From: an uncultured Dehalococcoidia bacterium
Lineage (GTDB): Bacteria > Chloroflexota > Dehalococcoidia > Lucifugimonadales > Australimonadaceae
NCBI GenBank assembly: GCA_964560025.1
Contig: CAZLKC010000001.1
Span: forward strand, 89,010 to 153,009
Reading direction: 5' to 3'
Length of the DNA: 64,000 bases
Shown: one piece after another, positions 1-64,000 of the stretch
How the letters are laid out: every line of letters begins with the position of its first letter
Numbering within the stretch: position 1 is the first letter of the stretch
Notes under the pieces: model-generated
What the model saw: the letters and a program-made list of their open reading frames with translations, nothing else
Databases searched by the model: none
What the model was told of the DNA's origin: nothing
Program-made: the position numbers and the translations under genes

Positions 1-1178
1 TCTTCATCAACCCTATGCGGGAGGACTTGGGGTTCGACCGCACCGTGTTCGGGTGGGCGTCGTCGGCGCGGACAGCGGGCGCGGCGCTCGGCGGCATCTT
101 CATCGGCAGGCTGATCGACCGCCATGGCGCACGCGTGCTGCTGGCGCTGTTCGGCGGCGGGGGCGCGCTGCTCATCGCCGCACTGGCCTACGTAACCACG
201 GAGTGGCACTTGGTGGCCGTCTACGCCATCGTCGGCCTGCTGGGCATGCAGGGCGGCGCGAACATCTACACCGGCCCCGTCGTCTCCAAGTGGTTCGTCC
301 GCAATCGCGCCCGCGCCATGTCGATGACCTACCTCGGCCTGCCTGTGGCGCTCATCGCCGCCTTTCCGCTCACGCAGCAGTTGATCGAGGCGTTCGGGTG
401 GCGCACGGCGTGGGCGGTCATCGGCCTCATCGGCGTCGCGCTCATCGTCCCCGCATCGCTCCTCTTCCTGCGCCGCCAGCCCGGCGACCTGGGCATGGGC
501 GTGGACGGCGGCGCTCCGGAGGCGCCGGAGGAGAGCGGCGCGGCGCCGTCCGAGGAGGCGGGGGAGCGGTCATGGACGCGCGGCGAGGCGCTGCGCTCGA
601 TGACCTTCTGGCGGCTGACGCTGGCGTTCGGCCTGCATATGGCGGGGCAGCAGTCGGTGTCGCTCTTCCGCTTTCCGCACTACGAGGATCAGGGCGTGAG
701 CGCGACGCTCATCGGCTACGCCGCGTCGCTGGAGGGCGTGGCGTCCATCGCGTCTGCCTTCACGGTCGCGTTCGTCGCGGGGCGCTTGGGCCTGCAATGG
801 ACGGCGGCGGTTGGATTCGCGCTGATGATCGCGTCGCACGTCTTCACCATCATCGCGTCCAACGGCGTGGAGGTAGCGGCAGCGGTGGCGCTGTTCGGCC
901 TGGCGGTTACCTACCTGGTCGTCGCGCAGAACCTCATTTACCCCGCCTTCTTCGGCAGGCGGCACATCGGCGCTATCCGAGGCGTATCGCTCGCCGTGTC
1001 GATGGGCTTGGGCGCCGTCTCCGCGCCCCTCACCGGCTACGTCGCCGACATCACCGGCGACTTCGCGCCGATCTGGTGGGGCGCGGTAGGCGTGCTAGCC
1101 CTCAGCGGCGTCCTAATAGCCACGACGAAAGCGCCCGCGCCAAAGCGCGATTCCCGCCTACCGGAGAGCGTTGCATAA
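1..1178 (+). CDS. MFS transporter, 5' end cut by window edge
   Basis: Track ORF 15..1178. The frame stays open back to base 3 (F-I-N-P before the first Met). Multi-helix hydrophobic profile with an MFS-like loop (GRLIDRHGAR). Only about 11 helices are visible, so the true start probably lies upstream of the window. Confidence 0.7.
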   Translation, partial: FINPMREDLGFDRTVFGWASSARTAGAALGGIFIGRLIDRHGARVLLALFGGGGALLIAALAYVTTEWHLVAVYAIVGLLGMQGGANIYTGPVVSKWFVRNRARAMSMTYLGLPVALIAAFPLTQQLIEAFGWRTAWAVIGLIGVALIVPASLLFLRRQPGDLGMGVDGGAPEAPEESGAAPSEEAGERSWTRGEALRSMTFWRLTLAFGLHMAGQQSVSLFRFPHYEDQGVSATLIGYAASLEGVASIASAFTVAFVAGRLGLQWTAAVGFALMIASHVFTIIASNGVEVAAAVALFGLAVTYLVVAQNLIYPAFFGRRHIGAIRGVSLAVSMGLGAVSAPLTGYVADITGDFAPIWWGAVGVLALSGVLIATTKAPAPKRDSRLPESVA

Positions 1179-1280
1179 GCGTGCCTCTCCCTCGTGCCTT
1201 ATGTCGTCGGGGCGGGTTTTGCAGTTGCAAAGCGCCACGCTTCAAGGGGTGCTCCAACCAGACACTATTAAGGCAACTGA

Positions 1281-2150
1281 GTGAAGACTGCTTCTAGCCC
1301 ACCCCCTCCCCTCTCCCGCTCCCTCTCCCCCACCCCTATCGTCGGCGACATCGCGTTTGCGGAGGGGCCGGCGTTCGACTGGCGGGGCGACCTGTACTTC
1401 GTGAACTACCGGCGCTTGGGGACTATCGGGCGGCTGCCCGCCGACGGGGGCGAGGCGGAGGTGTGGATAGAGACGGGCGGGCAGGCGAACGGGTTGAAGT
1501 GCGATTCGGCGGGGCGCATCGTGTGCGCCGACTTCGGCGCCAAGCGCGTAACGCGGTTCCACACGGCCACGCGCGCTATGGAGGTGCTGACCGATTCCTA
1601 CTGCGGCGAGGCGTACCTCGGGCCGAACGACCTGTGCCTCGACCGGGCGGGCAACGTCTACTTCTCCGACCCGGCGGGCAGTTCGGCGGAGTCGCCCGTC
1701 GGCGCGGTCTACCGCATCGCCATGGACGCGGCGGGGCGTCCCGGCGGCGTGCGGCGCGTCGCGGAGGGTCTCGCCTTCCCCAACGGCCTCGCCGTCCACC
1801 CCGACGGGCGGCGCTTGTTTGTCGCCGAGACGGGGACGAACAGCCTGCTCGCCTACGATCTGCTGCCCGATGGCGGACTTGCGAACAGGCGGACGGCGTT
1901 GGAGTTCGCCACGCCGAGCCTCGACGGGGTGGTATTCGACGAGCACGCGCGCCTGTGGGTCGCCCGCTGGGCGAACGGCACGGTGGACGCGGTGGACGTT
2001 GACGGGGGGCGCGTGCTCGCCTCCTACCCGGTGGGCGACCGCGCGACGAATCTGTGCTGGCGGGGCAAGGCTCTCTACGTAACGGTGGCGGGCTTGAACG
2101 CTGTCGTGCGGCTGGACGTAGGCGTGCGCGGCTATGACCCGGCGGGATAG
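1281..2150 (+). CDS. SMP-30/gluconolactonase/LRE-like beta-propeller hydrolase
   Basis: Track ORF. Motifs typical of the SGL family: GPNDLCLDRAGNVYFSD, FPNGLAVHPDGRRLFVAET, LDGVVFDEHARLWVA. The GTG start is uncertain. Confidence 0.75.
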   Translation: MKTASSPPPPLSRSLSPTPIVGDIAFAEGPAFDWRGDLYFVNYRRLGTIGRLPADGGEAEVWIETGGQANGLKCDSAGRIVCADFGAKRVTRFHTATRAMEVLTDSYCGEAYLGPNDLCLDRAGNVYFSDPAGSSAESPVGAVYRIAMDAAGRPGGVRRVAEGLAFPNGLAVHPDGRRLFVAETGTNSLLAYDLLPDGGLANRRTALEFATPSLDGVVFDEHARLWVARWANGTVDAVDVDGGRVLASYPVGDRATNLCWRGKALYVTVAGLNAVVRLDVGVRGYDPAG

Positions 2151-2250
2151 GCGCGCGGGGGCGTGTTGCGGGAAACGCGCCGCTTGCCGATAATGGCGGC
2201 GCCGCGCCCGCAGGCCGAACGGCGCGGCTGAAACGCAGGAGGCCCAACCC

Positions 2251-3120
2251 GTGCATCCCTTCCAGTACCTAGCGCCAACGTCGGTGGCGGAGGCCGTAGA
2301 CGCGCTGGCGCGTTACGGCGACCGCGCGCGAGCGCTCGCTGGCGGCACCGACGTGCTCGTGCAGACTCGAACCGGCCGCTTCAACCTCGACGCCGTCGTG
2401 GACGTGAAGCGCGTGCCCGAGGTGACGGCGCTGACGCTCGGCGAGGACAGCCTGAGCATCGGCGCGGCGGTTCCCTGCTACCGCATCTACGAGGACGCGG
2501 AGATAGCGGCGCTGTACCCGGGCATCATCGACGCGGCGTCGCTGATAGGCGGCATCCAGATACAGTCGCGCGCCAGCCTCGGCGGCAACCTATGCAACGC
2601 CTCACCCAGCGCGGACGGCATCTGCCCGCTCATCGTGCACTACGGGCAGGCGCACAGCGCGGGGCCGAACGGGCGGCGCTCCACGCCGGTCGAGGAGTTC
2701 TGCCTCGCGCCGGGGCAAACGGTGCTCGAACCGGGCGAATTCCTCGTCAGCATCGAACTGCCGCGTCCGGCGGCGGGATTCGGCGCGGCCTACCAGCGCT
2801 TCATCCCGCGCAACGAGATGGACATCGCCGTCGTGGGCGTCGGCAGTTCGCTCACGCTGAACGCGGCGGGCGACCGGATCGAATCGGCGCGCGTGGCGCT
2901 GGCCGCCGTCGGCCCCACGCCCATCCTCGCGCTCGAGGCGGGCGAGTCGCTCGTCGGCAAGCAGCCGGGCCTCGACGCCTTCCGCGAGGCGGGCGAACTG
3001 GCGGCGAACGCGGCGCGCCCCATCAGCGACATGCGCGGCGACGTCGCATTCCGCAAGGAACTGGTGCGCGTGCTCACGCGGCGCACCCTCACTACCGCAT
3101 TGGAGCGTGCCCAACTATGA
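2251..3120 (+). CDS. Molybdenum hydroxylase set 1, FAD-binding medium subunit (CoxM/XdhB-like)
   Basis: N-terminus MHPFQYLAPTSVAEAV..LAGGTDVLVQ and C-terminal DMRGDVAFRKELVRVL are typical of the FAD_binding_5/CO_deh_flav_C family. AGGAGG lies 8 nt upstream of the GTG. The stop overlaps the next start (ATGA). Confidence 0.9.
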   Translation: MHPFQYLAPTSVAEAVDALARYGDRARALAGGTDVLVQTRTGRFNLDAVVDVKRVPEVTALTLGEDSLSIGAAVPCYRIYEDAEIAALYPGIIDAASLIGGIQIQSRASLGGNLCNASPSADGICPLIVHYGQAHSAGPNGRRSTPVEEFCLAPGQTVLEPGEFLVSIELPRPAAGFGAAYQRFIPRNEMDIAVVGVGSSLTLNAAGDRIESARVALAAVGPTPILALEAGESLVGKQPGLDAFREAGELAANAARPISDMRGDVAFRKELVRVLTRRTLTTALERAQL

Positions 3121-3599
3121 CCACGGCGCCGGCCTCCCAGAAGATCATCCTGAACACGACCGTCAACGGACAGGAGCACCAGTTGCTCGTCGCGCCCTAT
3201 CACAGCCTGTTGGAGGCGCTGCGCGAGGCGGCGGGCCTAACGGGCGTGAAGGAGGGGTGCAACGACGGCAACTGCGGCGCGTGCACGGTGTCGCTCGACG
3301 GGCGCATCGTCGACTCGTGCCTCGTCCTCGCCGCGGAGGCGGAGGGCAAGCAGGTGCAGACGGTGGAAGGAATCGCGCCGGACGGCCAGACGCTTCACCC
3401 GCTGCAACAGGCGTTCTTGGAGGAGGCGGCGCTCCAGTGCGGCATCTGCACGCCGGGTTTCCTGGTGGCGGCCAAGGCGCTGCTCGACCGCGAGCCGGAC
3501 GCCGACGAAGACCGCATCCGCCTGTGGCTGGCGGGCAACCTATGCCGCTGCACGGGCTACGACAAGATCATCCGCGCCGTCCAAAAGGCGCAGGGCTAG
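3117..3599 (+). CDS. Molybdenum hydroxylase set 1, [2Fe-2S] small subunit (CoxS-like)
   Basis: Internal start MTTAPASQKIILNTTVNG within track ORF 2592..3599; the upstream 175 codons overlap the M1 gene and are Arg/Gly-rich filler. Cys motifs CNDGNCGACTV, QCGICTPGF and NLCRCTGY are present. Confidence 0.9.
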   Translation: MTTAPASQKIILNTTVNGQEHQLLVAPYHSLLEALREAAGLTGVKEGCNDGNCGACTVSLDGRIVDSCLVLAAEAEGKQVQTVEGIAPDGQTLHPLQQAFLEEAALQCGICTPGFLVAAKALLDREPDADEDRIRLWLAGNLCRCTGYDKIIRAVQKAQG

Positions 3600-3637
3600 A
3601 CGCCGCCCATCACCTTCACCCCAGGAGCAGACGACCT

Positions 3638-5929
3638 ATGACCACCATCGAGCAGCCCAAAGAGTACAAGGTCATCGGCACGCGGCCCATCAGGCACGAC
3701 GGGCTGGACAAGGTCATCGGCAAGGCGCAGTACGGCGCCGACCTGAAGCTCCCCGGCATGATCTGGGGCGCCCTGGCGCGCAGCCCCTACGCCCACGCGC
3801 GCATCAAGCGCATCGACACCTCCAAGGCGGAGCAGGCGCCGGGCGTGATGGCCGTCATCACCGGCGCAGACATGCCCGTGGCCGAGGCCATCGAGATTGA
3901 GACGGGCGAAGATGTCACCAACCTCGCCCACGCCAGCGACAAACTCATGGCGCGCGACAAGGTGGTCTACAAGGGGCACCCGGTGGCCGCCGTCGCCGCC
4001 GCCGACCAGAACGCCGCCGTCGAAGCGGCGCGCCTCATCGAGGTGGAGTACGAGGTGCTGCAACCCGTGCTGACGGTGGACGAGGCCATGGCGCCCGGCG
4101 CGCCCCTGGTGCACGAGGACTACCCCGGCAAAGACCTGGGCGAGGAGACGCGCAACACCAACGTCGCCGACCACTTCCGCCACGAGACGGGCGACGTGGC
4201 GGCGGGGTTCGCGGAGGCGTCGGTGGTCGTGGAGCGCGAGTTCGAGTTGACGATGGTGCACCAGGGCTACATCGAGCCCCACAACGCCACCGCCATCTGG
4301 AAGTCGGACGGCAAGATCGAGATATGGACATCCACGCAAGGCGCGTTCGGCGTGCGCAACTCCGTCGCGCCCATCCTGCGCGTGCCGGACACGGACATCC
4401 GCGTAACGCCGCTGGAGATCGGCGGCGGGTTCGGCGGCAAGATCCCCATCTACCTCGAACCCATCTGCGCGATGCTCTCCAAGAAGGCGGGGCGTCCCGT
4501 CAAGATCGTGATGGACCGCAAGTCGGTGTTCGAGGCGACCGGCCCGACGCCCGGCGGGCGTATCCGCGTGAAGATGGGCGCAAACGACAAGGGCGACATC
4601 ACCGCCGCCGAGGTTGACCTCTACTACGAGGCGGGCGCCTACCCCGGCTCGCCCGTCGGCGCGGGCGCGATGTGCGCCCTTGCCTGCTACCGCGTCACCA
4701 ACGCGCGCGTCGACGGCTACGACGTGCTCGTCAACAAGCCTAAGACCGCCGCCTACCGCGCCCCCGGCGCGACCCAAGCCGCCTACGCCGTCGAGTCGGT
4801 GGTGGACGAGATATGCCAGGCGCTCGGCATCGACCCGCTCGACTTCCGCCTGCACAACGCGACGCGCGAAGGCGACCGCCGCGCCGACGGCCCCGTCTAT
4901 CCGCGCATCGGCAACCTCGAGCAACTCCAAGCGCTCAAGGACTCACCCCACTACCGCACGCCCCTCGAGCGCGAGGGCGCGGACGGCAAGCTGCGCGGGC
5001 GCGGCGTCGCCAACGGCTTCTGGTTCAACGGCGGCATGCAGTCCTGCGTAACCATCAACGTCAACAGCGACGGCGAGGTCGGCCTCGTCGAAGGCTCCGT
5101 CGACATCGGCGGCACCCGCGCCTCCATCGCCATGCAAGCCGCCGAGGTGCTCGGCCTCAAGGCGGAGGAGGTGCACCCCGTCGTCGTGGACACCGACAGC
5201 GTCGGCTACACCGATATGACCGGCGGCAGCCGCACCACGAACGCCACCGGCTACGCCGCGTACCTCGCCGCGCAGAACGTCATCGCCGGAATGAAGGAGC
5301 GCGCCGCCATCCTCTGGGAGAGCAACGCGGACGACGTGGAGTTCGAGGACGGCGTCTTTTCCAGCAAGCACGACTCGGAGCTCAAGATCACCTTCAAGGA
5401 ACTGGCCGCCAAGCTCACCGAGACCGGCGGGCCTCTCGCCGCCAGCGGCTCCATCCGCCAGCGCGGCAGCGGCGGCGGTTTCGGCGCCCACCTCGTGGAT
5501 GTGGAGATTGACCCCGAAACGGGCAAGGTGGACGTGATCCGCTACACCGCCGCGCAGGACGTGGGCAAGGCCATCCATCCCTCCTACGTGGAAGGGCAGA
5601 TACAGGGCGGCGCCGCGCAGGGCATCGGCTGGGCGCTCAACGAGGAGTACTTCTGGAGCGACCAGGGCGTGATGGAGAACTCCACCTTCCTCGACTACCG
5701 CATGCCGACGGCGCTCGACCTGCCGATGATCGACACGATTGTCGTCGAGGTGCCGAACCCCACCCACCCCTTCGGCGTGCGCGGCGTCGGCGAGACGCCC
5801 ATCGTCGCCCCCGTCGGCGCGGTCGCCAACGCGATCCACGACGCGGTGGGCGTGCGCCTCACCCAAGCGCCGATGAAGCCGCAGCGCGTCCTCGCCGCCA
5901 TCAAGGAGAAGAACGGTAACGGCGCGTAA
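3638..5929 (+). CDS. Molybdenum hydroxylase set 1, molybdopterin-binding large subunit (763 aa)
   Basis: Start MTTIEQPKEYKVIGTRPIRHDG within track ORF 3107..5929. Contains EIGGGFGGK, GVRGVGETPIV and other Ald_Xan_dh_C/C2-type motifs. I did not see the AYxCSFR motif of genuine form I CO dehydrogenases. Confidence 0.9.
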   Translation: MTTIEQPKEYKVIGTRPIRHDGLDKVIGKAQYGADLKLPGMIWGALARSPYAHARIKRIDTSKAEQAPGVMAVITGADMPVAEAIEIETGEDVTNLAHASDKLMARDKVVYKGHPVAAVAAADQNAAVEAARLIEVEYEVLQPVLTVDEAMAPGAPLVHEDYPGKDLGEETRNTNVADHFRHETGDVAAGFAEASVVVEREFELTMVHQGYIEPHNATAIWKSDGKIEIWTSTQGAFGVRNSVAPILRVPDTDIRVTPLEIGGGFGGKIPIYLEPICAMLSKKAGRPVKIVMDRKSVFEATGPTPGGRIRVKMGANDKGDITAAEVDLYYEAGAYPGSPVGAGAMCALACYRVTNARVDGYDVLVNKPKTAAYRAPGATQAAYAVESVVDEICQALGIDPLDFRLHNATREGDRRADGPVYPRIGNLEQLQALKDSPHYRTPLEREGADGKLRGRGVANGFWFNGGMQSCVTINVNSDGEVGLVEGSVDIGGTRASIAMQAAEVLGLKAEEVHPVVVDTDSVGYTDMTGGSRTTNATGYAAYLAAQNVIAGMKERAAILWESNADDVEFEDGVFSSKHDSELKITFKELAAKLTETGGPLAASGSIRQRGSGGGFGAHLVDVEIDPETGKVDVIRYTAAQDVGKAIHPSYVEGQIQGGAAQGIGWALNEEYFWSDQGVMENSTFLDYRMPTALDLPMIDTIVVEVPNPTHPFGVRGVGETPIVAPVGAVANAIHDAVGVRLTQAPMKPQRVLAAIKEKNGNGA

Positions 5930-5933
5930 CCGC

Positions 5934-6197
5934 ATGCCGACCCTCTTCATTCCCATCCATTTGCGCAAGTTCACCGGCGGCGCGGAGCGCGTGGAGGTCG
6001 AGGGCGTGACGCTCCGCCGCGCGCTCGCTCAATTGACCGAACTCTACCCGGCTTTGGTGGCCGAAATCGTCCAGGGCGACCGCATCCGCCCTGGCCTCGC
6101 CGCAGTGGTGGACGGCGAACAGACGGTGGAGGGGCTGCGCGCGCCCCTCAAGCCCGCCTCCGAGGTCCACTTTCTGCGTCCCATCTCCGGGGGCTGA
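5934..6197 (+). CDS. MoaD/ThiS-family ubiquitin-like sulfur-carrier protein (C-terminal Gly-Gly)
   Basis: 87 aa ending ...EVHFLRPISGG-stop, the MoaD/ThiS pattern (PxSGG). It starts 5 nt after the L1 stop codon. Confidence 0.65.
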   Translation: MPTLFIPIHLRKFTGGAERVEVEGVTLRRALAQLTELYPALVAEIVQGDRIRPGLAAVVDGEQTVEGLRAPLKPASEVHFLRPISGG

Positions 6198-6207
6198 TGC
6201 TGCGCCT

Positions 6208-7368
6208 ATGAGACTCGCCGCCCGCATGTCGCGCTTGGGAACGGAGACGGCGTTCGAGGCGCTTGCGCGCGCCAGGGCGCTCGAGGCGCAGGGCCGCAGC
6301 ATCATTCACCTCGGCATCGGCGAGCCCGACTTCGACACGCCGGAGCACGTCCGCGACGCGGCCAAGCAGGCGCTCGACCAGGGCCACACGCACTACACGC
6401 CGTCGCCCGGCGTTATGGAGGTGCGCGAGGCCATTGCGCGCCATCAGACGCTGCGCCAGGGCTACGAAGTCTCGCCCGGCAGCGTCATCGTAACCCCCGG
6501 CGGTAAGCCCGTTATGTTCTTCACCATCCTCGCCCTCGCCGAACCGGGCGACGAGGTCATCTATCCCAACCCCGGCTTCCCCATCTACGAATCGATGATC
6601 CGCTTCGCCGGGGCGGCGCCTGTGGCGTGGCCGCTGCGCGAAGAGAACGATTTCGCCGCCGACGTGGACGAACTGCGCTCGCTGATCTCGCCGCGCACCA
6701 AACTCATCATCGTCAACTCGCCCAACAACCCTTGCGGCAGCGTGATTCCTCCCGACGGCCTGCGCCGCATCGCCGAGATAGCGAACGAGGCGGACGCGGT
6801 CGTGCTGAGCGACGAGATCTACAAAGACTTCTACTTCGAGGGCGAGCACGTCTCCATCACCGGCTTCCCTGGGATGCGCGAGCGCAGCGTCATCCTGGAC
6901 GGCCTCTCCAAGTCCTACGCAATGACGGGCTGGCGTCTCGGCTACGGCGTCTTCCCCGATCCGCTGGTGGAGCCGGTGTCGCGCCTGATGACCAACAGCG
7001 TCTCCTGCACGGCGGCGTTCACGCAGATGGCCGCCATCACCGCGCTCGAGGCGCCGCAAGACGGCGTGCGGGTGATGGTGGAGGAGTTCGCGGAGCGCCG
7101 CGACATCATCGTCGACGGCCTCAACGCGCTGCCCGGCGTGCGCTGCCTCACGCCCAAGGGCGCGTTCTACGCCTTCCCCAACGTCGAGGGCACGGGCTTA
7201 TCGAGCCAGGAGTTCGAGCGCACGATGCTGAACGACGCGGGCGTCTCGCTGCTCTCCGGCACGGCGTTCGGCGAACTGGGCCAGGGCTACGTCCGCATCT
7301 CCTTCGCCAACTCCGCCCCCAATCTCCGCGAAGCGCTAGCGCGTATGGAGCGAGTGTTGGCGGGGTAG
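6208..7368 (+). CDS. Class I/II pyridoxal-phosphate aminotransferase (aspartate aminotransferase-like)
   Basis: GIGEPDFDTP, NSPNNPCG and the PLP-lysine context LSKSYAMTGWRLGY. Confidence 0.9.
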   Translation: MRLAARMSRLGTETAFEALARARALEAQGRSIIHLGIGEPDFDTPEHVRDAAKQALDQGHTHYTPSPGVMEVREAIARHQTLRQGYEVSPGSVIVTPGGKPVMFFTILALAEPGDEVIYPNPGFPIYESMIRFAGAAPVAWPLREENDFAADVDELRSLISPRTKLIIVNSPNNPCGSVIPPDGLRRIAEIANEADAVVLSDEIYKDFYFEGEHVSITGFPGMRERSVILDGLSKSYAMTGWRLGYGVFPDPLVEPVSRLMTNSVSCTAAFTQMAAITALEAPQDGVRVMVEEFAERRDIIVDGLNALPGVRCLTPKGAFYAFPNVEGTGLSSQEFERTMLNDAGVSLLSGTAFGELGQGYVRISFANSAPNLREALARMERVLAG

Positions 7369-7387
7369 CGGAGAGGGGGCGCCTCTC

Positions 7388-7420
7388 CGTTCGCCCTTCG
7401 AGTTCCCTCAGGGCGAACGG
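7388..7420. repeat. Dispersed palindromic repeat, copy A (hairpin CCGTTCGCCCT-N11-AGGGCGAACGG)
   Basis: Perfect 11-bp inverted arms at 7388-7398 and 7410-7420. Lies between the aminotransferase stop and the next gene. Same family as copies at 32759, 44761, 45772, 54778, 62149 and 63758. Confidence 0.75.
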
Positions 7421-7456
7421 ATAAGGGCGCGGGCTATACTTGAGGGCAGAGGGCGA

Positions 7457-7816
7457 TTGGCTATGGGAACCTTCACGAGCGCGATACGGGTAACGGGCAT
7501 GGACGGCCTGCGCTCCGCCGACGTTGAGGCGGTGGTGGACACGGGCGCGGCCTGCACGACGCTGCCCGGCCGCCTGCTGGGCGAGTTGGGCGTCGCGCCT
7601 ATGGGCAATCGTCGTTTCCTGCTAGCCGACGGCCGCCGCACCGATATGGACTACGGCCGGGCTTGGGTGACCATTGATGGCGAGAGCGAGGTAACTATCG
7701 TAGTCTTCGGCGAGGACAAGGCACCTGCCTTGCTAGGCGCATACACGTTGGAGGGCCTGGCCCTGGCCGGCCCCGTGGCGCGACGCCTCGTCCCGACCAA
7801 CCTGATTATGTACTAG
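7457..7816 (+). CDS. Retropepsin-like (clan AA) single-domain aspartic protease
   Basis: 119 aa with the catalytic-type motif VVDTGAACTTLP and a later ...LLGAYTLEGL flap-like segment, as in bacterial gag-polyprotein-like aspartyl protease domains. Confidence 0.55.
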   Translation: MAMGTFTSAIRVTGMDGLRSADVEAVVDTGAACTTLPGRLLGELGVAPMGNRRFLLADGRRTDMDYGRAWVTIDGESEVTIVVFGEDKAPALLGAYTLEGLALAGPVARRLVPTNLIMY

Positions 7817-7846
7817 GCACCCAGGGATACAGGCCTCGCGCCTGCC

Positions 7847-9322
7847 CTATTCCGTCCGCCGCGCTCGGGGCACGCCTCGGCGCACCTTGCCGTCGGGCGT
7901 GAAGAGGTCGGGCCATTGGGCGCGGAGGGCGTCGGCCTCGGCGCGCGTCTTGCGGGCGACGCCGGGGAACGACGTGAGGCGGTCGTAGGGGCGGCAGGCG
8001 TCGATGACCATGCGGTTGTTGTAGTAGCGCCCCGCTTCGCCTCCGTAAGACATCGGGTCGAGCGACGTGCTCCACATCTTGCGCAGTACGTCGACATCCT
8101 CCGTAACCTCCGTGCGCGTGCAGAGCGCCCACAGCACCTCGTTCGTGTCGGTGGGGTCGATGTCGTCGTCCACGACGATGACGAAGCGATTGGCGTAGGC
8201 GCCCGCGTGGACGGAGGTCGCCGCGTGGCCCACCTGCTTGGCGTGGCCGGGGTAGAGCTGAGTTACGGCGACGACGTTGAGCAGGCGTCCGCCGCCCGCC
8301 TCGTGCGACCACGCGCCGACGATGCCGGGGATGCCCGCGCGCTCCAACTCGTTCCATAGCAGTGCGGCGCGCATCGGGCTGCGGAAGTAGGTGTTGTCGT
8401 TCGGCGGCTTGCCGGGGAGACAGCCGAGCACGATGGGGTCGTTGCGCCACAGCACGGACGAGACGTTGATGACGGGCATCTCCCGCTCGCCGCCCGCGTA
8501 GTAGCCCGTCCACTCACCGAACGGCCCTTCCGCATGCGTCTCACCGATAGGAATCTCGCCCTCGATGACCAACTCCGACGTTGCGGGGACGGGCAAGCCC
8601 GTCTCCGGCGCCGCGATAACCTCGAGCGCCTCTCCGCGCACGCCGCCCGCGACGGCGTACTCGTCCACGCCGTAGTCCACCTCGATGCCGCCGAGCACCA
8701 GCAGCAGCGGGTCGTGGCCGAACGAGACGGCCACCGGGCACGCCTCGCCGCGCGCCCAATACTTGTCGCGGATGAGCCGTCCGTGCTTGCCCGGCGAGAT
8801 CATGATGCCCAGCGTCTTCTCGTCGTGCACTTGCACGCGATAGGTTCCCGCGTTCACCCAGCCGGTGTCCGGGTCCTTCGTCAGCACGATGCAGCCGGTG
8901 CCCAGGAAGCGCCCGCCGTCGTCCGTGTGCCACAACGGAGCGGGGAATTGGGTAACGTCGACGCGCTCCCCCACGGCGCGGTTCTCCAACACCGGGCCGT
9001 CCTCCACCAGCACGGGCGGGAGAGGCTCCATCCGTTGGATCCTGTCGCGCCACTCGCGGACGAACTCCTGCCGCGTCAGGTGCGTGGGCAGTCCGAGCGT
9101 GAGCAGCACGCGGGGCAGCGAGGTCAGCACATTGGCGGCGAGACGATGCCCGTCCGCGTGTCCCTTGATGCGCTCGAAGAGCAGCGCGGGGTTCTCCATC
9201 TCCCACTGGAACAGATCGACGATGCCGCCCAACTCGAGGTGCGGGTCGGCGCCCTCGACGCGGGTCAGTTCGCCCAGCGCCTCGACTCGCCCCAGCCACT
9301 CGCGCAGGTCTCCCACGGCCAT
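7847..9322 (-). CDS. ubiD: UbiD-family (prFMN-dependent) reversible decarboxylase
   Basis: 491 aa. The N-terminus DLREWLGRVEALGELTRVEGADPHLELGGI is the UbiD signature pattern. Length and the motifs GTYRVQVHD and GPFGEWTGYY fit the family. Confidence 0.9.
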   Translation of the reverse strand: MAVGDLREWLGRVEALGELTRVEGADPHLELGGIVDLFQWEMENPALLFERIKGHADGHRLAANVLTSLPRVLLTLGLPTHLTRQEFVREWRDRIQRMEPLPPVLVEDGPVLENRAVGERVDVTQFPAPLWHTDDGGRFLGTGCIVLTKDPDTGWVNAGTYRVQVHDEKTLGIMISPGKHGRLIRDKYWARGEACPVAVSFGHDPLLLVLGGIEVDYGVDEYAVAGGVRGEALEVIAAPETGLPVPATSELVIEGEIPIGETHAEGPFGEWTGYYAGGEREMPVINVSSVLWRNDPIVLGCLPGKPPNDNTYFRSPMRAALLWNELERAGIPGIVGAWSHEAGGGRLLNVVAVTQLYPGHAKQVGHAATSVHAGAYANRFVIVVDDDIDPTDTNEVLWALCTRTEVTEDVDVLRKMWSTSLDPMSYGGEAGRYYNNRMVIDACRPYDRLTSFPGVARKTRAEADALRAQWPDLFTPDGKVRRGVPRARRTE

Positions 9323-9327
9323 AGCGC

Positions 9328-9777
9328 CTACTCCGTTCCCAACTCGGCGGCGATGCGCCGGGTGAACTCCTGCCGCGTCTCCTCCGCTTTGCGCTTGACG
9401 GCGGAGTTGCCTAGCGTCGCCATACGCCCCGTCAGCGCGAAGTCGAGGCCATACTTGACCAGCGTTCCGCCGCTGGCCGCCTCTTCCAATTCAAGGGAGA
9501 GGCGATTGAGCTTGAGTCGGTTGCCCATCCGGTCTTGGCCGCCCCCCGACACCACCACCCGCTCCATCTCCACCGCCTCCTCGACGGCGAGGTCGAGGTC
9601 GAAGGCGACCTTGAACGGGCCGACGCGCTGGACGACGCGGGCGCGGTAGGCGTCCGGCCCGGCCGATTCGATCGACTCGCAGCCCGGCAGGCAGCGGGCG
9701 ACGCGCGGCAGGTCCCAGAAGAGGCGCCACACTTCGCTCGGCGGCGCGCCCACGCTGAATTCGTCGCTCATCTGCAT
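9328..9777 (-). CDS. CoxG-like SRPBCC family protein (carbon monoxide dehydrogenase subunit G family)
   Basis: 149 aa, FSVGAPPSEVWRLFWDLPRVARCLPGCES... matches the CoxG/SRPBCC N-terminal pattern. Sits between the LLM and UbiD genes on the same strand with 3-6 nt gaps. Confidence 0.7.
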   Translation of the reverse strand: MQMSDEFSVGAPPSEVWRLFWDLPRVARCLPGCESIESAGPDAYRARVVQRVGPFKVAFDLDLAVEEAVEMERVVVSGGGQDRMGNRLKLNRLSLELEEAASGGTLVKYGLDFALTGRMATLGNSAVKRKAEETRQEFTRRIAAELGTE

Positions 9778-9780
9778 GCC

Positions 9781-10788
9781 CTACCCCTTCCCTTTCCCAG
9801 GCGCATTAATCACGCCCTCGGCGAACCGCAGCAGGTACTCCTTGCGCGCCTCGAGGCCCTTCGGCAGGTTGTAGAAAGTCACGTTCACGAAGTCTATGCC
9901 TTGCTCGGCCAACGCGCCGAACCCCTCTAAGCAGTCCTGCGCATTGCCCGTAACCGCCCAGTCCTCGACATTGGACTCCTCGCCGATGTTGATGCGCACC
10001 ATCGTGTCCTCCTGCATGTCCCACGTGCGGTACATACGGTAGGACGCCTCGGCGGCCTCGGCGGCCTGCTCGGCCGCGATGCGCTTGTCGTCCGCGAACG
10101 CCACGCCGCGCGAGATAGTCAGGCGACCTGGACTGGCGTTGTGCGCCGCGCGTTCGTCGCGGTAGGCCACGGCGAGCGCGGGCACGTCGGCGAACCCTAT
10201 TTGCGGTGCGAGGTAGCAGGCGTCGGCGATGCGCGCCGCCCGCCTGACGGCGCCGCCGCTCTGGCACGCGATCCAGATGGGCGGGTGCGGCTTCTGCACC
10301 GGTGTGAAGCCCATCCGCGCGCCCTCCAACCGCCAGTGCTCGCCTGCGTGATCGACCGCCTCCCCCTGCCACAAGCGCTTCATCGCCTCGATCGACTCGG
10401 TCAGACGCGGGGCGCGCTCCTTGCGCGTCGCCCCCACCACGGCCAGTTCCGCCTCGCGGTAGCCGATGCCCACGCCGAAGATGACGCGCCCCTTGGAGAG
10501 CTGGTCAAGCGTCGCCACCTCCTCGGCGGCCAGCACCGGGTTGTACAGCGGCAGCAGCACGATGCCCGTCAGCAGGTTCATCTCGCCCGTCTCGGGAACG
10601 AGACGGGCGAGCGTCTGGAAGGGCTGCGGCCACACGGTGGGGTGCGAGATCCAGTGCTGCGGCATCGTTACGGTCGAGAATCCCGCGTCGCGCGCAACGT
10701 GGCATATCTCCACCAGGTCGTCGAACTGCTCGTGGAGAGGCCGCGCGCGGTCGGTGAGGAAGGAGCGGAGGTAGAGGCCGTACTGCAT
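9781..10788 (-). CDS. LLM-class (luciferase-like) flavin/F420-dependent oxidoreductase
   Basis: 335 aa, MQYGLYLRSF...GFSTVTMPQHW...GRVIFGVGIGY is the typical bacterial luciferase-like fold pattern. Confidence 0.85.
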   Translation of the reverse strand: MQYGLYLRSFLTDRARPLHEQFDDLVEICHVARDAGFSTVTMPQHWISHPTVWPQPFQTLARLVPETGEMNLLTGIVLLPLYNPVLAAEEVATLDQLSKGRVIFGVGIGYREAELAVVGATRKERAPRLTESIEAMKRLWQGEAVDHAGEHWRLEGARMGFTPVQKPHPPIWIACQSGGAVRRAARIADACYLAPQIGFADVPALAVAYRDERAAHNASPGRLTISRGVAFADDKRIAAEQAAEAAEASYRMYRTWDMQEDTMVRINIGEESNVEDWAVTGNAQDCLEGFGALAEQGIDFVNVTFYNLPKGLEARKEYLLRFAEGVINAPGKGKG

Positions 10789-10911
10789 AGATAGAGCGCC
10801 TGCGCTAGGTAGGGGTTGGTGGTCAGGCTATCACGAACGGGCGCCCGCCTTGTAGCGGCGGGGCGCGCCGCCTAGCATAGCGCCCGCCAATCACTTGAAA
10901 GCGAATCGCCC

Positions 10912-11769
10912 GTGAGACCCTTCAGCCTCCACGAACCAACCTCTGCCGCGGAGGCGTCCGCCGTGCTGCTGGAGCGCGGCGATTCGGCGCGCCTCTACGC
11001 GGGCGGCACCGAGTTGCTGCTGGCGATGAAGGGCGGCTTCCTGCCCTGCGACCACCTGGTGAACGTGAAGACCATCCCCGGCATGGACGCTATCGCGCTC
11101 GACGGCAGCGCCCTGGTCATCGGCGCGGCGGCCACGCACGCGGCCATCGAGCGAGCGCCTATCGTGCGCGAGCGCTTCCCGCTCGTCGCGCAGGTCGAAC
11201 GCCGCGTCGCCAACGTGCGCGTCCGCAACGTCGGCACGCTCGCGGGCAACCTCTGTTTCGCCGAACCGCACTCCGACCCTGCCGCGCTGCTGCTGCTCTA
11301 CGACGCGGAGGCGGCAGTCGAGAGCGCGTCCGCCAAACGGCGCATCCCCATCGCCGACCTGCAGACCGCGCCGTACGAAGCGGCGCTCGAACCCTGCGAA
11401 ATAATGACCGCCGTCCGCATCCCGCCGCTGCCCGAAGGCGCGCAGGCGGCCTACCTGAAGTTCGGCATCCACCACCGGCCCACCGTCGGCGTCGGCGCGA
11501 TGCTGCGCGTCGTGGACGGCGTGGTCGCCGAGGCGCGCCTATCGCTGGGCAGCGTCCCGCCGGTGGCGCGGCGCCTCCCCGAGGCTGAGACGTTGCTGCT
11601 CGGCGAGCGCGCCAATTGCCTAGACGTAGACTCCCCCGCCGCGAGAGCCGCCGCCGACGCAGCGTCGGCGCGGGCGGACGCGGTGGACGACCTCCACGGC
11701 AGCGCGGAGTACAAGCGCCACCTGGTGCGCGTGTTCGTGCGCCGCGCCATAGCGCAGGCGGCGGCATGA
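10912..11769 (+). CDS. Molybdenum hydroxylase set 2, FAD-binding medium subunit
   Basis: GTG start. MRPFSLHEPTSAAEA..YAGGTELLLAMK and the C-terminal DDLHGSAEYKRHLVRVFVRR motif. The stop overlaps the next ATG. Confidence 0.9.
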   Translation: MRPFSLHEPTSAAEASAVLLERGDSARLYAGGTELLLAMKGGFLPCDHLVNVKTIPGMDAIALDGSALVIGAAATHAAIERAPIVRERFPLVAQVERRVANVRVRNVGTLAGNLCFAEPHSDPAALLLLYDAEAAVESASAKRRIPIADLQTAPYEAALEPCEIMTAVRIPPLPEGAQAAYLKFGIHHRPTVGVGAMLRVVDGVVAEARLSLGSVPPVARRLPEAETLLLGERANCLDVDSPAARAAADAASARADAVDDLHGSAEYKRHLVRVFVRRAIAQAAA

Positions 11770-12248
11770 GCAACGCAACGACCCGGATCCGTGTCGCCTT
11801 CGAGGTCAACGGACGCTCCGTCGAGGCGGACGTCGAGCCACGCGCGTTCCTCATCGACCTGCTGCGCGACGAGTTTGGGCTGACGAGCGTCAAGCGCTCC
11901 TGCGACGTGCAGGTGTGCGGCGCGTGCGCCGTGCTGCTGGACGGGCAGCCGGTGAGTTCCTGCACGCTTCCCGCGTTCGAGACGCGCGGGCGCAGTGTGC
12001 TGACGGCGGAGGGCCTGGCGGACGAACCGCTGGGCGAGGCACTCGCCCGCGCGTTCGCACAGCATGCCGCATTCCAATGCGGCTTCTGCACGCCCGGCCT
12101 GCTGCTCACCGCCAAGGCGCTGCTTGACGCCATCCCCACGCCTTCTCCCGACGAGGTTGCCGAACACCTGGAGGGCAACCTATGCCGCTGCACCGGCTAC
12201 AAGAAGATCGTCGAGGCCGTCTTGGCCGCTGCGGAGACCGCCCGATGA
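11766..12248 (+). CDS. Molybdenum hydroxylase set 2, [2Fe-2S] small subunit
   Basis: Start MSNATTRIRVAFEVNG inside track ORF 11616..12248. Motifs CDVQVCGACAV, QCGFCTPGL and NLCRCTGY. Confidence 0.9.
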   Translation: MSNATTRIRVAFEVNGRSVEADVEPRAFLIDLLRDEFGLTSVKRSCDVQVCGACAVLLDGQPVSSCTLPAFETRGRSVLTAEGLADEPLGEALARAFAQHAAFQCGFCTPGLLLTAKALLDAIPTPSPDEVAEHLEGNLCRCTGYKKIVEAVLAAAETAR

Positions 12249-14485
12249 GCGGGCCCTTCTTCCACACGGTGGGCCAGGCCGTCCCGCGCGTCGACGCGGA
12301 GGAGAAGACGTCGGGCCGCGCCAAGTACACGACCGACCTCGCGCTGCCCGGCATGGCCTACGCCAAGCTCGCCCTCAGCCCCTTGCCCCACGCGCGCATC
12401 GTGAGCATCGACGCCTCCCGCGCCCGCGTCCTCCCCGGCGTCTACGCCGTCCTCACCGCCGCCGACCTCACCGGGATGGAGACGCACTACGGCTCCGACC
12501 GCAAAGACCGCCCCATCGTAGCGATGGGCAAGGTGCGCTTCGAAGGCGAACCTATCGCGGCGGTGGCCGCCGCCGACCTGTCCACCGCCGAAGCCGCCGT
12601 CGAGCTCATCGAGGCGGAGTACGAGGAGTTGCCGCCGGTCATCGGCCTCGACGCGGCGCTCGCCGCGAGCGGAGAGCCTGTGCAGGAGAGCAACGTCTGC
12701 CACCGCTACGAGGTGGCGTGGGGCGACGCGGCGCGCGCTATGGCGAAGTGCGACCACGTGTTCGAGGACACATTCACCTTCCCGATGGTCTACCACTACG
12801 CGATGGAGCCGCACGCAGTCGTCGCCGACTACCAGCCCGACCGTCTCAGCGTCTGGTCGTCGGCGCAGCACCCTTTCCTGGTGCGCGCGGAGTTGGCGCG
12901 CGTCTTCCGCAAGCGCCTCGACCAGGTGCGCGTGGTGGTTCCCTACGTGGGCGGCGGCTACGGCAGCAAGTCCTACACCAAGATAGAGCCGCTCGCCGCC
13001 GCGCTCAGCCGCCTCGCCGCGCGCCCCGTGCGCCTTGCGCTGTCGGTGGAGGAGGCGATGAAGACCGTGCGCCGCCACGGCACGCGCGCCACGATCCGCA
13101 CCGGCGTGCGCGCCGACGGAACGTTCGTCGCGCGCGAGTGCCGCGTCGAACTCGACACCGGCGCCTACACCGACAACGGCGTGCGCGTAACCGAACGCGC
13201 CGCCGACCGCCTCCCCGGCCCCTACCGCTTCGAGCACCTGCGCAGCGAGGCCGTCGGCCTCTTCACCAACACCACGCCGGCCGGGTCGTTCCGCTCCATC
13301 GGCGGCCCGCAAGGCGCGTGGGCGTGCGAATCGCACACCGACAACATCGCCCACACGCTTGGCATAGACCCCCTCGAATTGCGCTTGAAGAACCTCGCTC
13401 GTCCGGGCGAGGAGTTGCTGCGCGGGTGCCGCCCCCTCGAGGCCGACCTGGCCGCGCCGCTTGCGGAGACGGCGCGCGAGTTCGGCTGGCACGACTACAA
13501 GCCCGCCCCGGCGACGCCCCACCTCAAGCGTGGCGTCGGCATGGCCTGCGCTGTCGCCAACGCGGGCGCGAGCCCCATCTCCGGCGCGTTCGTCCGCCTC
13601 CATGCGGACGGCAGCGCCACCGTGCACGTGGGCACGACGGAGATCGGCCAAGGCTCCCGCTCCGCCTTGGCGCAGATTGCCGCCGAGGAGCTGCGGTTGC
13701 CCCTGGGTAGCGTGCGCGTCATCGCGTCCGACACGGACGCAGTTCCCTACGACCGCTCCACCGGCGCGAGCCGTTCCACTACGCTCGCGGGCCTCGCCGT
13801 CCATGACGCGGCGGCGGACGCGCGGGCGCAGGCGGCGGACGCGGCGGCGCGCTACTTCGAGACGTTCGCGGAGCAGGTGACGCTCGCGGAGGGCGCCGCC
13901 TCGTTCGGGGGCGAGAGCGTCTCCTACGGCGCGCTCATCGCGCAGGTGTTCGGCGGCGCGGGAGGCGAGATCGTCGGGCGCAGCGCCATCACGCCCAACC
14001 ATCCCTCCGGCAAACTGGCCGAGGATCCGGTCTTCTGGGAGGTGAGCATGGGCTTCGCCGAGGTGGAGGTGGACACCGAGACGGGGCGCGTGCGCGTCCT
14101 GCGCTACACCTCCGTCGCCGACCCCGGCAAGGCGATCAACCCCGCGCAAGTGGAAGGCCAGGACGAGGGCGCGGCGATGCAAGGCGTCGGCCACACGCTA
14201 TTCGAGGAGATGCGCTACGAGGAAGGGCAGTTGATGAACCCGAACCTGATCGACTACCGCGTGCCTACGTTCGGGGACCTGCCGGACGAATTCCACACGG
14301 TGCTGTTGGAGCGCGGCGACGGGCCCGGCCCCTACGGCGCCAAGGGCGTCGGCGAGGGGGGAATCGTCGCCGTAGCCCCGGCGGTCGCCAACGCGCTCTT
14401 CAACGCAACCGGCGCGCGCGTCCGCGACCTGCCTCTCACCCCGGAGCGGGTGTGGCGCGCGCTGAGGGAGGCCGCCGATGCGTAG
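12245..14485 (+). CDS. Molybdenum hydroxylase set 2, molybdopterin-binding large subunit
   Basis: Start MSGPFFHTVGQAVPRVDAEEKTSGRAKYT inside track ORF 12182..14485 (ATGA overlap with S2). Motifs YVGGGYGSK and GAKGVGEGGIV. Confidence 0.9.
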   Translation: MSGPFFHTVGQAVPRVDAEEKTSGRAKYTTDLALPGMAYAKLALSPLPHARIVSIDASRARVLPGVYAVLTAADLTGMETHYGSDRKDRPIVAMGKVRFEGEPIAAVAAADLSTAEAAVELIEAEYEELPPVIGLDAALAASGEPVQESNVCHRYEVAWGDAARAMAKCDHVFEDTFTFPMVYHYAMEPHAVVADYQPDRLSVWSSAQHPFLVRAELARVFRKRLDQVRVVVPYVGGGYGSKSYTKIEPLAAALSRLAARPVRLALSVEEAMKTVRRHGTRATIRTGVRADGTFVARECRVELDTGAYTDNGVRVTERAADRLPGPYRFEHLRSEAVGLFTNTTPAGSFRSIGGPQGAWACESHTDNIAHTLGIDPLELRLKNLARPGEELLRGCRPLEADLAAPLAETAREFGWHDYKPAPATPHLKRGVGMACAVANAGASPISGAFVRLHADGSATVHVGTTEIGQGSRSALAQIAAEELRLPLGSVRVIASDTDAVPYDRSTGASRSTTLAGLAVHDAAADARAQAADAAARYFETFAEQVTLAEGAASFGGESVSYGALIAQVFGGAGGEIVGRSAITPNHPSGKLAEDPVFWEVSMGFAEVEVDTETGRVRVLRYTSVADPGKAINPAQVEGQDEGAAMQGVGHTLFEEMRYEEGQLMNPNLIDYRVPTFGDLPDEFHTVLLERGDGPGPYGAKGVGEGGIVAVAPAVANALFNATGARVRDLPLTPERVWRALREAADA

Positions 14486-15044
14486 GATCATCCTCGCTAT
14501 CACCGGCTCGTCCGCGCCTATCTACGGCGTCGCGGCGCTCGAGGCGTTGCGCGCGAGCGAGGGCGTGGAGACGCACCTGGTGGTGTCGGAGGGCGCGCGG
14601 GAGTCGCTCCGCCACGAGGCGCCGGAGTGGACGCCGGAGCGCCTGGCGGCGCTGGCGGACGTCTCCTACGCGCCGAACGACATGGCGGCGGCAATATCGA
14701 GCGGCTCCTTCAAGACGGACGGCATGCTGATCGCGCCCTGCTCGATGAAGACGCTGGCCGCCGTCGCCAACGGCTACTCCGGCGACCTCATCGCCCGCGC
14801 CGCCGACGTGTGCCTCAAGGAGCGCCGCCGCCTCGTGCTGCTGCCGCGCGAGACGCCCCTCAACCGCGCGCACCTGGTCAATATGCTTGCGGTCAACGAT
14901 ATGGGCGGGGTGCTGCTCCCCCCCGTGCCCGCCTTCTACGGACGCCCCGAATCCATCCGCGACCTGGTCGACCACGCCATCGGCAAGGCGCTCGACCTGC
15001 TCGGCGTTCCCCACGCGCTGTTCCGACGGTGGGGCGGGGGATAA
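14478..15044 (+). CDS. ubiX: UbiX flavin prenyltransferase (prFMN synthase)
   Basis: 188 aa. RIILAITGSSAPIYG, CSMKTLAAVANG and LVLLPRETPL are classic UbiX/Pad1 motifs. The start overlaps the 3' end of L2 by 8 nt. Confidence 0.9.
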   Translation: MRRIILAITGSSAPIYGVAALEALRASEGVETHLVVSEGARESLRHEAPEWTPERLAALADVSYAPNDMAAAISSGSFKTDGMLIAPCSMKTLAAVANGYSGDLIARAADVCLKERRRLVLLPRETPLNRAHLVNMLAVNDMGGVLLPPVPAFYGRPESIRDLVDHAIGKALDLLGVPHALFRRWGGG

Positions 15045-15049
15045 GCGCG

Positions 15050-15463
15050 ATGTCCCGCTCCGTCGGCGTCACGCTGCCTGAGCCGCTGCTCGCGGCGTTG
15101 GCCGCTCCCGCAGCCGCTGAGCGCGCCGCGGTAGCGCTGACCGTAGACGCGGCGGGGCGCCCCCACCCGGCGCTGCTGACCTACGACTCCGTGCGCCCGC
15201 AAGGCGACGGCGCGCTGCGCGTGGAATTCGCGGATGAGAGCGCATCCGCCGCCAACCTGCGCGCCAACGGGGTGCTCACGCTCGCCTTCGTGGACGAGGC
15301 GATGGCCTACTACGTCAAGTGCGGCGGCGCGGTGATTGACGGGGGCGCCGCGCGCATGGCGCGCTTCCTGCTGCGCGTGGATGAGGTGCTCGCCGACGCT
15401 CCGGCGGCGCACGAGGTTGGCGCTTCCATCCGAACAGGGATAACCTTTCACGGCGGCGCTTAG
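15050..15463 (+). CDS. Small protein, possibly a PNPOx-like split-barrel flavin-binding protein
   Basis: Start MSRSVGVTLPEP inside track ORF 14627..15463. The segment ALTVDAAGRPHPALLTYDSV resembles the 'T-vd-dG-P-h' pattern of the pyridoxamine-phosphate-oxidase-like family. The assignment is weak. Confidence 0.45.
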   Translation: MSRSVGVTLPEPLLAALAAPAAAERAAVALTVDAAGRPHPALLTYDSVRPQGDGALRVEFADESASAANLRANGVLTLAFVDEAMAYYVKCGGAVIDGGAARMARFLLRVDEVLADAPAAHEVGASIRTGITFHGGA

Positions 15464-15477
15464 CCCGCTCCCTGTCT

Positions 15478-16341
15478 ATGCGCAACTTCGAATACGCCCA
15501 ACCCGCCACCGCCAGCGAGGCAAGCCGCCTGCTTGCCGGCAGCGACGACGCCATGGCGCTCGGCGGCGGCACCGCCGCGGTGGTGCTGCTCCACCTAGGC
15601 CTGCTGCGCCCGGGCCTGGTCGTCGACCTGGGCGGCGCGGCGGAACTCCACGGCGTGGAGCGACGCAACGGGGGCATGCGCGTCGGCGCGCTGACCACCA
15701 TCCGCGCGCTGGAGACCTCCACCGCGATTGGCGCTGCCTATCCGATCCTGGCCGAGGCCGCGTCGCAGGTGGGCAGCGTGCGCGTCCGCAACGCCGCCAC
15801 CGTCGGCGGCGCTGTCGCCTACGGCGAGCCGCAGACCGACGTTCCTAGCGCCCTCATCGCCCTTGGCGCGCAGATCGAGGCGCAGCACGGCGATGAGCGG
15901 CGCTCGCTGCCTCTGGCCGACTTCTTCCACGGCCCCTACGAGACCGACCTGGCGCACGGCGAAATCGTGAGCGCCCTATCGCTTCCCGCGCCTCAAGCGC
16001 GCACGGGCGGCTGCCACGTCAAGTTCACCATCGGCTCGATGGAGCACAAGCCTGTGGCCAATGCCTCCGCCGTCGTAACGCTGGACGCGGACGGCGCGTG
16101 CCGCGAAGCGCGCGTCGTCGTCGGCGCCGTCGGGCCCACGCCGCTAGTAGCGAAGCGGGCTGCTCACGCACTGCTGGGCGCGCCCATCGGCGAGGCCGCC
16201 GCGCAAGAGGCGGCGCGCATAGCAAGCGAGGACGCCGAGCCCATCGACGACCTGCGCGGCTCCGCGTGGTACAAGCGCCGCATCGTCCGCGTGCTCGTCG
16301 AGCGGGCGCTGCGCCGCGCAGCAGAGCGGGCGGCGGCATGA
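15478..16341 (+). CDS. Molybdenum hydroxylase set 3, FAD-binding medium subunit
   Basis: MRNFEYAQPATASEA..LGGGTAAVVLL and the C-terminal DDLRGSAWYKRRIVRVLVER. The stop overlaps the next ATG. Confidence 0.9.
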   Translation: MRNFEYAQPATASEASRLLAGSDDAMALGGGTAAVVLLHLGLLRPGLVVDLGGAAELHGVERRNGGMRVGALTTIRALETSTAIGAAYPILAEAASQVGSVRVRNAATVGGAVAYGEPQTDVPSALIALGAQIEAQHGDERRSLPLADFFHGPYETDLAHGEIVSALSLPAPQARTGGCHVKFTIGSMEHKPVANASAVVTLDADGACREARVVVGAVGPTPLVAKRAAHALLGAPIGEAAAQEAARIASEDAEPIDDLRGSAWYKRRIVRVLVERALRRAAERAAA

Positions 16342-18632
16342 GGGTCGTCGGCAGTTCGCCCCCCACGCTCGAGGCGGAGGACAAGGTCGCCGGGCGCACG
16401 CGCTACCTGCCCGACGAGGTAATCCCGGGGATGGCGCACGCCAAGGTGCTGCGCAGCCCCTACGCCCACGCGCTCCTCGTCTCCATCGACGCGTCGCAAG
16501 CGCGCGCCCTGCCCGGCGTGGTCTGCGTGCTGACGCGCGACGAGGTGCTGGCCGACCCGCGCGTCGAGAACCTCTACGGCTACGTGTTCAGGGACGCGCC
16601 GCTGGTCGCCATCGATCGCGTGCGCTACCAGGGCGACATCGTCGCGGTGGTCGTCGCCGAGGACGCGCACACGGCGGAAGAGGCGCTCGAACTCATCGAC
16701 GTTGAATACGAGGAGCTGCCGCGCCTGCTGGACGCAGAGGACGCGATGCGTCCGGACGCGCCCCTCATCCACGAGCATATGTATCCCATCGCGTCGGAAC
16801 TGCGCCCCATCGAGGGGACGAACGTCTGCCACCGCTCGACTTTGGAGACGGGCGACGTGGAGCAGGGGTTCGCGGAGGCGGACGCGGTGTTCGAGGACGT
16901 GTACGAGGCGCCGCCCGTCCAGCACTGCGCGCTGGAACTGCACGCCGTGGTAGCCGACGTGCGCGACGACACGACGACCGTCTGGACGAACTGCCAGGCG
17001 CCGTTCCCCTTGAAGGCGGAGTTGGAGCGCATCTTCAAGCGCCCGGCGCGCGTCATCGTCTCCTATGTCGGCGGCGGGTTCGGCAGCAAGAGCCGCGACC
17101 GCATCGAGTCGGTCGTCGCAGCGGCGTCCAACTTAGCCAAGCGCCCGGTGCGGCTCGTGCTCACGCAGGAGGAGACCTTCCTCGCCGGGTACATCCGCCC
17201 CGCGTTCAAGTGCTGGATCAAGACGGGCGTAACGCGCGAGGGAATCATCACCGCGCGCTCCTACCGCTTCATCACCGACGTAGGCGCCTACGCCATCACC
17301 GGCGCGCGCAGCGCCAACAACACCGTCAAGGTGGCCACCGGCCCCTACCGCATCCCCAACGCCTTCGTCGAGTGCTTCGCCGTCTACACCAACAAGCCTC
17401 CCTCCGCGCCTTATCGCGGCCTGCCCACCACCCAGCACACGATGGCCTACGAAACGCAGTTCGACCGCATCGCCGACGAACTCGGCGTCGACCGCGTCGA
17501 GATACGCAAGCGCAACCTGCTGAAGGACGGCGACGTCCACGTAACGGGCGACCTCATCCGCTCCTCGCACGTGGCCGAGTGCCTAGACGGCGCGGTGGAG
17601 GCGCTGAGCGGCCCCGCGCCCGCCAACGACGAGCGGACGCTGCGAGGGCGCGGCTTCGGCTGCACCATCAAGTACACGCTCACGCCGCCTCAGCCCTCTG
17701 TCGAATCGGAAGCCGCCGTCGAGTTGGGCGCGGACGGGCGCTTCGAGGTGCGCGTCGCCACCGTCAACATCGGCCAAGGCTCCGACACTACGATGGCGCA
17801 GATAGCGGCGGAGGCGCTGGGCGTCGGCTTGGAGCGCGTGCGCGTCGTCCACAGCGACACCGCCCTCGTGCCGCCCGACAGCAGCACCACCGCCAGCCGC
17901 TCCACCTACCATATGGGCAACGCCGTGCTGGACGCCGCCTCGCGGCTGCGCGCCGAGGTGCTGGAGGTCGCGGCGGGGCTCTTGGAGGAGGAGCCGGACG
18001 CGCTCCGCCTCGACGGCGGCGGGGTGCGCCTCGCGTCCGCCCCCGAGCGGCGCGTCGCGCTCGACGAACTGGTCGCCGCCAACGGCGCGCCCCTTGTCCA
18101 ATACGGCCAATGCGAGGTCGGCGGCGAGTATGTGGACGAGCAGGGCAAGCGCTACCCCGTCGCCTCCACCTTCTGGACGTTCGCGGCGGCGGGCGCCGAG
18201 GTTGCGGTGTCGCGGGAGACGGGGCAGATCACGCTGTCGAGGGTCTCCTGCGCCGTGAACGTCGGCAAGGCGGTCAACCCCGTCTCCGTCCACAAGCAGA
18301 TCGAGGGCGGCCTGGGCATGGAGCTCGGCCCCACGCTGTTCGAGCGCCTCGTGTGGGACGGCGACGGCCAACTGCTCACCTCCTCGCTGCTCGACTACCC
18401 GCTGCCCACGATGTCCACGATGCCGCGCTACGAGACGGCGCTAGTGGAGCCCGGCTTCCCCGGCGGCCCCTACGGCGCCAAGGGGATGGGCGAGGTCGGC
18501 TCCGTCGTCCTGCCCGCCGCCGTGCTCAACGCCGTCTACGACGCCACCGGCGTCCGTTTCCACAGCGTCCCGCTCCACCCCGAGGCCGTCCTGCGCGCGC
18601 TGGAAGAGGCGGGAGAGGCGGCCGATGGCTAG
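16338..18632 (+). CDS. Molybdenum hydroxylase set 3, molybdopterin-binding large subunit
   Basis: Start MRVVGSSPPTLEAEDKVAGRTRYLPD inside track ORF 16098..18632. Motifs YVGGGFGSK and GAKGMGEVGSV. Confidence 0.9.
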   Translation: MRVVGSSPPTLEAEDKVAGRTRYLPDEVIPGMAHAKVLRSPYAHALLVSIDASQARALPGVVCVLTRDEVLADPRVENLYGYVFRDAPLVAIDRVRYQGDIVAVVVAEDAHTAEEALELIDVEYEELPRLLDAEDAMRPDAPLIHEHMYPIASELRPIEGTNVCHRSTLETGDVEQGFAEADAVFEDVYEAPPVQHCALELHAVVADVRDDTTTVWTNCQAPFPLKAELERIFKRPARVIVSYVGGGFGSKSRDRIESVVAAASNLAKRPVRLVLTQEETFLAGYIRPAFKCWIKTGVTREGIITARSYRFITDVGAYAITGARSANNTVKVATGPYRIPNAFVECFAVYTNKPPSAPYRGLPTTQHTMAYETQFDRIADELGVDRVEIRKRNLLKDGDVHVTGDLIRSSHVAECLDGAVEALSGPAPANDERTLRGRGFGCTIKYTLTPPQPSVESEAAVELGADGRFEVRVATVNIGQGSDTTMAQIAAEALGVGLERVRVVHSDTALVPPDSSTTASRSTYHMGNAVLDAASRLRAEVLEVAAGLLEEEPDALRLDGGGVRLASAPERRVALDELVAANGAPLVQYGQCEVGGEYVDEQGKRYPVASTFWTFAAAGAEVAVSRETGQITLSRVSCAVNVGKAVNPVSVHKQIEGGLGMELGPTLFERLVWDGDGQLLTSSLLDYPLPTMSTMPRYETALVEPGFPGGPYGAKGMGEVGSVVLPAAVLNAVYDATGVRFHSVPLHPEAVLRALEEAGEAADG

Positions 18633-19113
18633 CGCCCCCCTACGCGTCGAACTCGCCGTCAACGGCGCGGCGCACAGCGTTACCGCGCAGCCGCGCGAGA
18701 CGCTGCTCGACGTGCTGCGCGAGCGCCTTGGCCTCACCGGCGCCAAGAGCTACTGCCACTCGGGAGCGTGCGGCGCATGCACGGTGCTGCTGGACGGCGA
18801 AGCCGTATCCGCGTGCAGCACCCTTATCGGCCAGGTCCGCGGCCGGGCGGTTACGACCGTCGAGGGGCTATCCGAAGACGGCGGCCTGCATCCGATACAG
18901 CAGGCGTTCATCGACCACTGGGGCTTCCAGTGCGGCTACTGCACGCCGGGCATGCTTCTGCTCGCCAAGTCGCTGCTGGACGCGAACCCCACCCCGACGG
19001 ACGAGCAGATAGTGGAGCATATGAGCGGCAACATCTGCCGCTGCACCGGCTACGCAGGCATCCTCGAATCGGTGCGCGCCGCCGCCCAAACGCTAGCGAG
19101 CGAGCGCCGCTAG
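18625..19113 (+). CDS. Molybdenum hydroxylase set 3, [2Fe-2S] small subunit (encoded after the large subunit)
   Basis: 162 aa with CHSGACGACTV, QCGYCTPGM and NICRCTGY. The start overlaps L3 by 8 nt. Confidence 0.9.
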   Translation: MASAPLRVELAVNGAAHSVTAQPRETLLDVLRERLGLTGAKSYCHSGACGACTVLLDGEAVSACSTLIGQVRGRAVTTVEGLSEDGGLHPIQQAFIDHWGFQCGYCTPGMLLLAKSLLDANPTPTDEQIVEHMSGNICRCTGYAGILESVRAAAQTLASERR

Positions 19114-19859
19114 CCTGAGGCCGCGGCGACGCGCCCCTGCGTGCGCTCGGCGTAGGCCTCGATCTCGCGCAGCACCTCCGCTAGGGGGAGCACGTCGGCG
19201 TACTTCTCGTGCATGTCGAACAGGTTGATGGCGTGCGGCGCCTCGTCGCGGTCGAACACGCACTCCTCCGCCACGATCATCCGGTAGCGGTAGCTGCATC
19301 CGTCCACCACCGTCGCGCGGACGCAGCCGCTCGTCGTCTCTCCCGCCACGATGACCGTGTCCACGCCCTCCTTGACGAAGTGGCTGACCAACGGCGTGCC
19401 GAAGAAGGCGCTGGGCGCCGTCTTGTAGAGCACCGCCTCGCCGGGGAGGGGCGCGACTTCGTCGATGATGTCGTACATACGGCGCTCGCGGTCGGCGCGC
19501 CCCTCGTCCACGTGCTTGGGCGCGGGGCGGCCGCCCCTGTTGGCGTAGCGCCAGTCCTTCACGCCCGACGACTGCTCCGAGAGGCCGGTGACGTAGGCGA
19601 CGGGGACGCCCGCGCCGCGCGCCGCCGCGAGGAGTTGCTGCACGTGCGGCAGCGCCTCCCAACCCGCCAGGCCGCAGCTGCCCGGCCAGCGCTTCACCGC
19701 CTCGAGCAGCGGCTCCGGCTCGTCGCCGAACACCCAGCGGTACATATCCACCAGCAGCAACCCAGGCTTCGCTCCAAAGCCGACCGGCGGCTGCATCAGC
19801 GACGCCGCCCGCGCGCGGTCTTGCTCCGACAGGTAACGCTCCCATATCCGCTCGGCCAT
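19110..19859 (-). CDS. Isochorismatase-family cysteine hydrolase (amidase; NicF/N-carbamoylsarcosine-amidase-like)
   Basis: PGLLLVDMY (Asp), KTAPSAFFGT (Lys) and VIVAGETTSGCVRATVVD (nucleophile Cys). I prefer the start MAERIWERY at 19859 because GGGAGGG sits 6 nt upstream; the track ORF extends to 19898. Confidence 0.85.
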   Translation of the reverse strand: MAERIWERYLSEQDRARAASLMQPPVGFGAKPGLLLVDMYRWVFGDEPEPLLEAVKRWPGSCGLAGWEALPHVQQLLAAARGAGVPVAYVTGLSEQSSGVKDWRYANRGGRPAPKHVDEGRADRERRMYDIIDEVAPLPGEAVLYKTAPSAFFGTPLVSHFVKEGVDTVIVAGETTSGCVRATVVDGCSYRYRMIVAEECVFDRDEAPHAINLFDMHEKYADVLPLAEVLREIEAYAERTQGRVAAASG

Positions 19860-19923
19860 CTCGCGCCCTCCCAACGTAGTGCGCCCCAACGCTAGCACAC
19901 CCGGCGGGCACGCGGGGCTGCGC

Positions 19924-20712
19924 CTACGGCAGCGCCGCCAGCTGCCGCAGGTAGGCCCATAGGCCGCTCTGCGCCTGCGTGCGCGCCGCGCCTAGGCCCT
20001 CCACGTGCGCCTCGGCGGCTTGGAAGTGCGGTTGGCGGCTGCGCGAGCGGGAGGACTCGACCCAGTCGTCCACCTCTTCCGGCGACAAGCGGGGGTGGTC
20101 CGGTCCGGCGGCGCAGCGCGCCCACCAGTTCATCCGCGCCTGCTCCTCCAACTCCAGCATGCTCACCACCGCCTCCTCCAGCGACGCGCCGACGGTTACC
20201 GCGCCGTGGCCGCGCAGCAGCGCCGCCCGCGCCCCGCCGAGCGTCTCCGCCACCGCCACGCCGTCCGCCTCCGACACGATGAGGCGCGGATGCGGATAGA
20301 CGGGCAGCGGGTCGCGCACCAACACGTTCCCCTCGTTGCACATCGGCGCGATGCCGCCGCCCAGCACGCTCAGTAGCGTCGCGTAGCGCAGATGCACGTG
20401 CACGACCGCCTGCGCGTCGGGTCGCGCGCGCAGGATGCACGCGTGCAGCATCACCTCGCTCACTTGCGATACGCCCGGCGGCGCTTCGACCAGCGTCCCG
20501 TCCAACGCGCAGACGACCATATCCTCCGCGCGCATCACCGCCAGCGCGTCCACCGCGTAGCCCCGCCCCTTGGTGACGAACCGCTCCGGCTCGCCCGGCA
20601 ACCGCAAAGAGGCGTGCCCAAGCGAAGCGAGCACGCCCGCCGCCAACCCCGTCTGCGCGAGGATGCGGTTCGCCTCCGCCGTCTGCTCCTTCGCGTCGTC
20701 CAGGCTGCTCAT
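19924..20712 (-). CDS. Class II aldolase/adducin-domain protein
   Basis: GHASLRLP, VMLHACILRARPDAQAVVHVHLRY and LLRGHGAVTVG (metal-binding His pattern). Start MSSLDDAKEQ has AAGGAG 7 nt upstream; the track ORF extends to 20745. Confidence 0.85.
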   Translation of the reverse strand: MSSLDDAKEQTAEANRILAQTGLAAGVLASLGHASLRLPGEPERFVTKGRGYAVDALAVMRAEDMVVCALDGTLVEAPPGVSQVSEVMLHACILRARPDAQAVVHVHLRYATLLSVLGGGIAPMCNEGNVLVRDPLPVYPHPRLIVSEADGVAVAETLGGARAALLRGHGAVTVGASLEEAVVSMLELEEQARMNWWARCAAGPDHPRLSPEEVDDWVESSRSRSRQPHFQAAEAHVEGLGAARTQAQSGLWAYLRQLAALP

Positions 20713-20741
20713 CGGCGGCTCCTTCATCGGGCAGGGCGGCC

Positions 20742-21197
20742 TCACGCCTGGCTTTCGTCTCTGATGAGGTCGTCCAGGGCGACGATGGGCAATTCTTGGA
20801 CACGGCGGAAGTCGGCGTCATTGGTGATGAAGAGAGCGCACCCGGCTTGCTTGGCGGTTGCCGCGTGGAGCGCGTCGGGCGTCTCTAGCCCCGTCTCGGC
20901 GCGAAGTCGGGCCGCCTCTTCAACTATCGCGTACGAAACGCCAATTAGTGTAACGACCTCAGAGCTGAATATCTCGTGGTATTGCTTTTCAATATCCGTG
21001 TTGCTGTCTCGGAGCGGTTTTACTAGTGTTTCGATCACAATGACGGGACTGCTTACGATTATGAGATTTCCAGTCTGCGCTTGCTCCCACATCGGCTCCA
21101 GCAGCGCTCGATAAGGCTTGATGCGTTCAACGCTGTAGATGAGACTGCTGGCGTCGAGATAGATTAGTCCACTGGACGGAAGCGTCAGCGCCCCCAC
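20742..21197 (-). CDS. vapC: PIN-domain ribonuclease toxin (VapC-like)
   Basis: 151 aa with LIYLDASSLIY (first acidic residue), ...ETP-DALHAATA and FITNDADF, the PIN acidic quartet pattern. GTG start overlaps the upstream antitoxin gene by 13 nt. The local sequence is visibly more AT-rich. Confidence 0.8.
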   Translation of the reverse strand: MGALTLPSSGLIYLDASSLIYSVERIKPYRALLEPMWEQAQTGNLIIVSSPVIVIETLVKPLRDSNTDIEKQYHEIFSSEVVTLIGVSYAIVEEAARLRAETGLETPDALHAATAKQAGCALFITNDADFRRVQELPIVALDDLIRDESQA

Positions 21198-21538
21198 GAT
21201 GCCTTCTCTCCCGCTAGATACTCCCGCACCTCTTCGGCGGTCTGAAAGAGGCGGCGCTCGGGGCCGCTGTTGAGGATGTCAAGGATGGAGCGCTTCTCCG
21301 AAGGTGAGCGTTCCCACGAAGCCTTCTCTTCGGCCAAGTACTCCCGCACTTCCTCGGCTGTCTTGAAGAGGCGGTGGCCCGGCGCCTCCGCGAGGATGTC
21401 AACGACGGAGCGCTTCTCCGAGGGCGCGGGACAGTGCACCTCCACTTCCACCGACTGCCCCGGCTCCAGCTCGGGGCAGACAATCTCCACTTTGCCGCCG
21501 GGGAGGACGGTCGCCGTTTGGCGCAGCACTTTCTCCAT
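21185..21538 (-). CDS. vapB: Putative antitoxin (AF2212/DUF104-like N-terminus) with a duplicated 40-aa C-terminal module
   Basis: 117 aa directly upstream of and overlapping the PIN gene. The N-terminus TATVLPGGKVEIVCPELEPGQSVEVEV resembles small antitoxin beta-domains. The C-terminus is two tandem copies of PSEKRS(V/I)(V/L)DIL...RLF(K/Q)TAEEVREYLA(E/G)EKASW. Confidence 0.65.
   Translation of the reverse strand: MEKVLRQTATVLPGGKVEIVCPELEPGQSVEVEVHCPAPSEKRSVVDILAEAPGHRLFKTAEEVREYLAEEKASWERSPSEKRSILDILNSGPERRLFQTAEEVREYLAGEKASWGR
21188..21424 (-). repeat. Intragenic tandem duplication (2 x about 120 bp) within the antitoxin gene
   Basis: 21193-21312 and 21313-21432 align base-for-base with scattered substitutions (for example CCCACGATGCCTTCTCT.. 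vs CCCACGAAGCCTTCTCT.. and GGAGCGCTTCTCCGA in both). Confidence 0.85.
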
Positions 21539-21710
21539 AATTGCGGTCCTCGTTTCGGCTGTGCGCTGCGCCTAGTCTACACCAGCGTGAGGCGGGGATA
21601 GGGCGGCTGCGGCGGCCCTGCGCCCGTCTGCGGTACAGTGCCTCAGACGGGCAACCTACGCTGGCTCACGACTCGGCGGGAGGGCAAGCCGTCGCAAGGA
21701 GGAGGTCATC

Positions 21711-22157
21711 ATGCCGCACGAAGCATTCATCGAAGCAGCCATCGCCGAGGCGCTCGCTTCCAAGGCGGACGGCGGGCAGCCGTTCGGCGCGGTGCTGGTC
21801 AAGGACGGCGAGGTCGTGGCGCGCGGGCGCAACCGCGTGAACCAGGACGGCGACCCCACCTCGCACGCCGAGCTGAACCTGCTGCGCGACTTCTGCTCGT
21901 CGCGGCGCCAGGCCGACCTGCGCAGCTACGCCGTCTACGCCAGTTTCGAGCCGTGCGCGATGTGCGCCGCCGCCATCGCGTGGGCGGGCGTGTCCCTCGT
22001 CGCCTACGGCGCCGACGCCGGCGACCTGCCCTCCGCCTACCCGCGCCGCGCCAACCCGCTCTCTTGCGCCGAGGTGCTGGAGCGGTTCGGCAGCGAGGCG
22101 GTCGTCGCGCCGCACGTGCTCCGCGCGCAAGCCGCCGCCGTGTTCGGGGACGGCTAG
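21711..22157 (+). CDS. CMP/dCMP-type zinc deaminase (nucleoside/guanine/tRNA-adenosine deaminase family)
   Basis: 148 aa with the HAELNLL (H-A-E) and PCAMCAAAI (PCxxC) zinc-binding motifs. GGAGGAGG is 6 nt upstream of the ATG. Confidence 0.85.
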   Translation: MPHEAFIEAAIAEALASKADGGQPFGAVLVKDGEVVARGRNRVNQDGDPTSHAELNLLRDFCSSRRQADLRSYAVYASFEPCAMCAAAIAWAGVSLVAYGADAGDLPSAYPRRANPLSCAEVLERFGSEAVVAPHVLRAQAAAVFGDG

Positions 22158-22211
22158 CGGCGCATTCCCTATACTGCCCTCCGGCGATTACAACGCGTCG
22201 GGAGGGCAAGC

Positions 22212-23066
22212 GTGCCATTCATTTCCACGAGCGGGCTGACCGAACAGGCCACCGAGAAGACCATCGAGATCGACGGCGTGCCCGTGGTCTACCACGACGT
22301 AGGCGAGGGGCCGCCCGCGCTCTTCCTCCATTCGCACGGCCCCGGCACGACCGCGTGGATCACGTGGCACAAGGTGGTGGACGAGTTCGCCAAGCACTTC
22401 CGCTGCATCCTCTACGATATGCCCAACTTCACGAAGACGGGGCCGATGGTCTACGAGGACGGCAGCCACGCCGTCCAGGCGCGCGTCGGCGCGCAGTTGC
22501 TGGACGCGCTGGGCATCGAACGCTGTCCGTGGGTCGGCAACTCGCAGGGCGGCCAATCCGCCCTCAGCGCTGCCATTCGCCACCCCGAGCGCGTCTCGAA
22601 GTTCGTCCTGGGCGGCAGCCACATCGCCACCGGCGGCGACATCTACTTCCTCGCCACGCGCCCCGACGAGGCGGGCTACTTCACCGAATTGGCTCGGCGC
22701 GACCCGACGCGGGAGCATATGCGCCTCTACCTCTCGCGGCACATCTACAACCCGGCGCTGATTACGGACGAGTTAGTGGACTATGTGCGCGACCACTACG
22801 TCTCGCGTCCCGACCTGATAGAAGCGCGCAACGCCTCCAAGAGCGTGCCGCACGACTACCGCCCGCAGGTTCCGAGCGTGCGCGCGCCCGCGATGCTGGT
22901 GCATGGCCGCCACGACAAGATGGTGCCGCTGGAGATCAGCATCACGCTGGTGGGCTTGCTGCCGGACGCGCGGTTGCTCGTATTCAACGACACGGCGCAC
23001 TGGACGCCCTTCGAGAATCCCAGGGAGTACGCGCGGCACGTCCTGCCCTTCCTGCTCGACGGCTAG
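22212..23066 (+). CDS. Alpha/beta-fold hydrolase (C-C/C-N bond hydrolase, BphD/NicD-like)
   Basis: 284 aa, GTG start. LFLHSHGPG, nucleophile elbow VGNSQGG and C-terminal FNDTAHWTPFENP (His). Confidence 0.8.
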   Translation: MPFISTSGLTEQATEKTIEIDGVPVVYHDVGEGPPALFLHSHGPGTTAWITWHKVVDEFAKHFRCILYDMPNFTKTGPMVYEDGSHAVQARVGAQLLDALGIERCPWVGNSQGGQSALSAAIRHPERVSKFVLGGSHIATGGDIYFLATRPDEAGYFTELARRDPTREHMRLYLSRHIYNPALITDELVDYVRDHYVSRPDLIEARNASKSVPHDYRPQVPSVRAPAMLVHGRHDKMVPLEISITLVGLLPDARLLVFNDTAHWTPFENPREYARHVLPFLLDG

Positions 23067-23072
23067 CGGCGC

Positions 23073-24497
23073 ATGGCCCAGGCGCCGACGGCATCGGGGT
23101 GGCGGCGCGGCCGCCAGATGGGGCTGCAATGGCTCTTCGACATCGCAGGCCCCTTCCACATCAGCGGCGCGGTCGTCCTGCTGCCTTTCATCCAGGACGA
23201 CTACGCCATCTCCACCGCCGCCGTCGCGTGGGCCGTCGTCGTCTACTTCCTCTCCAGCGCCGTCTTCACCCTCCCCGCCGCCTACCTTGGCAACGCCGCC
23301 GGGCGCAAGAAACTCGTACTCATCGGCGTCGCCATCGACATGCTCTCGCAGTTCGCCCTCTTCCTCGCGCCTCCCTTCTGGCTGTTCGTGCTGGTGCGCA
23401 TGGCAGGCGGGGCAGGGAATGCGATGGTCGTCCCGAACCTCAACCCCATCACCATCGGCGTGTTTCCTCGCCAGCGGCGCGGGCGCGCTATCGGCTACAT
23501 CATGCTTGGCCTCGGATTCGGCATCGTCCTCAGCACCGTCGTCGCCGGCGTGATTGCCGACGCCGCCGGGTGGCGCTACCTGTTCCTGCTCACGGGCGTT
23601 ATGTACACGGCGCTGTTCGCAGGCGTGGCGCTCTTCTCGCGCGAATCGGAGGCGCCGAGCTCGCTGCCGGGCGCCCTCAAGCGCATGGACTATTCCGGCA
23701 TGGTGTTGCTCACGGCGCTGCTGGTGTGCCTCACCGTCGGCGTGCAGCGCCTGGGCAGCTCGCTGACCGACCCGTTGGGGTGGTCGCTCGGCGGCGTGGC
23801 TATCCCGCTCGCGGCGGTGTTCGTCTACGCCGAGCGCCGAGCCGCCCGCCCCTTGGCGCCGCTCGACCTGTTTGCGCAGAAGGGATTCTCCGCCGCCGTG
23901 GGCCAGCTCTTCACAATGACGATCATGCGCTCCGCCCACGCCTTCCTCCTGCCTTTCTACCTCATCCAAGGCCTGGGCTGGAGCGGGTCGCTCGCGGGCA
24001 GCATCCAGATTGCCTTGAACGCGGGGCAGCCGGTGTTCGGCCCCATTGTCGGGGCGCTGGCGGACAGGACGGGCGCGCGCGTCTTCATCCTGCTTGCGCA
24101 GGCGCTGATGGCGGGAGGCACCATCGCGCTGATGTCGCTCGGCGCGGCGCCCGGCCCCGTGCTCGTGGCGCTCTCACTCGGCCTCATCGGCGCATCCCTC
24201 GGCGTCTTCAGGCCGCCCAACCTGAAAGTCATCTACGACGCGGTGCCGCCCGAGCGGATGAGCCTCGCCCCTGGCGTGCAGGTGCTGACCGCGCACACCA
24301 GCAACGCCATCGGCTCGTCGTTCGTCGCCGTCATGCTCGCCTTCTTCCTGAGCAGCGGCGCGGCCAACGCCGCCGCCTACCGGAATTCCCTGCTGGTGAT
24401 GCTCGCCGGGTTTCTCATCGTCAACGGCGCGATATGGGTGTTTGTTCGCGGCGGACGCGCGGCGGCGCGCGCTGAACGCGACGCAAGGGCAAGATAG
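23073..24497 (+). CDS. MFS transporter (14-helix drug/metabolite:H+ antiporter-like)
   Basis: 474 aa, strongly hydrophobic. Has the MFS motif A-like GNAAGRKKLVLIG and length typical of the DHA2-type. Confidence 0.8.
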   Translation: MAQAPTASGWRRGRQMGLQWLFDIAGPFHISGAVVLLPFIQDDYAISTAAVAWAVVVYFLSSAVFTLPAAYLGNAAGRKKLVLIGVAIDMLSQFALFLAPPFWLFVLVRMAGGAGNAMVVPNLNPITIGVFPRQRRGRAIGYIMLGLGFGIVLSTVVAGVIADAAGWRYLFLLTGVMYTALFAGVALFSRESEAPSSLPGALKRMDYSGMVLLTALLVCLTVGVQRLGSSLTDPLGWSLGGVAIPLAAVFVYAERRAARPLAPLDLFAQKGFSAAVGQLFTMTIMRSAHAFLLPFYLIQGLGWSGSLAGSIQIALNAGQPVFGPIVGALADRTGARVFILLAQALMAGGTIALMSLGAAPGPVLVALSLGLIGASLGVFRPPNLKVIYDAVPPERMSLAPGVQVLTAHTSNAIGSSFVAVMLAFFLSSGAANAAAYRNSLLVMLAGFLIVNGAIWVFVRGGRAAARAERDARAR

Positions 24498-24506
24498 ACT
24501 ACGCGT

Positions 24507-24674
24507 ATGGAGGCCTCCCCGCACGACCGCTCCAAGCGAGAGGCCAAGCTGCGCGCCATCGCCGACACCGCCCGGCATCAGTTCCCGACTGCGGACATCG
24601 AGGTGATGCTCGCGGAGATTGACGCGGGGCGGCGGCTGAGCTCCGCGTTCGAGGCGCATCGCGAACAGGGGTGA
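24507..24674 (+). CDS. Possible small ORF (55 aa), unknown function
   Basis: ATG at 24507 to TGA at 24672-24674, translating to MEASPHDRSKREAKLRAIADTARHQFPTADIEVMLAEIDAGRRLSSAFEAHREQG. Below the track's length cut-off; non-repetitive, helical-looking composition. No homology evidence. Confidence 0.25.
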   Translation: MEASPHDRSKREAKLRAIADTARHQFPTADIEVMLAEIDAGRRLSSAFEAHREQG

Positions 24675-24748
24675 CGCCCGCCCTTGCGTGTGGCGCGCCG
24701 CCCGTTGACACTGCGCTTCGCGGCGCATCTGCGCCCTAGGAGCGCGCC

Positions 24749-25678
24749 ATGCAGACCATCAAGCCCGATATGGGCGACCTCCCCTACGTCATCGGCCCCT
24801 ACAAGGAGCCTATCGCCTCCGTTAGCCCCGGCGAGACCTTCCGCGTCGAGACGCTCGACGCTTTCGCTGACCGCGTCGACTCGCCCGACGCCGACCTCGC
24901 CAAGATCGTCCGCGTCCCTTACGTCAACCCCTGCACCGGCCCCATCTACGTCGAGGGCGCGGAGCCCGGCGACACGCTCACCGTGCGCGTCGACGACATC
25001 GTCCTGCCGCGCGACTACGCCGTCAGCGCCATCATCCCCGACTTCGGCGGCGTGTGCGGCACCGTGCTCACCCGCGTCCTGAACGCGCCGTTGGAGCAGC
25101 GCCTGCTGCTGCACCCCATCACGAGCGAGGGCATCGTCCACGACCCCAGCCTCAATATCCCGCCCATCCCCATCGAAGCGTTCTACGGCACCATCGGCAC
25201 GGCGCCCGCCGTCGAGGCCGTCTCCACGCTCTCCGCCGGGTTCCACGGCGGCAACCTCGACGCCGCCGACGTTTGCCCCGGCAACGTCGTGATGCTGCCA
25301 GTGCAAGTCCCCGGCGCGCTGCTGTTCATCGGCGACGGCCACGCCGCCCAGGGCGACGCGGAGATATGCGGCGTGGCCGCCGAGACGCCGACCATCGGCA
25401 CGCTCACCGTTGGCCTAGTCAAAGGGCGCGCCATCGCCACGCCTCGCATCGAAAACGACGAGTTCATCATGTCCGTCGGCAGCGCGCGCCCCTTGGAGGA
25501 CGCGGCGCGCGTCGCTTTCTACGACCTGGTCACCTGGGTCGAGGCGGACTACGGCGTCGACCGCTTCGCCGCCTACCAACTCGCCTCGCAAGTGGCCAAG
25601 GTGCGCCTCGCCAACGTGGTGGACGTGCTCTACTCCATCGTCGCCAAGTTCCCCAAGCGCTACCTCCCGCCCGCGTAG
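24749..25678 (+). CDS. Acetamidase/formamidase-family amidohydrolase
   Basis: 309 aa. PGETFRVETLDAF, NPCTGPIYVEGAEPGDTL and FIGDGHAAQGDAEICG are characteristic of the FmdA/AmdA family. Confidence 0.85.
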   Translation: MQTIKPDMGDLPYVIGPYKEPIASVSPGETFRVETLDAFADRVDSPDADLAKIVRVPYVNPCTGPIYVEGAEPGDTLTVRVDDIVLPRDYAVSAIIPDFGGVCGTVLTRVLNAPLEQRLLLHPITSEGIVHDPSLNIPPIPIEAFYGTIGTAPAVEAVSTLSAGFHGGNLDAADVCPGNVVMLPVQVPGALLFIGDGHAAQGDAEICGVAAETPTIGTLTVGLVKGRAIATPRIENDEFIMSVGSARPLEDAARVAFYDLVTWVEADYGVDRFAAYQLASQVAKVRLANVVDVLYSIVAKFPKRYLPPA

Positions 25679-25741
25679 GCGAGGCATAACCAACCCTTAG
25701 CGCCTGCCTAACGCCCCCTTCCCATCGGGGCGCTACGCTGC

Positions 25742-26599
25742 ATGCGCAACCCGTACTTGCGGGAAGGCGCTATGGAGCGGGCTCCCATCAGAATCATCGC
25801 CCACCGAGGCGCAAGCGCGTGCGCCCCTGAGAACACGCTCGCCGCGTTCGACGCCGCCGTCCGTATGGGGGTCCACGAGGTCGAGGCCGACGCGCGCCTC
25901 TCTGCCGACGGCCACCCGGTGCTGATCCACGACGCCGCGTTGGAGCGCACGACGAACGGCGCGGGACTCGTCCGCCACACCTCTCTCTCCGACCTCGCGA
26001 GCCTCGACGCGGGTTCGTGGTGGGCGCCGCTGCCCGACAAGCTCGCCCCCTTTGCCGGACAACCGCCGCTCGGCGGATTCGAGGGCGAGGCCGTGCCTGC
26101 GCTGCGCGACCTGTTCAATGCCTTCGGCGACGCGCCGGTCTACCACGTAGACCTCAAAGACGACGGCCCAGCCCTCGCGCGCCGCGTCGCCGGCACGGCA
26201 GCCGCCGTCGGCCTCTCCTCCAACGTCATCGTAACCGGCCACAGCCTCGCCGCTCTCGAAGAGGCGCGCCGCATCGAGAGCCGCATCCGCATCGGATGGA
26301 CGATGACCCGCGCGGGAGGGACGCTCGACTCCGACCATGTCCGCCTCGCCGCCGAACGCTGCGTCACCGAGGTGGTGATGAACGCGGCGGAGGCGCCGCG
26401 CTGGCTCGTGCGCTACGCGCGCCGCCAGGGCTTGCACGTTCGTCTGTTCGGGTTGGCGGACGGCGACGCGGTGGCGGAGGCCGTGCACGCCGGCGCGTCC
26501 GCCCTCACGCTGGACTATCCCAGCGCCGCCGCCGTGGAGCGCATCGGCGCGCGCGCCGAGTTCGAACCCCTGCCTTCGCGGTTGGGGTTGGCGGCGTGA
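25742..26599 (+). CDS. Glycerophosphodiester phosphodiesterase (GDPD family)
   Basis: IIAHRGASACAPENTLAAFDAA and VEADARLSADGHPVLIHD motifs. The real start may be the second Met at 25772. Confidence 0.85.
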   Translation: MRNPYLREGAMERAPIRIIAHRGASACAPENTLAAFDAAVRMGVHEVEADARLSADGHPVLIHDAALERTTNGAGLVRHTSLSDLASLDAGSWWAPLPDKLAPFAGQPPLGGFEGEAVPALRDLFNAFGDAPVYHVDLKDDGPALARRVAGTAAAVGLSSNVIVTGHSLAALEEARRIESRIRIGWTMTRAGGTLDSDHVRLAAERCVTEVVMNAAEAPRWLVRYARRQGLHVRLFGLADGDAVAEAVHAGASALTLDYPSAAAVERIGARAEFEPLPSRLGLAA

Positions 26600-27876
26600 C
26601 GGAGCTGCTGCTCGCGGCGGAGCTGAGCGCTACGGGCGTCGGCTCCGTTCTCCACGTCAACGACAAGGGCGGCTCCTTCGGCGGCACGGAGCAGTACATC
26701 GCCAGCGTCGCCGCGGGGTTGGCCGAGGCGGGCATCGCCAATCACCTCGCCTACGGCGAACTCAGCGGCCCAACGGCGCCGCATCTCTCCCACTTCCGCA
26801 TCGACGGCCTCGCCTCCCGCACGCCCGATCCGCACGCGCCCGCGCAGTTGGCCGACCTCGTGCGGCGGACGCGCCCCGATCTGGTCTACGTGCACAACGT
26901 CTTCGACCACCGCATCATCGAGGCGCTCGACCCGCCCGGCCGCCGCAACCTGCTCGTCTGGTACGTCCACGACCACTACCTCACCTGCTTGGCCGAACTC
27001 CGCACTATCCGCTCCGGCGGCGCTCACGCAGAGTGCGAACTACCCCTGTCGAGCGGCTGCCTCGCGCATATGGCCGTCGGCGGCTGCTGGCGGCGCGGCG
27101 GCGAGACGGCGCTGCCCCACCTGTCCGCGCGGGAGGCGCTGCTCCGATCGGCGCGGCGCGCCGACGCGCTGGTCGTCGTCAGCGCCTATATGCGGCGCAG
27201 CCTCGAGTCGCAGCCCTCGCTGCGAAACTCCCCCGTCTACACGCTGCCCCGCCACATCGAAGCGCCGCCCCCCGGCGCGACGCCTGACGGCGAGCGGGGA
27301 CGCAGCATCCTGTTCGCCGGGCGCATCGCGCCGATGAAGGGATTGCACCTCGCCATCGACGCAGCGGCGCAGGCCGGCGGCGCCAAGCTGCTGGTCGCGG
27401 GACCCGTAGAGGACGAGGGCTACTGGCGGCGGTGCACGGCGCAAGCCGAGGAGGCGCGGCGGCGCGACCCGTCGTTCGCTATGGCCTATCTGGGCCACCT
27501 GAGCGTGCGGGAGCTGAGCGGGTTGTACGCCCGCGCAGCGGTGACCGTCGTCCCCTCCATCTGGGCCGAGCCGCTGGGCGTCGTCCCCGCCGAGGCGGTG
27601 ACGCGCGGCTCGGCGGTGGCGGCATTCGACCGGGGCGGCCTTTCCACGTGGTTCGAAGGGGGCGCAACGGGGCTGCTGGTGGAGCCGGGCGACGCGGACG
27701 CGCTCGCGCGCGCCATCCGCACGCTGCTCGACGACGACGCGCTGCGCCGCCAGGCCGTCGAACGGGGCGCGCGGCTGGTGCGCAAGCGCTACTCGACCGC
27801 CGCGCACCTCGAGGCGCTGGGGCACGTCTGCCTCGCCGCGAGGGCGAACCGCGCAGCGCCTGTGCCTACGCCGTAA
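26596..27876 (+). CDS. GT4-family (group 1) glycosyltransferase
   Basis: GTG start inside track ORF 26017..27876, overlapping the GDPD stop (GTGA). The C-terminal half has the GT-B/GT4 motifs ILFAGRIAPMKG and VVPSIWAEPLGVVPAEA...G (E-x7-E region). Confidence 0.8.
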   Translation: MTELLLAAELSATGVGSVLHVNDKGGSFGGTEQYIASVAAGLAEAGIANHLAYGELSGPTAPHLSHFRIDGLASRTPDPHAPAQLADLVRRTRPDLVYVHNVFDHRIIEALDPPGRRNLLVWYVHDHYLTCLAELRTIRSGGAHAECELPLSSGCLAHMAVGGCWRRGGETALPHLSAREALLRSARRADALVVVSAYMRRSLESQPSLRNSPVYTLPRHIEAPPPGATPDGERGRSILFAGRIAPMKGLHLAIDAAAQAGGAKLLVAGPVEDEGYWRRCTAQAEEARRRDPSFAMAYLGHLSVRELSGLYARAAVTVVPSIWAEPLGVVPAEAVTRGSAVAAFDRGGLSTWFEGGATGLLVEPGDADALARAIRTLLDDDALRRQAVERGARLVRKRYSTAAHLEALGHVCLAARANRAAPVPTP

Positions 27877-28006
27877 AGGAACCCGTCCCTTTGACGGCGC
27901 TTTCCGTAGAGACGCTGCTTAACCGCGCCTTAAAGTCGCCGCGCGTCCTCCGTTAACAGCCGCCTCGTAACCTCTCGGCGTACCCATCGGTTGGAGTGAT
28001 ACCCGC

Positions 28007-29935
28007 ATGAACCTGACGAACTCGTTCCTCAACCCGCGCCGCCTGGCGCTCGTCGCACTCGTAGCCATGGCCGCCGTGCTCGCCGCGTGCGGCAGCGACC
28101 CGACGCCCACGCCCAGGCCGACGGCGACGCCCACGCCCTCCTCGGGCGGCGGGCAGCCCGCCGCTCCCACGGCCACGCCCGTGCCGACGGCGACGCCCGT
28201 CCCCAGCCTCTCGGGCAGCATCGAGGTGGACGGCTCGTCCACCGTCTTCCCCGTTACCGAGGCCGTCGCCGAGGAGTTCCGCAAGGTTCACCCGCGCGTC
28301 CAGGTCAACGTCGCCGTCTCCGGCACCGGCGGTGGCTTCAAGCGCTTCACCGTCGGCGAGACCGACATCTCCAACGCCTCCCGGCCCATCAAGTCGTCCG
28401 AGGCGGACGCTGCCGCCGCCAACGGCATCGAGTACGTCGAACTGCGCGTCGGCACCGACGGCCTCTCCGTTATGGTCAACCCGCAGAACGACTTCGTCGA
28501 CTGCTTGACCGTCGAAGAGTTGAAGATGATCTGGGAGCCCGGCTCCACCATCGACAACTGGAACGAGGTGCGGAGCAGCTTCCCCGACGCGCGCATCCGT
28601 CTGTACGGGCCTGACACCGACTCCGGCACGTTCGACTACTTCACCGAAGAGATCAACGGCGAGGCGCAGGCCTCCCGCTCCGACTACACCGCCAGCGCCG
28701 ACGACAACGTGCTCGTCCAAGGCATCAGCGGCGACCGCAACGCCCTCGGCTACTTCGGCTACGCCTACTACCAGGAGAACGCCGACAAGTTGCGCGCCAT
28801 CGCCGTCGACAACGGCGACGGATGCGTCGCGCCCGAGCCCGCCACCATCGAGAACGGCTCCTACACGCCGCTCTCTCGCCCGCTGTTCATCTACGTGAAC
28901 CTTGCCTCACTCGAGCGGCCGGAGATGCTCGCCTTCGTGGACTTCTACATGCAGCACGGCGCGGCGCTGGCCGCCGAGGTAGGCTACGTCCCCGCCGATG
29001 CCGCCACCTACAACAACAATCTCCGCCTCATCCGCGGCGAGATTGCGGCACTTCCCACTCCCACTCCCGCGCCGAGGCCAACCGCGACGCCCGTTCCCAG
29101 CCTCTCGGGCAGCATCGAAGTGGACGGCTCGTCCACCGTCTTCCCCGTTACCGAGGCCGTCGCCGAGGAGTTCCGCAAGGTTCACCCGCGCGTCCAGGTC
29201 AACGTCGCCGTCTCCGGCACCGGCGGTGGCTTCAAGCGCTTCACCGTCGGCGAGACCGACATCTCCAACGCCTCCCGGCCCATCAAGTCGTCCGAGGCGG
29301 ACGCTGCCGCCGCCAACGGCATCGAGTACGTCGAACTGCGCGTCGGCACCGACGGCCTCTCCGTTATGGTCAACCCGCAGAACGACTTCGTCGACTGCTT
29401 GACCGTCGAAGAGTTGAAGATGATCTGGGAGCCCGGCTCCACCATCGACAACTGGAACGAGGTGCGGAGCAGCTTCCCCGACGCGCGCATCCGTCTGTAC
29501 GGGCCTGACACCGACTCCGGCACGTTCGACTACTTCACCGAAGAGATCAACGGCGAGGCGCAGGCCTCCCGCTCCGACTACACCGCCAGCGCCGACGACA
29601 ACGTGCTCGTCCAAGGCATCAGCGGCGACCGCAACGCCCTCGGCTACTTCGGCTACGCCTACTACCAGGAGAACGCCGACAAGTTGCGCGCCATCGCCGT
29701 CGACAACGGCGACGGATGCGTCGCGCCCGAGCCCGCCACCATCGAGAACGGCTCCTACACGCCGCTCTCCCGCCCGCTGTTCATCTACGTGAACCTTGCT
29801 TCTATGGCGCGTCCCGAGATGCGCGCGTTCGTGGACTTCTACATGGAGCACGGCGCGGCGCTGACCGCTGAGGTAGGCTACGTCGCCGCCGACGCCGCCA
29901 CCTACGCAGCCAACAGGAGGGAAGCGGGCCTCTAA
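28007..29935 (+). CDS. pstS: Lipoprotein with two tandem PstS-family (phosphate-binding, PBP type 2) domains
   Basis: 642 aa. Signal peptide with lipobox LAAC, a PT-rich linker, then two roughly 270-aa copies starting [28 protein letters not shown]...[10 protein letters not shown]...SNASRPIK, the PstS-type anion-binding motifs. A second PT linker separates the copies. Confidence 0.85.
28190..29010 (+). repeat. Tandem direct repeat, copy 1 (PstS domain unit; period 894 bp)
   Basis: Aligns with 29084..29904 at a constant offset of 894 bp. By reading I found only 3 substitutions between about 28200 and 28895. The reverse-strand track ORFs 28288..28629 and 29182..29523 give identical 113-aa translations. 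Confidence 0.9.
29084..29904 (+). repeat. Tandem direct repeat, copy 2
   Basis: See copy 1. Divergence is concentrated in the last ~110 bp ([13 protein letters not shown].. vs [13 protein letters not shown]..). Confidence 0.9.
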
Positions 29936-30050
29936 CCTCAACGAGAACGCAGCGGCTAGTCCGCTGCCTCTCCCAACAGCCGGCCGCGGTCCACCCACTC
30001 TCCTCCCACCGGGCCGCGGTCGGCTGACCTTTACCCCCCCACAGCCGTCT

Positions 30051-30908
30051 ATGCGAACACCGACCCTGCTGCGCGCCTGCATCGCCGAGACCGCCGGAAC
30101 CTACCTTCTCGTCCTCTTCAGCATCGCCACCGTCGCCTCGGCCGTCCTCACTCCGTCGGGGCTGCACCTGTGGCAGGTGGCGTCCATCACCGGATTCGGC
30201 GTCGCGCTGGCGATCTACGTAACCGCCGCCGCCTCCGGCGCGCACCTGAACCCCGCCGTCAGCCTCGCCTTCGCCCTGCGCCGCCCGCGCGACTTTCCGC
30301 CGCGCCGCCTGCCCGCCTACTGGGCGGCGCAGTTGGTCGGCGCCGTCCTGGCGGGCGCGACGCTCTACGCCGTCTACGGCGCGCTCATACGCCGCTTCGA
30401 GACCGCCAACGGCATCACGCGCGGCGAGCCGGAGAGCGCCCTCTCCGCCATGGTGTTCGGACAGTACTTCCCCGACCCTGGGATGTTCGGCGCGGGCGCT
30501 GACGCCACCTTCTCCATCTCGCCTTGGGCCGCCGCGGGCGTCGAGGCGTTCGGAACGGTCATCCTCGTGCTGGTCATCTTCGCCCTGGTGGACGCGCGCA
30601 ACACGAGCCTCGCCGCCAAGTCGCTCGCCCCCTTCTTCATCGGCTTCACCGTAGCGGTGCTCATCGCCCTCTTCGCACCGCTCACCCAAGCGGGCTGGAA
30701 CCCCGCCCGCGACTTCGGCCCGCGCCTGATCACCCTGTTCGCCGGGTGGGGCGCCGTCGCCATCCCCGGCCCCTCTAACGGCTTCTGGGTCTACACCGTC
30801 GGGCCGATGATCGGCGCGCCCATCGGCGCTCTGCTCTACGACATCCTCATACGTCCCGCCTTGCCCCAACGCGGCGGCAGCGGCAACGCCGACGGAGACG
30901 CTCTATGA
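30051..30908 (+). CDS. MIP-family channel, aquaglyceroporin type (GlpF/AqpS-like)
   Basis: 285 aa with two NPA boxes, HLNPAVSLA and GWNPARDFGPR; the NPARD form is typical of glycerol/As(III)-conducting members. The stop overlaps the arsC start (ATGA). Confidence 0.85.
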   Translation: MRTPTLLRACIAETAGTYLLVLFSIATVASAVLTPSGLHLWQVASITGFGVALAIYVTAAASGAHLNPAVSLAFALRRPRDFPPRRLPAYWAAQLVGAVLAGATLYAVYGALIRRFETANGITRGEPESALSAMVFGQYFPDPGMFGAGADATFSISPWAAAGVEAFGTVILVLVIFALVDARNTSLAAKSLAPFFIGFTVAVLIALFAPLTQAGWNPARDFGPRLITLFAGWGAVAIPGPSNGFWVYTVGPMIGAPIGALLYDILIRPALPQRGGSGNADGDAL

Positions 30909-31321
30909 CCGCTCCCTACGTCCTCTTCCTCTGCGTCCACAACGCGGGGCGCAGCCAGATGGCCCGCGCCCTCTTCGACCGCGCGGCCATCGAGCGCGGC
31001 CTCGCCGTGCGCGCCCACTCCGCCGGGACGCAGCCCGCCGGGCGCGTCCATCCTGTCGTCGAGGAGGCCATGCGCGAACTCGGCGAAGACCTCTCCGCCG
31101 CCGCGCCCCAGTTGATGACCAATGCGATGGTCGAGCAGGCCGTCCGCGTCATCACGATGGGCTGCGCCGTAGACGCGGAAGCATGCCCCGCCATAGCCCT
31201 CCGCGACGTTGAAGACTGGGGCCTCCCCGACCCCAAAGGCCAACCCCTAGCCGACGTGCGCCGCATCCGCGACGACATCGCCGCGCGCGTCAACGCCCTG
31301 CTCGACGCTCTAGCGCGTTAG
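30905..31321 (+). CDS. arsC: Arsenate reductase, LMW-PTPase family, thioredoxin-coupled type
   Basis: 138 aa. P-loop LFLCVHNAGRSQMA (CX5R) plus the downstream Cys pair in MGCAVDAEAC, matching the three-cysteine relay of the pI258/B. subtilis type. Confidence 0.85.
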   Translation: MTAPYVLFLCVHNAGRSQMARALFDRAAIERGLAVRAHSAGTQPAGRVHPVVEEAMRELGEDLSAAAPQLMTNAMVEQAVRVITMGCAVDAEACPAIALRDVEDWGLPDPKGQPLADVRRIRDDIAARVNALLDALAR

Positions 31322-31349
31322 CGCAAGGCCGGGCCGCGCCAATCCCCGC

Positions 31350-31378
31350 TTGACTTGCCCCCACCCCCGGCGCATAGT
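31350..31378 (+). promoter_or_regulatory. Sigma70-like promoter candidate (TTGACT-17 nt-CATAGT)
   Basis: TTGACT at 31350-31355, a 17-nt spacer and CATAGT at 31373-31378, 28 nt upstream of the GTG at 31406, which is itself preceded by AGGAG. Confidence 0.3.
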
Positions 31379-31405
31379 GGTTCCCGAGCGAGCTAGGAGA
31401 CCGCC

Positions 31406-31756
31406 GTGGCAACCATAGAAGAACGGGTGAGCCGTATGGGAGGCGCCTACGAGCACTTCGCCTCCAAAGCGGACGTGCAGGAGGTGAAGACCGAGCTCGC
31501 CATCTTCAAGAGCGAGGTGCTGGTGTCCTTCACAGAGGTGCGCCAGGCCATCAGCCTCCTCGTCGCCGAGGAGGCCGCGCTCAAGAGCGACGTGGCCGAG
31601 TTCAAGGCCGAAGTCAGGAGCGACATCGCCCAACTCAAGGCCGAGGTCGCCGAGATTAAGAACAGCGTCGCCACGCTCGTGAACGCTGTGTCCGCAATCC
31701 AGGAGCTCCTTTCCCGCCCGCGCCAGGCCGGGTTCCAGCCTCCCCAGTCCGGCTGA
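31406..31756 (+). CDS. Coiled-coil protein of unknown function (DUF1640-like heptad repeats)
   Basis: 116 aa, GTG start with AGGAG upstream. Repeated (S/A)D(V/I)A(E/Q)(F/L)KAEV segments. No TM or catalytic motif. Confidence 0.55.
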   Translation: MATIEERVSRMGGAYEHFASKADVQEVKTELAIFKSEVLVSFTEVRQAISLLVAEEAALKSDVAEFKAEVRSDIAQLKAEVAEIKNSVATLVNAVSAIQELLSRPRQAGFQPPQSG

Positions 31757-31801
31757 GGCGCGCGCGCGAGGCGCCCACCCACACTCCTCAGGAGGCCCCT
31801 T

Positions 31802-32689
31802 ATGCCCCAAACCATCTGGACTGCGCTCCTGGGCGCCGAGGTTCGGTTCGTGCAGGGCGCGAAGTACCGCACGCGCATCGTCGAGGCGGGGACGGAGCAC
31901 GACACGACGCTCGTCATGGCGCATGGCGGCGGCGGCCACCTCGAAACCTTCGCTTACAACGTTATGCCCCTCGCCGAGCACTTCCACGTCATCGGCATGG
32001 AGATGGTCTGCCACGGCCTCTCCAGCGTCCCCGACGTGGTGGGCGACTTCAACGCCCTGGTGTCGGAGCAGGTGCTCGACGTGATGGACGCGCTCGGCCT
32101 CGACAAGGTGTGGGTCCACGGCGAGGCGGGCGGCGGCTCCGGCATCACGCCGTTGGTGATGGAGCATCCGGAACGCCTGCACGGCGTCATCTTCGAATCG
32201 GGCATCGCCGTCAACCTTAAGGAGGGAACCTACGCGCCGCCTGCCCCGCCCGTCGGCGGCATGACGATGCGCGACCGCACGCTCCAACTGCTCGACAACC
32301 CGACGTGGGAGGGCATCCACGCGCGGTTGCTGATGGTGATGCACCGCGACCACCCCGAGCGCGTTACGGACGAACTGGTGGACGTACGCCTAGCCCACTA
32401 TTCCCGCCCTTCGACGAACGAGGGGCAGCGCAAGTACTACTCGCGCCCCAACGCGGCGGCGCACAACTACACCGAGGAGCAGATAGCGACCATCCGCCTC
32501 CCGGTGCTGGTGCTGTGGTGCGACGGCAACAGCGGCCTCGGCCCCGACGCGGGCGAGCGCGTGGCGAGCATCATCCCCAACGCCCAATTCATGCTGATGC
32601 CCGAGACCGGCTGGTGGGCGCACTGGGAGAAGCCCGGCCTCTTCAACGATGCCGTAACCCGCTTCATCAAAGGCGAGCGCGTAGCCTAG
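31802..32689 (+). CDS. Alpha/beta-fold hydrolase (meta-cleavage-product hydrolase-like)
   Basis: 295 aa with LVMAHGGGGH, an atypical nucleophile elbow VHGEAGGG, and a C-terminal ETGWWAHWEKP His region. Confidence 0.7.
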   Translation: MPQTIWTALLGAEVRFVQGAKYRTRIVEAGTEHDTTLVMAHGGGGHLETFAYNVMPLAEHFHVIGMEMVCHGLSSVPDVVGDFNALVSEQVLDVMDALGLDKVWVHGEAGGGSGITPLVMEHPERLHGVIFESGIAVNLKEGTYAPPAPPVGGMTMRDRTLQLLDNPTWEGIHARLLMVMHRDHPERVTDELVDVRLAHYSRPSTNEGQRKYYSRPNAAAHNYTEEQIATIRLPVLVLWCDGNSGLGPDAGERVASIIPNAQFMLMPETGWWAHWEKPGLFNDAVTRFIKGERVA

Positions 32690-32711
32690 GCGCGGCGGCC
32701 CAGTCCTTCGT

Positions 32712-32790
32712 AGGGGCGACCGGCAGGTCGCCCCTTTCCCCCGCTCGCCCTCCTCCCCCGTTCGCCCTGAGGGAACTCGAAGGGCGGACG
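32712..32790. repeat. Composite intergenic repeat: hairpin 1 (AGGGGCGACC-GGCA-GGTCGCCCCT), C-rich linker, hairpin 2 (copy B of the CGTTCGCCCT palindrome)
   Basis: Hairpin 1 at 32712-32735 is a perfect 10-bp stem. Hairpin 2 at 32759-32790 is a 10-bp stem with one G-T pair. The composite lies exactly between two convergent stop codons (32689 and 32799). Confidence 0.75.
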
Positions 32791-32798
32791 CCCCTGGG

Positions 32799-33722
32799 CT
32801 ACTCCGACACGTCCATCTTGATGAGCGGCAGGGGCCCGCGCTTCTCCGCAGGCGGCACGTACGGCCAGTACTTGGCCAGCGCGCCCGCGTCCACTCCCCA
32901 GTCGGTGCCGGTGACGAGGCGCGCGTAGTCGGAGCACATCCACGCCACCACGTGGCCGTAGTCGGTCGGCGTCGGCAGTTCGCCCAACGGCGACATCGCC
33001 ACGAAGTCCGCCGTTCCGCCCGTGCGGAATTCCTCGACGGGCTGCCCGCCCGCGTTCTCACGCGGCGATTGGCCGGGCAGGGGCGGAAAGCCCATCGGCC
33101 CGCGCACGCCCGCCGCCTCCCGCGCCCGCAGGATGTCCGGATTGTCCACCTGTGTCGCAGTGGGCGTGAAGCTGTTGATGCGGATGCCGTAGGGCGCGAG
33201 GTCCATCGCCGCCGCGCGCACGAACTGGATGATGCCGCCCTTGCTGGAGCAGTAGCCCACGCTGTTCGCGCGCCCCTGCCAGCCCGCCGTCGAGATGATG
33301 CAGATGATGCTCCCCTTGATCCCCTTCTCCACCATGTGCCGCCCCACCCACTTCGTATTGAAGAAGTTCCCCGACAGGTTGACCGCGATCTGCCGCGTCC
33401 ACCGCTCCGCCTCGAACTCCAGCACGCTCGCGCCGCCGTCGATCCCCGCGCAGTTGATGAGGATGTCGATGTGGCCCCACTCGTCCACGACGCGCTGCAC
33501 GTACGCCTTCACCTCCTCCTCGTTCGACACGTCGCCGGGGATGCTTAGCGCCTCGACGCCGTTGCGCTCGAGGCGCTCGACGGTGGCCTGCGCCACCTCG
33601 GGGCGAACGTCGTTGCACGCCACCTTCGCCCCGTACTTGCCCAGCATCAGCGCCAGCCCGCTCCCGATGTTCGGGCCTACCCCCGTAACCAGCGCAACCT
33701 TGCCGTTCAGGTTCACGTCCAT
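32799..33722 (-). CDS. Short-chain dehydrogenase/reductase (SDR) with extended C-terminus
   Basis: Start MDVNLNGKVALVTGVGPNIGSG (TGxxxxxG) inside track ORF 32799..34013; also NCAG and YCSSK (YxxxK). The upstream 97 codons of the track ORF overlap the divergent promoter region and are rejected. Confidence 0.85.
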   Translation of the reverse strand: MDVNLNGKVALVTGVGPNIGSGLALMLGKYGAKVACNDVRPEVAQATVERLERNGVEALSIPGDVSNEEEVKAYVQRVVDEWGHIDILINCAGIDGGASVLEFEAERWTRQIAVNLSGNFFNTKWVGRHMVEKGIKGSIICIISTAGWQGRANSVGYCSSKGGIIQFVRAAAMDLAPYGIRINSFTPTATQVDNPDILRAREAAGVRGPMGFPPLPGQSPRENAGGQPVEEFRTGGTADFVAMSPLGELPTPTDYGHVVAWMCSDYARLVTGTDWGVDAGALAKYWPYVPPAEKRGPLPLIKMDVSE

Positions 33723-33831
33723 ATGCGCGCACTCCTCGCCTCGTCTGTAGTGGCGCGCAGGGTAGCAGACGCGGCGCCCCTTTTGGCCGCCGGGGAGGGC
33801 AGGCGGCGCGCCCACACCGTACAATGCGCCT

Positions 33832-34575
33832 ATGTCCGACCTCCAACGCCCGCCCGCGTCGCTCATCGTCCGCCTCCGCGCCGTCGGCAGCGCCACCGCC
33901 TCCACCGAACTGCGCGCTATTGGCGTCCGCGATTCCCACATCCTCGGCCCCGCCTCCATCACGCCAGGCATCGCCGTCGCCGGGCCTGCCGTCACCTTGC
34001 AGTTCATGCCCAAGCGCGAAGACCTGCACCCTGAGGTCGACGTGTACGCCGACCCCGAATCGCAACTCCACCGCCACGCCCTCTACGCCGCGCAGGCGGG
34101 CGACGTGGTGGTCGTGGACGCGCGCGGCGATATGTCCAGCGGCGTCTTCGGCGAGATGATGCTCACCTACTTCCGGCGCAAGGGCGGCGCGGGTGTCGTC
34201 GTGGACGGCAGCATCCGCGACGTTGCCTATGCCAAGCAACTCGGCCTCGGCGTATGGGTGCGCGGCGCGACGCCCAACTTCCACGTCCAGACCAACATCG
34301 TCCCATTCGCGGTCAACGTCCCCGTCGCGTGCGGCGGGCGCTTCGTGGCGCCGGGCGACGTCATCGTGGCGGACGACGACGGCGCGGTGGTCGTGCCCGC
34401 CGCGATGGCCGCCGACGTCGCCGACCGCGCCGAGGCGCACGCCGGGTGGGAGGAGTTCAGCCGTGAGCGCCTCGAGCAGGGCGGCGACCTCCGCAAGTAC
34501 TACCCCATCCGCGCCGACGCCCAAGCCGAGTACGAGGCGTGGCGGGCGCGGCGCAGCGAAGAACCCGGCGGTTAG
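33832..34575 (+). CDS. RraA-family protein / 4-hydroxy-4-methyl-2-oxoglutarate-type aldolase-like
   Basis: 247 aa. GDVVVVDARGDMSSGVFGEMM and GAGVVVDGSIRD are RraA/HMG-aldolase family motifs. Confidence 0.75.
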   Translation: MSDLQRPPASLIVRLRAVGSATASTELRAIGVRDSHILGPASITPGIAVAGPAVTLQFMPKREDLHPEVDVYADPESQLHRHALYAAQAGDVVVVDARGDMSSGVFGEMMLTYFRRKGGAGVVVDGSIRDVAYAKQLGLGVWVRGATPNFHVQTNIVPFAVNVPVACGGRFVAPGDVIVADDDGAVVVPAAMAADVADRAEAHAGWEEFSRERLEQGGDLRKYYPIRADAQAEYEAWRARRSEEPGG

Positions 34576-34585
34576 GAGCATCTCT

Positions 34586-35569
34586 ATGGAGTACGCGCGC
34601 CTCGGCCCCACCGGCCTCAACGTCTCCCGCGTCTGCCTCGGCGCGGCGCTCTTCGGCCTCGCCCCGCTGGAGGAGGACGCCCCCGCCCTCGTCAACCGCG
34701 CCCTCGACCTGGGAATCAACTTCTTCGACGTGGCCAACTCCTACGGCAACCGCCCCAGCTTCGACCGCCCCGGCCTTCCCACGCACGACCAGCGCAAGTC
34801 GGCAGAGGAGATCATCGGCGCGATCCTGCGCCCCCGCCGCGCCGAGGTGGTGCTCGCCTCCAAGTTGGGCGAACCTATCTACGACGGCCCCAACGGGCGC
34901 GGCCTCAGCCGCGTCCACGTTATGCGCGCCGCCGAGGACTCGCTCCGCCGCCTCGGCACCGACTACATCGACCTTTACTACGCGCACCACCCCGACCCCA
35001 ACACGCCCATCGACGAAACGCTCCGCGCGATGGAGGACCTCATCCGCGCGGGCAAGGTGCGCTACTTCGCCCTCTCCAACTACGCCGGCTGGCAGACCGC
35101 CGAGGCCGTCCTGACGGCGCGGGCGCTCGGCGGCGCGGCAGCGCCCGTCTGCAACCAGGTGCGCTACAGCCTCGCCTCTCGCGCCGTCGAGCGCGAGGTT
35201 GTCCCCGCCTGCGAGCGCTTCGGCCTCAGCGTGCTGCCGTACAGTCCGTTGGGCGGCGGCCTACTCAGCGGCGCGGCCAACACGCGCCGCCCCATCGCGG
35301 GCGTTCAGCGCTGGCGCGGCGGCGGCCCCGGCTACACGCCCGACCAGGTGGCCGTCGCCGAGCGGATGGACGCCCTCGGCGCCGAGTGGGGCCATCACCC
35401 CACGCGCCTCGCCCTCGCGTGGCTGCTCGCCAAGCCCGCCGTCGCAAGCGTCGTCATCGGCGCGAGCCGCATCGCCTCCTTGGAGGAGAGCGTCGGAGCG
35501 GCCGACGTGCGCCTCGCCCTTGAGCAACTGGAGACGCTGGACGACGTAGGCGCGGAACTGACCGCGTAA
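34586..35569 (+). CDS. Aldo/keto reductase
   Basis: Start MEYARLGPTGLNVSRVCLG inside track ORF 34193..35569. Contains FFDVANSYG, DYIDLYYAHHPD and ALSNYAGWQ. Confidence 0.9.
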   Translation: MEYARLGPTGLNVSRVCLGAALFGLAPLEEDAPALVNRALDLGINFFDVANSYGNRPSFDRPGLPTHDQRKSAEEIIGAILRPRRAEVVLASKLGEPIYDGPNGRGLSRVHVMRAAEDSLRRLGTDYIDLYYAHHPDPNTPIDETLRAMEDLIRAGKVRYFALSNYAGWQTAEAVLTARALGGAAAPVCNQVRYSLASRAVEREVVPACERFGLSVLPYSPLGGGLLSGAANTRRPIAGVQRWRGGGPGYTPDQVAVAERMDALGAEWGHHPTRLALAWLLAKPAVASVVIGASRIASLEESVGAADVRLALEQLETLDDVGAELTA

Positions 35570-35631
35570 GCGTCCAACACACCGCCGGAGGCGCTACCCC
35601 GCGCAGCGGCGGATAGCATAGACTGCGCATC

Positions 35632-36537
35632 GTGGAACTTTTCCCTCTCCTCGAAGCGCGCCAGCTCACCAAGCACTATGGCGCCACCATCGCGCTCGAG
35701 TCGGCTTCCTTCCAGATACGCGAGGGGATAACGGGACTGCTAGGCCCCAATGGCGCGGGTAAGAGCACCACCTTCAAACTCTTCCTCGGCCTCACCAGGC
35801 CCACCTCCGGCAGCGCGTGGGTGGCGGGCGAGGAGCCGTACAGCAACGTCGAGAACCGCGCCCGCCTCGGCTACATGCCTGAGTACGAAGCGCTGCCCGC
35901 CAGCGTAACCGCCTCCGAGTTCCTGATGCATATGGCTCAGGTGAGCGGCCTGCCCCCGTCGCAGGCGCGAACGCGCGCGGCGGACATCCTGCGCCACGTC
36001 GGCCTCGACGAGGAGCGCTACCGTCCGATGGGCGAGTACTCCACCGGTATGAAGCAGCGCGTCAAACTCGCCCAAGCCCTCGTCCACGACCCTATCCTCG
36101 TCCTCCTCGACGAACCCACCGCCGGGCTCGACCCGGGCGGGCGCGTCGAGATGCTCGACCTCATACGCCGCACCGGGCGCGACTTCGGCATCAGCATCGT
36201 CCTCTCAACCCACCTGATGGGCGACATCGAGCGCACCGCCGATCGCATCGTCGTCCTCGAAGGCGGCCATGTCACGGAAGAGGGCGAGGTGGCCGGGTTC
36301 ACGCAGGAGACGGAAGACCTGCAGATCGAGGTGGACGACAAGCGCGAAGAGGTGCTGGCCGCGCTGTCGGCCAGGCGCGTGAACGCGCGCGAAGCAGGCG
36401 CACTGATGGTGGTCGAGAACGCGGACGACGCCGCCTACGACGCTATCCGCGACGCGCTCGCCGAGACGGGCGCGCGTCTGCGCCGCCTCTCCCCGCGCCG
36501 CCGCTCCCTCACCGAGATATTCCAGGACGAAGCGTAG
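35632..36537 (+). CDS. ABC transporter ATP-binding protein (first of two)
   Basis: GTG start. Walker A GPNGAGKST, signature YSTGMKQR and Walker B ILVLLDEPTAGLD. Confidence 0.9.
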   Translation: MELFPLLEARQLTKHYGATIALESASFQIREGITGLLGPNGAGKSTTFKLFLGLTRPTSGSAWVAGEEPYSNVENRARLGYMPEYEALPASVTASEFLMHMAQVSGLPPSQARTRAADILRHVGLDEERYRPMGEYSTGMKQRVKLAQALVHDPILVLLDEPTAGLDPGGRVEMLDLIRRTGRDFGISIVLSTHLMGDIERTADRIVVLEGGHVTEEGEVAGFTQETEDLQIEVDDKREEVLAALSARRVNAREAGALMVVENADDAAYDAIRDALAETGARLRRLSPRRRSLTEIFQDEA

Positions 36538-36539
36538 CC

Positions 36540-37517
36540 GTGCAGCCCCAAGGCGAACTCTTCGACATCGGCTATCAGCGCTACGACGGCCCCCGCGAGG
36601 GCCGCCCCCGCGCGCGCCGCACCATCTTCGAGGACGGCATGCGCACCATCCTCGGCGTCGGGCGCGGGGGCCGCGCCAAGATTCTCCCCGCGCTGCTCTT
36701 CCTCTCCGCCATCATCCCCGCCCTCGTCTTCGTGCTCATCCTCTCTTTCGCCGGGCCCGGCGCGGACTTCCTGCCCGGCCCCGCCGACTACTACTCGGTC
36801 ATCTCTTTCCTCATGCTCATCTTCGCCGCCATCTCAGCCCCCGAACTGCTTGTCTCCGATCGGCGCAACAACGTCATCTACCTCTACCTCGTGCGCCCTC
36901 TCACCGTGAACGACTACCTGCTCGGGCGCTTCCTCGCCTTCTTCGTCCTCGTAACCGCGCTCGCCTACTCCGGCCAGATCATCCTCCAAGTCGGCATCAT
37001 CCTCACTGCGGCCGACCCCGTGCAGCACCTCCAAGACGAATGGACGGACATCCCGCGCTTCGTGGTCGCAGGGCTGGTGGTGGCGCTGTTCATCACGGCG
37101 CTGCCGATGGCCGCCGCCGCCTTCACCAACCGCCGCGCCTACGCCGCCGTCATCGTCATCGGCCTCTTCTTCATCTCTTCAGGCGTCGCCGATACCCTCA
37201 CCTCCTCCATCCCTACCTGCACGACGAGCGAAGTGCGCGACGAGGCGGGCAATGTCGTGGAGGTGGAGACGGTCTGTGAGTCGGAGGGATCCATAACGGG
37301 CGACGCCGCCAAGTGGTACTCGCTCATCAACCTGTCCGAGGCGCCCCTGCGCATCAACAATATGATCTTCGACATCGAGATTACCGGTGACGAAGGCTCG
37401 CCCTCCGCCATCGCCGGGGAGGAGCTGCCCGCCATCGTGCCCATCGCCGTCTATCTCTTCTTCACGGCGGGGCCGTTGGGGCTGCTGTGGCTGCGCTACC
37501 GGAGGATCCGCGCATGA
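36540..37517 (+). CDS. ABC-2-type membrane permease-like protein (first of two)
   Basis: 325 aa, GTG start. N-terminal LFDIGYQRYDGPREGR cytoplasmic segment followed by about 6 hydrophobic helices. Adjacent to and overlapping the neighbouring ATPase genes. Confidence 0.65.
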   Translation: MQPQGELFDIGYQRYDGPREGRPRARRTIFEDGMRTILGVGRGGRAKILPALLFLSAIIPALVFVLILSFAGPGADFLPGPADYYSVISFLMLIFAAISAPELLVSDRRNNVIYLYLVRPLTVNDYLLGRFLAFFVLVTALAYSGQIILQVGIILTAADPVQHLQDEWTDIPRFVVAGLVVALFITALPMAAAAFTNRRAYAAVIVIGLFFISSGVADTLTSSIPTCTTSEVRDEAGNVVEVETVCESEGSITGDAAKWYSLINLSEAPLRINNMIFDIEITGDEGSPSAIAGEELPAIVPIAVYLFFTAGPLGLLWLRYRRIRA

Positions 37518-38443
37518 CCGCGAGCAACGGCGCAACCATCGAGGTCAAGGGCGTCTCCAAGTGGTTCGGCAGCGTCGTCGCCGTCAACGACGTCTCCCTC
37601 AGCGTCTCCCCCGGGGTAACCGGCCTCCTCGGGCCCAACGGCGCGGGCAAGACCACGCTGCTGCATATGATTGCCGGTCTCTCTGCCGCGTCCAAGGGCG
37701 AGGTGCGCGTGCTCGGCGAGCCGGTGCGCAGCAACCACCGCATCTACGCGCGCCTCGGCGTGATGTCCGAGCACGAGGCCGTCTACGGCTTCCTCACCGG
37801 CCGCCAGTTCGTCGAATTCTCCGCCCGCTTGCAGGGCGTGAAGAACGTCCGCGCCAATACCGACTGGGCTATCGGCGCGGTGAACCTGCTTCCCGCCCAA
37901 GACCGCGCCTTGAACACCTACTCGCGCGGCATGCGCCAGCGCATGCGCCTCGCCGCCGCCCTCGTCCACGACCCCGCGGTGCTCATCCTCGACGAACCCC
38001 TCAACGGCACCGACCCGCGCCAGCGCATCGAGTTCCAAGACCTGATGCGCCGCGAGGGGCAGCAGGGCCGCACCATCCTGATTTCGTCGCACATCCTCGA
38101 GGAGGTGGAGACGCTGGCCGATTCCATCCTGCTCATTGTGAGCGGCAAGCTGGCCGCCGCGGGCGACTTCCGCGCCATCCGCGAGAAGCTGGAGGAGCGC
38201 CCCTTCCAAGTGCGCGTCCTCACCGGGGACACGCGCGCCGTCGCCGCCGCCCTTATGGCGCTCCCCGCCGTCGACTCCGTCGCCGTCGAGCCGGACGGCG
38301 CGCTCATCGTCCTCAGCCGCGACATCGGCGCGCTCCAACGCTCCATCCCGCGCCTCGCCCAGCAAGCAGGCGCGCGCCTCTACAGCGTCGAGCCTCTCGA
38401 CGAATCCCTCGACAGCGTATTCAGCTACGTGGTGCGCCGATGA
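37514..38443 (+). CDS. ABC transporter ATP-binding protein (second)
   Basis: Start MTASNGATIEVKG (ATGA overlap with the permease stop). Walker A GPNGAGKTT, signature YSRGMRQR and Walker B VLILDEPLNGTD. Confidence 0.9.
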   Translation: MTASNGATIEVKGVSKWFGSVVAVNDVSLSVSPGVTGLLGPNGAGKTTLLHMIAGLSAASKGEVRVLGEPVRSNHRIYARLGVMSEHEAVYGFLTGRQFVEFSARLQGVKNVRANTDWAIGAVNLLPAQDRALNTYSRGMRQRMRLAAALVHDPAVLILDEPLNGTDPRQRIEFQDLMRREGQQGRTILISSHILEEVETLADSILLIVSGKLAAAGDFRAIREKLEERPFQVRVLTGDTRAVAAALMALPAVDSVAVEPDGALIVLSRDIGALQRSIPRLAQQAGARLYSVEPLDESLDSVFSYVVRR

Positions 38444-38483
38444 ACCACGCTCTCCACAGCATGTCCGGCTGCGAGGCGCCCCG

Positions 38484-39218
38484 ATGATGGCGACGATGCT
38501 CCGCTTCTCGCTCAACCAGATGGTGGACAGACGCCGCATCGCCCTCGTGAGCATCCTCGCCCTCATCCCCGTCGGTCTGATGTTCATCATCAGCCAGCGG
38601 GTGGAGGCCGGAGACTCCCTCGACCCGAGTCCCATCCTCGACGGCCTCGTCATCGCCGGAGTGCTGCCGCTGATCGTCATGGCGCTCGCCACCTCCGCCT
38701 TCGGCAACGAACTCGAAGACCGCACGCTCAACAACCTCGTGCTCAAGCCCGTTAGCCGCGTCCTCATCGTGCTGCCCAAGATGGCCGCGTCGATGATCGT
38801 AGCCGTTCCCATCGTCCTGCTAGCCGGAGTCGCCGTTACGGCGTTGGCGCTGGGCGCGGGCGGCGCAGGCGTGGACACGCGCGCTGTGCTTGCCGCGAGC
38901 GCCGCCATACTCGCGGGCGCCGTCGCCTACGCCACTCTCTTCACCTGGCTCGGCCTCGCCACTGCCCGCGCCCTGCCTCTCGCCCTCGTCTACGTCTTCC
39001 TGTGGGAGGGCATCCTCGTTTCGTTCGTGAGCGGCACGCGCTACCTCAGCATCCGCGGCTACGCCCTAGGCATCCTCTACGGCCTAGACGACCAAACCTT
39101 CGCCGCCATAGGCAACCGCGCCATAGAGCTCCCCGCAGCAGCAGCCGGCGCCGTCCTAGTAACCATCGCCTTCGCCCTCCTCACCATCCGCCGCCTCCAA
39201 AAGATGGACGTGCCGTAG
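38484..39218 (+). CDS. ABC-2-type membrane permease-like protein (second)
   Basis: 244 aa with six predicted hydrophobic segments and the FGNELEDRTL motif common in ABC-2 permeases. Confidence 0.65.
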   Translation: MMATMLRFSLNQMVDRRRIALVSILALIPVGLMFIISQRVEAGDSLDPSPILDGLVIAGVLPLIVMALATSAFGNELEDRTLNNLVLKPVSRVLIVLPKMAASMIVAVPIVLLAGVAVTALALGAGGAGVDTRAVLAASAAILAGAVAYATLFTWLGLATARALPLALVYVFLWEGILVSFVSGTRYLSIRGYALGILYGLDDQTFAAIGNRAIELPAAAAGAVLVTIAFALLTIRRLQKMDVP

Positions 39219-39291
39219 GGGGCGGTGGGATAAGCGACTACGTTGTGAGTGATAGTGGGTCAAGGTTTGGAAAACGCCAGAGGCGAATCCC

Positions 39292-40992
39292 CTACCCCAC
39301 AAACACCGACAGCGCCACCAACTGTCCGCTGTATGTCGCGCCCCCGTCATCGCGCCACACCACGACCGTGTACACGCCTGCGCGACGGAGCAGCGTGCCC
39401 GTGCTCGTCTCCAACGTGAACCCGTGCTCCGTCTCTGTCCACTCGACGTCGGCGACCACCTCATTCGGGTCTAGGTCGGTGTAGTAGTAGCCGGGCTGCG
39501 GCGGCTCCAGGATGCGCGCAACCGCTTCGATGCCGTCGCACTGGTCGGTGAACCCGCCGCCGATGCAGTAGGCGTTGAGCTTCTCTATCTCCCCCGGCCT
39601 CTTGGGCGTGGGCGGCGGGTCATAGTAGATGGACACCACCGCGCCGACGCGCACGCCCTGCTCGCGCTTGACCAGGCTCAAGCGCAGCCGTCCGTTTTCA
39701 CTCAGCGAGGGCGGCTCGACCGCCTCCACCGCGCCGCCCTCGAAGTGCTGGACGAACGTCACGCGCCTGCCGTTGAACGCAATCCCGATGTTCACCGCGC
39801 GGTGGCTGGCGCGGAGGATGTTGTCGCGGTGTCCCCAATCCGCGTGCGCGTCGTCGTACATCATCAGGTAGTGCAACTCGCCGACCGCGTCGCGCACGTC
39901 GGGAACCTCGCACCTCACCCGCACGGAATCGCAGTTCCCTGCCCGCCACTCGCGGTCCGTCCAGCCCCACGTAGCGACGTTCTCCGCCGCGTAGCTTCCC
40001 CCGCCCGTCTGCGTATACACCATGTACGGCTTGCGCCCGTCCGCCCACCAATGGCCGTACGTGTCGTTGGCGATCATATCGTCCGCGTGCATTTGCGCGG
40101 CGGGGTTCGTCCCCAGCACCACCGGGGCGGCGCCGTGCGTGGCGCGGTCGCGGTTGACGAGGTCGAGTGCGAATTCGCGCAGTTCCTGCAACCGCCGCAG
40201 CGAGCCTCCGAGCGGCGTAGGCGTAGGGGCGGGCGTCACCGTTGGCGTGGGCGTCGGGGTGGGCGTAGGGGTCAGTGTCGGCGTAGCCGTAGGTACGGGT
40301 GTAGGCGATGGTGTAGGAGTCGGCGAGGGGGTGGGCGTGGGCACGGGCGTAGGCAGAGGCGCGTTGCGGCGCAGAGCCACCTCCGCGCCGTTCAGCAGGT
40401 TGAGCGGCGATTCGGCGGACTTGAACGCCCAAGCGTCGTACTCGATCCCACCGATGCTCACGAAATCGCGGATGCGCTCCCACATTGTGACGTTCACGCC
40501 TCCGCTCCCGTCGATGGCGATCAACCGCGGGTAGTGGCTCGGCTGAAGTACGGCGAGGAACCGCTCCCCTCGCGCGATAGGCCCGACGGCCAACTGTGCA
40601 GCGTCCCAGGGGTAGCGCTGCGCGAACTCGCGCACGTACTCCTCCGTAACCTGCCCGCGCGACGTGGCGAGCACCACCCAGATGCTCGGCGGCGGGATGT
40701 CCGGCGTCGGCGTAGGCGTGGGTGGAGGTGTCGGCGTAGGCGATGGCGTAGGCGTGGCCGCAGGAGGCGCAGCAGCAGGCAACGGCGTAGGCGTAGGCGC
40801 AAGGGCCGGGGTTGGCGTAAGCGTGGGCGTCGCCGTCGGCGGGGGCGCCGCTATCTGGGGGAGAGGTTGCTCCGGCAAGCCGTAGAGGTAGACGTAGGCC
40901 GCCGCTCCGCCGCCCGCGATCAGCAGCGCACCAACCAAGACGCCGAGCAGGAACATCCGCGAGCCTCGACGCTGCGGACGCGCGGCGCTCAT
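39292..40992 (-). CDS. Membrane-anchored, PT-linker-rich extracellular protein with a CAP/SCP (PR-1-like) domain
   Basis: 566 aa. N-terminal anchor [23 protein letters not shown], two Pro/Thr linkers, and a central block [15 protein letters not shown]...[23 protein letters not shown]...YAAENVA matching the bacterial CAP (YkwD-like) pattern. The flanking domains are unassigned. Confidence 0.7.
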
Positions 40993-41076
40993 CTGCTGCC
41001 GGCCCTCGCGCGCTTCCTGTTGACGCTCCCGCCGGTCGAGTGCTCTTGCCTTCCGCTCATGCTCCTTCTGCTCGCG

Positions 41077-41688
41077 CTACTCGCGCCTCTCCCGTGATTC
41101 CTGTTTGCGTTCCTCACGCGCCAGCCGCTCGCGCTCTTCGCGCTCGCGTTCTTCCCGCTCACGCCGCCCTCGCTCCCACTCCTCGCCTACTTGCTCAACC
41201 TGCTCCCATAGTTGCCGTTTGCGCTCTTCCGCTCGCTGCGCCTGCTCCGAGGCCGGTCGCTGCCAATCGTGTTCGCCCTGCGCCTCTGACGCCTGCCGCC
41301 GCCGCTCCTGCTCCCACTCGCGGTAGCGAACCAACTCCCCGTCGTAGCCGGAGCCGAAGCAATGCGGGCAGCGTAGCCACTGTCCGCCGGGGTCGTTGCC
41401 GACCTCCTGCGCGTGGACGCGCCCTCCGCCGTCGCACGTGCGGCAGACGGCGCCATCGATGACCTGCACCTGATGGCCCGAGCGTCGGTGCTCGACCAGG
41501 TGCGGCCCGCACAACGGCAGCGATTCGTGGATGCAGAATCCCGCCGCCTGCTCCGTGCAATAGGTGAGGGCGCAGCCGGCGCGGTTTGGGTTATGCGTGT
41601 GCACCGTCCACGCCGAGCGCGTGAAACTGCCCCCGCATTCGCGGCAATAGACGAGGCCGCTGCCCTCTCGGCTATCCACGGGGCGCAT
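41077..41688 (-). CDS. Cys-rich protein with DnaJ-type CxxCxGxG zinc-finger repeats and a long Glu/Arg-rich tail
   Basis: 203 aa with CRECGG, CRTCDGGG and CPHCFGSG motifs. The last ~80 aa are an E/R/Q-rich charged helix (…EREEREREERERLAREERKQESRERRE). Confidence 0.55.
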   Translation of the reverse strand: MRPVDSREGSGLVYCRECGGSFTRSAWTVHTHNPNRAGCALTYCTEQAAGFCIHESLPLCGPHLVEHRRSGHQVQVIDGAVCRTCDGGGRVHAQEVGNDPGGQWLRCPHCFGSGYDGELVRYREWEQERRRQASEAQGEHDWQRPASEQAQRAEERKRQLWEQVEQVGEEWERGRREREEREREERERLAREERKQESRERRE

Positions 41689-41731
41689 CTTACGTCCGCA
41701 GCGCCGCGCTAGGAGAAGGGCGCGGGAACGC

Positions 41732-41806
<75 letters not shown>

Positions 41807-41952
41807 GCGCTCTTTCCATCGTAAGGGCGGCGAGGCGCGCGCGTCAACGCGGCGCGGGCGCCTGCGCCCCCGAAGCCTGGCAACAAACAGGCCTTGCGAA
41901 GGCAGATACCTCAAACGACGGTACGCGCCTACAGCCCCACCGCCACACGTAG

Positions 41953-41973
41953 GGACAGGTTTCAAACCTGTCC
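41953..41973. repeat. Near-perfect palindrome GGACAGGTTT-C-AAACCTGTCC
   Basis: 10-bp arms around one central base. This is the 'GLKPVP'-type short palindrome seen as intergenic filler in several phyla. Only one copy occurs in this window. Confidence 0.5.
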
Positions 41974-41995
41974 TTGCCCCCTCCCCCTCATTTCG

Positions 41996-42024
41996 TTGAC
42001 CGCGCAACCACTGCGCCGTACACT
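41996..42024 (+). promoter_or_regulatory. Sigma70-like promoter candidate (TTGACC-17 nt-TACACT) for the MFS gene
   Basis: TTGACC at 41996-42001, an exact 17-nt spacer and TACACT at 42019-42024. The ATG at 42040 is only 16 nt past the -10 box, so the transcript would be leaderless or nearly so, and no SD sequence is visible. Confidence 0.4.
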
Positions 42025-42039
42025 GGGCGCCGCCCCCCT

Positions 42040-43323
42040 ATGAACCACCAACAGCGCACGCCTGCCGCCATCCGCGAACGCGGAGGGCAGCGCCCGCAGT
42101 GGCGCAGCGCCTTCAGCGCCCTGCGCCACCCCAACTTCCGCCTGCTATGGACGAGCACCCTCTTCGTCAGCGGCGGCAACTGGGTGCAGCAGGTCACGCT
42201 CGGCTGGCTCGCCTTCCACCTCAGCGGCTCCGCCCTCCAGGTCTCCGTCGTGCTGGGGCTGCGCGCCATCCCCCTGCTGCTCGCCCCCGTCGCAGGGGTG
42301 CTCGCCGACCGCTTCGACCGCCGCAAGGTCTTGCTCATCGACCAAGCCTTCCTCGCCATGCTCGCCGTCGGGTTCGCCCTCGTCGTCCTCGCCGATATCG
42401 TGCAGATGTGGCACCTCTACCTCTTCTCCCTCCTCACCGGCATAGGCTGGAGCATCAACAACCCCACGCGCCAAACCCTCGTCAGCAACGCCGTCCCCCG
42501 CGAAAGCCTGATGAACGCCGTCGCGCTCAACTCAATGGCGTTCAACACCACCCGCATCTTCGGCCCCGCAGCCGGAGGCTTCCTCATCACCTTCTTCGGC
42601 CCCGGCGTCAACTTCTTGCTCCAAGCCTTCTTCTACGTCGGCGTTATGGCGCTCATCATCCCCTTCCGCGCCGAGTACGCCTCGGGCGAACGCGCCAGCC
42701 GCGACGTCTCCATCCTCCACAACCTCCGCGAGGGCTTCGCCTACGTAACCAGCGACCGCACCACCCTCACCGTCATCCTCGTCGCCCTCGTCCCCACGCT
42801 CACCATGATGTCCTCCACGATGACGCTTATGCCCGTCTACGCCGTCGAAGTCCTCGGTCAGGCGCGCGACGAAGGCAACGAACTCGGCCTGCTGCTCACC
42901 GGGGCAGGCATCGGCGGATTCCTCGGCACCCTGCTTATGGCGATGTTCAGCCAGGTGCGCGCCAAGGGGCGTCTCATCCTCGCCGCCCTCACCATCGGCG
43001 GCCTCGGCATCATCGTCTTCTCCCAACTCGACACCCTCGCCGCCGCGATGGGCGCCCTCGTCGTCGTCCAGGCCGCCCTGATGGTCAATATGACCACCAA
43101 CAACACCGTCCTCCAGATGATCACGCCCGACTGGATGCGCGGGCGCGTGATGGGCGTCTATATGATGGACATCGGCATGATGCCCCTCGGCGGCGTCGTC
43201 GCCGGCCTCGTCGCCGACTCCTTCGGCGTCCAAACCGCCCTTTGGGCCAGCGCCTCCATCGGCCTAGCCGCCGTAGCCATCGTCGCCGCCCTCAACCCAG
43301 GGTTCCGCCGACTGCGCGTCTAG
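42040..43323 (+). CDS. MFS transporter (EntS/MFS_3-like)
   Basis: Start MNHQQRTPAAIRERGG inside track ORF 41974..43323. NFRLLWTSTLFVSGGNWVQQVTLGWL and GVLADRFDRRKVL are typical of this subfamily. 12 hydrophobic segments. Confidence 0.8.
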   Translation: MNHQQRTPAAIRERGGQRPQWRSAFSALRHPNFRLLWTSTLFVSGGNWVQQVTLGWLAFHLSGSALQVSVVLGLRAIPLLLAPVAGVLADRFDRRKVLLIDQAFLAMLAVGFALVVLADIVQMWHLYLFSLLTGIGWSINNPTRQTLVSNAVPRESLMNAVALNSMAFNTTRIFGPAAGGFLITFFGPGVNFLLQAFFYVGVMALIIPFRAEYASGERASRDVSILHNLREGFAYVTSDRTTLTVILVALVPTLTMMSSTMTLMPVYAVEVLGQARDEGNELGLLLTGAGIGGFLGTLLMAMFSQVRAKGRLILAALTIGGLGIIVFSQLDTLAAAMGALVVVQAALMVNMTTNNTVLQMITPDWMRGRVMGVYMMDIGMMPLGGVVAGLVADSFGVQTALWASASIGLAAVAIVAALNPGFRRLRV

Positions 43324-43328
43324 CGTCC

Positions 43329-44705
43329 CTACCCCGTCCCCAGCGCCGCCTTGAGCGCCGCTCCCAACGCCGCCCCCTGGCCCGGCAGCACCGTCCGCAG
43401 GTCGAGCAGCAGGCGGTCAGCCTCGATGCGCCCCAACACCGCTGGATCGCCCGTCCGCAGCCGCCGCGCCAGCCCCTCCGCGCCGCCGCGCGCCTCCTCT
43501 CCGCCGACGCTCACTAACCGCGTCGGCAGCGTATCGCCCGGCAGACTGCCGCCGCCAACCGTGGACAACCCCTCGACCACGCGCGCGTCGCCGCCCGCCG
43601 CCTCCGCCACTGTGCGCGCCCGCGTCTCCAACTCCTCCACGCCCGCCGCGATCATCCGCCACACCGGCAATTCGCGCTCCGCCTCCCCGCGCGCGTAGTG
43701 GAGCAACGTCGCGTGCAACGCCGCCAGCGTCATCTTGTCCGCCCGCAAAGGACGCGCCAGCGGGTGCCGCGCCAATCGCTCCACCAGCGCCGCCTTGCCC
43801 AACGCGACACCCGCCTGCGGCCCTCCCAGCAGCTTGTCGCCCGACACGAACACCAACCCCGCGCCCGCCGCTATGCTCTCCCGAGGCGTCCACTCGTGCA
43901 CCAACCCGTAGGCCGCCGTATCCAGCAACGCCCCGCTGCCCAGGTCGTGCAGCAGCGGCACGCCTTGCGCCTTGGCGACCGCCGCAACCTCCCCCAACGC
44001 CGCCTCGTGCGTGAACCCCACCACGCGGAAGTTCGAGCGGTGCACGACCAGCACAGCGGCGGTATCCTCGCCGATAGCCTCGTCGTAATCACGCGCGTAG
44101 GTGCGGTTCACCGTCCCCACCTCGACCATCCGCGCCCCGCTCTGCCGCAGCACGTCCGGAATGCGGAACCCGCCCCCTATCTCGCTCGCCTCTCCCCGCG
44201 CCACCACCACCTCCCTGCCCGCCCCCAACGCCGCCATCGCCAGCAGCACCGCCCCCGCGTTGTTGTTCACCACCATCGCGTCCTCCGCCCCCGTCAACCG
44301 GCGCAGCAGCGCCGCAACCGCCCGATGCCGCGAAGACCGCTTGCCCGACTCGAGGTCGAGCTCGAGGTCGGAGTACTCAGTCGCCGCCGCGGCCGCCGCC
44401 CGCGCGCTCGCGTCGGAAAGCGGCGCCCGCCCCAGGTTCGTGTGCAGGATCACGCCCGTCGCGTTGATGACCGGCGCAGGCCAAGCCCTCCGCTCCCGCG
44501 CCAACTGCCCCGCAGCCGCAGCCGCCACCTCCCCGGCGTCCGGCGCTCCCTCGCCCGCCGCCAGCGACGCGCGAGACGCCTCCAGCGCCTCCCGCACCGC
44601 CTCCACCACGACAGCGCGGTCATAGACCGCGAGCGTCTCCGCGAGCGCCTCTTCCGTCAGCACCCGATCGACGCTCGGCAACCTGCGATACGGATTCGCC
44701 GCCAC
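43329..44705 (-). CDS. selA: L-seryl-tRNA(Sec) selenium transferase
   Basis: 458 aa, GTG start. LPSVDRVL, VINATGVILHTNLGRAPL, EYSDLELDLESGKRSSR, MVVNNNAGAVLL, VVHRSNFRVVGF and the PLP-Lys context SGDKLLGGPQAG are all SelA signatures. Confidence 0.9.
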   Translation of the reverse strand: MAANPYRRLPSVDRVLTEEALAETLAVYDRAVVVEAVREALEASRASLAAGEGAPDAGEVAAAAAGQLARERRAWPAPVINATGVILHTNLGRAPLSDASARAAAAAATEYSDLELDLESGKRSSRHRAVAALLRRLTGAEDAMVVNNNAGAVLLAMAALGAGREVVVARGEASEIGGGFRIPDVLRQSGARMVEVGTVNRTYARDYDEAIGEDTAAVLVVHRSNFRVVGFTHEAALGEVAAVAKAQGVPLLHDLGSGALLDTAAYGLVHEWTPRESIAAGAGLVFVSGDKLLGGPQAGVALGKAALVERLARHPLARPLRADKMTLAALHATLLHYARGEAERELPVWRMIAAGVEELETRARTVAEAAGGDARVVEGLSTVGGGSLPGDTLPTRLVSVGGEEARGGAEGLARRLRTGDPAVLGRIEADRLLLDLRTVLPGQGAALGAALKAALGTG

Positions 44706-44760
44706 CCCGCCATTATCGCACGCCCCCGCCTACCCTATCCGCTCGCCCTGCACCCTCCCA

Positions 44761-44775
44761 TCCGTTCGCCCTGAG
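44761..44775. repeat. Truncated copy D of the CCGTTCGCCCTGAG palindromic repeat, cut by the IS relic
   Basis: TCCGTTCGCCCTGAG matches the left arm and loop start of copy B, then continues directly into the IS inverted repeat. The preceding CCGCTCGCCCTGCACCCTCCCA resembles the C-rich linker of copy B. Confidence 0.55.
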
Positions 44776-45147
44776 AGGGTGTCCTAAGAAGGGGCAGGGT
44801 GCGCTAATCGGTATAGGCGGATATTGGTCATCGCTAGGTAGCCCCACGCCTCCGTCGTTTGCGGCAGTTCCTCGTAGTCCCTGCTCAAACGGCGGTAGCG
44901 TCCTAGCCACGCGAACGTCCGCTCGACCACCCATCGGTGCGCAGGACGTACAAGGTGGCGTTGACCACCTCGCGCCGGGGGTAGATGATGCGGCACCCTA
45001 TGGGGGAAGGCGCAGGCAGCAGGGGTTCGAGCAGGCTCCATTCGGCATCGGTGAGGTCGCTGAGGTAGGCTTATCTGTCCATAGACAGGGCTTACGCCAA
45101 TTGCCCTCCCGCCCCTAGCGGTTTCGCTTCCCATTTTAGACATCCTC
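44775..45147 (-). mobile_element. Internally deleted IS5-family insertion sequence relic (~373 bp) with imperfect terminal inverted repeats
   Basis: Ends GAGGGTGTCCTAAGAAGGGG (44775-44794) versus the reverse complement of 45129-45147, GAGGATGTCTAAAATGGGA. Inside are N- and C-terminal transposase remnants only. Confidence 0.7.
44784..45058 (-). pseudogene. IS5-family (DDE) transposase remnant: N-terminal ~45 codons fused out of frame to C-terminal ~50 codons
   Basis: One frame reads [41 protein letters not shown] (the DUF4096-type N-terminus). Another reads [46 protein letters not shown] (the conserved IS5 C-terminus). The entire catalytic core is missing. Confidence 0.75.
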
Positions 45148-45334
45148 TAAGAGGCCTGCCTGGGTGGAGATGCTGGCAAGGCGGCGTCGCAAGACGCTCG
45201 TGGTTTGTGCGTCATACCACGCGAACATCCATGCCGGATGCCAGCTACAACCGAGCGTGCAGACAGCCTGATTGTTTCAATTGAGGACAAGCAGTTTATA
45301 CTTGACACCACCCCACGGCCGCACAGCAACGTCA

Positions 45335-45681
45335 CTACTCTTCGACAACGGCCTCTTCAACCAGCTTGCCCAAGAACGTGTCAGATCCCGAGGCCATGGC
45401 TAGGCATGCCATCTTGAGCATGCTGCGTAGGTCGTCGTCCGTTAGCGCCCCTAGCTCTCCCAATTCAGACAACCCCCCCGACGCCACCATCATTCGGCGC
45501 AAGGAGGCAACACTGAAGGAGCCGAAAGCGTCACGGCAGTCGTCGTACAGTTCTGGACTATAGGCGGCTTCGGCTGGTCCTTGCGGTCCGGTGGCCCCTG
45601 TGGTCCGGCTGGCCCGGTCATGCACGCAGTGGCAAACAATAGCACGACTAAGGTAAGAGTGGCTGTGGAAATAAACTTCAT
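45335..45681 (-). pseudogene. Small lipoprotein with collagen-like GXY triplets, interrupted by a 1-nt frameshift near 45590
   Basis: ATG at 45681 with GAGGA upstream. MKFISTATLTLVVLLFATAC is a signal peptide with a lipobox, followed by MTGPAGPQGPP. Restoring one base in CCACCGG^ACCGC continues GPQGPAEAAYSPELYDDC... into track ORF 45335..45625. The frame arithmetic (codon phase 0 to 1) fits a single-base loss. Confidence 0.55.
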
Positions 45682-45771
45682 GGCTACATCCTCACTTTTG
45701 CGCATTGCCTAGCCTTCTTAGGTTGTATACGTATGCTTATACTGGCATACGCATACCTCGTCAAGTCCCCT

Positions 45772-45800
45772 CCGTTCGCCTTGAGTGAACTCGAAGGGCG
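45772..45800. repeat. Degenerate copy C of the palindromic repeat (CCGTTCGCCTTGAGTGAACTCGAAGGGCG)
   Basis: Matches copy B at most positions, with 3 substitutions. Confidence 0.6.
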
Positions 45801-45850
45801 CCCCTCTGATACCCTCGCCCCGCTACACCTCTACCTCCAGGAGCGCCTTT

Positions 45851-46402
45851 ATGCCCCGCCTGCCCGAAATCACCCAGCGCGACCAGGTGGACGACGCCGC
45901 CAAGCCCCACTTCGACTCCATCATCGCCAGCAGAGGGCGCATCGGCGCCCCTTACCAATACCTGCTGCACTCGCCCGACCAGGCCGCCCGCGTCGCCCAC
46001 ACCATCGGCTTCGCCCGCTTCGATGCCACGCTCGACAGGCGCGTCTCCGAGATCGCCATCTGCGCCGTCGCCCGCGAACTCGACTGCCTCTACGAGTGGG
46101 CCGCCCACGAAGACGACGCCCGCGCCGCCGGGGTTGCCGAGCAGACCATCCAAGCCATCAAGCGCGGAAGCGCACCCGACGGGATTCCCGAAGAGGACGC
46201 CTCCATCGTCCGCTACGTCCAAGCCCTCTTGCGCCCGCCCCACCGCGTCGCAGACGCCGCATTCGACGCCCTCCGCCAGCGTCTAGGCGACCGCCACATG
46301 GCCGAACTCACCGCGGTCATCGGCAGCTACGCCATGCTCGCCTGCTGCCTCAACGCCTTCGACGTGCTCACGCCCGAGGGGCGCCCCATCCTCCCTGTCT
46401 AA
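45851..46402 (+). CDS. Carboxymuconolactone decarboxylase (CMD/AhpD-like) family protein
   Basis: Start MPRLPEITQRD inside track ORF 45785..46402 (whose first 22 codons run through repeat copy C). Two-repeat CMD pattern with EIAICAVARELDCLYEWAAH. Confidence 0.75.
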   Translation: MPRLPEITQRDQVDDAAKPHFDSIIASRGRIGAPYQYLLHSPDQAARVAHTIGFARFDATLDRRVSEIAICAVARELDCLYEWAAHEDDARAAGVAEQTIQAIKRGSAPDGIPEEDASIVRYVQALLRPPHRVADAAFDALRQRLGDRHMAELTAVIGSYAMLACCLNAFDVLTPEGRPILPV

Positions 46403-47457
46403 CCCACTGCGCGCGCCAGCGCCGGGCCGATGACCTCCCCGAACGCGCGCCGCTCCTCCTCCGGCCACTGGAACGACAGGTTCGCGTACATATAGACGCG
46501 TTCAACGCCCGACGCTTGCAACTCCAGGTAGCGCCCCGCCACGTAGTCCGGGTCGCCCAGCACCGCCATCGTGTCGCCCGCCGCCGCTTGCAATTCCGGC
46601 GGTATCGCCGCGTCCGCTATCTCCTCTGCCGCCACCCAGTCGTAGGGATGGCTCGCCGACGGCGCCAACCGCTGCATCGCCGCCCACCCCTCGCGCAGCC
46701 GCTCCGCGATGGGCGCCAGGTCGTACTCGACTCCGCGCGCCGCGAGCCACTCCTGCGCGTCCGGCCGCACCAGGTTCGGCAGCAGCTTGGGCGCGTGCGT
46801 GCGGTGTGCGAGGCGGCGCGTCTCGCGGATCATCGTCCGCACCTCTAGAACCAACTCCACCTCGGCGGGATCGCGCCCCGCCCTGGCCGCTCCGTCCGCC
46901 ACCCACTGCCTCGCCTGCGCCACCGACGCGGGGTCGGGCGACACGGCCAGCAGCGCGCCGTCGCACAGTTCGCCCGCGATGCCGAGCACCTTCGGGCCGC
47001 GGCCCGCAAGGAACACGGGCGGAGGCGGCCCATCGCTATGGTGCAGACGCACGTGCGGGTCGCCCCATATCCCCCACTCCCCCGCCATCGCCCGCTTAAT
47101 CTCCGAGACCGCCTGCCGCGTCTCCCGCAGCGTCAGCGCCGCCCGCCCGATGGTGGACGCCGCCGCGTCGCCGCGCCCGAGCCACACCTCGAACCGCCCC
47201 GGCCCCGCCTCCTGTGCCGTCCGCGCGGCGGACGCGATGACCGACGAGTGCCTCGGCCCCGGACAGGTGAGCGCCGGATGCACGACCAGCGCGTCCGTCG
47301 CCGCCAGCGCGTGCGACGACACGACGTAGGTGTCGCGGAAGTACAACTGCGAGTCGTTGAAACCGCAGGCGTAGAACCCTGCCTCTTCGCACTTGCGCGC
47401 GAACTCCGCCATCTCCCGCACCGGATGGCTCGGCGGCGTCCGCAGGTCTACCTTCAT
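46399..47457 (-). CDS. LLM-class F420/flavin-dependent oxidoreductase
   Basis: Start MKVDLRTPPSHP with GAGGAGG 5 nt upstream; the track ORF extends to 47496. Has FYACGFNDSQ and GRFEVWLGRGD luciferase-like patterns. Confidence 0.8.
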   Translation of the reverse strand: MKVDLRTPPSHPVREMAEFARKCEEAGFYACGFNDSQLYFRDTYVVSSHALAATDALVVHPALTCPGPRHSSVIASAARTAQEAGPGRFEVWLGRGDAAASTIGRAALTLRETRQAVSEIKRAMAGEWGIWGDPHVRLHHSDGPPPPVFLAGRGPKVLGIAGELCDGALLAVSPDPASVAQARQWVADGAARAGRDPAEVELVLEVRTMIRETRRLAHRTHAPKLLPNLVRPDAQEWLAARGVEYDLAPIAERLREGWAAMQRLAPSASHPYDWVAAEEIADAAIPPELQAAAGDTMAVLGDPDYVAGRYLELQASGVERVYMYANLSFQWPEEERRAFGEVIGPALARAVG

Positions 47458-47550
47458 CGCCCCTCCTCGCGCCCTATCGGCCCGGCTGCGCAGCATTCTA
47501 GCGGGCGCCTGCTATCCTGCGCCCACCCCACCCGGAGACGCCCCCGCGCT

Positions 47551-48747
47551 ATGACCACCACCGACGAGATCATCGCCGACTACCTCGACGAGGAGTACAT
47601 CATCGACACGCTGGTCGCGCTCCTCCGCACGCCGACCGACGTGCCGATGGGCGTCGACACGCTCATGGCGCCCGACGACCCGAAACTCGTCCACTTCGTC
47701 CAGGAGGTCATCCGCCCCGAACTGCTCGCCATCGGCGCCTACGGCGTCATCGAGGCGCCCCTCAACCAACTGGTCGTCCGCATGGGCGAGGGCGAATCCG
47801 ACCGCGCCCTCCTCGTTATGGCCTACACCCCCAGCCAGCACTCCAACCTGATGAGCGACCCCTTCGGCGGGCGCGTGGCGATGGGCACGGCGTTCGGCTT
47901 CGACGAACCCTGCGCTTTCGGCCAGGGTGCCACACAGAACAAGTCCCACTTCGCCGCTATGCTCGGCGTGCTGAAGATGCTCGTCGAATCGGGCGCGCCA
48001 CTGCGCGGCGCCCTCTACTTCGGCGTCAACAACGAGGGGCGCTCCAGCCACGCCTGCTCCGACGCCATCATCGGCGCGCTCCCGTCCAAGCCGACGCTCG
48101 GCGTGGTGCTCCAGCGCACCAACTTCCGCCTCCAACTCGGCAACCGCGGGCGCGTCGACGTCTACGTAACGGTCAAGGGCAAGGCATCCCACTCCAGCCG
48201 CCCCGACCTGGGCCTCAACGCCATTATGGGCGCCAACGAGGCCGTTAACCGCATCGCCAAGATGACCTTCTCCAAGACCCACCCCAAACTAGGCGGCCTC
48301 CACGCCGTGCCCTACCAAATCTCCTACGCGCCGCTAGCCCCGCACACGCTGCCGGACACCGCGCGCATCGTCGTCGACCGCCGCCTCCTCCCCGGCGACG
48401 ACATCGACGCGGCTGTGGACGAGGTGCGCGCCGCCGTAGGCGACCTCAGCCCGTTCGAGGTTACGGTGGAGCGCGGCGTCCATATGCTGCCCGCCCTCGT
48501 GGAGCCGGACGACCCCAACGTCCAGGCCATCATCGCCGCCCACGCGAGCGTCTTCGGCCAAGAGCCGGAGCACTACTACCACCCCGGCTCCTACGACGCA
48601 GGCGGCCCCAACGCCCACGGCATACCCACCGTCCAGTACGGAACCAACGGCGCCAACACCCTCCTAGGCGAGGACTTCGTCCCCCTATCGAGCGTCGTCA
48701 ACGAAGCCCGCGTCCTAGCAACGCTCGCGCTCGACTACCTGGCGTAG
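47551..48747 (+). CDS. M20-family metallopeptidase/deacylase (ArgE/DapE-like)
   Basis: Start MTTTDEIIADYLDEEY inside track ORF 47038..48747. GRVDVYVTVKGKASHSSRPDLGLNAI is the typical M20 dimerisation-domain motif. Confidence 0.8.
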   Translation: MTTTDEIIADYLDEEYIIDTLVALLRTPTDVPMGVDTLMAPDDPKLVHFVQEVIRPELLAIGAYGVIEAPLNQLVVRMGEGESDRALLVMAYTPSQHSNLMSDPFGGRVAMGTAFGFDEPCAFGQGATQNKSHFAAMLGVLKMLVESGAPLRGALYFGVNNEGRSSHACSDAIIGALPSKPTLGVVLQRTNFRLQLGNRGRVDVYVTVKGKASHSSRPDLGLNAIMGANEAVNRIAKMTFSKTHPKLGGLHAVPYQISYAPLAPHTLPDTARIVVDRRLLPGDDIDAAVDEVRAAVGDLSPFEVTVERGVHMLPALVEPDDPNVQAIIAAHASVFGQEPEHYYHPGSYDAGGPNAHGIPTVQYGTNGANTLLGEDFVPLSSVVNEARVLATLALDYLA

Positions 48748-48768
48748 GCGCCGCCGCCGGCGCCGCCC

Positions 48769-49395
48769 CTACCCGCCGAAGATGGTCACGCCCAACGGCT
48801 TGCAACGGCCATCGTTGATGGGGCCGTTGTCGTTGGGACAGGCCGATATCCCCGCAAGGATATCCATCTCCGCGCGCAGGATGATGTGATCGCCCGCCAC
48901 CGTCTCCGGCGCCTTGAACGTGAAGAGGCCGTTGGCGTCCATCTCCACGTTCATAAACATGTTGAACATGTCGTTGATGTCGTCCCCTGTCAAGCCGTAG
49001 GGCGCAAGCGCCTCCGTGATGTTCTGCTGGCAGCTGCGGTCGGGGTTGCCGTGGCCGGAGAGTTCGCCGAGGCGCGCGGTGCAGCGCCCGCCCATGTTGC
49101 CCCAGTGGTTCTTCACCGTGTCCTCCAGCACAGTCAGCATCACGTTCTCGCGGGGCGGCTTGGAGTAGAAGTGCTTGAAGGAGTGGGCGTCGCCCGTGCC
49201 CAGCATCACGTTGATCGCCCACGACTGGCCGACGTGGAACCACTCCTTGTAGTCGTGAGCGTTGTAGAACACGCAGTCGCCCACCTGGCGGTCCTCCACC
49301 AGGTACAGGCGGATGACCTGCCCCTTCTTTATCTCGAACGCCATCCCGTGCCGCGCAGGGATGATGGTGTCCAGCACAACCTCGCCGTAGCTCAT
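48769..49395 (-). CDS. DUF1989 (urea-carboxylase-associated/aminomethyltransferase-like) family protein
   Basis: Start MSYGEVVLDTIIPARHG with GAGGAGG 6 nt upstream. Contains GQVIRLYLVEDRQVGDCVFYNAHD, LTVLEDTV and DHIILRAEMD. Confidence 0.75.
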   Translation of the reverse strand: MSYGEVVLDTIIPARHGMAFEIKKGQVIRLYLVEDRQVGDCVFYNAHDYKEWFHVGQSWAINVMLGTGDAHSFKHFYSKPPRENVMLTVLEDTVKNHWGNMGGRCTARLGELSGHGNPDRSCQQNITEALAPYGLTGDDINDMFNMFMNVEMDANGLFTFKAPETVAGDHIILRAEMDILAGISACPNDNGPINDGRCKPLGVTIFGG

Positions 49396-49513
49396 CGTAT
49401 GCCTCCTCACGGGGCGCCGCGCGCCGGATAGCGTGGTTCTACCACACTGCCCGCTGCGCCGCTCTCCCGTTCCCCGCCGCCAGCGCGTTGGCGCATAATA
49501 TGAATGCGGCGGC

Positions 49514-49600
49514 GCCGAGGTGGCGGAATGGTAGACGCGGCGGACTTAAAATCCGCTGTCCCTGTGGGACGTGTGGGTTCGAAACCCTCCCTCGGCACCA
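49514..49600 (+). tRNA. tRNA-Leu (anticodon TAA), long variable arm, CCA encoded
   Basis: GCCGAGGTGGCGGAATGGTAGACGCGGCGGACTTAAAATCCGCTGTCCCTGTGGGACGTGTGGGTTCGAAACCCTCCCTCGGCACCA. Acceptor GCCGAGG/CCTCGGC, anticodon loop CTTAAAA. Confidence 0.9.
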
Positions 49601-49624
49601 ACACCGCCCGCAAGGAGGCGCGCT

Positions 49625-50221
49625 ATGGCCGTTGCGTGGGTCAAGACCGTCGAGGAGTCGGAGGCGGCAGGCGAGCTCGCCGAACTCTACGAGGAGGCGC
49701 GCCAACGGCTGGGCCGCGTCCCCCCGATGATCAAGGCGCTCAGCCTCCGCCCCAAGGTGGCCGCCGCCAAGGAGAACCTGCGGCGCAGCCTCATCGGTGA
49801 CGCGTCCTCCCTTGGCGCACGCCGCGCCGACATGATCAGCGTCGTCGTGTCGGGCCTCAACCGCTGCCGCTTCTGAGGCGCCGCCCACGCCGGATCGTTG
49901 GTCCGGCGCGGCGACGCCGACGAGGAATTCTCCGTCGCCCTCTACAACGACTGGCGCAGCGCCGACCTCGCCCCCGAGGAGCGCGTGATGCTCGCCTACG
50001 TGGAGAAACTCACCTTCCATCCCGCGATGACCACGGCGGACGACCTGCAAGTGCTGCGCGACGCCGGCTTCACCGACGAGCAGATAACCGACGTCGTGAT
50101 GCTGACCGGCTACCGCGCTATGCTCAACCGCCTCCACGACGGCCTCGGCCTCACCCTCGACGACCACGTGGAGCGCTCCGGCCATGCCTTCGTCGACCGC
50201 TTCCCCGGCGTGGCGGGCTAG
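49625..50221 (+). CDS. AhpD-like/CMD 'peroxidase-related' protein read through an in-frame TGA (putative selenocysteine, CxxU motif)
   Basis: Track ORFs 49571..49876 and 49898..50221 are in the same frame, separated only by TGA (49874-76) and 7 sense codons. The joined sequence reads ...VVVSGLNRCRF-U-GAAHAGSL..., matching the S-x2-N-x-C-x-(Y/F)-C-x3-H core of this family. AAGGAGG lies 7 nt before the ATG at 49625; the earlier Met at 49571 lies inside the tRNA. Confidence 0.7.
49879..49913 (+). promoter_or_regulatory. SECIS-like stem-loop immediately 3' of the in-frame TGA
   Basis: CGCCG(49879-83)-CCCA bulge-CGCCGGA(49888-94)-loop TCGTTGG-TCCGGCG(49902-08)-CGGCG(49909-13), giving 12 Watson-Crick pairs. 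The G/U-containing apical loop lies 21-27 nt after the U of UGA. Confidence 0.55.
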
Positions 50222-50233
50222 CCGCCGCGGGCG

Positions 50234-52438
50234 CTAGCCCCCCGGCCGCAGCAACCGCCGAATCAGCGCGCCGCGCAGCTGCCCCCACGCGTGCTCCGCG
50301 TGCATCCGCTGGCTCATACTGACTCGCCAAGGGCTGTAGCGGTAGGTCGTGTACGCCTCGCTGATGTCGAGCACCGCCCACGCGTGCGAGGGCATGCGCC
50401 GCGCCAGCGCTCGCCCATACTCCAACGGCGTCTGGTGCGGGCGCTGCGGCGTCCCCAGCAGCACGCCCAACCGCGTCATCTTGCCGTACAGCTCCGCCGT
50501 TCGGTCGAGGTTGGAGAGGCGCCACCACGCGCGGTGGTAGACGAACGTCAACGCCGCGAACAACAATCCGGCCAACGCGAGCGCCGCCAGCAGCGTCTGC
50601 GAGAGCCCGCCCCCACCCGTCGCGGCGACGCCCACCGGCACGGACGCAGGCTGATCCTCGAGGAACGTCCCCTCGACGAAATCGGCGTCGATGCCGCCCC
50701 GCGAATCGGCGGCGCCAGCCAGCTCGCCCCCGAATTCGATCGCTTCCGGCGGCGTCGGCTCGAACTGCTGCCAGCCGAACCCGGGGAAGTACACCTCCGG
50801 CCACGCGTGGTAATGGAACTCGCGGACGACGTATTCGTTGCGGTCTTGGTCGTACTGCCCCGGCGCATAGCCCAGCACGTAGCGCGCCGGCACGCCCAGC
50901 GAGCGCATCAGCACCACCATCGCCGAGGCGTAGTAGTCGCAGTAGCCCTCCCGCGTCTCGAACAGGAAGAAGTCCACCCCGTCGCTGCCCGCCGGGGGCT
51001 GCGGCACGCCCAATTCGTAGCGGTAGTTGGCCAGCAGGTAGTCGCGCACCGCCAGGGTCTGGTCGTAAGGCGTCTCCGCGCCGCTCGCCGCCTCCGCCGC
51101 AAGGTCGCGCACCCGCTGTGGGAGCGTCTCCGGCAACTGCAAGTACGCGCCGGCGACCCAATCGGGATACGGCTCGGACGCACTCCCGCGCAACCGCGAT
51201 GCACTCGCCAGCAGCACCGATCCCTCCGAGCGGTAGCGCAGATTGAGCCGCGTCTTGAAGTAGTCCAGCCCCTCGCCGTACTTCACCTGCAGCACGTCCC
51301 ACGGCGTATCCGGGTTGGCCAGCGCCAGCGCCGGAGCGTCAAACCGCAGCGGATGCCCCCCGGAGAACAGGCTGTCCGTCGCCGCGTCCAACCGGAACTC
51401 GTGCCGCACCACCACCCTGTCTCCGCTCACTGCCTCCTGCGGCGCGAAGTCGATGAACTCCGCCGCGCCCGTCGACCAACCGGAGCCGGTGTAGTCCGTA
51501 TAGGCGCGGACGCGCCACAACTGCGGCGGCCCGGCGACGCTGAACAGGCGCTGGTCGGACAGCTGCGGATTGCCCCGCAGCGTCGTCTCCTCTTCGTAGG
51601 TGAGCGTGGCGTAGTGGCGGCGCGAGGGCAGCGCATTGAACAGGCGGCCCAATGCCTCCTCCACGGCGTCCACGGACGATTGCGCACGCCGCGCCGCGCC
51701 GTCGAACGGCGTCCACGGGATAACCGGCAGCGTCGAGACCAGCAGCACCGCCGCCACGCCGAAGCCGAGGATGAACACCGAGTGCGAGAGCGCCAGCGAC
51801 GGCGCGTACTCGATCCCCCGCTCGCGCCAAACGTGCTGCCGCCGCAGCGTCGAGGTGTGGATAAGCAGCGCGAGGCTCGCGGCCATAAAGGCGGCCAGCC
51901 ACGCCGCGCCACCACCAGCCACGTTTTCAAGCACCGTAACTTGCACAAGCCCCGCCGGCACGATTAGCGGCCACGCCTGACGCCGGTGCAGCGCCAGCCC
52001 CGCCCCCCAGAATCCCAGCGCCCAGAAGAGCGCCGTCATTAAGATGGCGAACTCCACCCGCCCGGGCAGCGCCTCCTCGCTCGCGATAGCGCCAATCCAC
52101 GCCGCCGCCTCCGGCGCGAGTCCCGCGAGCCTCGCCCCCAGGCTCTCTTGCGGCATCACCGCAATTGCCGAGGCGATGACGAGCGCAACGCCGCCCGCGA
52201 GCGCCGCCGCTTGCGCCCGCGCGCGTGGCCACCTGAAGTAGTCGCTGACTACTAGCAGCGCCAACGCCAGCAGCGTAACCACGACGATCGGCGCCATCCC
52301 CGGAACCCAGCGAGCGCTCTGCACCGGCCACGCCACGCTGACTAGCAGCAACCCCATGAGCAGCACGCTCATGCCCTCGCCGCTGGCGAAGCGCTGCCAC
52401 AGCGAGAATTCGCGCAGACTCGCGGCTTGGGCGCTCAT
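50234..52438 (-). CDS. Transglutaminase-domain membrane protein (TgpA-like: DUF3488 N-terminal helices, TGase core, DUF4129-like C-terminus)
   Basis: Start MSAQAASLREFSLWQRF inside track ORF 50234..53167 (ATGA overlap with the DUF58 stop). About 6 N-terminal TM helices. Core REGYCDYYASAMVVLMRSLGVPARYVLGY...HAWPEVYF (Cys-His-Asp type) and a C-terminal TM helix. Confidence 0.85.
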   Translation of the reverse strand: MSAQAASLREFSLWQRFASGEGMSVLLMGLLLVSVAWPVQSARWVPGMAPIVVVTLLALALLVVSDYFRWPRARAQAAALAGGVALVIASAIAVMPQESLGARLAGLAPEAAAWIGAIASEEALPGRVEFAILMTALFWALGFWGAGLALHRRQAWPLIVPAGLVQVTVLENVAGGGAAWLAAFMAASLALLIHTSTLRRQHVWRERGIEYAPSLALSHSVFILGFGVAAVLLVSTLPVIPWTPFDGAARRAQSSVDAVEEALGRLFNALPSRRHYATLTYEEETTLRGNPQLSDQRLFSVAGPPQLWRVRAYTDYTGSGWSTGAAEFIDFAPQEAVSGDRVVVRHEFRLDAATDSLFSGGHPLRFDAPALALANPDTPWDVLQVKYGEGLDYFKTRLNLRYRSEGSVLLASASRLRGSASEPYPDWVAGAYLQLPETLPQRVRDLAAEAASGAETPYDQTLAVRDYLLANYRYELGVPQPPAGSDGVDFFLFETREGYCDYYASAMVVLMRSLGVPARYVLGYAPGQYDQDRNEYVVREFHYHAWPEVYFPGFGWQQFEPTPPEAIEFGGELAGAADSRGGIDADFVEGTFLEDQPASVPVGVAATGGGGLSQTLLAALALAGLLFAALTFVYHRAWWRLSNLDRTAELYGKMTRLGVLLGTPQRPHQTPLEYGRALARRMPSHAWAVLDISEAYTTYRYSPWRVSMSQRMHAEHAWGQLRGALIRRLLRPGG

Positions 52439-53676
52439 CCCGCCGCAACCCGCTCGATGTCGCCGATGGGCGCGTGCCCGGCGGAGGCGTAGTCCAACCG
52501 CCGCTGGATGTCGTCCCCTCGATGGATGACATACGCCTGCACGCCCGCGCCGGGCAGGCGGTAAGCGCCGCCGTGCATAGGCGGCTCGCCGCGAAAGCTC
52601 CCCGCCTCCAACAGGATCGGCACGGCGGTAACGTCGCGCGTCTGGTAGAAGGAGGCCGCCGCGGCGGCCTCGCCGGCGCTGCCTGCGGTAACCACCACGG
52701 CGGTCGTGTCGGGAAGCACCACGCCCCCCGAGCGCCTCACCGTCTCCAACAGCGGCCCCGATGCTCCCGGCTCGGCCAGAGCGAGCGCTTGCAGCACGCG
52801 CCCTAACTGCGCCGCCCCCGTGTCCGCGCTCACCTGCGTGTGCTCGCGCCCGCCTATCACCAGCCCCACCGTGCGCCCGCTGTCCAAGAAGCGGCGCGCG
52901 ACGGAGGCCGCGATGGTCACCGCGTATTCCACCGTGCTCTCCGTGCCTGCCCCCGCCTGCGCCGCCTCGTACAGGTCGACGACGACCCATATCGCGTCGG
53001 ATGGCCCGGCGGGCTCGCGATCGAACTCCTTGACCATCAGGCGCCCCATCCGCAACGTCGTCGGCCAGTGGACGCGGTTGGCCGCGTCGCCCGCCGAGAA
53101 GTCGCGCACTCCGGCGGCCACCGGGCTCGGCAGCAGCGTTCGCCCCGCCGCCACGCCCTCGCTCCAACCTCTGCCCGTAGGCACGTGGAAGCCGGGCAAT
53201 TCCACCGTCGCCGGGTAGATCAGCGTCGCCTCTCGTTTGCCCAGCACCCGGCGGCGCTCGAACAGCCCGAACGGATCGCGCAGCGTAACCTCGACCCTGC
53301 CGTGCTCATAGAGGCCGCGCCGCTCGGCGCGCGTCCGCGTCCTCCACGTCGTCTCCTGGTACGGCCACAGGCTCAGCACGCGCCCCGGCGAGGCGAACGG
53401 CGTGGTGGCGTGACGCACTTCGATGAGCAACTTGGGCCACCAGTGCAGACTGCGGAGGCTTATCTCCTCCTCAATGTAGTCGCCGACCTGGATGTAGGCG
53501 GTGATGCGCCGCACGCGCGCGTCCAACCCGCGCGCAGCAAGCCCCGCCATCCCAAAGCCGATGAGCGGAACCGCGAACAGCGCGTAGGACAGGCGGAAGG
53601 CGATGTCGGAGCCGGTGGCCAACCCCACGCTCAGCAACAGCGCCGCCAGCGCCAACCACAGCAGCCTTCCTTTCAC
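52435..53676 (-). CDS. DUF58-domain protein (vWA-like, MoxR-associated)
   Basis: Contains EDPFGLF-like DPFGLFERR, VRDFSAGDAANRVHWPTTLRMGRLMVKEF (the DUF58 signature) and IWVVVDL. Two N-terminal TM helices. The start is uncertain: GTG at 53676 with GGGAG upstream is preferred, while the track ORF reaches 53760 and overlaps moxR. Confidence 0.8.
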   Translation of the reverse strand: MKGRLLWLALAALLLSVGLATGSDIAFRLSYALFAVPLIGFGMAGLAARGLDARVRRITAYIQVGDYIEEEISLRSLHWWPKLLIEVRHATTPFASPGRVLSLWPYQETTWRTRTRAERRGLYEHGRVEVTLRDPFGLFERRRVLGKREATLIYPATVELPGFHVPTGRGWSEGVAAGRTLLPSPVAAGVRDFSAGDAANRVHWPTTLRMGRLMVKEFDREPAGPSDAIWVVVDLYEAAQAGAGTESTVEYAVTIAASVARRFLDSGRTVGLVIGGREHTQVSADTGAAQLGRVLQALALAEPGASGPLLETVRRSGGVVLPDTTAVVVTAGSAGEAAAAASFYQTRDVTAVPILLEAGSFRGEPPMHGGAYRLPGAGVQAYVIHRGDDIQRRLDYASAGHAPIGDIERVAAG

Positions 53677-53704
53677 CTCGGTCTCCCGCGACGGCGCGCG
53701 CCGC

Positions 53705-54676
53705 TCAAGCCGGGCTCGCCCCCGGCACAGGAACGCTGTCCAGAATGTCCCCGATCGCATCCTCAGCCGACGCGCCCTGGATGCGCGCCGACGAGCTGAG
53801 GATCAACCGGTGCCCCAACGCCGCCGGCGCGAGCTCCTTCACGTCGTCCGGCAGCGCGTAGTCCCTGCCCTCCATCAGCGCCTTGGCCTGCGCCAATCGA
53901 TAGAGCGCCAACGAACCCCGGGGCGACGCCCCTAGGTACAGGTTCGGGTGCGAGCGCGTGGCGCTCACCACCTGCACGATGTACTCGCGCACGGGCAACT
54001 CCACGTGCACGCTGCGCAGCCCGCGAAGCATCAGGTCGAAGTCGCCCGTGTCCACCACCGGCTCCAGCGTCTCGATGGGGTGTTGCTCCCGCTGCGCCTC
54101 CAGCACGTTCAGCTCGTCCGCGAAGCCGGGATAGCCCAGGTGCACGCGCACGAGGAAGCGGTCCAACTCCGTCTCCGGCAGCGGGAAGGTTCCCTCGTAC
54201 TCGATGGGGTTCTGCGTGGCGAGCACGATGAATGGGTCGGGCATCCGGTGCGTAACGCCGTCCACCGTTATCTGCCGCTCCTCCATGCACTCGAGCAAGG
54301 CGGCTTGGGTCTTGGGCGAGGCGCGGTTGATCTCGTCCGCCAGCACCACCTCCGCCACGATCGGCCCCTGTCGGTACTCGAACTCGCCGCTGCGCTGATT
54401 GAAGATGGACGACCCGATGATGTCGCTCGGCAGCAGGTCGGGCGTGAACTGGATGCGCCGGAAGTCGCCGCCGATGCTCTTGGCGATGCTCCGCGCGAGC
54501 ATCGTCTTGCCGACGCCCGGCACATCCTCGATGAGCAGGTGGCCGCGCGACATCAGCGCCATCACCGCCAACTGCACCTCGCGCGTCTTGCCAAAGATGA
54601 CCCGCTCGAGGTTCTCCTGGAGCCGCGCCGCCACCGGCCGGGCCAAGTCCGCCGACGTCTTCTGCGAATAGACCAA
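53705..54676 (-). CDS. moxR: MoxR-family AAA+ ATPase
   Basis: 323 aa, TTG start with GGAGGA upstream. Walker A GVPGVGKT, Walker B VVLADEINRASPKTQAALLE and FIVLATQNPIEYEGTFPLPETELDRF. Confidence 0.9.
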   Translation of the reverse strand: MVYSQKTSADLARPVAARLQENLERVIFGKTREVQLAVMALMSRGHLLIEDVPGVGKTMLARSIAKSIGGDFRRIQFTPDLLPSDIIGSSIFNQRSGEFEYRQGPIVAEVVLADEINRASPKTQAALLECMEERQITVDGVTHRMPDPFIVLATQNPIEYEGTFPLPETELDRFLVRVHLGYPGFADELNVLEAQREQHPIETLEPVVDTGDFDLMLRGLRSVHVELPVREYIVQVVSATRSHPNLYLGASPRGSLALYRLAQAKALMEGRDYALPDDVKELAPAALGHRLILSSSARIQGASAEDAIGDILDSVPVPGASPA

Positions 54677-54777
54677 CCGCTCCTCCGTTGGCGGGCCGAG
54701 CCCGGCGCGCTCCCCGCGCCGGGGCGCGCACGGCGATGTTAGCCCCGCCCTCCCGGAGCGTCAAACCGCTTTCCTCT

Positions 54778-54810
54778 CGGCCGCCCTGAGGGCAATCGCA
54801 AGGACGAAGG
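54778..54810. repeat. Degenerate copy F of the palindromic repeat (CGGCCGCCCTGAGGGCAATCGCAAGGACGAAGG)
   Basis: Shares GCCCTGAGGG-A-TCG-AAGG-CG-A with copies A/B, but the arms no longer pair well. Confidence 0.45.
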
Positions 54811-54814
54811 CCCC

Positions 54815-55507
54815 CTACCCACCCCACCCTTCCGCGCCGAGCAGCGGCACGAAGCGGCAAGCGCCCAGCCATCGCACCTCCGCCCCGTCTGCCGTCTTGG
54901 TGATTCGGGCGAGGCGCTGCTCGTGCGGCGGGCCAAGGGGAATCACCAGCCGCCCGCCCTCCCTTAGCTGCGCAAGCAGCGCGGGCGGCGCCGATGGCGC
55001 CGACGCGGCCACGGCGATGGCGTCGTAGGGCGCGTCCGGCGGCCAGCCGAGCCTATCCGGCGTGTGATGAACGACCGCATTGGCGATGCGCAGCGCCGCC
55101 AATCGCTCCCGCGCCAACTCCGCCAATTGCGGCACGCGCTCAACGCTGACGACGCGGCGCGCCAACCTAGACAACACCGCCGCCTGATAGCCCGAACCCG
55201 CGCCCACGTCCAGCGCCTTGTCTCCGGGCGCTGCGTCCAGCGCGTCGAGCATCAGCGCCACCATGAGCGGCTGCGAGACGGTCTGGCCGTAGCCGATGGC
55301 GAACGCCTCGTTATCGTAGGCGCGGCGGCGCAAGCGCCGCGGCATGAACACCTCGCGCGGCGTCTCCGCCATCGCCCGCAGCACGCGCTTGTCTTTCACC
55401 TCGCGCTCGATCGCCTCGATTAGACGCTCGCGTTCTCGAGCGAGTTCCCCCGATCGCTCTTGACGCTTGCCCAAGCGTAGGCCTCCGCGCAGCCAAAAGG
55501 GCATCAC
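54815..55507 (-). CDS. pcm: Protein-L-isoaspartate O-methyltransferase
   Basis: GYGQTVSQPLMVALMLDAL, ALDVGAGSGYQAAVLS and GGRLVIPLG. Confidence 0.9.
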   Translation of the reverse strand: MMPFWLRGGLRLGKRQERSGELARERERLIEAIEREVKDKRVLRAMAETPREVFMPRRLRRRAYDNEAFAIGYGQTVSQPLMVALMLDALDAAPGDKALDVGAGSGYQAAVLSRLARRVVSVERVPQLAELARERLAALRIANAVVHHTPDRLGWPPDAPYDAIAVAASAPSAPPALLAQLREGGRLVIPLGPPHEQRLARITKTADGAEVRWLGACRFVPLLGAEGWGG

Positions 55508-55618
55508 GCGCCGATTGTAGCCCTATCCGCCGCCATTGATGGGCGCTAGGCGCCGCGCGCCATACATCGCTAGCGCACGGCGCGCGCCTCCGAATCGCTC
55601 AGGGCGTACGATAGGGGG

Positions 55619-56281
55619 ATGAACGGCGGCGAGACGCAGCGCTACTATCCCGCGTTCCTCGACCTGCGCGGGCGGCGCTGCGTCGTGGTCGGCGGCGGCG
55701 CCGTCGGCGAGCGCAAGACCATCCAATTGCTCGCGGCGGGCGCCGTCGTTACGGTGGTCAGCCCCGCCGTGACTCCCGCCGTCCGCGCGTGGGCCGCCGA
55801 GGGGCGCGTCGAGTGGCGCGAGCGCCCCTACGCCCCGGGCGACCTGACCGGCGCGTTCGCCGCCATAGCGGGAACGGACGACGCGCACGCCAACGCAGCG
55901 GTGCGCGAGGAGGCGGCGCGCGAGCGCGTGCTGTTGAACGTGGTGGACGACGCGCCGTCGTGCGATTTCATCGCACCGGCTGTCGTCGAGCGCGGCGCGG
56001 TCACCATCGCCGTATCCACCGGCGGCGCAAGCCCCGCCCTCGCCCGTAAGCTGCGCGAGGCGCTCGAACGATGGCCCGCCCTCGCGTGGGCCGACGCCGC
56101 CGAGACGCTCGCCCAAGCCCGCGCCGACCTGCGCGCCGACGGCGCGAATCCGCCCACCGACGCATGGCAGGACGCGATGAGCGACGAGGTGCTGTCCCTC
56201 GTCCAAGCGGGCAAGCCCGACGAAGCCAAGGCGCTGCTCCTAGAGGCGCTGCGCGCCGCCGCGCAAGGCGCGGGCGGCTGA
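55619..56281 (+). CDS. sirC: Precorrin-2 dehydrogenase / sirohydrochlorin ferrochelatase (siroheme synthase N-terminal domain type)
   Basis: YYPAFLDLRGRRCVVVGGGAVGERKTIQLLAAGAVVTVVSP (Rossmann motif) and VSTGGASPALARKLRE. Confidence 0.8.
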   Translation: MNGGETQRYYPAFLDLRGRRCVVVGGGAVGERKTIQLLAAGAVVTVVSPAVTPAVRAWAAEGRVEWRERPYAPGDLTGAFAAIAGTDDAHANAAVREEAARERVLLNVVDDAPSCDFIAPAVVERGAVTIAVSTGGASPALARKLREALERWPALAWADAAETLAQARADLRADGANPPTDAWQDAMSDEVLSLVQAGKPDEAKALLLEALRAAAQGAGG

Positions 56282-56291
56282 GGCCGACGCG

Positions 56292-57218
56292 ATGGCGACC
56301 CCTATCCGCATCGGCACGCGCGGCAGCGCCCTAGCCCTCTTCCAAGCGCGGCAGGTGGCCGACGCCCTGCGCGCCGCCCTTCCGGAGCGCGGCTGCGAGG
56401 TGGAGAGCATCCGCAGCGCGGGCGACCAATCGCCCGACGCGCCCATCGCCTCCTTGGGAACGGGCGCCTTCACCGGCGTTCTCCAACAGGCGCTGCTCGA
56501 CGGGCGCGTCGACGCCGCCGTCCACAGCCTTAAAGACCTGCCCGTCGGTCCAACGCCCGGCGTAACCACCATCCCCGTCCTCGAACGCGCCGATCCGCGC
56601 GACGCGCTCATCGACCGCCTCAACCGCAGCCTGTTCAACCTGCCGCCGCACGCGCGCGTCGGCACCAGCAGCCCCCGCCGCACGGCGCAGTTACGGCGGG
56701 GACGCGGCGACCTCGACTATCTCCCTATCAGGGGCAACGTGGACACGCGCGTGCGCAAAGTGGTCGACGGCGAGTACGACGCCGTCGTCTTGGCTGCCGC
56801 GGGCTTGCTCCGCCTCGGACTTACGGGGCGCGTAACCGAGTTCTTCTCGCCCCGCGCCGTCGCGCCCGCGCCCGGCCAGGGCGCCCTGGCCGTCCAGGTG
56901 CGCTCCGACGACGAAGAGCTGCTGGCGGCGGCGCGTCTGCTTCGCCACGAACCGACGGCGGCCGCAGTGGAGGCGGAGCGCTGGGTGCTGCGCGCGGCGG
57001 GCGCGGGATGCCTCATCCCCATCGGCGCTTACGGCGAGGTCGGCGCCGACGGCGCGCTCTCCCTGTTCGCCGCGGTCACCTCTCTCGACGGCGCGGAGGC
57101 GTACCGCGCCGAGGTGAACGGCCCCGTCGAAGACCCCGGCGTTACGGGGCGCGCCGCCTACGCCGCCCTGCTCGAACAGGGCGCGGGCGCGTTGCTCGGC
57201 GTGGAGGGCGCGCAATGA
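56292..57218 (+). CDS. hemC: Hydroxymethylbilane synthase (porphobilinogen deaminase)
   Basis: IRIGTRGSALALFQA, AVHSLKDLP, GTSSPRRTAQL, RGNVDTRVRKV and the cofactor Cys context GAGCLIPIGAY. Confidence 0.9.
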   Translation: MATPIRIGTRGSALALFQARQVADALRAALPERGCEVESIRSAGDQSPDAPIASLGTGAFTGVLQQALLDGRVDAAVHSLKDLPVGPTPGVTTIPVLERADPRDALIDRLNRSLFNLPPHARVGTSSPRRTAQLRRGRGDLDYLPIRGNVDTRVRKVVDGEYDAVVLAAAGLLRLGLTGRVTEFFSPRAVAPAPGQGALAVQVRSDDEELLAAARLLRHEPTAAAVEAERWVLRAAGAGCLIPIGAYGEVGADGALSLFAAVTSLDGAEAYRAEVNGPVEDPGVTGRAAYAALLEQGAGALLGVEGAQ

Positions 57219-58741
57219 CCGGCAAGGTCATCCTCGTCGGCGCAGGACCCGGCGACCCCGGCCTCATCACCCTGCGCGGCGTGCGAGCGCTCAGCCAAGC
57301 CGACCTCGTGCTCTATGACCGCCTCGCCAACCCCACCCTGCTCGCCCACGCCGCCCCGAACGCCGAGACGCGCTACGTCGGCAAGGAATCGGATGCGCCG
57401 GGCGAACGCCAAGCCGCCGTGAATCGCCTGCTCGTGGCGGAGGCCAAGCGGGGCAAGACGGTCGTGCGCCTCAAGGGCGGCGACCCGTTCGTGTTCGGGC
57501 GTGGCGGCGAGGAACTCGAGGCGCTGGCCGAGGCGGGCGTCCCGTTCGAGGTTGTCCCGGGGGTGAGTTCCGCGGTCGCCGCCCCCGCCTATGCAGGGAT
57601 CCCCGTAACCCATCGCGGGCTGGCGGCGGCCTTCACCGTCGTCAGCGGCAGCGAAGACCCCGACAAGCCAGGCCCGCCCCTCGATTGGGCGGCCCTCGCC
57701 AAAACGCCCGGAACGCTCGTACTGCTTATGGGCGCACGCCGCCTCGACAAGATAGCCGCCGCCCTCATCCGCTATGGCCGCCCCGCCGACACGCCCGCCG
57801 CCGTCATCCAATGGGGCACGCTCCCCGCGCAGCGCACGGTGCGCGGCGTGCTCTCGGATATCGCGCGGCGCGCCGCCGATGCGGGCGTCGGCGCACCCGC
57901 CGTTGCGGTGATCGGCGAGGCGGCGCAACTGGGCGAGCGCCTGCGCTGGTTCGACCGCGCGCCCCTGTTCGGCCTGCGCGTCCTGGTTACGCGCCCCAGG
58001 CGGCAGATGAGCGCCCTGAGCCGCCTGCTTGCGGAGTACGGCGCCGAACCCGTGGAGGCGCCCGCCATCGAGATAGCGCCGTTGAACGACGCGGCTGAGC
58101 TGGACGCGGCGCTTGCGGCGCTCGGCTCGTTCGACTGGGTCGTCTTCACCAGCGTCAACGGCGTCGACGCGGTCTTCGAGCGCCTTGCGGCCCAGGGGCG
58201 CGACGCGCGCGCGTTCGGCGCGGCGCGGGTCGCCACCATCGGATTGGCCACCGCCGAGGCGCTGGCGCAGCGCGGCGTCGCCGCCGACTACGTGCCGCGA
58301 ACCTACACAACCGCCGCCGTCGCCGACGGCCTCAGCGGCCTCGACCTGCGCGGCAAGCGCGTACTGCTGCCCCGCGCCGACATCGCCCCCGCCGCCCTCG
58401 CGGACGCGCTGCGCGAACGCGGCGCGGAGACAACGAGCATAGCCGCCTACCGCACGCTCAAGCCCGCCGACGCGGACGCGCAGATTCGGGAAGCGCTCGG
58501 CTCTGGTACGATTGGCGCAGCAGCCTTCACCAGTTCGTCCACCGTCCAACACTTGGTGGAGGCGCTCGACGGAGACGCGGAGTTGCTCGACGGAGTGATG
58601 ATCGCAAGCATCGGCCCGGTAACCTCGGCGGCGGCGCGCGCGGCGGGGCTGCGCGTGGACGTAGAGGCGCCCGTGCATACCGTGCCCGGCCTGGTGGAGG
58701 CTATGGCCGCCGCCCGCGCCGCCGCTCAGGAGCCGCGATGA
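57215..58741 (+). CDS. cobA: Fused uroporphyrinogen-III C-methyltransferase / uroporphyrinogen-III synthase
   Basis: Start [22 protein letters not shown] inside track ORF 57008..58741 (ATGA overlap with hemC). N-terminal SUMT motifs ([25 protein letters not shown]). The C-terminal ~250 aa ([11 protein letters not shown]...[10 protein letters not shown]) is a HemD domain. Confidence 0.9.
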
Positions 58742-59763
58742 GCAGCCTCCTGCCCCGCAACGCGGAGACCACCGCCTCCGGCGCCGCGTTCCCGCGCGTG
58801 CGCCTGCGCCGCCTGCGCCGCTCGGCCGCTATGCGCAGGCTCGTCCGCGAGACGGCCCTCAACCCCGCTGACCTCGTTTACCCTCTTTTCGTAACCCACG
58901 GGCGCGACGTGCGCCTGCCCATCGAGCCGATGCCCGGCCAGGCGCAACTCTCCCTCGACCACCTGCTGACGGAGGCGGCGGAGGCGGCGGCGCTCGGCGT
59001 GTCGGCGGTGCTGCTCTTCGGCATCCCCGAGCACAAGGACGCGCTGGGCACGGAGGCCTACGACCCCAACGGCGTCATTCAGGAGGCCGTGGCCGCCATC
59101 AAGTCGGCCACGCCCGACCTCGTCGTCATCACCGACGTATGCCTGTGCGAGTACACTGACCACGGCCACTGTGGCGTGCTGACCGACGACGGCGTGGACA
59201 ACGACGCCACGCTCGAACTGCTCGCCCAGACCGCCGTCTCCCACGCCGACGCGGGCGCCGACGTGGTCGCGCCGTCGGCGATGATGGACGGCCAGATAGA
59301 CGCCATACGCCGCGCGCTCGACGACGCCGGGCACGGTCAGACCGCGACTATGGCCTACGCGTCCAAGGCCGCCTCCGCCTACTACGGCCCCTTCCGCGTC
59401 GCCGCCGAATCCGCCCCCCGCTCCGGCGACCGCCGCGCCTACCAGATGGACGGCGCGAACGCGCGCGAGGCGCTCCGCGAGTTGGAGCAGGACGCCGCCG
59501 AGGGCGCCGACATCCTGATGGTCAAGCCCGCTCTGCCCTACCTCGATGTGGTGGCGCGCGCGCGGGAGGCGTTCGCGCACCCCATCGCCGCCTACAACGT
59601 GTCGGGCGAGTACGCCATGCTCAAGGCCGCCGCCGCCAACGGTTGGCTCGACGAGCGCGCCGCGATGTTCGAGATGCTCACCGGCATCAAGCGCGCGGGC
59701 GCCGACATTGTCATCACCTATTTCGCCAAGGACGCGGCCAGAGCGCTGCGCAGCACGGGCTAG
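58738..59763 (+). CDS. hemB: Porphobilinogen synthase (5-aminolevulinate dehydratase)
   Basis: RLRRLRRS..MRRLVRET, DVCLCEYTDHGHCG (Zn-type Cys cluster), VAPSAMMDGQ, SKAASAYYGPFR and MVKPALPYLD (Schiff-base Lys). Confidence 0.9.
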   Translation: MSSLLPRNAETTASGAAFPRVRLRRLRRSAAMRRLVRETALNPADLVYPLFVTHGRDVRLPIEPMPGQAQLSLDHLLTEAAEAAALGVSAVLLFGIPEHKDALGTEAYDPNGVIQEAVAAIKSATPDLVVITDVCLCEYTDHGHCGVLTDDGVDNDATLELLAQTAVSHADAGADVVAPSAMMDGQIDAIRRALDDAGHGQTATMAYASKAASAYYGPFRVAAESAPRSGDRRAYQMDGANAREALRELEQDAAEGADILMVKPALPYLDVVARAREAFAHPIAAYNVSGEYAMLKAAAANGWLDERAAMFEMLTGIKRAGADIVITYFAKDAARALRSTG

Positions 59764-59767
59764 CGCA

Positions 59768-60205
59768 ATGGAGCGCGAGCAAGCGCGCCGCCACGTCATC
59801 GACGCGCTCACGCAGCGCAACGCCAACCTCTTCGCCCCCGTTGGACGCGTGCCCGGCGTAGACCTCGCCGCGCGCGTCGGCGACGGCTCCTACGTCGAAC
59901 TGCGCATCGCCGAAAGCGCCGCGCCCGGCGTCTTCAAGGCGGAGGTGCGCCGCCCCAAGCCGTCGCTCTTCGTGCTCGGCCTCGAAGAGACGGACGCGGG
60001 CGTCGAGGCGTGGGTGCTGCCTTCGGGCGCGTTCGAGCGGTTCGCCTTCGGCAACGTCCTCGAGTTGGACGAACCCGCAGACGAACCCCTGCGCGAGCGC
60101 CTCGCCATCTACCGCAACCGCTGGAGCCTCGTCGCCGACTACGCCAAGTACCGCACGACGCTGAACGACCCCGTCGCCCTGCGCGTGCAGCTGTCGCTGG
60201 GCTAG
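59768..60205 (+). CDS. Hypothetical protein (145 aa)
   Basis: Start MEREQARRHVIDAL inside track ORF 59546..60205. Balanced composition and no motif I recognise. The 3' end overlaps the convergent SOD gene by 4 nt. Confidence 0.45.
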   Translation: MEREQARRHVIDALTQRNANLFAPVGRVPGVDLAARVGDGSYVELRIAESAAPGVFKAEVRRPKPSLFVLGLEETDAGVEAWVLPSGAFERFAFGNVLELDEPADEPLRERLAIYRNRWSLVADYAKYRTTLNDPVALRVQLSLG

Positions 60206-60786
60206 GCCGCGTAGGCGGCTTCCGCGCTCTCCCAGTTCACCAGGTTCCACCACGCCGCGACGTATGCGGGGCGCGCGTTGCGGTAGTCGATGTAGTAGGC
60301 GTGCTCCCACACGTCGCAGGTGAGCAGCGGCGTCTGGCCGTTCGTCAGCGGGCAGCCCGCGTTGCTGGTGTTCTCGATGGACACCGAGCCGTCGCTGTTC
60401 TTCACCAGCCACGTCCAGCCGGAGCCGAAGTTGCCCGCCGCGCGGGCGGAGAACTCCTTCTTGAACTCGTCGAAGGAGCCGAACGCCTTGTCGATGGCCT
60501 CGCCCAGCGCGCCGCCGGGAGCGCCGCCGCCGTTGGGCTTCATGCTGTTCCAGTAGCAGGTGTGGTTCCACACCTGGGCCGCGTTGTTGAAGATGGGCCC
60601 GGCCGGCGCGTTGACGATGATCTCCTCCAGCGAGGAGTCCGCGAACTCGGTGTCGCCGACCATGTTGTTCAGGTTGTTGACGTAGGTCTGATGGTGCTTG
60701 CCGTAGTGGAACTGGATGGTCTCGCGCGAGATGTGCGGCTCCAGCGCCTCCTCTGCGTAAGGCAACGGCGGCAACTCGTGTGGCAT
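60202..60786 (-). CDS. sodB: Superoxide dismutase, Fe/Mn family (Fe-type signature)
   Basis: PYAEEALEPHISRETIQFHYGKHH, AAQVWNHTCYW (the A-Q pattern favours Fe-SOD) and DVWEHAYYIDYRNARP. Confidence 0.85.
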   Translation of the reverse strand: MPHELPPLPYAEEALEPHISRETIQFHYGKHHQTYVNNLNNMVGDTEFADSSLEEIIVNAPAGPIFNNAAQVWNHTCYWNSMKPNGGGAPGGALGEAIDKAFGSFDEFKKEFSARAAGNFGSGWTWLVKNSDGSVSIENTSNAGCPLTNGQTPLLTCDVWEHAYYIDYRNARPAYVAAWWNLVNWESAEAAYAA

Positions 60787-60907
60787 AGGGTTCCTCCTCA
60801 GCGGGCAGCGAGATTGGGGCGCGGCGGCGCCCGCGCGGGCGAGCCTCTCCGGCCCGCCGCGTTGCTAGGGTATCACCGCCGCCAGGCGCGTCAAGCGGAG
60901 CGCGTCC

Positions 60908-62068
60908 CTACCGCGCCCCGGCCATCAACCGCTCGCGCACGCCAGGCCCGGCCGCGTCGATCGCCGTCCACGCCAGGCTCAGCGCCGCGTCGTACACCGC
61001 CGCGTCCGCCGACGCCGTCGCGCACGCCGCCGCGAAGGCGGCCTGGTGGTTGACCGCGCCTTTGGAATCGATGCCCACACTGGGGTGGATGGAGGGCAGC
61101 GCCAGCGACACGTTGCCCATATCGCTCGACGCGGGGCGCTTCCACGCCTGCTCCGGCGTGATGAAGGCGCGCCCTAGTTGCTCCGCGTTGCGTTGGTACA
61201 GCGCCGACAGTTCGCCGTCGTGCTCCATGTGCGCGAACGGCTTCTTGCCGCCGTCAATCTCCAGCGTCGCCCCGGTGGCGAGCGCGCCCGCCTCGAACGC
61301 CCGCACCACCTTGCGGCGCACGTCGTCCAGGTCGTCGAGCGTCAGCGCGCGCACGCCGAATTCGCCCTTCACCAGCGCGGGGATGATGTTGAACGCTTCC
61401 CCTCCGTGGGTAACGATGCCGTGCACGCGGTCGGTGGAACGCAGCGTGGGCCGCAGCAGTCCGATGGCCGTCTGCGCGATGGTCATCGCGTCCGCCGCGT
61501 TGATGCCCTGGTCGGGCGAGGCGGAGGCGTGCGCCTCTTTGCCCCGGTAGGTGACTTCCAATCCCGTCGCCGCGATGATCGGCATCTGCGCCGCGTCGTG
61601 CGGCATGGGGTGCGCCATCATCGCGGCGTGGAGACCATCGAACGCGCCCGCCTCCAGCATCGTTATCTTGCCGCCCGACTTGATGTACTCCTCTGCGGGC
61701 GTGCCCAGCACGGTTACGGTTATCCCCGCGTTGTCGGCGACTGACGAGAGCGCGAGGGCGGCGCCGATGGACGACGCGGCGATGATATTGTGGCCGCAGG
61801 CGTGGCCGATGCCCGGCAGCGCGTCGAACTCGGCGCATATCCCGATGTGCAGCGGCCCCGAGCCGTAGGTCGCCTCGAACGCCGTCGGCAGCCCCGCTGT
61901 GCCCGTGCGCACGCCGAACCCCGCCGCGTCCAGCGCCTCGCTTAACCACGCGACGGCCTGCTCCTCTTCGTACGCGATCTCCGGGTTCGCGTGCAGGCGG
62001 TGACTGAGCGCGATCAGCCCGTCCCGCTCGCGGTCCATCCGCTCCCGCGCCGCCTCTTTCGCGTCCAT
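60908..62068 (-). CDS. M20D-family amidohydrolase (AbgB/hippurate-hydrolase-like)
   Basis: LHANPEIAYEE, ICAEFDALPGIGHACGHNIIAA and GTPAEE. Confidence 0.85.
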   Translation of the reverse strand: MDAKEAARERMDRERDGLIALSHRLHANPEIAYEEEQAVAWLSEALDAAGFGVRTGTAGLPTAFEATYGSGPLHIGICAEFDALPGIGHACGHNIIAASSIGAALALSSVADNAGITVTVLGTPAEEYIKSGGKITMLEAGAFDGLHAAMMAHPMPHDAAQMPIIAATGLEVTYRGKEAHASASPDQGINAADAMTIAQTAIGLLRPTLRSTDRVHGIVTHGGEAFNIIPALVKGEFGVRALTLDDLDDVRRKVVRAFEAGALATGATLEIDGGKKPFAHMEHDGELSALYQRNAEQLGRAFITPEQAWKRPASSDMGNVSLALPSIHPSVGIDSKGAVNHQAAFAAACATASADAAVYDAALSLAWTAIDAAGPGVRERLMAGAR

Positions 62069-62148
62069 CGCTCCCTCCCGCGTTCGGCTCAGCCGAGCCT
62101 ATGCCAACCCCCGCCGCCGGGCAAGCGCGCTCACGCCTGCGGCGGGCG

Positions 62149-62178
62149 CGCCCTTCGATTGCCCTCAGCGCGAACGGA
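62149..62178. repeat. Partial copy G of the palindromic repeat (GCCCTTCGATTGCCCTCAGCGCGAACGGA)
   Basis: Aligns with the loop and right arm of copy A (CCCTTCGAGTTCCCTCAGGGCGAACGGA). Overlaps the last 5 codons and the stop of the CDS at 62165..62521. Confidence 0.5.
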
Positions 62179-62521
62179 CCGGCTTATCCCGCGCGCGCGG
62201 CGGCGTGCGCAGCAGCGTCCACAGCGTGTAGCCGCTGATAATCGTCCCTACGGGAACGACGATGACGTTCAGCAGCGACGCGGCTATCAGCGCCGGGCGC
62301 CCCCACTCCCTGCTCCGTATCGCGCCCCAGCCCCCGGCGGCGCCGGGCAACTGAATCACCGCCAGCATCACCAACTGCGCCCCTACCCCGTCGCCCTCAA
62401 GGGCGGCGTTGAGGCCAAGGGAGAGCGCGATCAATCCGACGAGCAGGCTGTAAGCCAGCCACGCCCAGCCGAGTACGGACGAGGGCAAGCGCTGCCAAAG
62501 CGTCGAGCGCTGCGCGGCCAT
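62165..62521 (-). CDS. Small membrane protein (about 3-4 TM helices), unknown function
   Basis: 118 aa of hydrophobic segments (LGWAWLAYSLLVGLIALSLGL, LVMLAVIQLPGAAGGWGAI, ALIAASLLNVIVVPVGTIISGY). Four nt separate it from the upstream VOC gene. Confidence 0.55.
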   Translation of the reverse strand: MAAQRSTLWQRLPSSVLGWAWLAYSLLVGLIALSLGLNAALEGDGVGAQLVMLAVIQLPGAAGGWGAIRSREWGRPALIAASLLNVIVVPVGTIISGYTLWTLLRTPPRARDKPVRSR

Positions 62522-62525
62522 GTCC

Positions 62526-63317
62526 CTACGCGGGAACCTCCAGCAGTTGGATGACGGCGAAGTAGGCGCCTTGCGGGTCTTGGAGGAAGGCGAACGTCCC
62601 TACCGGCACCTCCGTCGGCGGGACAACCGTCTTGGCCCCCAACCGATTCGCCTCTTTCACGATCGCGTCGCAGTCGTCAACGGCGAAGTAGACCGACCAG
62701 TTCGGCGGTATCTCGCCCCAGATGGACGGTATCTCCGGCATCCCCGCCGCGTACTCGTCGCCCACCATGAAGACGTGGTAGAAGCTCCCGTCGCCCATCG
62801 GCTCCTTTTGCACGCGCCAGCCGACCAACTCGCTGTAGAAGCGCGATGCCGCGTCGCGGTCGGAGGTGTAGAGTTCGCACCAGGTGAGCGTGTTCGCCTC
62901 CGAGAAGACCTCGGCGCCGCCGTGGCTGCGCTTCTGCCAGAGGTTCACCGCCGCGCCTGTCGGGTCTTGGATAGCGGCCATCCGCCCCGCGTCCATCACG
63001 TCGAAGGGCGGCATCAGCACCTTGCCACCCAACCCCTCGACCTTCGCCGCCGCCGCGTCCACGTCCTCCACCGTCAGGTACGCCTGCCAGAAGGAGCGCC
63101 CCACCTGCTGGCGCATGTCCGGCCCCATCTCGGCGAGGGCGCACACGCTCTTGCCGCCCTTGTCGAACATCGTGTAGACGAACCCCTCGCCGGCCGGCAT
63201 GTCGGTCGCGTTCCAGCCGAACAGCGCGGTGTAGAACGCCTTGCCCCCTGCCGCGTCCGTGGTCATCACATCCGCCCACCAGAACATCCCCGCCTTGTGC
63301 TCTGTGATCTCGGCCAT
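62526..63317 (-). CDS. Two-domain VOC-superfamily protein (glyoxalase/bleomycin-resistance/dioxygenase fold)
   Basis: 263 aa with two repeats of the F(Y)..LFGW / F(Y)SELVGW beta-alpha-beta3 module and ...FLQDPQGAYFAV. GAAGGAG upstream of the ATG. Confidence 0.8.
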   Translation of the reverse strand: MAEITEHKAGMFWWADVMTTDAAGGKAFYTALFGWNATDMPAGEGFVYTMFDKGGKSVCALAEMGPDMRQQVGRSFWQAYLTVEDVDAAAAKVEGLGGKVLMPPFDVMDAGRMAAIQDPTGAAVNLWQKRSHGGAEVFSEANTLTWCELYTSDRDAASRFYSELVGWRVQKEPMGDGSFYHVFMVGDEYAAGMPEIPSIWGEIPPNWSVYFAVDDCDAIVKEANRLGAKTVVPPTEVPVGTFAFLQDPQGAYFAVIQLLEVPA

Positions 63318-63414
63318 CCTCTACTCCTTCGCTATCGCGCTGTCGTTATCCTACCGCAAACCTGCCCGTCCTGACGCTCTCCGCCGCCCGCCGAAGCCAA
63401 CCGAGGGGTGAGGG

Positions 63415-63437
63415 GAGGGCGACCAGCAGGTCGTCCC
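63415..63437. repeat. Second, imperfect copy of hairpin 1 (AGGGCGACC-AGCA-GGTCGTCCCT), opposite orientation to 32712
   Basis: The reverse complement CTTGTAGGGACGACCTGCTGGTCGCCCTCCCCTCACCCCTCGG parallels CTTCGTAGGGGCGACCGGCAGGTCGCCCCTTTCCCCCGCTCG at 32707. Confidence 0.6.
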
Positions 63438-63757
63438 TACAAGATGTGGCGCGCCGCGCCTCGACCCGCCCGGCATGGCCGCCTTCTGCGTGAAATTTCG
63501 CGGAAAAGTGCACCAGAGTGCTCCATTTACGCGTGAGAGTGGGCGCCGGGGCGTCAAGGAAAGGCACGGCTGCGGGGCAAATTCGCGGCGGCTGAGGGCG
63601 GCGGCGCGCCACATTTGGGCAGTGGGCTTGGCCGCCGCATGCAAGCGGAGAAGGCCGGAGAGGGGCAGCGGGATGAGCGCGCGTGCGTCCATACTGCAAG
63701 AGTCTCATACGAACGCCGTTCGCGAAACGGGCTGATGTCATAGAGGCGGCGGGGAGG

Positions 63758-63789
63758 CGTTCGCCCATCGAGTTACCACAGGGCGAACG
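63758..63789. repeat. Copy E of the palindromic repeat (CGTTCGCCC-N14-GGGCGAACG)
   Basis: Perfect 9-bp arms at 63758-63766 and 63781-63789. The loop ATCGAGTTACCACA is related to copy A's loop TCGAGTTCCCTC. Confidence 0.7.
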
Positions 63790-63849
63790 GGGGGGGCTTG
63801 CCCCGTGTCGTCGGGGCGTGTTTTACGAATCGGGGCGCCGCGCGTCGAG

Positions 63850-63869
63850 GTTCCCGCCGCCGCGGGAAC
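63850..63869 (-). terminator. GC-rich hairpin GTTCCCGC-CGCC-GCGGGAAC, 20 nt downstream of the partial CDS stop
   Basis: Perfect 8-bp stem with a 4-nt loop. There is no adjacent U-tract, so intrinsic-terminator function is uncertain. It resembles the 'FPxxRE' REP-type hairpins. Confidence 0.3.
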
Positions 63870-63888
63870 GACGGATGGGGGGCTCGCC

Positions 63889-64000
63889 TCAGTACTTCGA
63901 CGACTCCTCCGCGTACACGTGGTCGGGCATGTTGTAGGTGATGCCCTCCTCGTCGAACACCGACACGTCGAACAGCCCCGTCAGTTTGTTGTTCCGGCGC
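63889..64000 (-). CDS. 3' end of an unidentified CDS running off the window
   Basis: The reverse strand reads ...RRNNKLTGLFDVSVFDEEGITYNMPDHVYAEESSKY-stop (TGA at 63889-63891) with coding-like composition. Too short for the ORF track or a family call. Confidence 0.4.
   Translation of the reverse strand, partial: RRNNKLTGLFDVSVFDEEGITYNMPDHVYAEESSKY

Follow-up and report, generated by a model that had tools for sequence, protein, structure and literature searches.

The window analyzed here is a stretch of 64,000 nucleotides from an uncultured, soil-type Chloroflexota bacterium (70% GC). Nine of its genes form three sets, each encoding one FAD/[2Fe-2S]/Moco hydroxylase of the xanthine oxidoreductase (XOR) family, and they lie at or very near the positions where a preliminary description of this DNA had placed them. 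All nine lie on the plus strand. Set 1 is composed of the FAD subunit M1 (2251-3120, 289 aa), the [2Fe-2S] subunit S1 (3117-3599) and the Moco large subunit L1 (3638-5929), set 2 of M2 (10912-11769), S2 (11766-12248) and L2 (12245-14485), and set 3 of M3 (15478-16341), L3 (16338-18632) and S3 (18625-19113), the last being the final gene of the plus-strand operon. The start of L1 is approximate, taken as the first ATG past the S1 stop; the mechanical ORF (3107-5929) over-calls this gene, S1 lying upstream in a different frame. Each FAD subunit carries the Pfam domains FAD_binding_5 and CO_deh_flav_C, each large subunit Ald_Xan_dh_C with MoCoBD_1 and MoCoBD_2, and each small subunit Fer2 and Fer2_2, with exactly eight cysteines in the canonical two-cluster spacing (3/3). 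Moreover, L1, L2 and L3 all retain the GGGF/YG motif (GGGFG in L1), along with Gln in the active site and, toward the C-terminus, the catalytic Glu (VGE). Sets 2 and 3 are predicted to be complete cytoplasmic XOR-family molybdenum hydroxylases. As AYRAPG, SFRSIG and PYRGLP replace the Cys-containing CSFR loop in the three large subunits, none of them is a form I CO dehydrogenase, in agreement with the preliminary description. The XOR family includes aldehyde oxidoreductases as well, and aldehyde oxidation cannot be told from ring hydroxylation by the conserved residues.

All nine hydroxylase genes are intact and under purifying selection. Catalytic residues and domains are preserved in them, as well as in UbiD and UbiX, and dN/dS against the orthologues in locus L001 is 0.07-0.22 for each hydroxylase gene, UbiD, UbiX, LLM and CoxG. 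Identities between sets are 33-39% for the large, 30-32% for the FAD and 47-49% for the small subunits. The three sets are old paralogues, not decaying copies.

The core of the island, as defined by synteny, consists of two divergent operons, LLM-CoxG-UbiD on the minus strand and set 2-UbiX-PhdC-like-set 3 on the plus strand, where the prFMN supply genes sit between the two hydroxylases. UbiD, UbiX, CoxG and LLM are interleaved with the hydroxylase sets, as had been claimed. According to the coordinates, start/stop codon overlaps join M2-S2-L2-ubiX and M3-L3-S3, with 4 nt at M2/S2, S2/L2 and M3/L3, and 8 nt at L2/ubiX (14478-14485, as previously noted) and L3/S3; ubiX is separated from the next ORF by 5 nt, and this ORF from M3 by 14 nt. 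The string had been called translationally fused; it is coupled in translation, with no literal fusion. The minus-strand operon diverges from set 2, as proposed, across a 123-bp spacer between LLM and M2 (10789-10911). When this spacer was aligned with its orthologues in L001 and L086, conserved blocks emerged, namely CAGGCTATCACG, and CCTTGT with TAGCAT 17 nt further on. A consensus promoter scan of the spacer found nothing, and the region may tentatively be regarded as a candidate promoter or operator.

The first gene of the minus-strand operon (9781-10788) encodes a luciferase-like (LLM) flavin- or F420-dependent oxidoreductase (Pfam Bac_luciferase, E 3e-50). Among NCBIfam families it scores best with the F420 Rv2161c type (147.6 bits vs a cut-off of 166.9), its PDB matches are a mixture of FMN and F420 enzymes, and orthologues with 70-90% identity occur in L001, L086, L002, L009 and L087. 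CoxG, an SRPBCC protein (9328-9777, minus strand; Pfam COXG, E 2e-19), lies directly upstream of UbiD. It also adjoins UbiD in L001, L086, L002, L009, L012, L087 and L094, and in the Paraburkholderia locus L090 the order is UbiD, then CoxG.

UbiD itself (7847-9322, minus strand) has the Pfam domains UbiD_N, UbiD and UbiD_C, scores 288 bits with NCBIfam TIGR00148 (cut-off 244.85), and keeps R162 as well as EGPFGEW, which holds the equivalent of PhdA Glu269. Its top PDB match is PhdA (7PDA; E 1e-108, 41% identity, 367 bits), and the match to 6H6V, an HmfF structure, reaches only 147 bits. By sequence, this prFMN decarboxylase belongs to a PhdA-like subfamily and lies far from both HmfF and the decarboxylase of the lumazine pathway. 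PhdA is the phenazine-1-carboxylate decarboxylase, with phenazine- and quinoxaline-carboxylates as substrates (PMC10850782), which speaks for the reading of the island given below. The island enzyme is also 44-46% identical to uncharacterised UbiDs, one set in a region of A. aromaticum EbN1 for phthalate degradation and one in a Paraburkholderia locus with a CoA ligase; since it is about equally far from these and from PhdA, a homocyclic or CoA-linked substrate is possible instead.

UbiX (14478-15044, plus strand) is a flavin prenyltransferase (Pfam Flavoprotein; NCBIfam NF004685, 243 bits vs a cut-off of 188). The ORF directly 3' of it (15050-15463, plus strand) had been described as PNPOx-like; the split-barrel protein is indeed there, and its identity can be refined. 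It matches the PhdC structures 9SRG and 9NK0 by phmmer (E 1e-5), its family profile matches PhdC (E 7e-10), and the top nine Foldseek PDB matches of its AlphaFold model (pLDDT 86) are PhdC (E 3e-7, TM 0.65). The position also agrees, as phdC follows phdB in the phd system (PMC13040415). Unlike PhdC, the island protein has Ser47 instead of Glu47 and misses the C-terminal ~25 aa, both of which count against the reading of the island developed below; its dN/dS is 0.38. We regard it as a short, divergent PhdC homologue and a candidate prFMN maturase or chaperone, so that the island would contain a PhdA/B/C-like trio. PhdC had been listed among UbiD clades, which is incorrect, as it is a prFMN maturase.

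Further genes surround this core. An MFS transporter (15-1178, plus strand; Pfam MFS_1), whose N-terminus is probably cut by the window edge and whose syntenic counterpart in L001 has 421 aa, gave only weak NCBIfam subfamily matches, far under cut-off (lactate, galactonate and aromatic-acid symporters). It is followed on the same strand by an SMP-30/gluconolactonase-type beta-propeller hydrolase (1281-2150; Pfam SGL, E 9e-37; syntenic in L001) and, beyond set 1, by a ThiS/MoaD-like small protein (5934-6197; Pfam ThiS, with a weak, sub-cut-off NCBIfam MoaD-family match; syntenic in L001 and L094) and a class I/II PLP aminotransferase (6208-7368; Pfam Aminotran_1_2, E 6e-70; under every NCBIfam equivalog cut-off; syntenic in L001, L094 and L095). 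Together with set 1, these genes form an accessory left flank. On the other side, two minus-strand genes are syntenic in L094 and L095: an isochorismatase-family hydrolase convergent with S3, a candidate amidase (19110-19898; Pfam Isochorismatase, E 3e-25) with weak likeness to biuret amidohydrolase and RutB, and a class II aldolase/adducin-family protein (19924-20745; Pfam Aldolase_II, E 3e-34), possibly an aromatic-acid decarboxylase. The second-best NCBIfam match of the latter is the 3,4-dihydroxyphthalate decarboxylase PhtC (97 bits vs a cut-off of 200), and Aldolase_II pairs are also close to UbiD in L087 and L088. A CDA-fold deaminase (21711-22157, plus strand; Pfam dCMP_cyt_deam_1) and a hydrolase like meta-cleavage-product hydrolases (22212-23066, plus strand; Pfam Abhydrolase_1; HsaD/BphD-like at 142-144 bits, under cut-off) hold their position in L094 and L095, with different genes between them and the island, and are possible outlying members (21711-23066). 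The PhtC-like and HsaD/BphD-like resemblances, both sub-cut-off, would also fit a homocyclic substrate, as would the cupin and LigB dioxygenases carried by the relatives L002 and L087.

The comparison of neighborhoods in relatives, a check already suggested, showed a conserved core and an accessory set 1. The complete arrangement was found again in L001 and L094, set 2-UbiX-PhdC-like-set 3 with LLM-CoxG-UbiD also in L086 and L095, while L002 and L009 share set 2/LLM/set 3/CoxG/UbiD, and L087 has LLM/set 3/CoxG..UbiD. Orthologues of L2 are 91% identical in L001, 77% in L086 and 67% in L002/L009; those of L3 (63-90%; L001, L086, L002, L009, L087) are always in the order M-L-S, near CoxG and UbiD. 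L1 and its counterpart in L001 share 93% identity (dN/dS 0.10). Set 1 is absent from the otherwise syntenic L086, and from L002, L009 and L087, which counts against the island reading; the earlier claim of three hydroxylases wired to the decarboxylase goes too far for set 1.

The UbiD-XOR pairing recurs across phyla. An XOR large subunit lies within ~10 kb in 25 of the 89 loci with a UbiD of the island's clade; on the other side, XOR genes are missing from the surroundings of roughly half of the close UbiD relatives (65-77% identity). In a neighbor-joining tree carrying no support values, each large subunit groups with UbiD-adjacent ones: L1 with that of the alphaproteobacterial locus L055 (45% identity, its nearest beyond close relatives), L2 with those of eight Binatia/Thermodesulfobacteriota loci (50-52%), and L3 with those of Chloroflexota loci. 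As relatives of each large subunit adjoin UbiD relatives elsewhere, we take the pairing to be functional. Gene overlap, synteny in five related contigs and cross-phylum co-occurrence support the functional link between hydroxylases and prFMN decarboxylase that was first proposed.

Altogether, the island is a conserved catabolic module that joins two or three molybdenum hydroxylases to a complete prFMN decarboxylase system, most likely for the breakdown of an N-ring or aromatic acid; to this reading, together with the mechanism proposed below, we give a probability of roughly 0.6. The earlier view of an uncharacterised hydroxylation/decarboxylation island whose substrate cannot be read from its sequence is supported. 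No island enzyme reached a curated NCBIfam equivalog cut-off, nor did any characterised orthologue turn up; for this reason, we infer the chemistry from family membership only. The Mo enzymes would put water-derived hydroxyls into an electron-poor ring, most likely an N-heteroaromatic one hydroxylated adjacent to nitrogen, either once or in two successive steps. The prFMN enzyme would non-oxidatively remove a ring carboxylate, either from the starting compound, like PhdA, or from an intermediate, as from lumazine to xanthine. The activated ring might then undergo a redox reaction catalyzed by LLM with flavin or F420, and the isochorismatase-like amidase, aldolase-like decarboxylase, meta-cleavage-type hydrolase and deaminase may finish the breakdown.

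Regarding known systems, the island is not a 4-hydroxybenzoyl-CoA reductase system; the beta subunit of that enzyme carries a [4Fe-4S] insertion, for which M1 at 289 aa is too short. The hmf system was likewise rejected, given the UbiD scores (147 bits against 367) and as the genes of the island include no CoA ligase or hydratase for such a route; the furan- or pyridine-dicarboxylate substrate suggested initially has no specific support. The best published precedent is the Cupriavidus lumazine cluster (2025), missing from the precedents first listed, which comprises a Mo dehydrogenase, an isomerase and UbiD/UbiX; there, an XOR dehydrogenase hydroxylates twice before UbiD/UbiX decarboxylates the N-heterocyclic acid, leading to xanthine (PMC12391406). 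The two share the logic of XOR hydroxylation plus UbiD/UbiX but are not orthologues. The design was already known, and the island is a variant of it, not a new kind of system.

The G+C content is approximately 70% across the whole window and mechanical ORF lists are therefore noisy; ORFs were filtered by third-position GC, and then checked against Pfam and NCBIfam. On the forward strand, the resulting map starts with an MFS transporter (15-1178) and an SGL/SMP-30 hydrolase (1281-2150), followed by the first of three hydroxylase sets of the xanthine oxidoreductase (XOR) family. Each set is composed of a FAD subunit (M), a [2Fe-2S] subunit (S) and a molybdenum cofactor-binding large subunit (L), and set 1 comprises M1 (2251-3120), S1 (3117-3599) and L1 (approximately 3638-5929). 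The S1 frame differs from that of L1 and lies upstream of it; the 940-aa mechanical ORF found here is an over-call of L1. A ThiS/MoaD-like protein (5934-6197) and an aminotransferase (6208-7368) come next on the same strand. UbiD (7847-9322), CoxG (9328-9777) and a luciferase-like (LLM) oxidoreductase (9781-10788) are encoded on the reverse strand, and a 123-bp spacer (10789-10911) separates them from a forward string formed by set 2 (M2, 10912-11769; S2, 11766-12248; L2, 12245-14485), UbiX (14478-15044), a 137-aa ORF (15050-15463) and set 3 (M3, 15478-16341; L3, 16338-18632; S3, 18625-19113). To the right of the island are an isochorismatase-type hydrolase (19110-19898), a class II aldolase-family protein (19924-20745), a CDA-fold deaminase (21711-22157) and a meta-cleavage-type hydrolase (22212-23066). 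All genes listed in the preliminary description were present on this map, and the overlaps it pointed out are real, including the one of 8 nt between L2 and ubiX. No regulator gene was found in the scanned parts of the island, a promoter/terminator consensus scan of the divergent spacer gave no match, and Rfam detected neither a Moco riboswitch nor any other RNA element over the island. Moreover, the NCBIfam subfamily matches of the MFS transporters were too weak to point to a substrate, and the PDB matches of the LLM protein too weak to point to a cofactor.

Some smaller features of the region are also worth recording. Between the aminotransferase and UbiD there is a small retropepsin-like ORF (7457-7816, forward strand), with weak Asp_protease_2 matches below the gathering score. 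In L094, a contig with a related UbiD, two copies of this ORF in opposite orientation (2289-2645, reverse, and 14955-15311, forward) bracket the stretch from UbiD to the isochorismatase-type gene, and the paired ORFs may mark a mobile or recombining unit. In addition, the aldolase-family gene and the deaminase are separated by a PIN-domain gene (20742-21197) and, upstream of it, a small ORF (21185-21538), both on the reverse strand and presumably a toxin-antitoxin pair. This position is occupied in L094 by a 967-aa Eco57I-like gene and in another related contig, L095, by two unknown genes, so that 20742-21538 looks like a variable insertion spot within otherwise conserved synteny. Further along the window, a 642-aa gene (28007-29935) encodes two PBP_like_2 (PstS-type) domains and contains a 300-nt direct repeat (28161-28460 and 29055-29354; 96% identity, with a spacing of 894 nt) that reflects a recent tandem duplication of a phosphate-binding domain within the gene. 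A SelA (selenocysteine synthase) gene is present at 43329-44705, and the organism therefore probably uses selenocysteine; the tRNA-Arg called by ARAGORN inside it (43698-43782) is probably a false positive, as Rfam does not confirm it. An acetamidase/formamidase-family protein (24749-25678), a second luciferase-like oxidoreductase (46399-47496) and a DUF1989 protein (48769-49410) are candidate nitrogen- or flavin-related catabolic genes.

All nine hydroxylase genes gave Pfam matches well above the gathering scores for XOR-family subunits (hammerhead and MoCoBD_1/2 for L; FAD_binding_5 and CO_deh_flav_C for M; Fer2 and Fer2_2 for S). Each S subunit has exactly eight cysteines, spaced as for two [2Fe-2S] clusters. 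In an alignment with five solved relatives (HcrA, QorL, KdhL, M. smegmatis CoxL and PaoC, with reference sequences rebuilt from HMMER output), the GGGF/YG motif, the active-site Gln and the C-terminal catalytic Glu are all kept in L1, L2 and L3. Identity between sets is 33-39% for L, 30-32% for M and 47-49% for S, and the three paralogous sets are old. Compared to the orthologues of L001, a further related contig, dN/dS ranged from 0.07 to 0.22 for all nine genes. These values and the intact motifs rule out decaying duplicates, in agreement with the earlier view that the sets are not obviously pseudogenising, and as judged from sequence the nine are working genes. Form I aerobic CO dehydrogenase is also ruled out: the cysteine-containing AY[RA]CSFR loop, already described as absent from every set, was not found in the alignment, where the corresponding loop reads AYRAPG in L1, SFRSIG in L2 and PYRGLP in L3 versus AYACSFR in M. 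smegmatis CoxL, and the NCBIfam CO_dehy_Mo_lg scores (249-336 bits) are far below the cut-off of 991. In fact, the three large subunits fall far below the NCBIfam equivalog cut-offs, including those of XdhA, HcrA, PucD, glyceraldehyde dehydrogenase, CoxL and PaoC.

Regarding the decarboxylase, UbiD has the complete UbiD_N, UbiD and UbiD_C Pfam complement and exceeds the TIGR00148 cut-off (288 versus 244.85 bits). Among solved structures, 7PDA is by far its closest match (E 1e-108; 41% identity; 367 bits), with HudA next (E 1e-57); 7PDA is PhdA, the phenazine-1-carboxylate decarboxylase of Mycolicibacterium fortuitum (PMC10850782). R162, E265 and E270 are invariant in the alignment of the UbiD clade, and E270, in the EGPFGEW segment, aligns with Glu269 of PhdA. 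As PhdA is 43-46% identical to many other clade members, and no closer to the UbiD of the window than to dozens of them, it would be a sister rather than an orthologue. UbiX scored above the cut-offs of both NF004685 (243 versus 188 bits) and TIGR00421 (234 versus 108.9 bits). The 137-aa ORF begins 5 nt downstream of ubiX; likewise, in the M. fortuitum operon phdC comes after phdB (ubiX) (PMC13040415). The preliminary description had placed this gene correctly, but its identity as a PNPOx-like protein is better replaced by that of a PhdC-like one on the grounds of sequence (phmmer E 1e-5), profile (E 7e-10) and predicted fold. PhdC structures were its only strong PDB matches, and they accounted for every one of the top nine Foldseek matches of its AlphaFold model (pLDDT 86). 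A PhdA-like UbiD, a UbiX and a PhdC-like ORF thus give the island a trio resembling PhdA/B/C, that is, decarboxylase, flavin prenyltransferase and maturase of the prenylated flavin (prFMN).

The PhdC-like protein has, however, features of its own. It is 136-137 aa long in the window clade versus approximately 163 aa in PhdC, ending about 25 residues before PhdC and its 160-166-aa relatives, so that the C-terminal segment, which in PhdC holds Glu136 and the ExW motif, is missing. Moreover, where PhdC and these longer relatives have Glu, the window clade has Ser47 (preceded by Asp46 or Ala46); this residue corresponds to the active-site Glu47 of PhdC, or E45 in the numbering of another group (PMC13040415). 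A single Glu is invariant in the protein, E122, which is not established as the equivalent of Glu136, and its dN/dS against L001 (0.38) is the highest in the island. Because Glu47 is replaced and the C-terminal segment is missing, maturase activity is uncertain, and the protein is possibly a prFMN maturase or a prFMN chaperone.

We then compared the gene content among relatives of the UbiD. Those with 65-91% identity are almost all metagenomic, and the named ones come from MAGs of Chloroflexota or Dehalococcoidia. L001 and L094 have the entire arrangement, including set 1, and L095 has the same arrangement as the window over the stretch compared, from the aminotransferase through set 3. L086 (UbiD 84% identical) has set 2, UbiX, the PhdC-like gene and set 3 divergent from LLM, CoxG and UbiD, without set 1. 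L002 and L009 (77-78%) carry set 2, an alpha/beta hydrolase, LLM, set 3, CoxG and UbiD, without UbiX, and L087 (79%) carries hydrolase, LLM, set 3 and CoxG, with UbiD further on. CoxG always adjoins UbiD in the close relatives. This distribution indicates a conserved core composed of LLM, CoxG, UbiD and set 3, usually with set 2, while set 1, the MoaD-like gene, the aminotransferase, the SGL hydrolase and the MFS transporter are an accessory flank. On the right side, the isochorismatase-type hydrolase, the aldolase-family gene, the deaminase and the meta-cleavage-type hydrolase keep their positions in L094 and L095, with different genes inserted between them. As these two genomes are close relatives, such synteny is weak evidence; the four genes may be part of the pathway. 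Two further differences were observed among these contigs. The UbiD of L095 (2784-3797) is called at only 337 aa and is followed by a gap of approximately 470 nt before CoxG, which could result from a frameshift, an assembly error or real decay. In addition, L001 (514-645) and L095 (13619-13750) have an extra 43-aa ORF between L3 and S3, absent from the window and L094, and their L3 has 779 aa versus 764 aa.

Synteny among the closest relatives could result from shared ancestry alone, Chloroflexota genomes are rich in XOR paralogues, set 1 is not conserved with the core, and many of the other relatives, with a UbiD of 65-77% identity, have no XOR genes nearby. All this would fit an arrangement in which the three sets, UbiD and LLM are independent genes, adjacent by chance. 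Nevertheless, L2 and ubiX overlap and the prFMN genes sit between two hydroxylases, and the pairing extends well beyond the Chloroflexota. Among species-representative genomes, the scan recovered 80 loci whose UbiD belongs to this clade (46-78% identity). An XOR large subunit lies within approximately 10 kb of UbiD in 25 of 89 loci (the 80 plus the window-related contigs), against a chance expectation of approximately 5%, a figure estimated from an assumed ten L genes per 4-Mb genome rather than measured, and with loci that are not phylogenetically independent. UbiD-XOR pairs also occur, in different gene orders, in Binatia, Thermodesulfobacteriota, Alpha- and Betaproteobacteria. Common descent cannot account for such rearrangement, which argues for functional coupling; a chance arrangement is, therefore, improbable.

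A stronger argument than these counts comes from a neighbour-joining tree (without support values), in which L1, L2 and L3 form three separate lineages, each grouped with UbiD-adjacent large subunits from other phyla. L1 groups with that of an alphaproteobacterial UbiD-M-S-L operon (L055; 45% identity), and L2 with "lone" L genes located beside UbiD in eight Binatia/Thermodesulfobacteriota loci (50-52%). L3 groups with Chloroflexota loci and, at a greater distance, with a Paraburkholderia caribensis locus arranged as hydrolase, M, L, S, MFS, XdhC, CoA ligase, thioesterase, UbiD and CoxG. All these lineages belong to one superclade with HcrA and a subunit resembling that of lumazine dehydrogenase (LuDH), apart from CoxL, QorL and KdhL. 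No characterised orthologue was found among the Paraburkholderia locus, a Streptomyces locus (UbiD, UbiX and hydrolase) and the A. aromaticum EbN1 locus. Plasmid 2 of the latter strain (L093) carries at 11920-13434 a third UbiD, WP_011255029, 46% identical to that of the window, behind an ABC transporter in the anaerobic phthalate region, where it sits between two UbiX/UbiD pairs; we know of no described role for it.

Overall, the island is a real, conserved and uncharacterised catabolic module. Two or three intact hydroxylases under selection are co-encoded and co-translated with a full prFMN supply for a PhdA-like decarboxylase, and the module recurs across phyla. In this respect the earlier interpretation, of a hydroxylation/decarboxylation module without characterised counterpart, holds, with the added conservation and UbiD-XOR pairing, while set 1 turned out to be only accessory. 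In the mechanism we propose, the molybdenum enzymes would introduce water-derived hydroxyls onto an electron-poor ring, typically beside a ring nitrogen and possibly two in sequence, and UbiD would remove a ring carboxylate before or after hydroxylation. LLM could catalyze a flavin- or F420-dependent step, and CoxG, an SRPBCC protein, could bind a hydrophobic substrate or anchor the complex. As stated before, the substrate cannot be read from the sequence; N-heteroaromatic acids are favoured, based on the relationship to PhdA and on XOR chemistry. Homocyclic acids are a less favoured alternative, to which NCBIfam likeness and related loci point: the aldolase-family neighbour resembles 3,4-dihydroxyphthalate decarboxylase, with a score below the cut-off, the 46%-identical UbiD of A. 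aromaticum EbN1 is encoded within a phthalate region, and L002 and L087 carry cupin and LigB dioxygenases.

The XOR family also includes three-subunit aldehyde oxidoreductases, and the hydroxylases could instead convert (hetero)aromatic aldehydes, e.g., derived from lignin or humic matter, into acids for UbiD to decarboxylate. The catalytic Glu is common to both activities, L1-L3 have sub-threshold NCBIfam matches to glyceraldehyde dehydrogenase alpha (389-423 bits) and PaoC, L087 also encodes a GMC oxidoreductase and a further CoxG close by, and flank genes resemble enzymes of homocyclic aromatic catabolism. However, in the tree L1-L3 group with the alpha subunit of 4-hydroxybenzoyl-CoA reductase (4-HBCR) and the LuDH-like subunit and not with PaoC, their 4-HBCR alpha/XdhA scores (451-522 bits) are higher than those for the aldehyde enzymes, and two or three aldehyde oxidases per decarboxylase would be less economical than sequential ring hydroxylation. 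We consider such an aldehyde route rather unlikely.

It is also conceivable that UbiD works in the opposite direction, carboxylating an unsubstituted heteroarene or arene without oxygen, after which the molybdenum hydroxylases would act on the product, again independently of O2. Its best NCBIfam match is phenylphosphate carboxylase beta (300 bits, below the cut-off), and all core enzymes are in principle oxygen-independent, as XOR enzymes take oxygen from water; UbiD enzymes are also described as reversible (PMC8379154). Against this order of events, no ATP-dependent or phosphorylating partner, extra carboxylase subunits or CoA ligase was found in the island, the dioxygenases of close relatives L002 and L087 are oxygen-dependent, and PhdA, the nearest characterised enzyme, decarboxylates in vivo (PMC10850782). 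Initial carboxylation thus seems hardly probable.

The most far-reaching reading, less likely than not and with a probability of roughly 0.3, is that of an old partnership between a PhdA-like UbiD and XOR enzymes of the L2 and L3 types, sometimes also of the L1 type, shared by Chloroflexota, Binatia, Thermodesulfobacteriota and Proteobacteria. The two would then make up a pathway, so far undescribed and for the most part independent of oxygen, for a class of (hetero)aromatic carboxylates outside the characterised systems. Candidate substrates would be acids resembling quinoxaline, phenazine or pteridine compounds, or benzene polycarboxylates derived from humic matter or black carbon, and the short PhdC-like protein would be a distinct prFMN-handling variant. 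Members of the Chloroflexota and Binatia abound in soil and below ground, yet few are cultured and what they use as carbon sources is mostly guesswork. If our interpretation of the island is right, the island and its relatives mark a recurring partnership between water-dependent molybdenum hydroxylation and prFMN decarboxylation in the degradation of stable ring acids. Furthermore, UbiD, UbiX and the PhdC-like protein represent a ready co-expression set for UbiD activation, a known practical bottleneck, and a natural short PhdC variant without the proposed catalytic Glu bears on prFMN maturation. The practical value is moderate, as all parts come from known families. In relation to the preliminary description, what is new is the PhdA/B/C-like identity, the distinction between the core and the accessory set 1, the pairing across phyla, and the exclusion of lumazine, hmf, 4-HBCR and CO dehydrogenase systems.

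In our literature search no description of this gene arrangement was found, and the island was therefore compared with systems that share some of its components. In the hmf system of Cupriavidus basilensis HMF14, the furoyl-CoA dehydrogenase HmfABC, a three-subunit XOR-family enzyme, works with HmfFG (UbiD/UbiX) in one catabolic pathway, and the route requires a CoA ligase and a hydratase, neither of which lies in the island. This had been put forward as a precedent pointing to furans, but it does not apply here: UbiD scores only 147 bits against 6H6V, an HmfF structure, versus 367 bits against PhdA, and neither AMP-binding nor crotonase genes turned up in the scanned parts of the window. A furan-dicarboxylate/furoyl-CoA reading of the hmf type was rejected on these two grounds. 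Likewise, the best solved match of L1-L3 is the alpha subunit of 4-HBCR, HcrABC of Thauera aromatica (1RM6; 315-359 bits), with which they group in the tree. Still, their scores for TIGR03194 (461-522 bits) are far from its cut-off of 994.55, and the M subunits, with 285-289 aa, are too short for the [4Fe-4S] insertion that HcrB contains. With no CoA ligase or CoA-ester genes in the island, 4-HBCR identity was rejected on both score and context.

There are also pathways in which two XOR-family enzymes hydroxylate one pyridine-carboxylate in turn, namely the isonicotinate and 2-hydroxyisonicotinate dehydrogenases of Mycobacterium sp. INA1 and the nicotinate and 6-hydroxynicotinate dehydrogenases of Bacillus niacini. 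To our knowledge, neither pathway includes a prFMN decarboxylase. By analogy, sequential hydroxylation by two enzymes would be the simplest reading of sets 2 and 3. The decarboxylase side resembles M. fortuitum PhdA/B/C, as the catalytic Arg and Glu are kept and both UbiX and the PhdC-like ORF are encoded (PMC10850782, PMC13040415). In contrast to that operon, the three genes of the island do not form a single operon, UbiD being divergent and grouped with LLM and CoxG. In our literature search, the phd operon was not reported together with molybdenum hydroxylases.

The only published pathway found in that search to unite XOR and UbiD enzymes on a free heterocyclic acid, and the single such example characterised so far, is that of lumazine in Cupriavidus sp. 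LA-1. There, the three-subunit XOR-family lumazine dehydrogenase, LuDH, hydroxylates C7 and then C6 with oxygen from water; DHLI, an Amidohydro_2 isomerase that a GTP-binding protein assists, forms xanthine-8-carboxylate by ring contraction; and XCDC, a UbiD, decarboxylates this to xanthine with the aid of UbiX (PMC12391406). A pterin deaminase feeds the pathway, which is encoded in one inducible catabolic cluster also carried by Rhizobiales (PMC12391406). The idea that the island is an orthologue of LA-1 cluster I came from the deaminase and the amidase next to it, and from a Binatia locus with CobW, Amidohydro_1 and Amidohydro_2 proteins. The general design is indeed the same, with a three-subunit XOR enzyme, a UbiD/UbiX pair and a nearby deaminase, in the window the CDA-fold protein at 21711-22157. 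The LA-1 cluster was compared indirectly, through an S. meliloti pSymB locus (L092) as proxy, in which the gene content is just as described for the cluster: two amidohydrolases, UbiD, UbiX, nucleobase permease, GTP-binding protein, XOR L/S/M, GntR and amidohydrolase. Its UbiD is only 30% identical to that of the window, and its large subunit matches L1, L2 and L3 at 36% identity each, not above the level found among the three themselves. Moreover, tblastn over the 64-kb window found no homologue of the Amidohydro_2 (DHLI-like) pair, the GTP-binding protein or the amidohydrolase-type deaminase of the proxy. Orthology is, accordingly, extremely unlikely, and membership of the lumazine/pterin cluster was rejected for the window. 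A Binatia locus of this kind (L050) is composed of a CobW-type GTPase, XOR L-S-M (M of 330 aa), Amidohydro_1, ABC ATPase, UbiD (49% identical to that of the window), MTHFR, a lone L2-like subunit (51%) and Amidohydro_2, and L056, L059 and L060 are similar. Such loci have a lumazine-like design, but share with the S. meliloti proxy only the CobW-type GTP-binding protein (41-43%), and may represent another uncharacterised XOR-UbiD pathway. As for the island, it has two or three distinct hydroxylases where LA-1 has one acting twice, and LLM, CoxG and the PhdC-like protein as extra components. It is, therefore, of the same design as the lumazine cluster, and not a member of that system.

Follow-up and report, generated by a model that had tools for sequence, protein, structure and literature searches.

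Within the 64-kb stretch of Dehalococcoidia DNA analyzed here (the window), a single gene encodes a PstS-family lipoprotein in which two complete, nearly identical phosphate-binding domains stand in tandem. The tandem PstS is real, but it does not represent a new kind of system; what is new is a multi-domain form of the known PstS. The explanation that we regard as probable as a whole combines an older intragenic duplication with recent conversion between the copies, yielding a two-site phosphate-binding lipoprotein with a role in Pho starvation whose PstCAB permease would be encoded elsewhere. The gene and its repeat are laid out as follows.

27992-27995, + strand: GGAG ribosome-binding site, taken from the sequence 5' of the two-domain PstS ORF
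28007..29935, + strand: CDS of the two-domain PstS-family lipoprotein, 642 aa, one ORF in the ORF list
28007..28090, + strand: signal peptide with lipobox L-A-A-C, Cys28 codon TGC at 28088-28090
28091..28204, + strand: Pro/Thr-rich spacer from the anchor to domain 1, aa 29-66
28205..29029, + strand: PstS domain 1, aa 67-341 (phmmer limits, PF12849/TIGR02136, mostly high pLDDT)
28226..28875, + strand: exact repeat copy 1, 650 bp with zero mismatches, read as the latest conversion tract
28876..29098, + strand: diverged domain 1 tail plus 23-aa linker, a unique in-frame junction
29099..29923, + strand: PstS domain 2, aa 365-639 (phmmer limits, PF12849/TIGR02136, model)
29120..29769, + strand: exact repeat copy 2, 650 bp, partner of 28226-28875
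29949..29967, + strand: 7-bp GC-rich hairpin, 14 nt past the PstS stop, with no T-run on the + strand

A reading made from the sequence alone had described a single lipoprotein containing a pair of near-identical PstS domains, and this description stands: one ORF carries the lipobox Cys28 and two stretches that match TIGR02136 (599.2 bits, cut-off 206.6). PF12849 is likewise matched in two stretches (246.8, cut-off 27), and the E. coli-type PstS equivalog TIGR00975 stays below its cut-off (53.6 bits vs 205). The lipobox LAAC occupies residues 25 to 28, after a hydrophobic helix (residues 10 to 25 in the model), and agrees with the pattern used to call lipoproteins, [LVI][ASTVI][GAS]C; A27 and C28 are nearly invariant among 57 homologues. 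Lipidation of the protein is predicted from this motif. The N-terminal spacer contains an internal repeat with 66-bp spacing (28100-28132 and 28166-28198), and the linker between the domains resembles this spacer at 82%. In the AlphaFold model, pLDDT falls below 50 for residues 25-64 of the spacer region and 352-362 of the linker. Tandem Repeats Finder, with a longest period of 500, returned only an 18-bp PT repeat and missed the 894-bp unit. Downstream, the hairpin is a possible transcript-end or attenuator structure, judged by its sequence. Terminator and promoter consensus scans gave nothing informative in this 70% GC DNA, and Rfam and tRNA scans had no match near the gene.

Structurally, both halves are ordinary PstS proteins. 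Most residues in both domains of the AlphaFold2 model have pLDDT ≥90, with a pTM of 0.56 for the two-domain protein. The top 41 PDB matches in Foldseek are all PstS or phosphate-binding proteins, each covering a single domain, and no solved structure of a tandem PstS is among the PDB matches. The closest entry for each domain is 4jwo from Planctomyces limnophilus (E 1e-98), aligned end to end at 53% identity with a target TM-score of 0.87. Three loop motifs (G76-S77-S78-T79, A124-S125-R126 and D205-S206-G207-T208) and their domain 2 equivalents are invariant across 57 two-domain homologues; by analogy with E. coli PstS, we take GSST, ASR and DSGT as putative phosphate contacts. The earlier proposal of a covalent PstS-PstS dimer was overstated, the model consisting of two independent domains on a low-confidence linker. 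A packed covalent dimer was rejected, as neither the pTM nor the linker lends it support. The two modules would instead hang on flexible Pro/Thr-rich segments from one N-terminal lipid anchor and capture phosphate at two equivalent sites per molecule, passing it to a PstCAB permease whose genes would lie at another place in the genome. Such a protein, with two sites per anchor, probably serves to capture phosphate when the cell is starved of it; binding at both sites and delivery to a distal PstCAB are presumed. Doubling the sites on each anchored molecule would raise binding-site density near the transporter, and a benefit from this arrangement is suggested by analogy with the tandem domains of GlnPQ.

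The pattern of identity between the copies records their history. Comparison of position i with i+894 and a repeat search give the same 894-bp spacing of the domains. The near base-identical tandem repeat noticed earlier is confirmed by an alignment for exact identity, which the same reading had called for: 28226-28875 and 29120-29769 agree over 650 bp without a mismatch. Computed comparison of 28190-28905 with its partner yields exactly three mismatches (at 28201, 28225 and 28876), the number previously counted by eye. Divergence is concentrated where it had been placed, in the last ~110 bp and the PT linker. The last ~105 bp of domain 1 (28906-29010) hold 14 mismatches (∼87% identity), the similarity stops at 29012, and the 5' PT-rich part (28161-28225) has diverged as well. 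Between the copies, the flanks differ by ~11-13%, synonymous sites included. At the codon level, the 216 core codons show no difference, the 45 tail codons show 8 synonymous and 6 non-synonymous differences, and 11 of the first 22 codons of the unit differ; synonymous changes number 14 outside the core and 0 within it. When the 26 mismatches in 850 aligned bases were placed at random, an exact run of at least 650 appeared in 0 of 200,000 placements (largest run 393; analytic P about 1e-15). The 650-bp exact run is not explained by chance.

Homologues place this gene in a family whose domain number varies. All 120 best database homologues carry two or three PstS domains, in a list whose ranking by summed score favors multi-domain proteins. 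Domains of one protein share a median identity of 92%, those of different proteins 67.6%; after clustering of the proteins at 85% identity, the nearest neighbor of 61 of 64 domains lies in the same protein, and the clusters mix one-, two- and three-domain proteins. Among relatives found by pattern, 5 of about 72 GTDB loci encode two domains. A protein-pattern scan of JGI metagenomes recovered 64 relatives, none closer than 73%; the 58 that could be scored all have one domain, with no independent copy of the window junction. The survey of single- and double-domain orthologues proposed earlier, now carried out, finds one, two or three domains in close relatives. A single domain is encoded in L006, L007 and L008, the nearest of the syntenic genomes. 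The syntenic locus L078, which shares 86-88% DNA identity with the window, has two domains that are 99.5% identical to each other and meet at a different junction. L026, located on a complete chromosome, carries a single domain that is like domain 1 of L005 over most of its length and like domain 2 of L005 at its 3' end. Its identity to domain 1 is 95%, compared with 91% between the two L005 domains. This mosaic and these identities therefore point to loss of a PstS copy by recombination. Three contigs taken as long-read assemblies on the basis of their hifiasm-style names have tandem domains 97-99% identical, in which mismatch-free stretches extend over 524 and 563 bp. Several homologues place two-domain genes in canonical phoBR-pstS-(arsC)-pstCAB-phoU operons, and pstC, pstA and pstB lie alongside two-domain homologues in L001, L079, L081, L082, L084 and L086.

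The family bears the marks of concerted evolution: domains of one genome resemble each other more closely than they do their orthologues, exact tracts are mosaic and copy number varies. A two- or three-domain architecture that is widespread in Dehalococcoidia and evolves in concert had not been seen by the sequence-only reading. In the window, the modules would have arisen by an intragenic tandem duplication, which is not brand new because the edges of the repeat are 11-13% diverged. Recent recombination between the copies, whether gene conversion or unequal exchange, would then have erased differences over the central 650 bp. Across Dehalococcoidia, the same process would add or remove whole domains and repeatedly homogenize the copies. 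A bolder extension, which we hold only tentatively and think rather unlikely, is that tandem PstS forms a recombination 'accordion', in which domain copies come, go and are homogenized rapidly enough to differ within populations. Phosphate-starved bacteria with lipid-anchored binding proteins could in this way adjust how many capture sites serve each transporter, with a kinetic advantage from tandem sites.

Recent duplication, gene conversion and assembly artefact had all been offered as causes of the identity between the copies. Conversion is the best supported; that 0 of 216 core vs 14 of 45 tail codons differ speaks against a single very recent duplication. A single, very recent 894-bp duplication with no later recombination, leaving no time to diverge, would account for the 650-bp exact run. 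It also suits L078, L079 and L082, whose entire units, junction included, are 99.5-100% identical as expected of fresh duplications there, and it fits junction points that vary between lineages. However, a uniform clock cannot generate the contrast between the unaltered core and the mismatched last 105 bp and first 22 codons (P about 1e-15), and the domain 1 tail is ~80% identical to relatives vs ~92% for the domain 2 tail. For the window we consider such a duplication improbable, although independent recent duplications may explain part of the family pattern, as the window and L078 junctions differ. Very improbable is an assembly artefact, in which one real domain was doubled by a graph loop or two strains or paralogues were chained through a shared core. 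Graph assemblers typically write this kind of exact repeat, longer than a read, from a single edge, and several short-read homologues have suspiciously perfect identity over 842-892 bp. The L078 repeat contains a 100-N gap, the L067 contig begins inside a PstS domain, the closest GTDB relative (L006) is single-domain, and an exact-sequence look-up of the 642-aa protein found no record; the 24-mer across its junction had no match in JGI metagenome contigs. Against an artefact, 28876-29098 is unique and runs in frame from domain end to domain start without a stop, signal peptide or intergenic DNA, an arrangement that only a genuine junction of two domains would yield, and the independently assembled, syntenic L078 has the same architecture. 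Identical two-domain proteins also come from three separate sample assemblies, and the architecture recurs on the hifiasm-named contigs or at chromosome level. If the window is a short-read graph assembly, one collapsed graph edge may have supplied both copies; its 0 mismatches in 650 would then set only an upper limit on the identity, and more than two copies may be present.

Two further candidates were set aside. Selection on the protein was rejected as the cause of domain identity because synonymous sites of the core are identical too. Import of the domain 1 tail from a distant lineage was also considered; the simpler reading is an older copy that escaped conversion, because its best matches remain within the same subclade (∼80%).

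Genomic neighborhood analysis shows that the gene is an orphan. The earlier remark that pstCAB is not adjacent extends to the whole 64-kb window, where homologues of pstC and pstA are absent and PstS is encoded only once. The upstream region and the neighboring genes are listed below.

25742..26599, + strand: GDPD (glycerophosphodiester phosphodiesterase), PF03009; best NCBIfam matches under their cut-offs
26596..27876, + strand: GT4-family glycosyltransferase, with a 4-nt overlap at the GDPD stop
27918..27957, + strand: Pho-box-like direct repeats, CTTAACCG cgc CTTAAAGT ... GTTAAC
27969-27974, + strand: -10 candidate TAnnnT, read by eye, downstream of the Pho-box-like repeat
30051..30908, + strand: MIP-family channel, PF00230; TIGR00861 163.6, cut-off 171.25
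30905..31321, + strand: LMWP-type arsenate-reductase-like protein, PF01451, motif CVHNAGRS; 4-nt overlap of its start with the MIP stop

Judged by gene order, the PstS gene sits in a conserved GDPD-(GT4)-PstS-aquaglyceroporin-ArsC cluster. GDPD adjoins PstS in L007, L008 and L078; the GT4 gene occurs in the window and L078 alone, and in L007 and L008 no such gene separates GDPD from PstS. The MIP gene lies downstream of PstS in L006, L007, L008, L067 and L078, and its second NPA motif reads NPARDFGP, which we take to be that of GlpF-type aquaglyceroporins. The best NCBIfam matches of the ArsC-like protein are all arsenate reductases, each under its cut-off, and arsC homologues lie beside or within pst operons in L001, L002, L003, L008, L079 and L080. 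These neighbors would fit a module for phosphate stress and arsenate detoxification, in which GDPD scavenges organic phosphate and the aquaglyceroporin and ArsC-like reductase clear arsenate imported along with phosphate.

The upstream repeat points to Pho control. CTTAACCG-cgc-CTTAAAGT at 27918-27936 is followed by TTAAC at 27953; TTAAC and TTAAA are spaced 11 bp apart, and the third element, TTAAC, lies 34 bp past the first. In alignment, the repeat is conserved in five syntenic loci; it occurs once in the 64-kb window (0.02 expected), and of 68 related loci, 38 carry TTAAM-N6-YTAAM upstream of pstS, where 0.044 occurrences per region would be expected. The SphR consensus, CTTAACCT, consists of 8-bp repeats with 3-bp linkers (PMC1906773). 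The window repeat resembles it and shows the Pho-box layout of 8-bp repeats with 11-bp periodicity shortly upstream of a candidate -10 element. It is a candidate PhoB/SphR-type site, from which PstS would be made under phosphate starvation; Pho regulation is thus predicted from the promoter sequence, and a candidate Pho box for Dehalococcoidia is obtained.

The same neighborhood could be read as an arsenate system, with the tandem PstS acting as the sensing or binding part of an aquaglyceroporin-ArsC unit instead of supplying PstCAB. The PstS-MIP-ArsC adjacency is kept in the window, L008 and L067, pstCAB is missing from the window, and an association of pst genes with arsenic islands is reported (PMC3834237). 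However, both domains belong to TIGR02136 as ordinary PstS and carry the invariant motifs of the family, close two-domain homologues lie in canonical phoBR-pstSCAB-phoU operons, and the promoter repeat is the one found at pst operons. The occurrence of arsC inside plain pst operons fits detoxification of co-imported arsenate. We regard an arsenate role as most improbable and retain phosphate capture. In any case, pstS is seen repeatedly linked to arsC and an aquaglyceroporin.

A literature search on tandem, duplicated or fused PstS found nothing relevant. Single-domain PstS lipoproteins (TIGR02136/PF12849), whose homologues lie in pstSCAB-phoU operons, share the lipobox, the invariant loop motifs and the Pho-box-like promoter with the window protein, which differs in having two complete domains in one polypeptide and a gene apart from pstCAB. 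The closest architectural parallel is GlnPQ, an ABC importer of Lactococcus lactis with tandem substrate-binding domains (PMC8025302). Both have two class-II binding domains in tandem, joined by a short linker and tethered to the membrane, which multiplies binding sites near the translocator. In GlnPQ, the domains are part of the permease polypeptide, and their specificities and affinities are not the same; those of the window are lipid-anchored, unfused and essentially identical: the ORF ends after domain 2, and no BPD_transp_1 domain occurs in the protein or the window.

Extra or orphan pstS genes of marine bacteria and cyanophages (PDB 7xg7 and 7xg8; cyanobacterial SphX/PstS paralogues) also stand apart from pstCAB. 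Like the window gene, they are presumed to feed a distant permease and to raise phosphate capture in scarcity, and Pho-box control is common to both (PMC1906773). In marine bacteria and cyanophages, dosage comes from separate pstS genes, whereas here it lies inside one polypeptide. This is a different dosage route, in which whole modules are multiplied within one lipoprotein, and recombination holds the modules close to identity in many Dehalococcoidia/SAR202-type lineages. In oligotrophic seas, and probably in sponge hosts, growth is limited by high-affinity capture of phosphate, and marine microbes raise PstS dosage by extra gene copies and phage-borne pstS. Because short-read assemblies tend to collapse or break such genes, the frequency and copy number of tandem PstS are probably underestimated.

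A parallel for the repeat itself is found in the alpha C/Rib-family surface proteins of Gram-positive bacteria, which contain long, DNA-identical tandem repeats that vary in copy number and are homogenized by recombination. The PstS repeats are alike in all three respects, but the alpha C/Rib units are structural modules of ~80 aa tied to antigenic variation, whereas the unit repeated in the window is a whole ligand-binding protein of 275 aa.

The open reading frame at 28007-29935 (+), here PstSx2, encodes both PstS copies in a single 642-aa product. The gene is intact, specifies a lipoprotein with two PstS domains, and has a homogenized core and a promoter of Pho-box-like type. PstS-family profiles hit both halves: TIGR02136 scores 599 bits (cut-off, 206.6) and PF12849 is found twice; in the profile search, the protein stays below the cut-off of the E. 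coli-type equivalog TIGR00975. Its parts are:

N-terminus, signal peptide with lipobox LAAC, Cys28
aa 29-66, Pro/Thr-rich spacer
aa 67-341, PstS domain 1
between the domains, linker of 23 aa
aa 365-639, PstS domain 2

Structurally, the nearest solved protein is 4jwo (E 1e-98), a phosphate-binding protein of one domain, and a Foldseek search of the AlphaFold2 model against the PDB returned only single-domain PstS proteins and no tandem structure. The model, made from 57 two-domain homologs, contains two confident domains (pTM 0.56), with pLDDT below 50 in the spacer (residues 25-64) and linker (352-362). PstSx2 is predicted to be two beads on a string; the pTM and the linker pLDDT speak against the 'covalent dimer' of the sequence-only reading, if a packed dimer is meant. 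In domain 1, the motif residues G76-S77-S78-T79, A124-S125-R126 and D205-S206-G207-T208 are unvarying in 57/57 homologs, as are the domain 2 equivalents of these GSST, ASR and DSGT loops (57/57). Because the loop motifs are invariant in both domains, both phosphate sites are probably functional, giving two putative working sites per molecule.

Comparison of each base i of PstSx2 with base i+894 reveals 0 mismatches over 650 bp (28226-28875 versus 29120-29769). Exactly three mismatches occur across 28190-28905 (at 28201, 28225 and 28876), another 14 lie in the final ~105 bp of the domain (28906-29010), and the likeness ends at 29012; a separate repeat search gave the identical 894-bp spacing. 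The initial description of two near-identical copies with three substitutions and a diverged domain end is accurate. The whole repeat span holds 26 mismatches in 850 aligned bases; when these were placed at random, 0/200,000 placements reached an exact run of at least 650 (largest simulated run, 393), and the analytic estimate for a 650-bp run is about 1e-15. The N-terminal spacer has a 66-bp-spaced repeat of its own (28100-28132 and 28166-28198, 88% identity), and its PT motif recurs as a third copy, 82% identical, in the linker between the domains (29060-29092).

Three causes had been offered for this identity: a very recent duplication, ongoing gene conversion or an assembly artefact. Across the 216 codons of the exact-repeat core, the domains show zero differences of any kind, whereas the diverged edges carry 8 synonymous and 6 non-synonymous differences (tail, 45 codons) and 6 synonymous and 5 non-synonymous differences (head, 22 codons). 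Since synonymous sites are the same in the core but have diverged on either side of it, the identity is a DNA-level event; protein-level selection is out as its cause, as synonymous core sites are also identical. A very recent duplication alone does not account for edges diverged at synonymous sites too, and a single such event cannot give an identical core with diverged edges. Gene conversion fits, in the form of an older duplication followed by a recent conversion tract over the core. The tail divergence (~11-13%) is near that separating the window from its nearest relatives. A pure assembly artefact is unlikely to lie behind the two-domain gene, as 28876-29098 is unique sequence that joins the end of one domain to the beginning of the next in a continuous frame; should the window come from a short-read graph assembly, however, one collapsed edge could have supplied both copies, and the '0 mismatches' and the copy number of two would then be limits rather than measurements.

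The two-domain form is also found in independent assemblies. L078, an ENA scaffold syntenic with the window at 86-88% DNA identity (glycerophosphodiester phosphodiesterase (GDPD), glycosyltransferase (GT4), two-domain PstS, aquaglyceroporin-type channel (MIP)), has two domains 99.5% identical over 659 bp; its junction is unlike that of the window, and a 100-N gap lies within its repeat. Three contigs with hifiasm-style names, taken as long-read assemblies, each contain a two-domain gene, with domain identities of 99.0% over 827 aligned bp (L084, longest exact run 524 bp), 97.0% over 846 bp (L085, 158 bp) and 98.3% over 816 bp (L086, 563 bp). Short-read two-domain examples show perfect identity between domains over 842-892 bp, which may come partly from the assembler's way of writing repeats. 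Relatives carry both forms: in the GTDB species representatives, a two-domain gene occurs at five loci (domains 76-92% identical in DNA) and, L011 apart, the other loci have one domain, as do 58/58 JGI relatives. Tandem PstS is therefore a recurrent minority state, which short-read data probably under-count. In L011 (7938-10196, a Chloroflexota MAG), two separate, unfused pstS genes lie adjacent before pstC and pstA, possibly an intermediate stage or an alternative arrangement. The L067 contig (1-1808), from one of the nearest GTDB relatives (DNA identity about 90%; best protein segment 98%), starts within the PstS domain, as expected if the assembler broke at the repeat; its PstS C-terminus is apparently frameshifted and its MIP and arsenate-reductase-like (ArsC) sequences share a single ORF, which could be assembly errors or fusion.

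At the protein level, each of the best 120 matches in a collection of 5.8 billion proteins has two or three PstS domains (120/120), in a ranking that favors multi-domain proteins because scores are summed; their few source labels indicate Chloroflexi or Dehalococcoidia, with one from a sponge (Geodia) assembly. Domain identity among these matches is 77.5-100% within proteins (median 92%; 44 pairs at or above 98%) and has a median of 67.6% between proteins, and with proteins clustered at 85% identity, 61/64 domains have their nearest neighbor in their own protein. Even close relatives differ in copy number: two clusters each contain 1-, 2- and 3-domain forms (L014, P0069 and P0006; L018, P0042 and P0002). 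The single PstS domain of L026, a locus on a complete chromosome, follows domain 1 of L005, a syntenic two-domain locus, for most of its length (95%, versus 91% between the L005 domains) and switches to the L005 domain 2 sequence near its 3' end; this mosaic indicates copy loss by recombination. In one three-domain clade (P0001, P0008), domains pair partly by position, and the architecture there is inherited and only in part homogenized. Linkers combine each lineage's own C-terminal tail and N-terminal spacer at junctions that differ by lineage, which argues for repeated duplication in the family, alongside conversion. At 50% clustering, a few distant PstS-like proteins also carry two or three domains, which share just 24-28% within a protein; for P0143, P0248, P0155, P0122 and P0130, likewise distant and with two or three domains, the figure is 24-68%. 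The architecture, already in databases under generic names, is therefore old; it had several origins, some of them potentially ancient. In P0130 (1067 aa, three domains), the lipoprotein N-terminus is acidic, a hint of a halophile.

Upstream of PstSx2, 27918-27957 reads CTTAACCG-cgc-CTTAAAGT...GTTAAC, a repeat that occurs once in the window and is kept in five syntenic loci. The same 11-bp-phased TTAAC direct repeat lies upstream of pstS in 38/68 related loci, where chance predicts 0.044 per region (L001, L005, L013, L016-L018, L020, L022-L024, L026, L029-L036, L038, L041, L072, L073, L078, L081, L084, L085 and others); L018 has up to four consecutive boxes. The window repeat resembles the cyanobacterial consensus, the Synechocystis SphR/PhoB box CTTAACCT (PMC1906773), and looks like a candidate Dehalococcoidia Pho box. 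From its conservation, its enrichment upstream of pstS and this resemblance, we infer phosphate-starvation control of PstSx2. Directly past the stop codon, a GC-rich 7-bp hairpin (29949-29967), which lacks a T-run on the coding strand, is a possible site of processing or attenuation before the MIP-ArsC pair.

Genomic neighborhood analysis places PstSx2 in the following order:

25742-26599, +, GDPD
26596-27876, +, GT4
28007-29935, +, PstSx2
30051-30908, +, MIP channel
30905-31321, +, LMWP ArsC-like protein (4-nt overlap with the MIP gene)

The ArsC and MIP matches score under the NCBIfam curated cut-offs. The GDPD-PstS-MIP(-ArsC) order is kept in L007, L008 and L078, while L006 and L067 share synteny with the window around PstS-MIP; in L006, GDPD and ArsC matches are both absent. 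PstS is single-domain in L006, L007 and L008. GT4 intervenes between GDPD and PstS only in the window and L078, the subclade's two-domain members, PstS directly following GDPD in L007 and L008; a role for GT4 in remodeling glycolipids during phosphate stress is no more than a guess. As had been noted for the adjacent genes, pstCAB is missing: the whole 64-kb window contains no PstC or PstA homologs and only generic ABC ATPases. Other two-domain genes lie within phoBR-pstS-(arsC)-pstCAB-phoU operons. The LMWP-type ArsC-like gene recurs with pstS in these bacteria: after the aquaglyceroporin (MIP plus ArsC span, window 30051-31321 and L008 8894-10308), between pstS and pstC (L079 3306-3713), directly after pstS with the next gene unannotated (L080 5450-5857), after phoU (L001 13444-13860) and linked to pstS (L002/L003 9741-10223).

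Lipid-anchored PstSx2 would bind phosphate at two equivalent sites and pass it to a PstCAB encoded elsewhere, two sites per molecule raising site density near the permease; GDPD would free phosphate from diesters, and the aquaglyceroporin and ArsC-like protein would remove arsenate entering with phosphate. The doubling of sites resembles GlnPQ, whose tandem binding domains likewise raise site density near the permease (PMC8025302); unlike GlnPQ, PstSx2 has identical domains and no permease fusion. Binding domains in tandem are a known principle, as is conversion between tandem repeats; literature searches turned up no publication describing PstS domains in tandem.

In L082/L083 (5316-9384), Ppx-GppA and PPK2 genes of polyphosphate metabolism follow a marine two-domain pstS operon, which fits a phosphate-storage and scavenging island. 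In the window, a 945-aa ORF without a Pfam match (21638-24475) has 86% DNA identity to its counterpart in the syntenic L006 (2837-5083).

Follow-up and report, generated by a model that had tools for sequence, protein, structure and literature searches.

An in-frame TGA in an AhpD-like gene of an uncultured Chloroflexota bacterium very probably encodes selenocysteine

Two open reading frames (ORFs) on the forward strand of a 64,000-nucleotide stretch of DNA from an uncultured Chloroflexota bacterium, referred to here as the window, raise the question of whether they represent two genes or one. The ORFs, 49571..49876 and 49898..50221, lie in one frame at an offset of 327 nt (109 codons) and are separated only by a TGA (49874-76) and seven sense codons (49877-49897). 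An earlier inspection of the letters alone (hereafter the sequence-only reading) had described this arrangement and had taken the TGA for a selenocysteine (Sec) codon within a 198-residue protein of the AhpD/CMD family. Both the arrangement and the length were reproduced, and translation from ATG 49625 to TAG 50219-21 with the TGA as a residue gave 198 amino acids, ...SGLNRCRF-U-GAAHAGSLVRRGD... As judged by comparison with relatives, the two ORFs are very probably a single gene in which TGA 49874-76 encodes Sec. The coordinates of all features are given in Table 1.

The upstream ORF opens with GTG 49571, which was rejected as the start codon because it falls within a tRNA-Leu(taa) gene (49514-49600). 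The start was assigned to ATG 49625, which is preceded by a Shine-Dalgarno sequence. The closest genome match, locus L004 in the Chloroflexota MAG RHO1_bin_38 (JAPPFU01; 91% identity, TGA kept), has the same arrangement as the window, with tRNA-Leu(taa) at 384-470, a gap of 24 nt and the AhpD-like gene from 495.

Table 1. Features of the AhpD-like locus and of selA in the window
Feature	Coordinates	Strand	Evidence or remark
selA (L-seryl-tRNA(Sec) selenium transferase)	43329..44705	-	TIGR00474, 512.5 bits (cutoff 267.9), profile positions 1-454 of 455
tRNA-Leu(taa)	49514..49600	+	ARAGORN and Rfam; directly upstream, marks the 5' limit of the gene
Shine-Dalgarno sequence AAGGAGG	49612..49618	+	read from the sequence; 6 nt 5' of ATG 49625
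Predicted AhpD-like (TIGR01926) selenoprotein CDS	49625..50221	+	198 codons including the Sec codon; stop TAG 50219-21
In-frame TGA, predicted Sec residue 84	49874..49876	+	motif C81-R-F-U84-G-A-A-H88
Putative SECIS, whole hairpin	49877..49918	+	RNA folding; 17 bp in three helices, begins directly after the TGA
Putative SECIS, outer helix	49877-80 / 49915-18	+	RNA folding
Putative SECIS, middle helix	49882-85 / 49910-13	+	RNA folding
Putative SECIS, upper helix, 9 bp	49888-96 / 49900-08	+	RNA folding
Putative SECIS, apical loop GUU	49897-99	+	RNA folding
Conserved core of the putative SECIS (upper 9-bp stem and GUU loop)	49888..49908	+	begins 11 nt after the TGA

The read-through protein was compared with profile libraries and with solved structures. 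It matched the NCBIfam model TIGR01926 ('peroxidase-related enzyme') with 114.9 bits at a curated cutoff of 81.8, and the alignment paired residues 4-177 with profile positions 1-174 of 178 and thus ran across the TGA. The Pfam CMD model PF02627 and TIGR00778 matched as well, and the placement in the peroxidase-related branch of the AhpD/CMD family, as proposed from the letters, is supported. Residues 11-177 also aligned with the PDB entries 6k40 (deposited as AhpD), 2oyo, 3c1l and 2pfx (peroxidase-related) at E values of 1e-20 to 1e-25, the best being 7.9e-25 for 6k40_A and 1.2e-24 for 2oyo_A. In these structures, the physiological substrates of which are mostly uncharacterised, the segment VVVSGLNRC-x-[YF]-C-xx-H is nearly identical to VVVSGLNRCRF-U-GAAH of the window; the alignments paired VVVSGLNRC-x-Y-C-xx-H with it, so that the CxxC pair falls on C81/U84, and all four structures have Cys at the U position. 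The part of the protein encoded 3' of the TGA corresponds by homology to the C-terminal half of TIGR01926 family members and of the solved AhpD-like structures. As fold and profile are continuous across the TGA, either fragment alone would split the active site.

The protein has the active-site residues D69, C81, U84 and H88, the first two of which are twelve positions apart. C81, H88 and D69 were invariant in the alignment of close homologues, while more distant members have E at the acidic position. Two NCBIfam models describe distantly related CMD/AhpD-domain selenoproteins with a CxxU motif, and the window protein belongs to neither: it scored 40.1 bits against NF041238 (AhpD_rel_CFYUT; curated cutoff 175) and 22 bits against NF053654 (YciW-related (seleno)protein; cutoff 310).

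The residue that relatives carry at the U column was determined by protein and genome searches. The protein search yielded nine full-length homologues with 47-66% identity, all nine of which had Cys at this column in the motif C-[RHE]-[FY]-C, as the sequence-only reading had anticipated for Cys-containing relatives. The same search also returned two 'proteins' of 110-113 amino acids that start just 3' of the U column, and one match that ends exactly at ...CRF. The contigs of these shortened matches contain the same in-frame TGA, at which gene callers had split the gene into 85+113 and 81+110 amino acids. None of the homologues therefore truly terminates at this position, and the predicted fragmentation of the gene by standard callers was encountered in related contigs.

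A genome scan with one genome per species gave 375 relatives. The best 80 of these were combined with the loci L001-L003 and the window itself into a set of 84 loci. In this set, which thus includes the best 80 of 375 relatives, the codon at the U column was TGA in 75 loci, TGC in eight and TGT in one, and neither TAA nor TAG occurred in any of the 84. Among the best 80 of the 375 relatives alone, TGA was found in 71. The MAGs with a TGA locus were labelled as Chloroflexota, Deltaproteobacteria, Binatia, Acidobacteriota, Acidimicrobiia, SAR324 and others. The TGA was also kept in all four close relatives of the window (L001-L004), which are 70-91% identical to it. A metagenome scan for further close relatives gave only five matches with 27-28% identity, which were of no use for analysing covariation within the clade. 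One of the four close relatives, the 643-bp metagenome contig L003 (1-643), is chimeric: an AT-rich asparagine synthase-like sequence continues in frame into a GC-rich AhpD-like segment (about 416-590) with the TGA and the hairpin described below, after which AT-rich sequence resumes. This chimera is probably an assembly artefact.

Selection on the two parts of the gene was estimated by comparing the window with L004, L001 and L002. At a synonymous divergence (dS) of 0.3-1.1 the TGA was kept in every pair, and dN/dS was 0.06-0.29 upstream and 0.17-0.38 downstream of it. The sequence 3' of the TGA is under purifying selection and is translated. A genome-wide reassignment of TGA was considered and rejected. 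The stops of the GC3-supported ORFs in the window were TAG in 32 cases, TGA in 10 (including the AhpD-like gene) and TAA in six, so that TGA is the stop of nine further genes, and internal TGA codons are absent from long genes, among them selA and the gene for a 977-aa transglutaminase-like protein. TAG is the commonest stop in the window (1-64000) despite a GC content of 69.7%, at which a dominance of TGA would normally be expected.

A hairpin was present at the place expected for a bacterial SECIS element. The sequence-only reading had correctly located a hairpin behind the TGA but had given it 12 bp and a start 3 nt after the TGA, neither of which agrees with the folded structure (Table 1). 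In a dinucleotide shuffle of the hairpin region the stability was not significant (z = -1.09). This test is uninformative at about 70% GC, and synonymous-codon resampling was therefore used, with codons drawn from the window's own usage and the peptide GAAHAGSLVRRGDAD kept. The minimum free energy of the hairpin was -31.5 kcal/mol, compared with a mean of -19.7 (sd 3.2) for the recodings, and none of 5000 recodings was as stable. The stem contains the rare codons GGA, GCC and TTG, which account for 10%, 15% and 20% of their respective synonymous sets. The core CACGCCGGATCGTTGGTCCGGCG was preserved at third codon positions in L001-L004; the whole element is identical in L004 and nearly identical in L001-L003, and L003 shows a compensatory change from G-C to U-A in the middle stem.

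The hairpin was then compared across the larger set. Of the 75 TGA loci (from the set with the best 80 of 375 relatives), 96% had a hairpin with 5 or more uninterrupted base pairs beginning 11-15 nt 3' of the UGA; the rate was 16.6% when other codon positions in these genes were taken as the reference point, and among the Cys loci it was two of nine. The distance from the UGA to its 5' arm was exactly 11 nt in 60 of the 74 TGA loci with a detected hairpin, and the apical loops of the TGA loci were mostly GUU, GUC or CGGGCU. With a single fixed register on the 75 sequences, 43 compensatory cells were counted, a number reached by 0 of 500 shuffles; the covariation score and the compensatory count exceeded those of all 500 shuffles and of all slid registers. 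The pairs of the hairpin thus covary. Neither the Rfam gathering search of the whole window nor a search of 49840-49960 at a permissive E value gave a SECIS-like or other credible RNA family.

The DNA of the Cys homologues P0007 and P0002 was also examined for the hairpin. The closest Cys homologues examined already contain the outer 6 bp of the upper stem, CGCCGG...CCGGCG, because the conserved peptide A-G-x-L-V-R-R forms it when written in GC-rich codons. The stem alone is therefore weaker evidence than it appears. In the prototype, the SECIS of E. coli fdhF, the upper part of the minimal element begins 11 nt after the UGA and has a GU loop. Like the hairpin of the window, it is a stem-loop within the coding sequence whose apical loop exposes G and U, but the primary sequences differ and the upper stem in the window lacks the bulged U. 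The SECIS elements of AhpD-like selenoproteins are described as stem-loops that follow the UGA and end in a small, G-containing apical loop (PMC1088965), a description that the hairpin of the window fits.

Of the genes for Sec insertion only selA was found in the 64-kb window. It lies 4.9 kb upstream of the AhpD-like gene and matches its family model over the full length, in agreement with the distance of about 5 kb noted earlier. No tRNA-Sec was found by ARAGORN in the 64-kb window, and its six-frame translation contained neither the SelB G1 motif nor the SelD TDFF motif; selB, selC and selD are presumed to lie elsewhere in the genome. ARAGORN also reported a tRNA-Arg(gcg) of 85 nt at 43698-43782 (-), wholly within selA and without support from the Rfam tRNA model, which is most likely a false positive.

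Other explanations of the TGA were weighed against these data. It might have arisen by mutation or sequencing error from the Cys codon TGC or TGT, from either of which it differs by one substitution, and the downstream ORF would then be the remnant of a pseudogene; the presence of Cys in the closest full-length relatives in the protein database points in the same direction. Yet four related contigs, independent of one another and 70-91% identical, share this TGA, and so do 71 loci among the 80 from the genome scan (the best 80 of 375), while TAA and TAG are absent from the column. Together with the dN/dS of 0.17-0.38 downstream of the TGA and a hairpin maintained by conservation at synonymous sites, this makes a decayed or misread gene extremely improbable, and conservation effectively refutes it. 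If the TGA were a true stop, the products would be an N-terminal protein of 83 residues and, optionally, a separate protein of 107 residues starting at TTG 49898. Gene callers give exactly such a split in related contigs (85+113 and 81+110 amino acids), and under scarce selenium Sec insertion should face competition from termination at the UGA. However, the AhpD-like fold and the TIGR01926 profile run across the TGA, and a stop would cut the motif C-x-x-[U]-x3-H. The downstream starts that were called vary between loci, the TTG of the window falls within the hairpin loop and is not preceded by a Shine-Dalgarno sequence, and among the 84 loci (including the best 80 of 375) no homologue begins or ends at this column with a non-TGA codon. 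We consider a true stop highly improbable.

Some uncultured bacteria are known to possess unusual tRNAs that resemble tRNA(Sec), and the UGA might be recoded to a residue other than Sec, either to Cys through such a tRNA ('recoding with Cys') or to Trp through near-cognate read-through. That tRNA-Sec, selB and selD were not found in the 64-kb window would agree with this. It is nevertheless very unlikely, as a full-length canonical selA, the only role of which is to make Sec-tRNA(Sec), lies 4.9 kb away, and the position of the hairpin and its small G-containing loop are those of ordinary bacterial SECIS elements (PMC1088965). Moreover, TGA is an ordinary stop for other genes of the window.

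With Sec as the preferred reading of the UGA, the product would be a 198-residue AhpD-like thiol/selenol oxidoreductase of the TIGR01926/COG2128 'peroxidase-related enzyme' family. By the standard bacterial Sec pathway the mRNA hairpin 49877-49918 would act as a SECIS and recruit SelB.GTP.Sec-tRNA(Sec) at UGA 49874-76, so that the ribosome would insert Sec rather than terminate; the Sec-tRNA(Sec) would be made by the SelA encoded 4.9 kb away. Selenium would in this manner be incorporated at residue 84.

[quoted passage not shown] The window protein has the same acid-x11-C-x-x-C/U-x3-H spacing and the same all-helical CMD/AhpD core domain, but it belongs to a single-domain family of about 195 residues (TIGR01926) and is not a classic AhpD; it has a predicted Sec in place of Cys133, Asp in place of Glu at the relay position, and no adjacent ahpC. 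The TGA had been assigned to the resolving Cys of the CxxC pair. It does fall on the second Cys column, but U84 aligns with the attacking Cys133, and Sec84 would by analogy be the attacking residue, since it is the second Cys of M. tuberculosis AhpD that attacks AhpC. An exposed selenolate at position 84 might thus act as the nucleophile on an oxidised partner, which could be a peroxiredoxin or a hydroperoxide; resolution of the intermediate, as a selenenylsulfide, would fall to C81. M. tuberculosis AhpD is the reductant of the peroxiredoxin AhpC, and a genetic coupling to AhpC is absent from 39-56 kb of the window, where no peroxiredoxin or AhpC gene occurs among the annotated neighbours. As such a gene is not nearby, the biochemical role is proposed by analogy.

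AhpD-like proteins with a CxxU motif are not new, as had been acknowledged when the locus was first read. The family (COG2128) was reported in 2005 as a new selenoprotein family with 27 sequences from the Sargasso Sea metagenome (PMC1088965). 'AhpD-like 1' was later the fourth most abundant selenoprotein family in GOS, with 299 Sec and 902 Cys forms (PMC2398784), and a 2026 review lists the AhpD-like family with the CxxU motif under TIGR01926 (PMC13188914). The window gene shares with this family the same profile, the CxxU motif with the predicted Sec on the second Cys, a putative SECIS just downstream with a small G-containing loop, and a mixture of Sec and Cys forms among close relatives; there is no essential difference. 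In the sub-clade formed by the window, L004, L001 and L002 the upper stem is longer (9 bp) than in most family members and the loop lies 3 nt further 3'. The gene is a further member of a family catalogued since 2005 and conceptually nothing new. AhpD-like CxxU proteins rank with the most abundant bacterial selenoproteins known, and the main value of the result lies in the correct annotation: the two fragments given by gene callers are meaningless, and splitting the gene would hide a predicted redox-active selenoenzyme and understate the selenium dependence of this uncultured Chloroflexota lineage.

The history of Sec in this clade was examined with a bootstrapped neighbour-joining (NJ) tree. 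The window, L004, L001 and L002, all with the Sec codon, grouped at 100% and were nested at 98% within a branch whose other 16 members all have Cys. Monophyly of the Cys forms to the exclusion of the Sec clade was obtained in only 4% of the replicates, and the more distant relatives in the tree almost all have Sec. We tentatively suggest that Sec in the Chloroflexota clade might represent a re-conversion from Cys, Sec having been lost and regained, although the odds are somewhat against it. Several independent losses of Sec to Cys, with fossil SECIS elements in the Cys genes, are equally compatible with the data; the tree is distance-based and does not decide between a regain and multiple losses. 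A re-conversion, if true, would offer a concrete example of a SECIS that arose from a hairpin already formed by the coding sequence, and a Sec clade among Cys forms could serve as a test case for the interconversion of Cys and Sec and for the origin of SECIS elements.

The surroundings of the gene were inspected in the window and in the other loci. Annotated neighbours in the window are genes for a DUF1989 protein, an M20 peptidase, an F420-dependent LLM oxidoreductase and a second CMD-family paralogue, and further for a transglutaminase-like membrane protein and a MoxR ATPase. The CMD-family (PF02627) paralogue, 45785-46402 (+), lies between selA and the LLM oxidoreductase gene; its motif, ELDCLYEWAAH, contains one Cys and no CxxC pair, and the gene lacks an in-frame TGA. 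It represents another branch of the family and does not encode a selenoprotein. The best NCBIfam match of the M20 peptidase, 46849-48747 (+), was YgeY, a 'selenium metabolism-linked hydrolase', with 85 bits at a cutoff of 321. It is thus not a member of the YgeY family, and its position between selA and the predicted selenoprotein gene is a curiosity. In the stretch of about 1 kb between selA and the CMD paralogue a short ORF, 44784-45143 (-), was the only gene evident; it may represent the C-terminal remnant of a DDE transposase of the IS5 type, which its end resembles. A second selenoprotein was considered at another pair of same-frame ORFs, 31397..31756 and 31757..32689, and was rejected, as these are two ordinary genes encoding a coiled-coil protein and an alpha/beta-hydrolase-like protein with its own start.

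Clustering of the ORFs within 3.5 kb in 75 loci revealed no recurrent partner except a second CMD-domain gene in nine of them; the largest neighbour cluster in the 75 loci consisted of spurious GC-rich ORFs. In these nine loci (L058, 6642-7097, and eight others, from MAGs labelled Binatia and 'delta proteobacterium') the second gene, of about 150 aa with the motif GCLRCEKF, lies directly downstream of the AhpD-like gene, a pairing that recalls the TIGR04029/TIGR04030 gene pairs. On L084, the contig of the Cys homologue P0007, a GRDB (PF07355) call of 134 aa (114-518) is followed by an ORF of 255 aa. The two may be parts of one glycine/betaine reductase selenoprotein B gene interrupted by its own TGA, and if so, this organism would use Sec although its AhpD-like protein has Cys.
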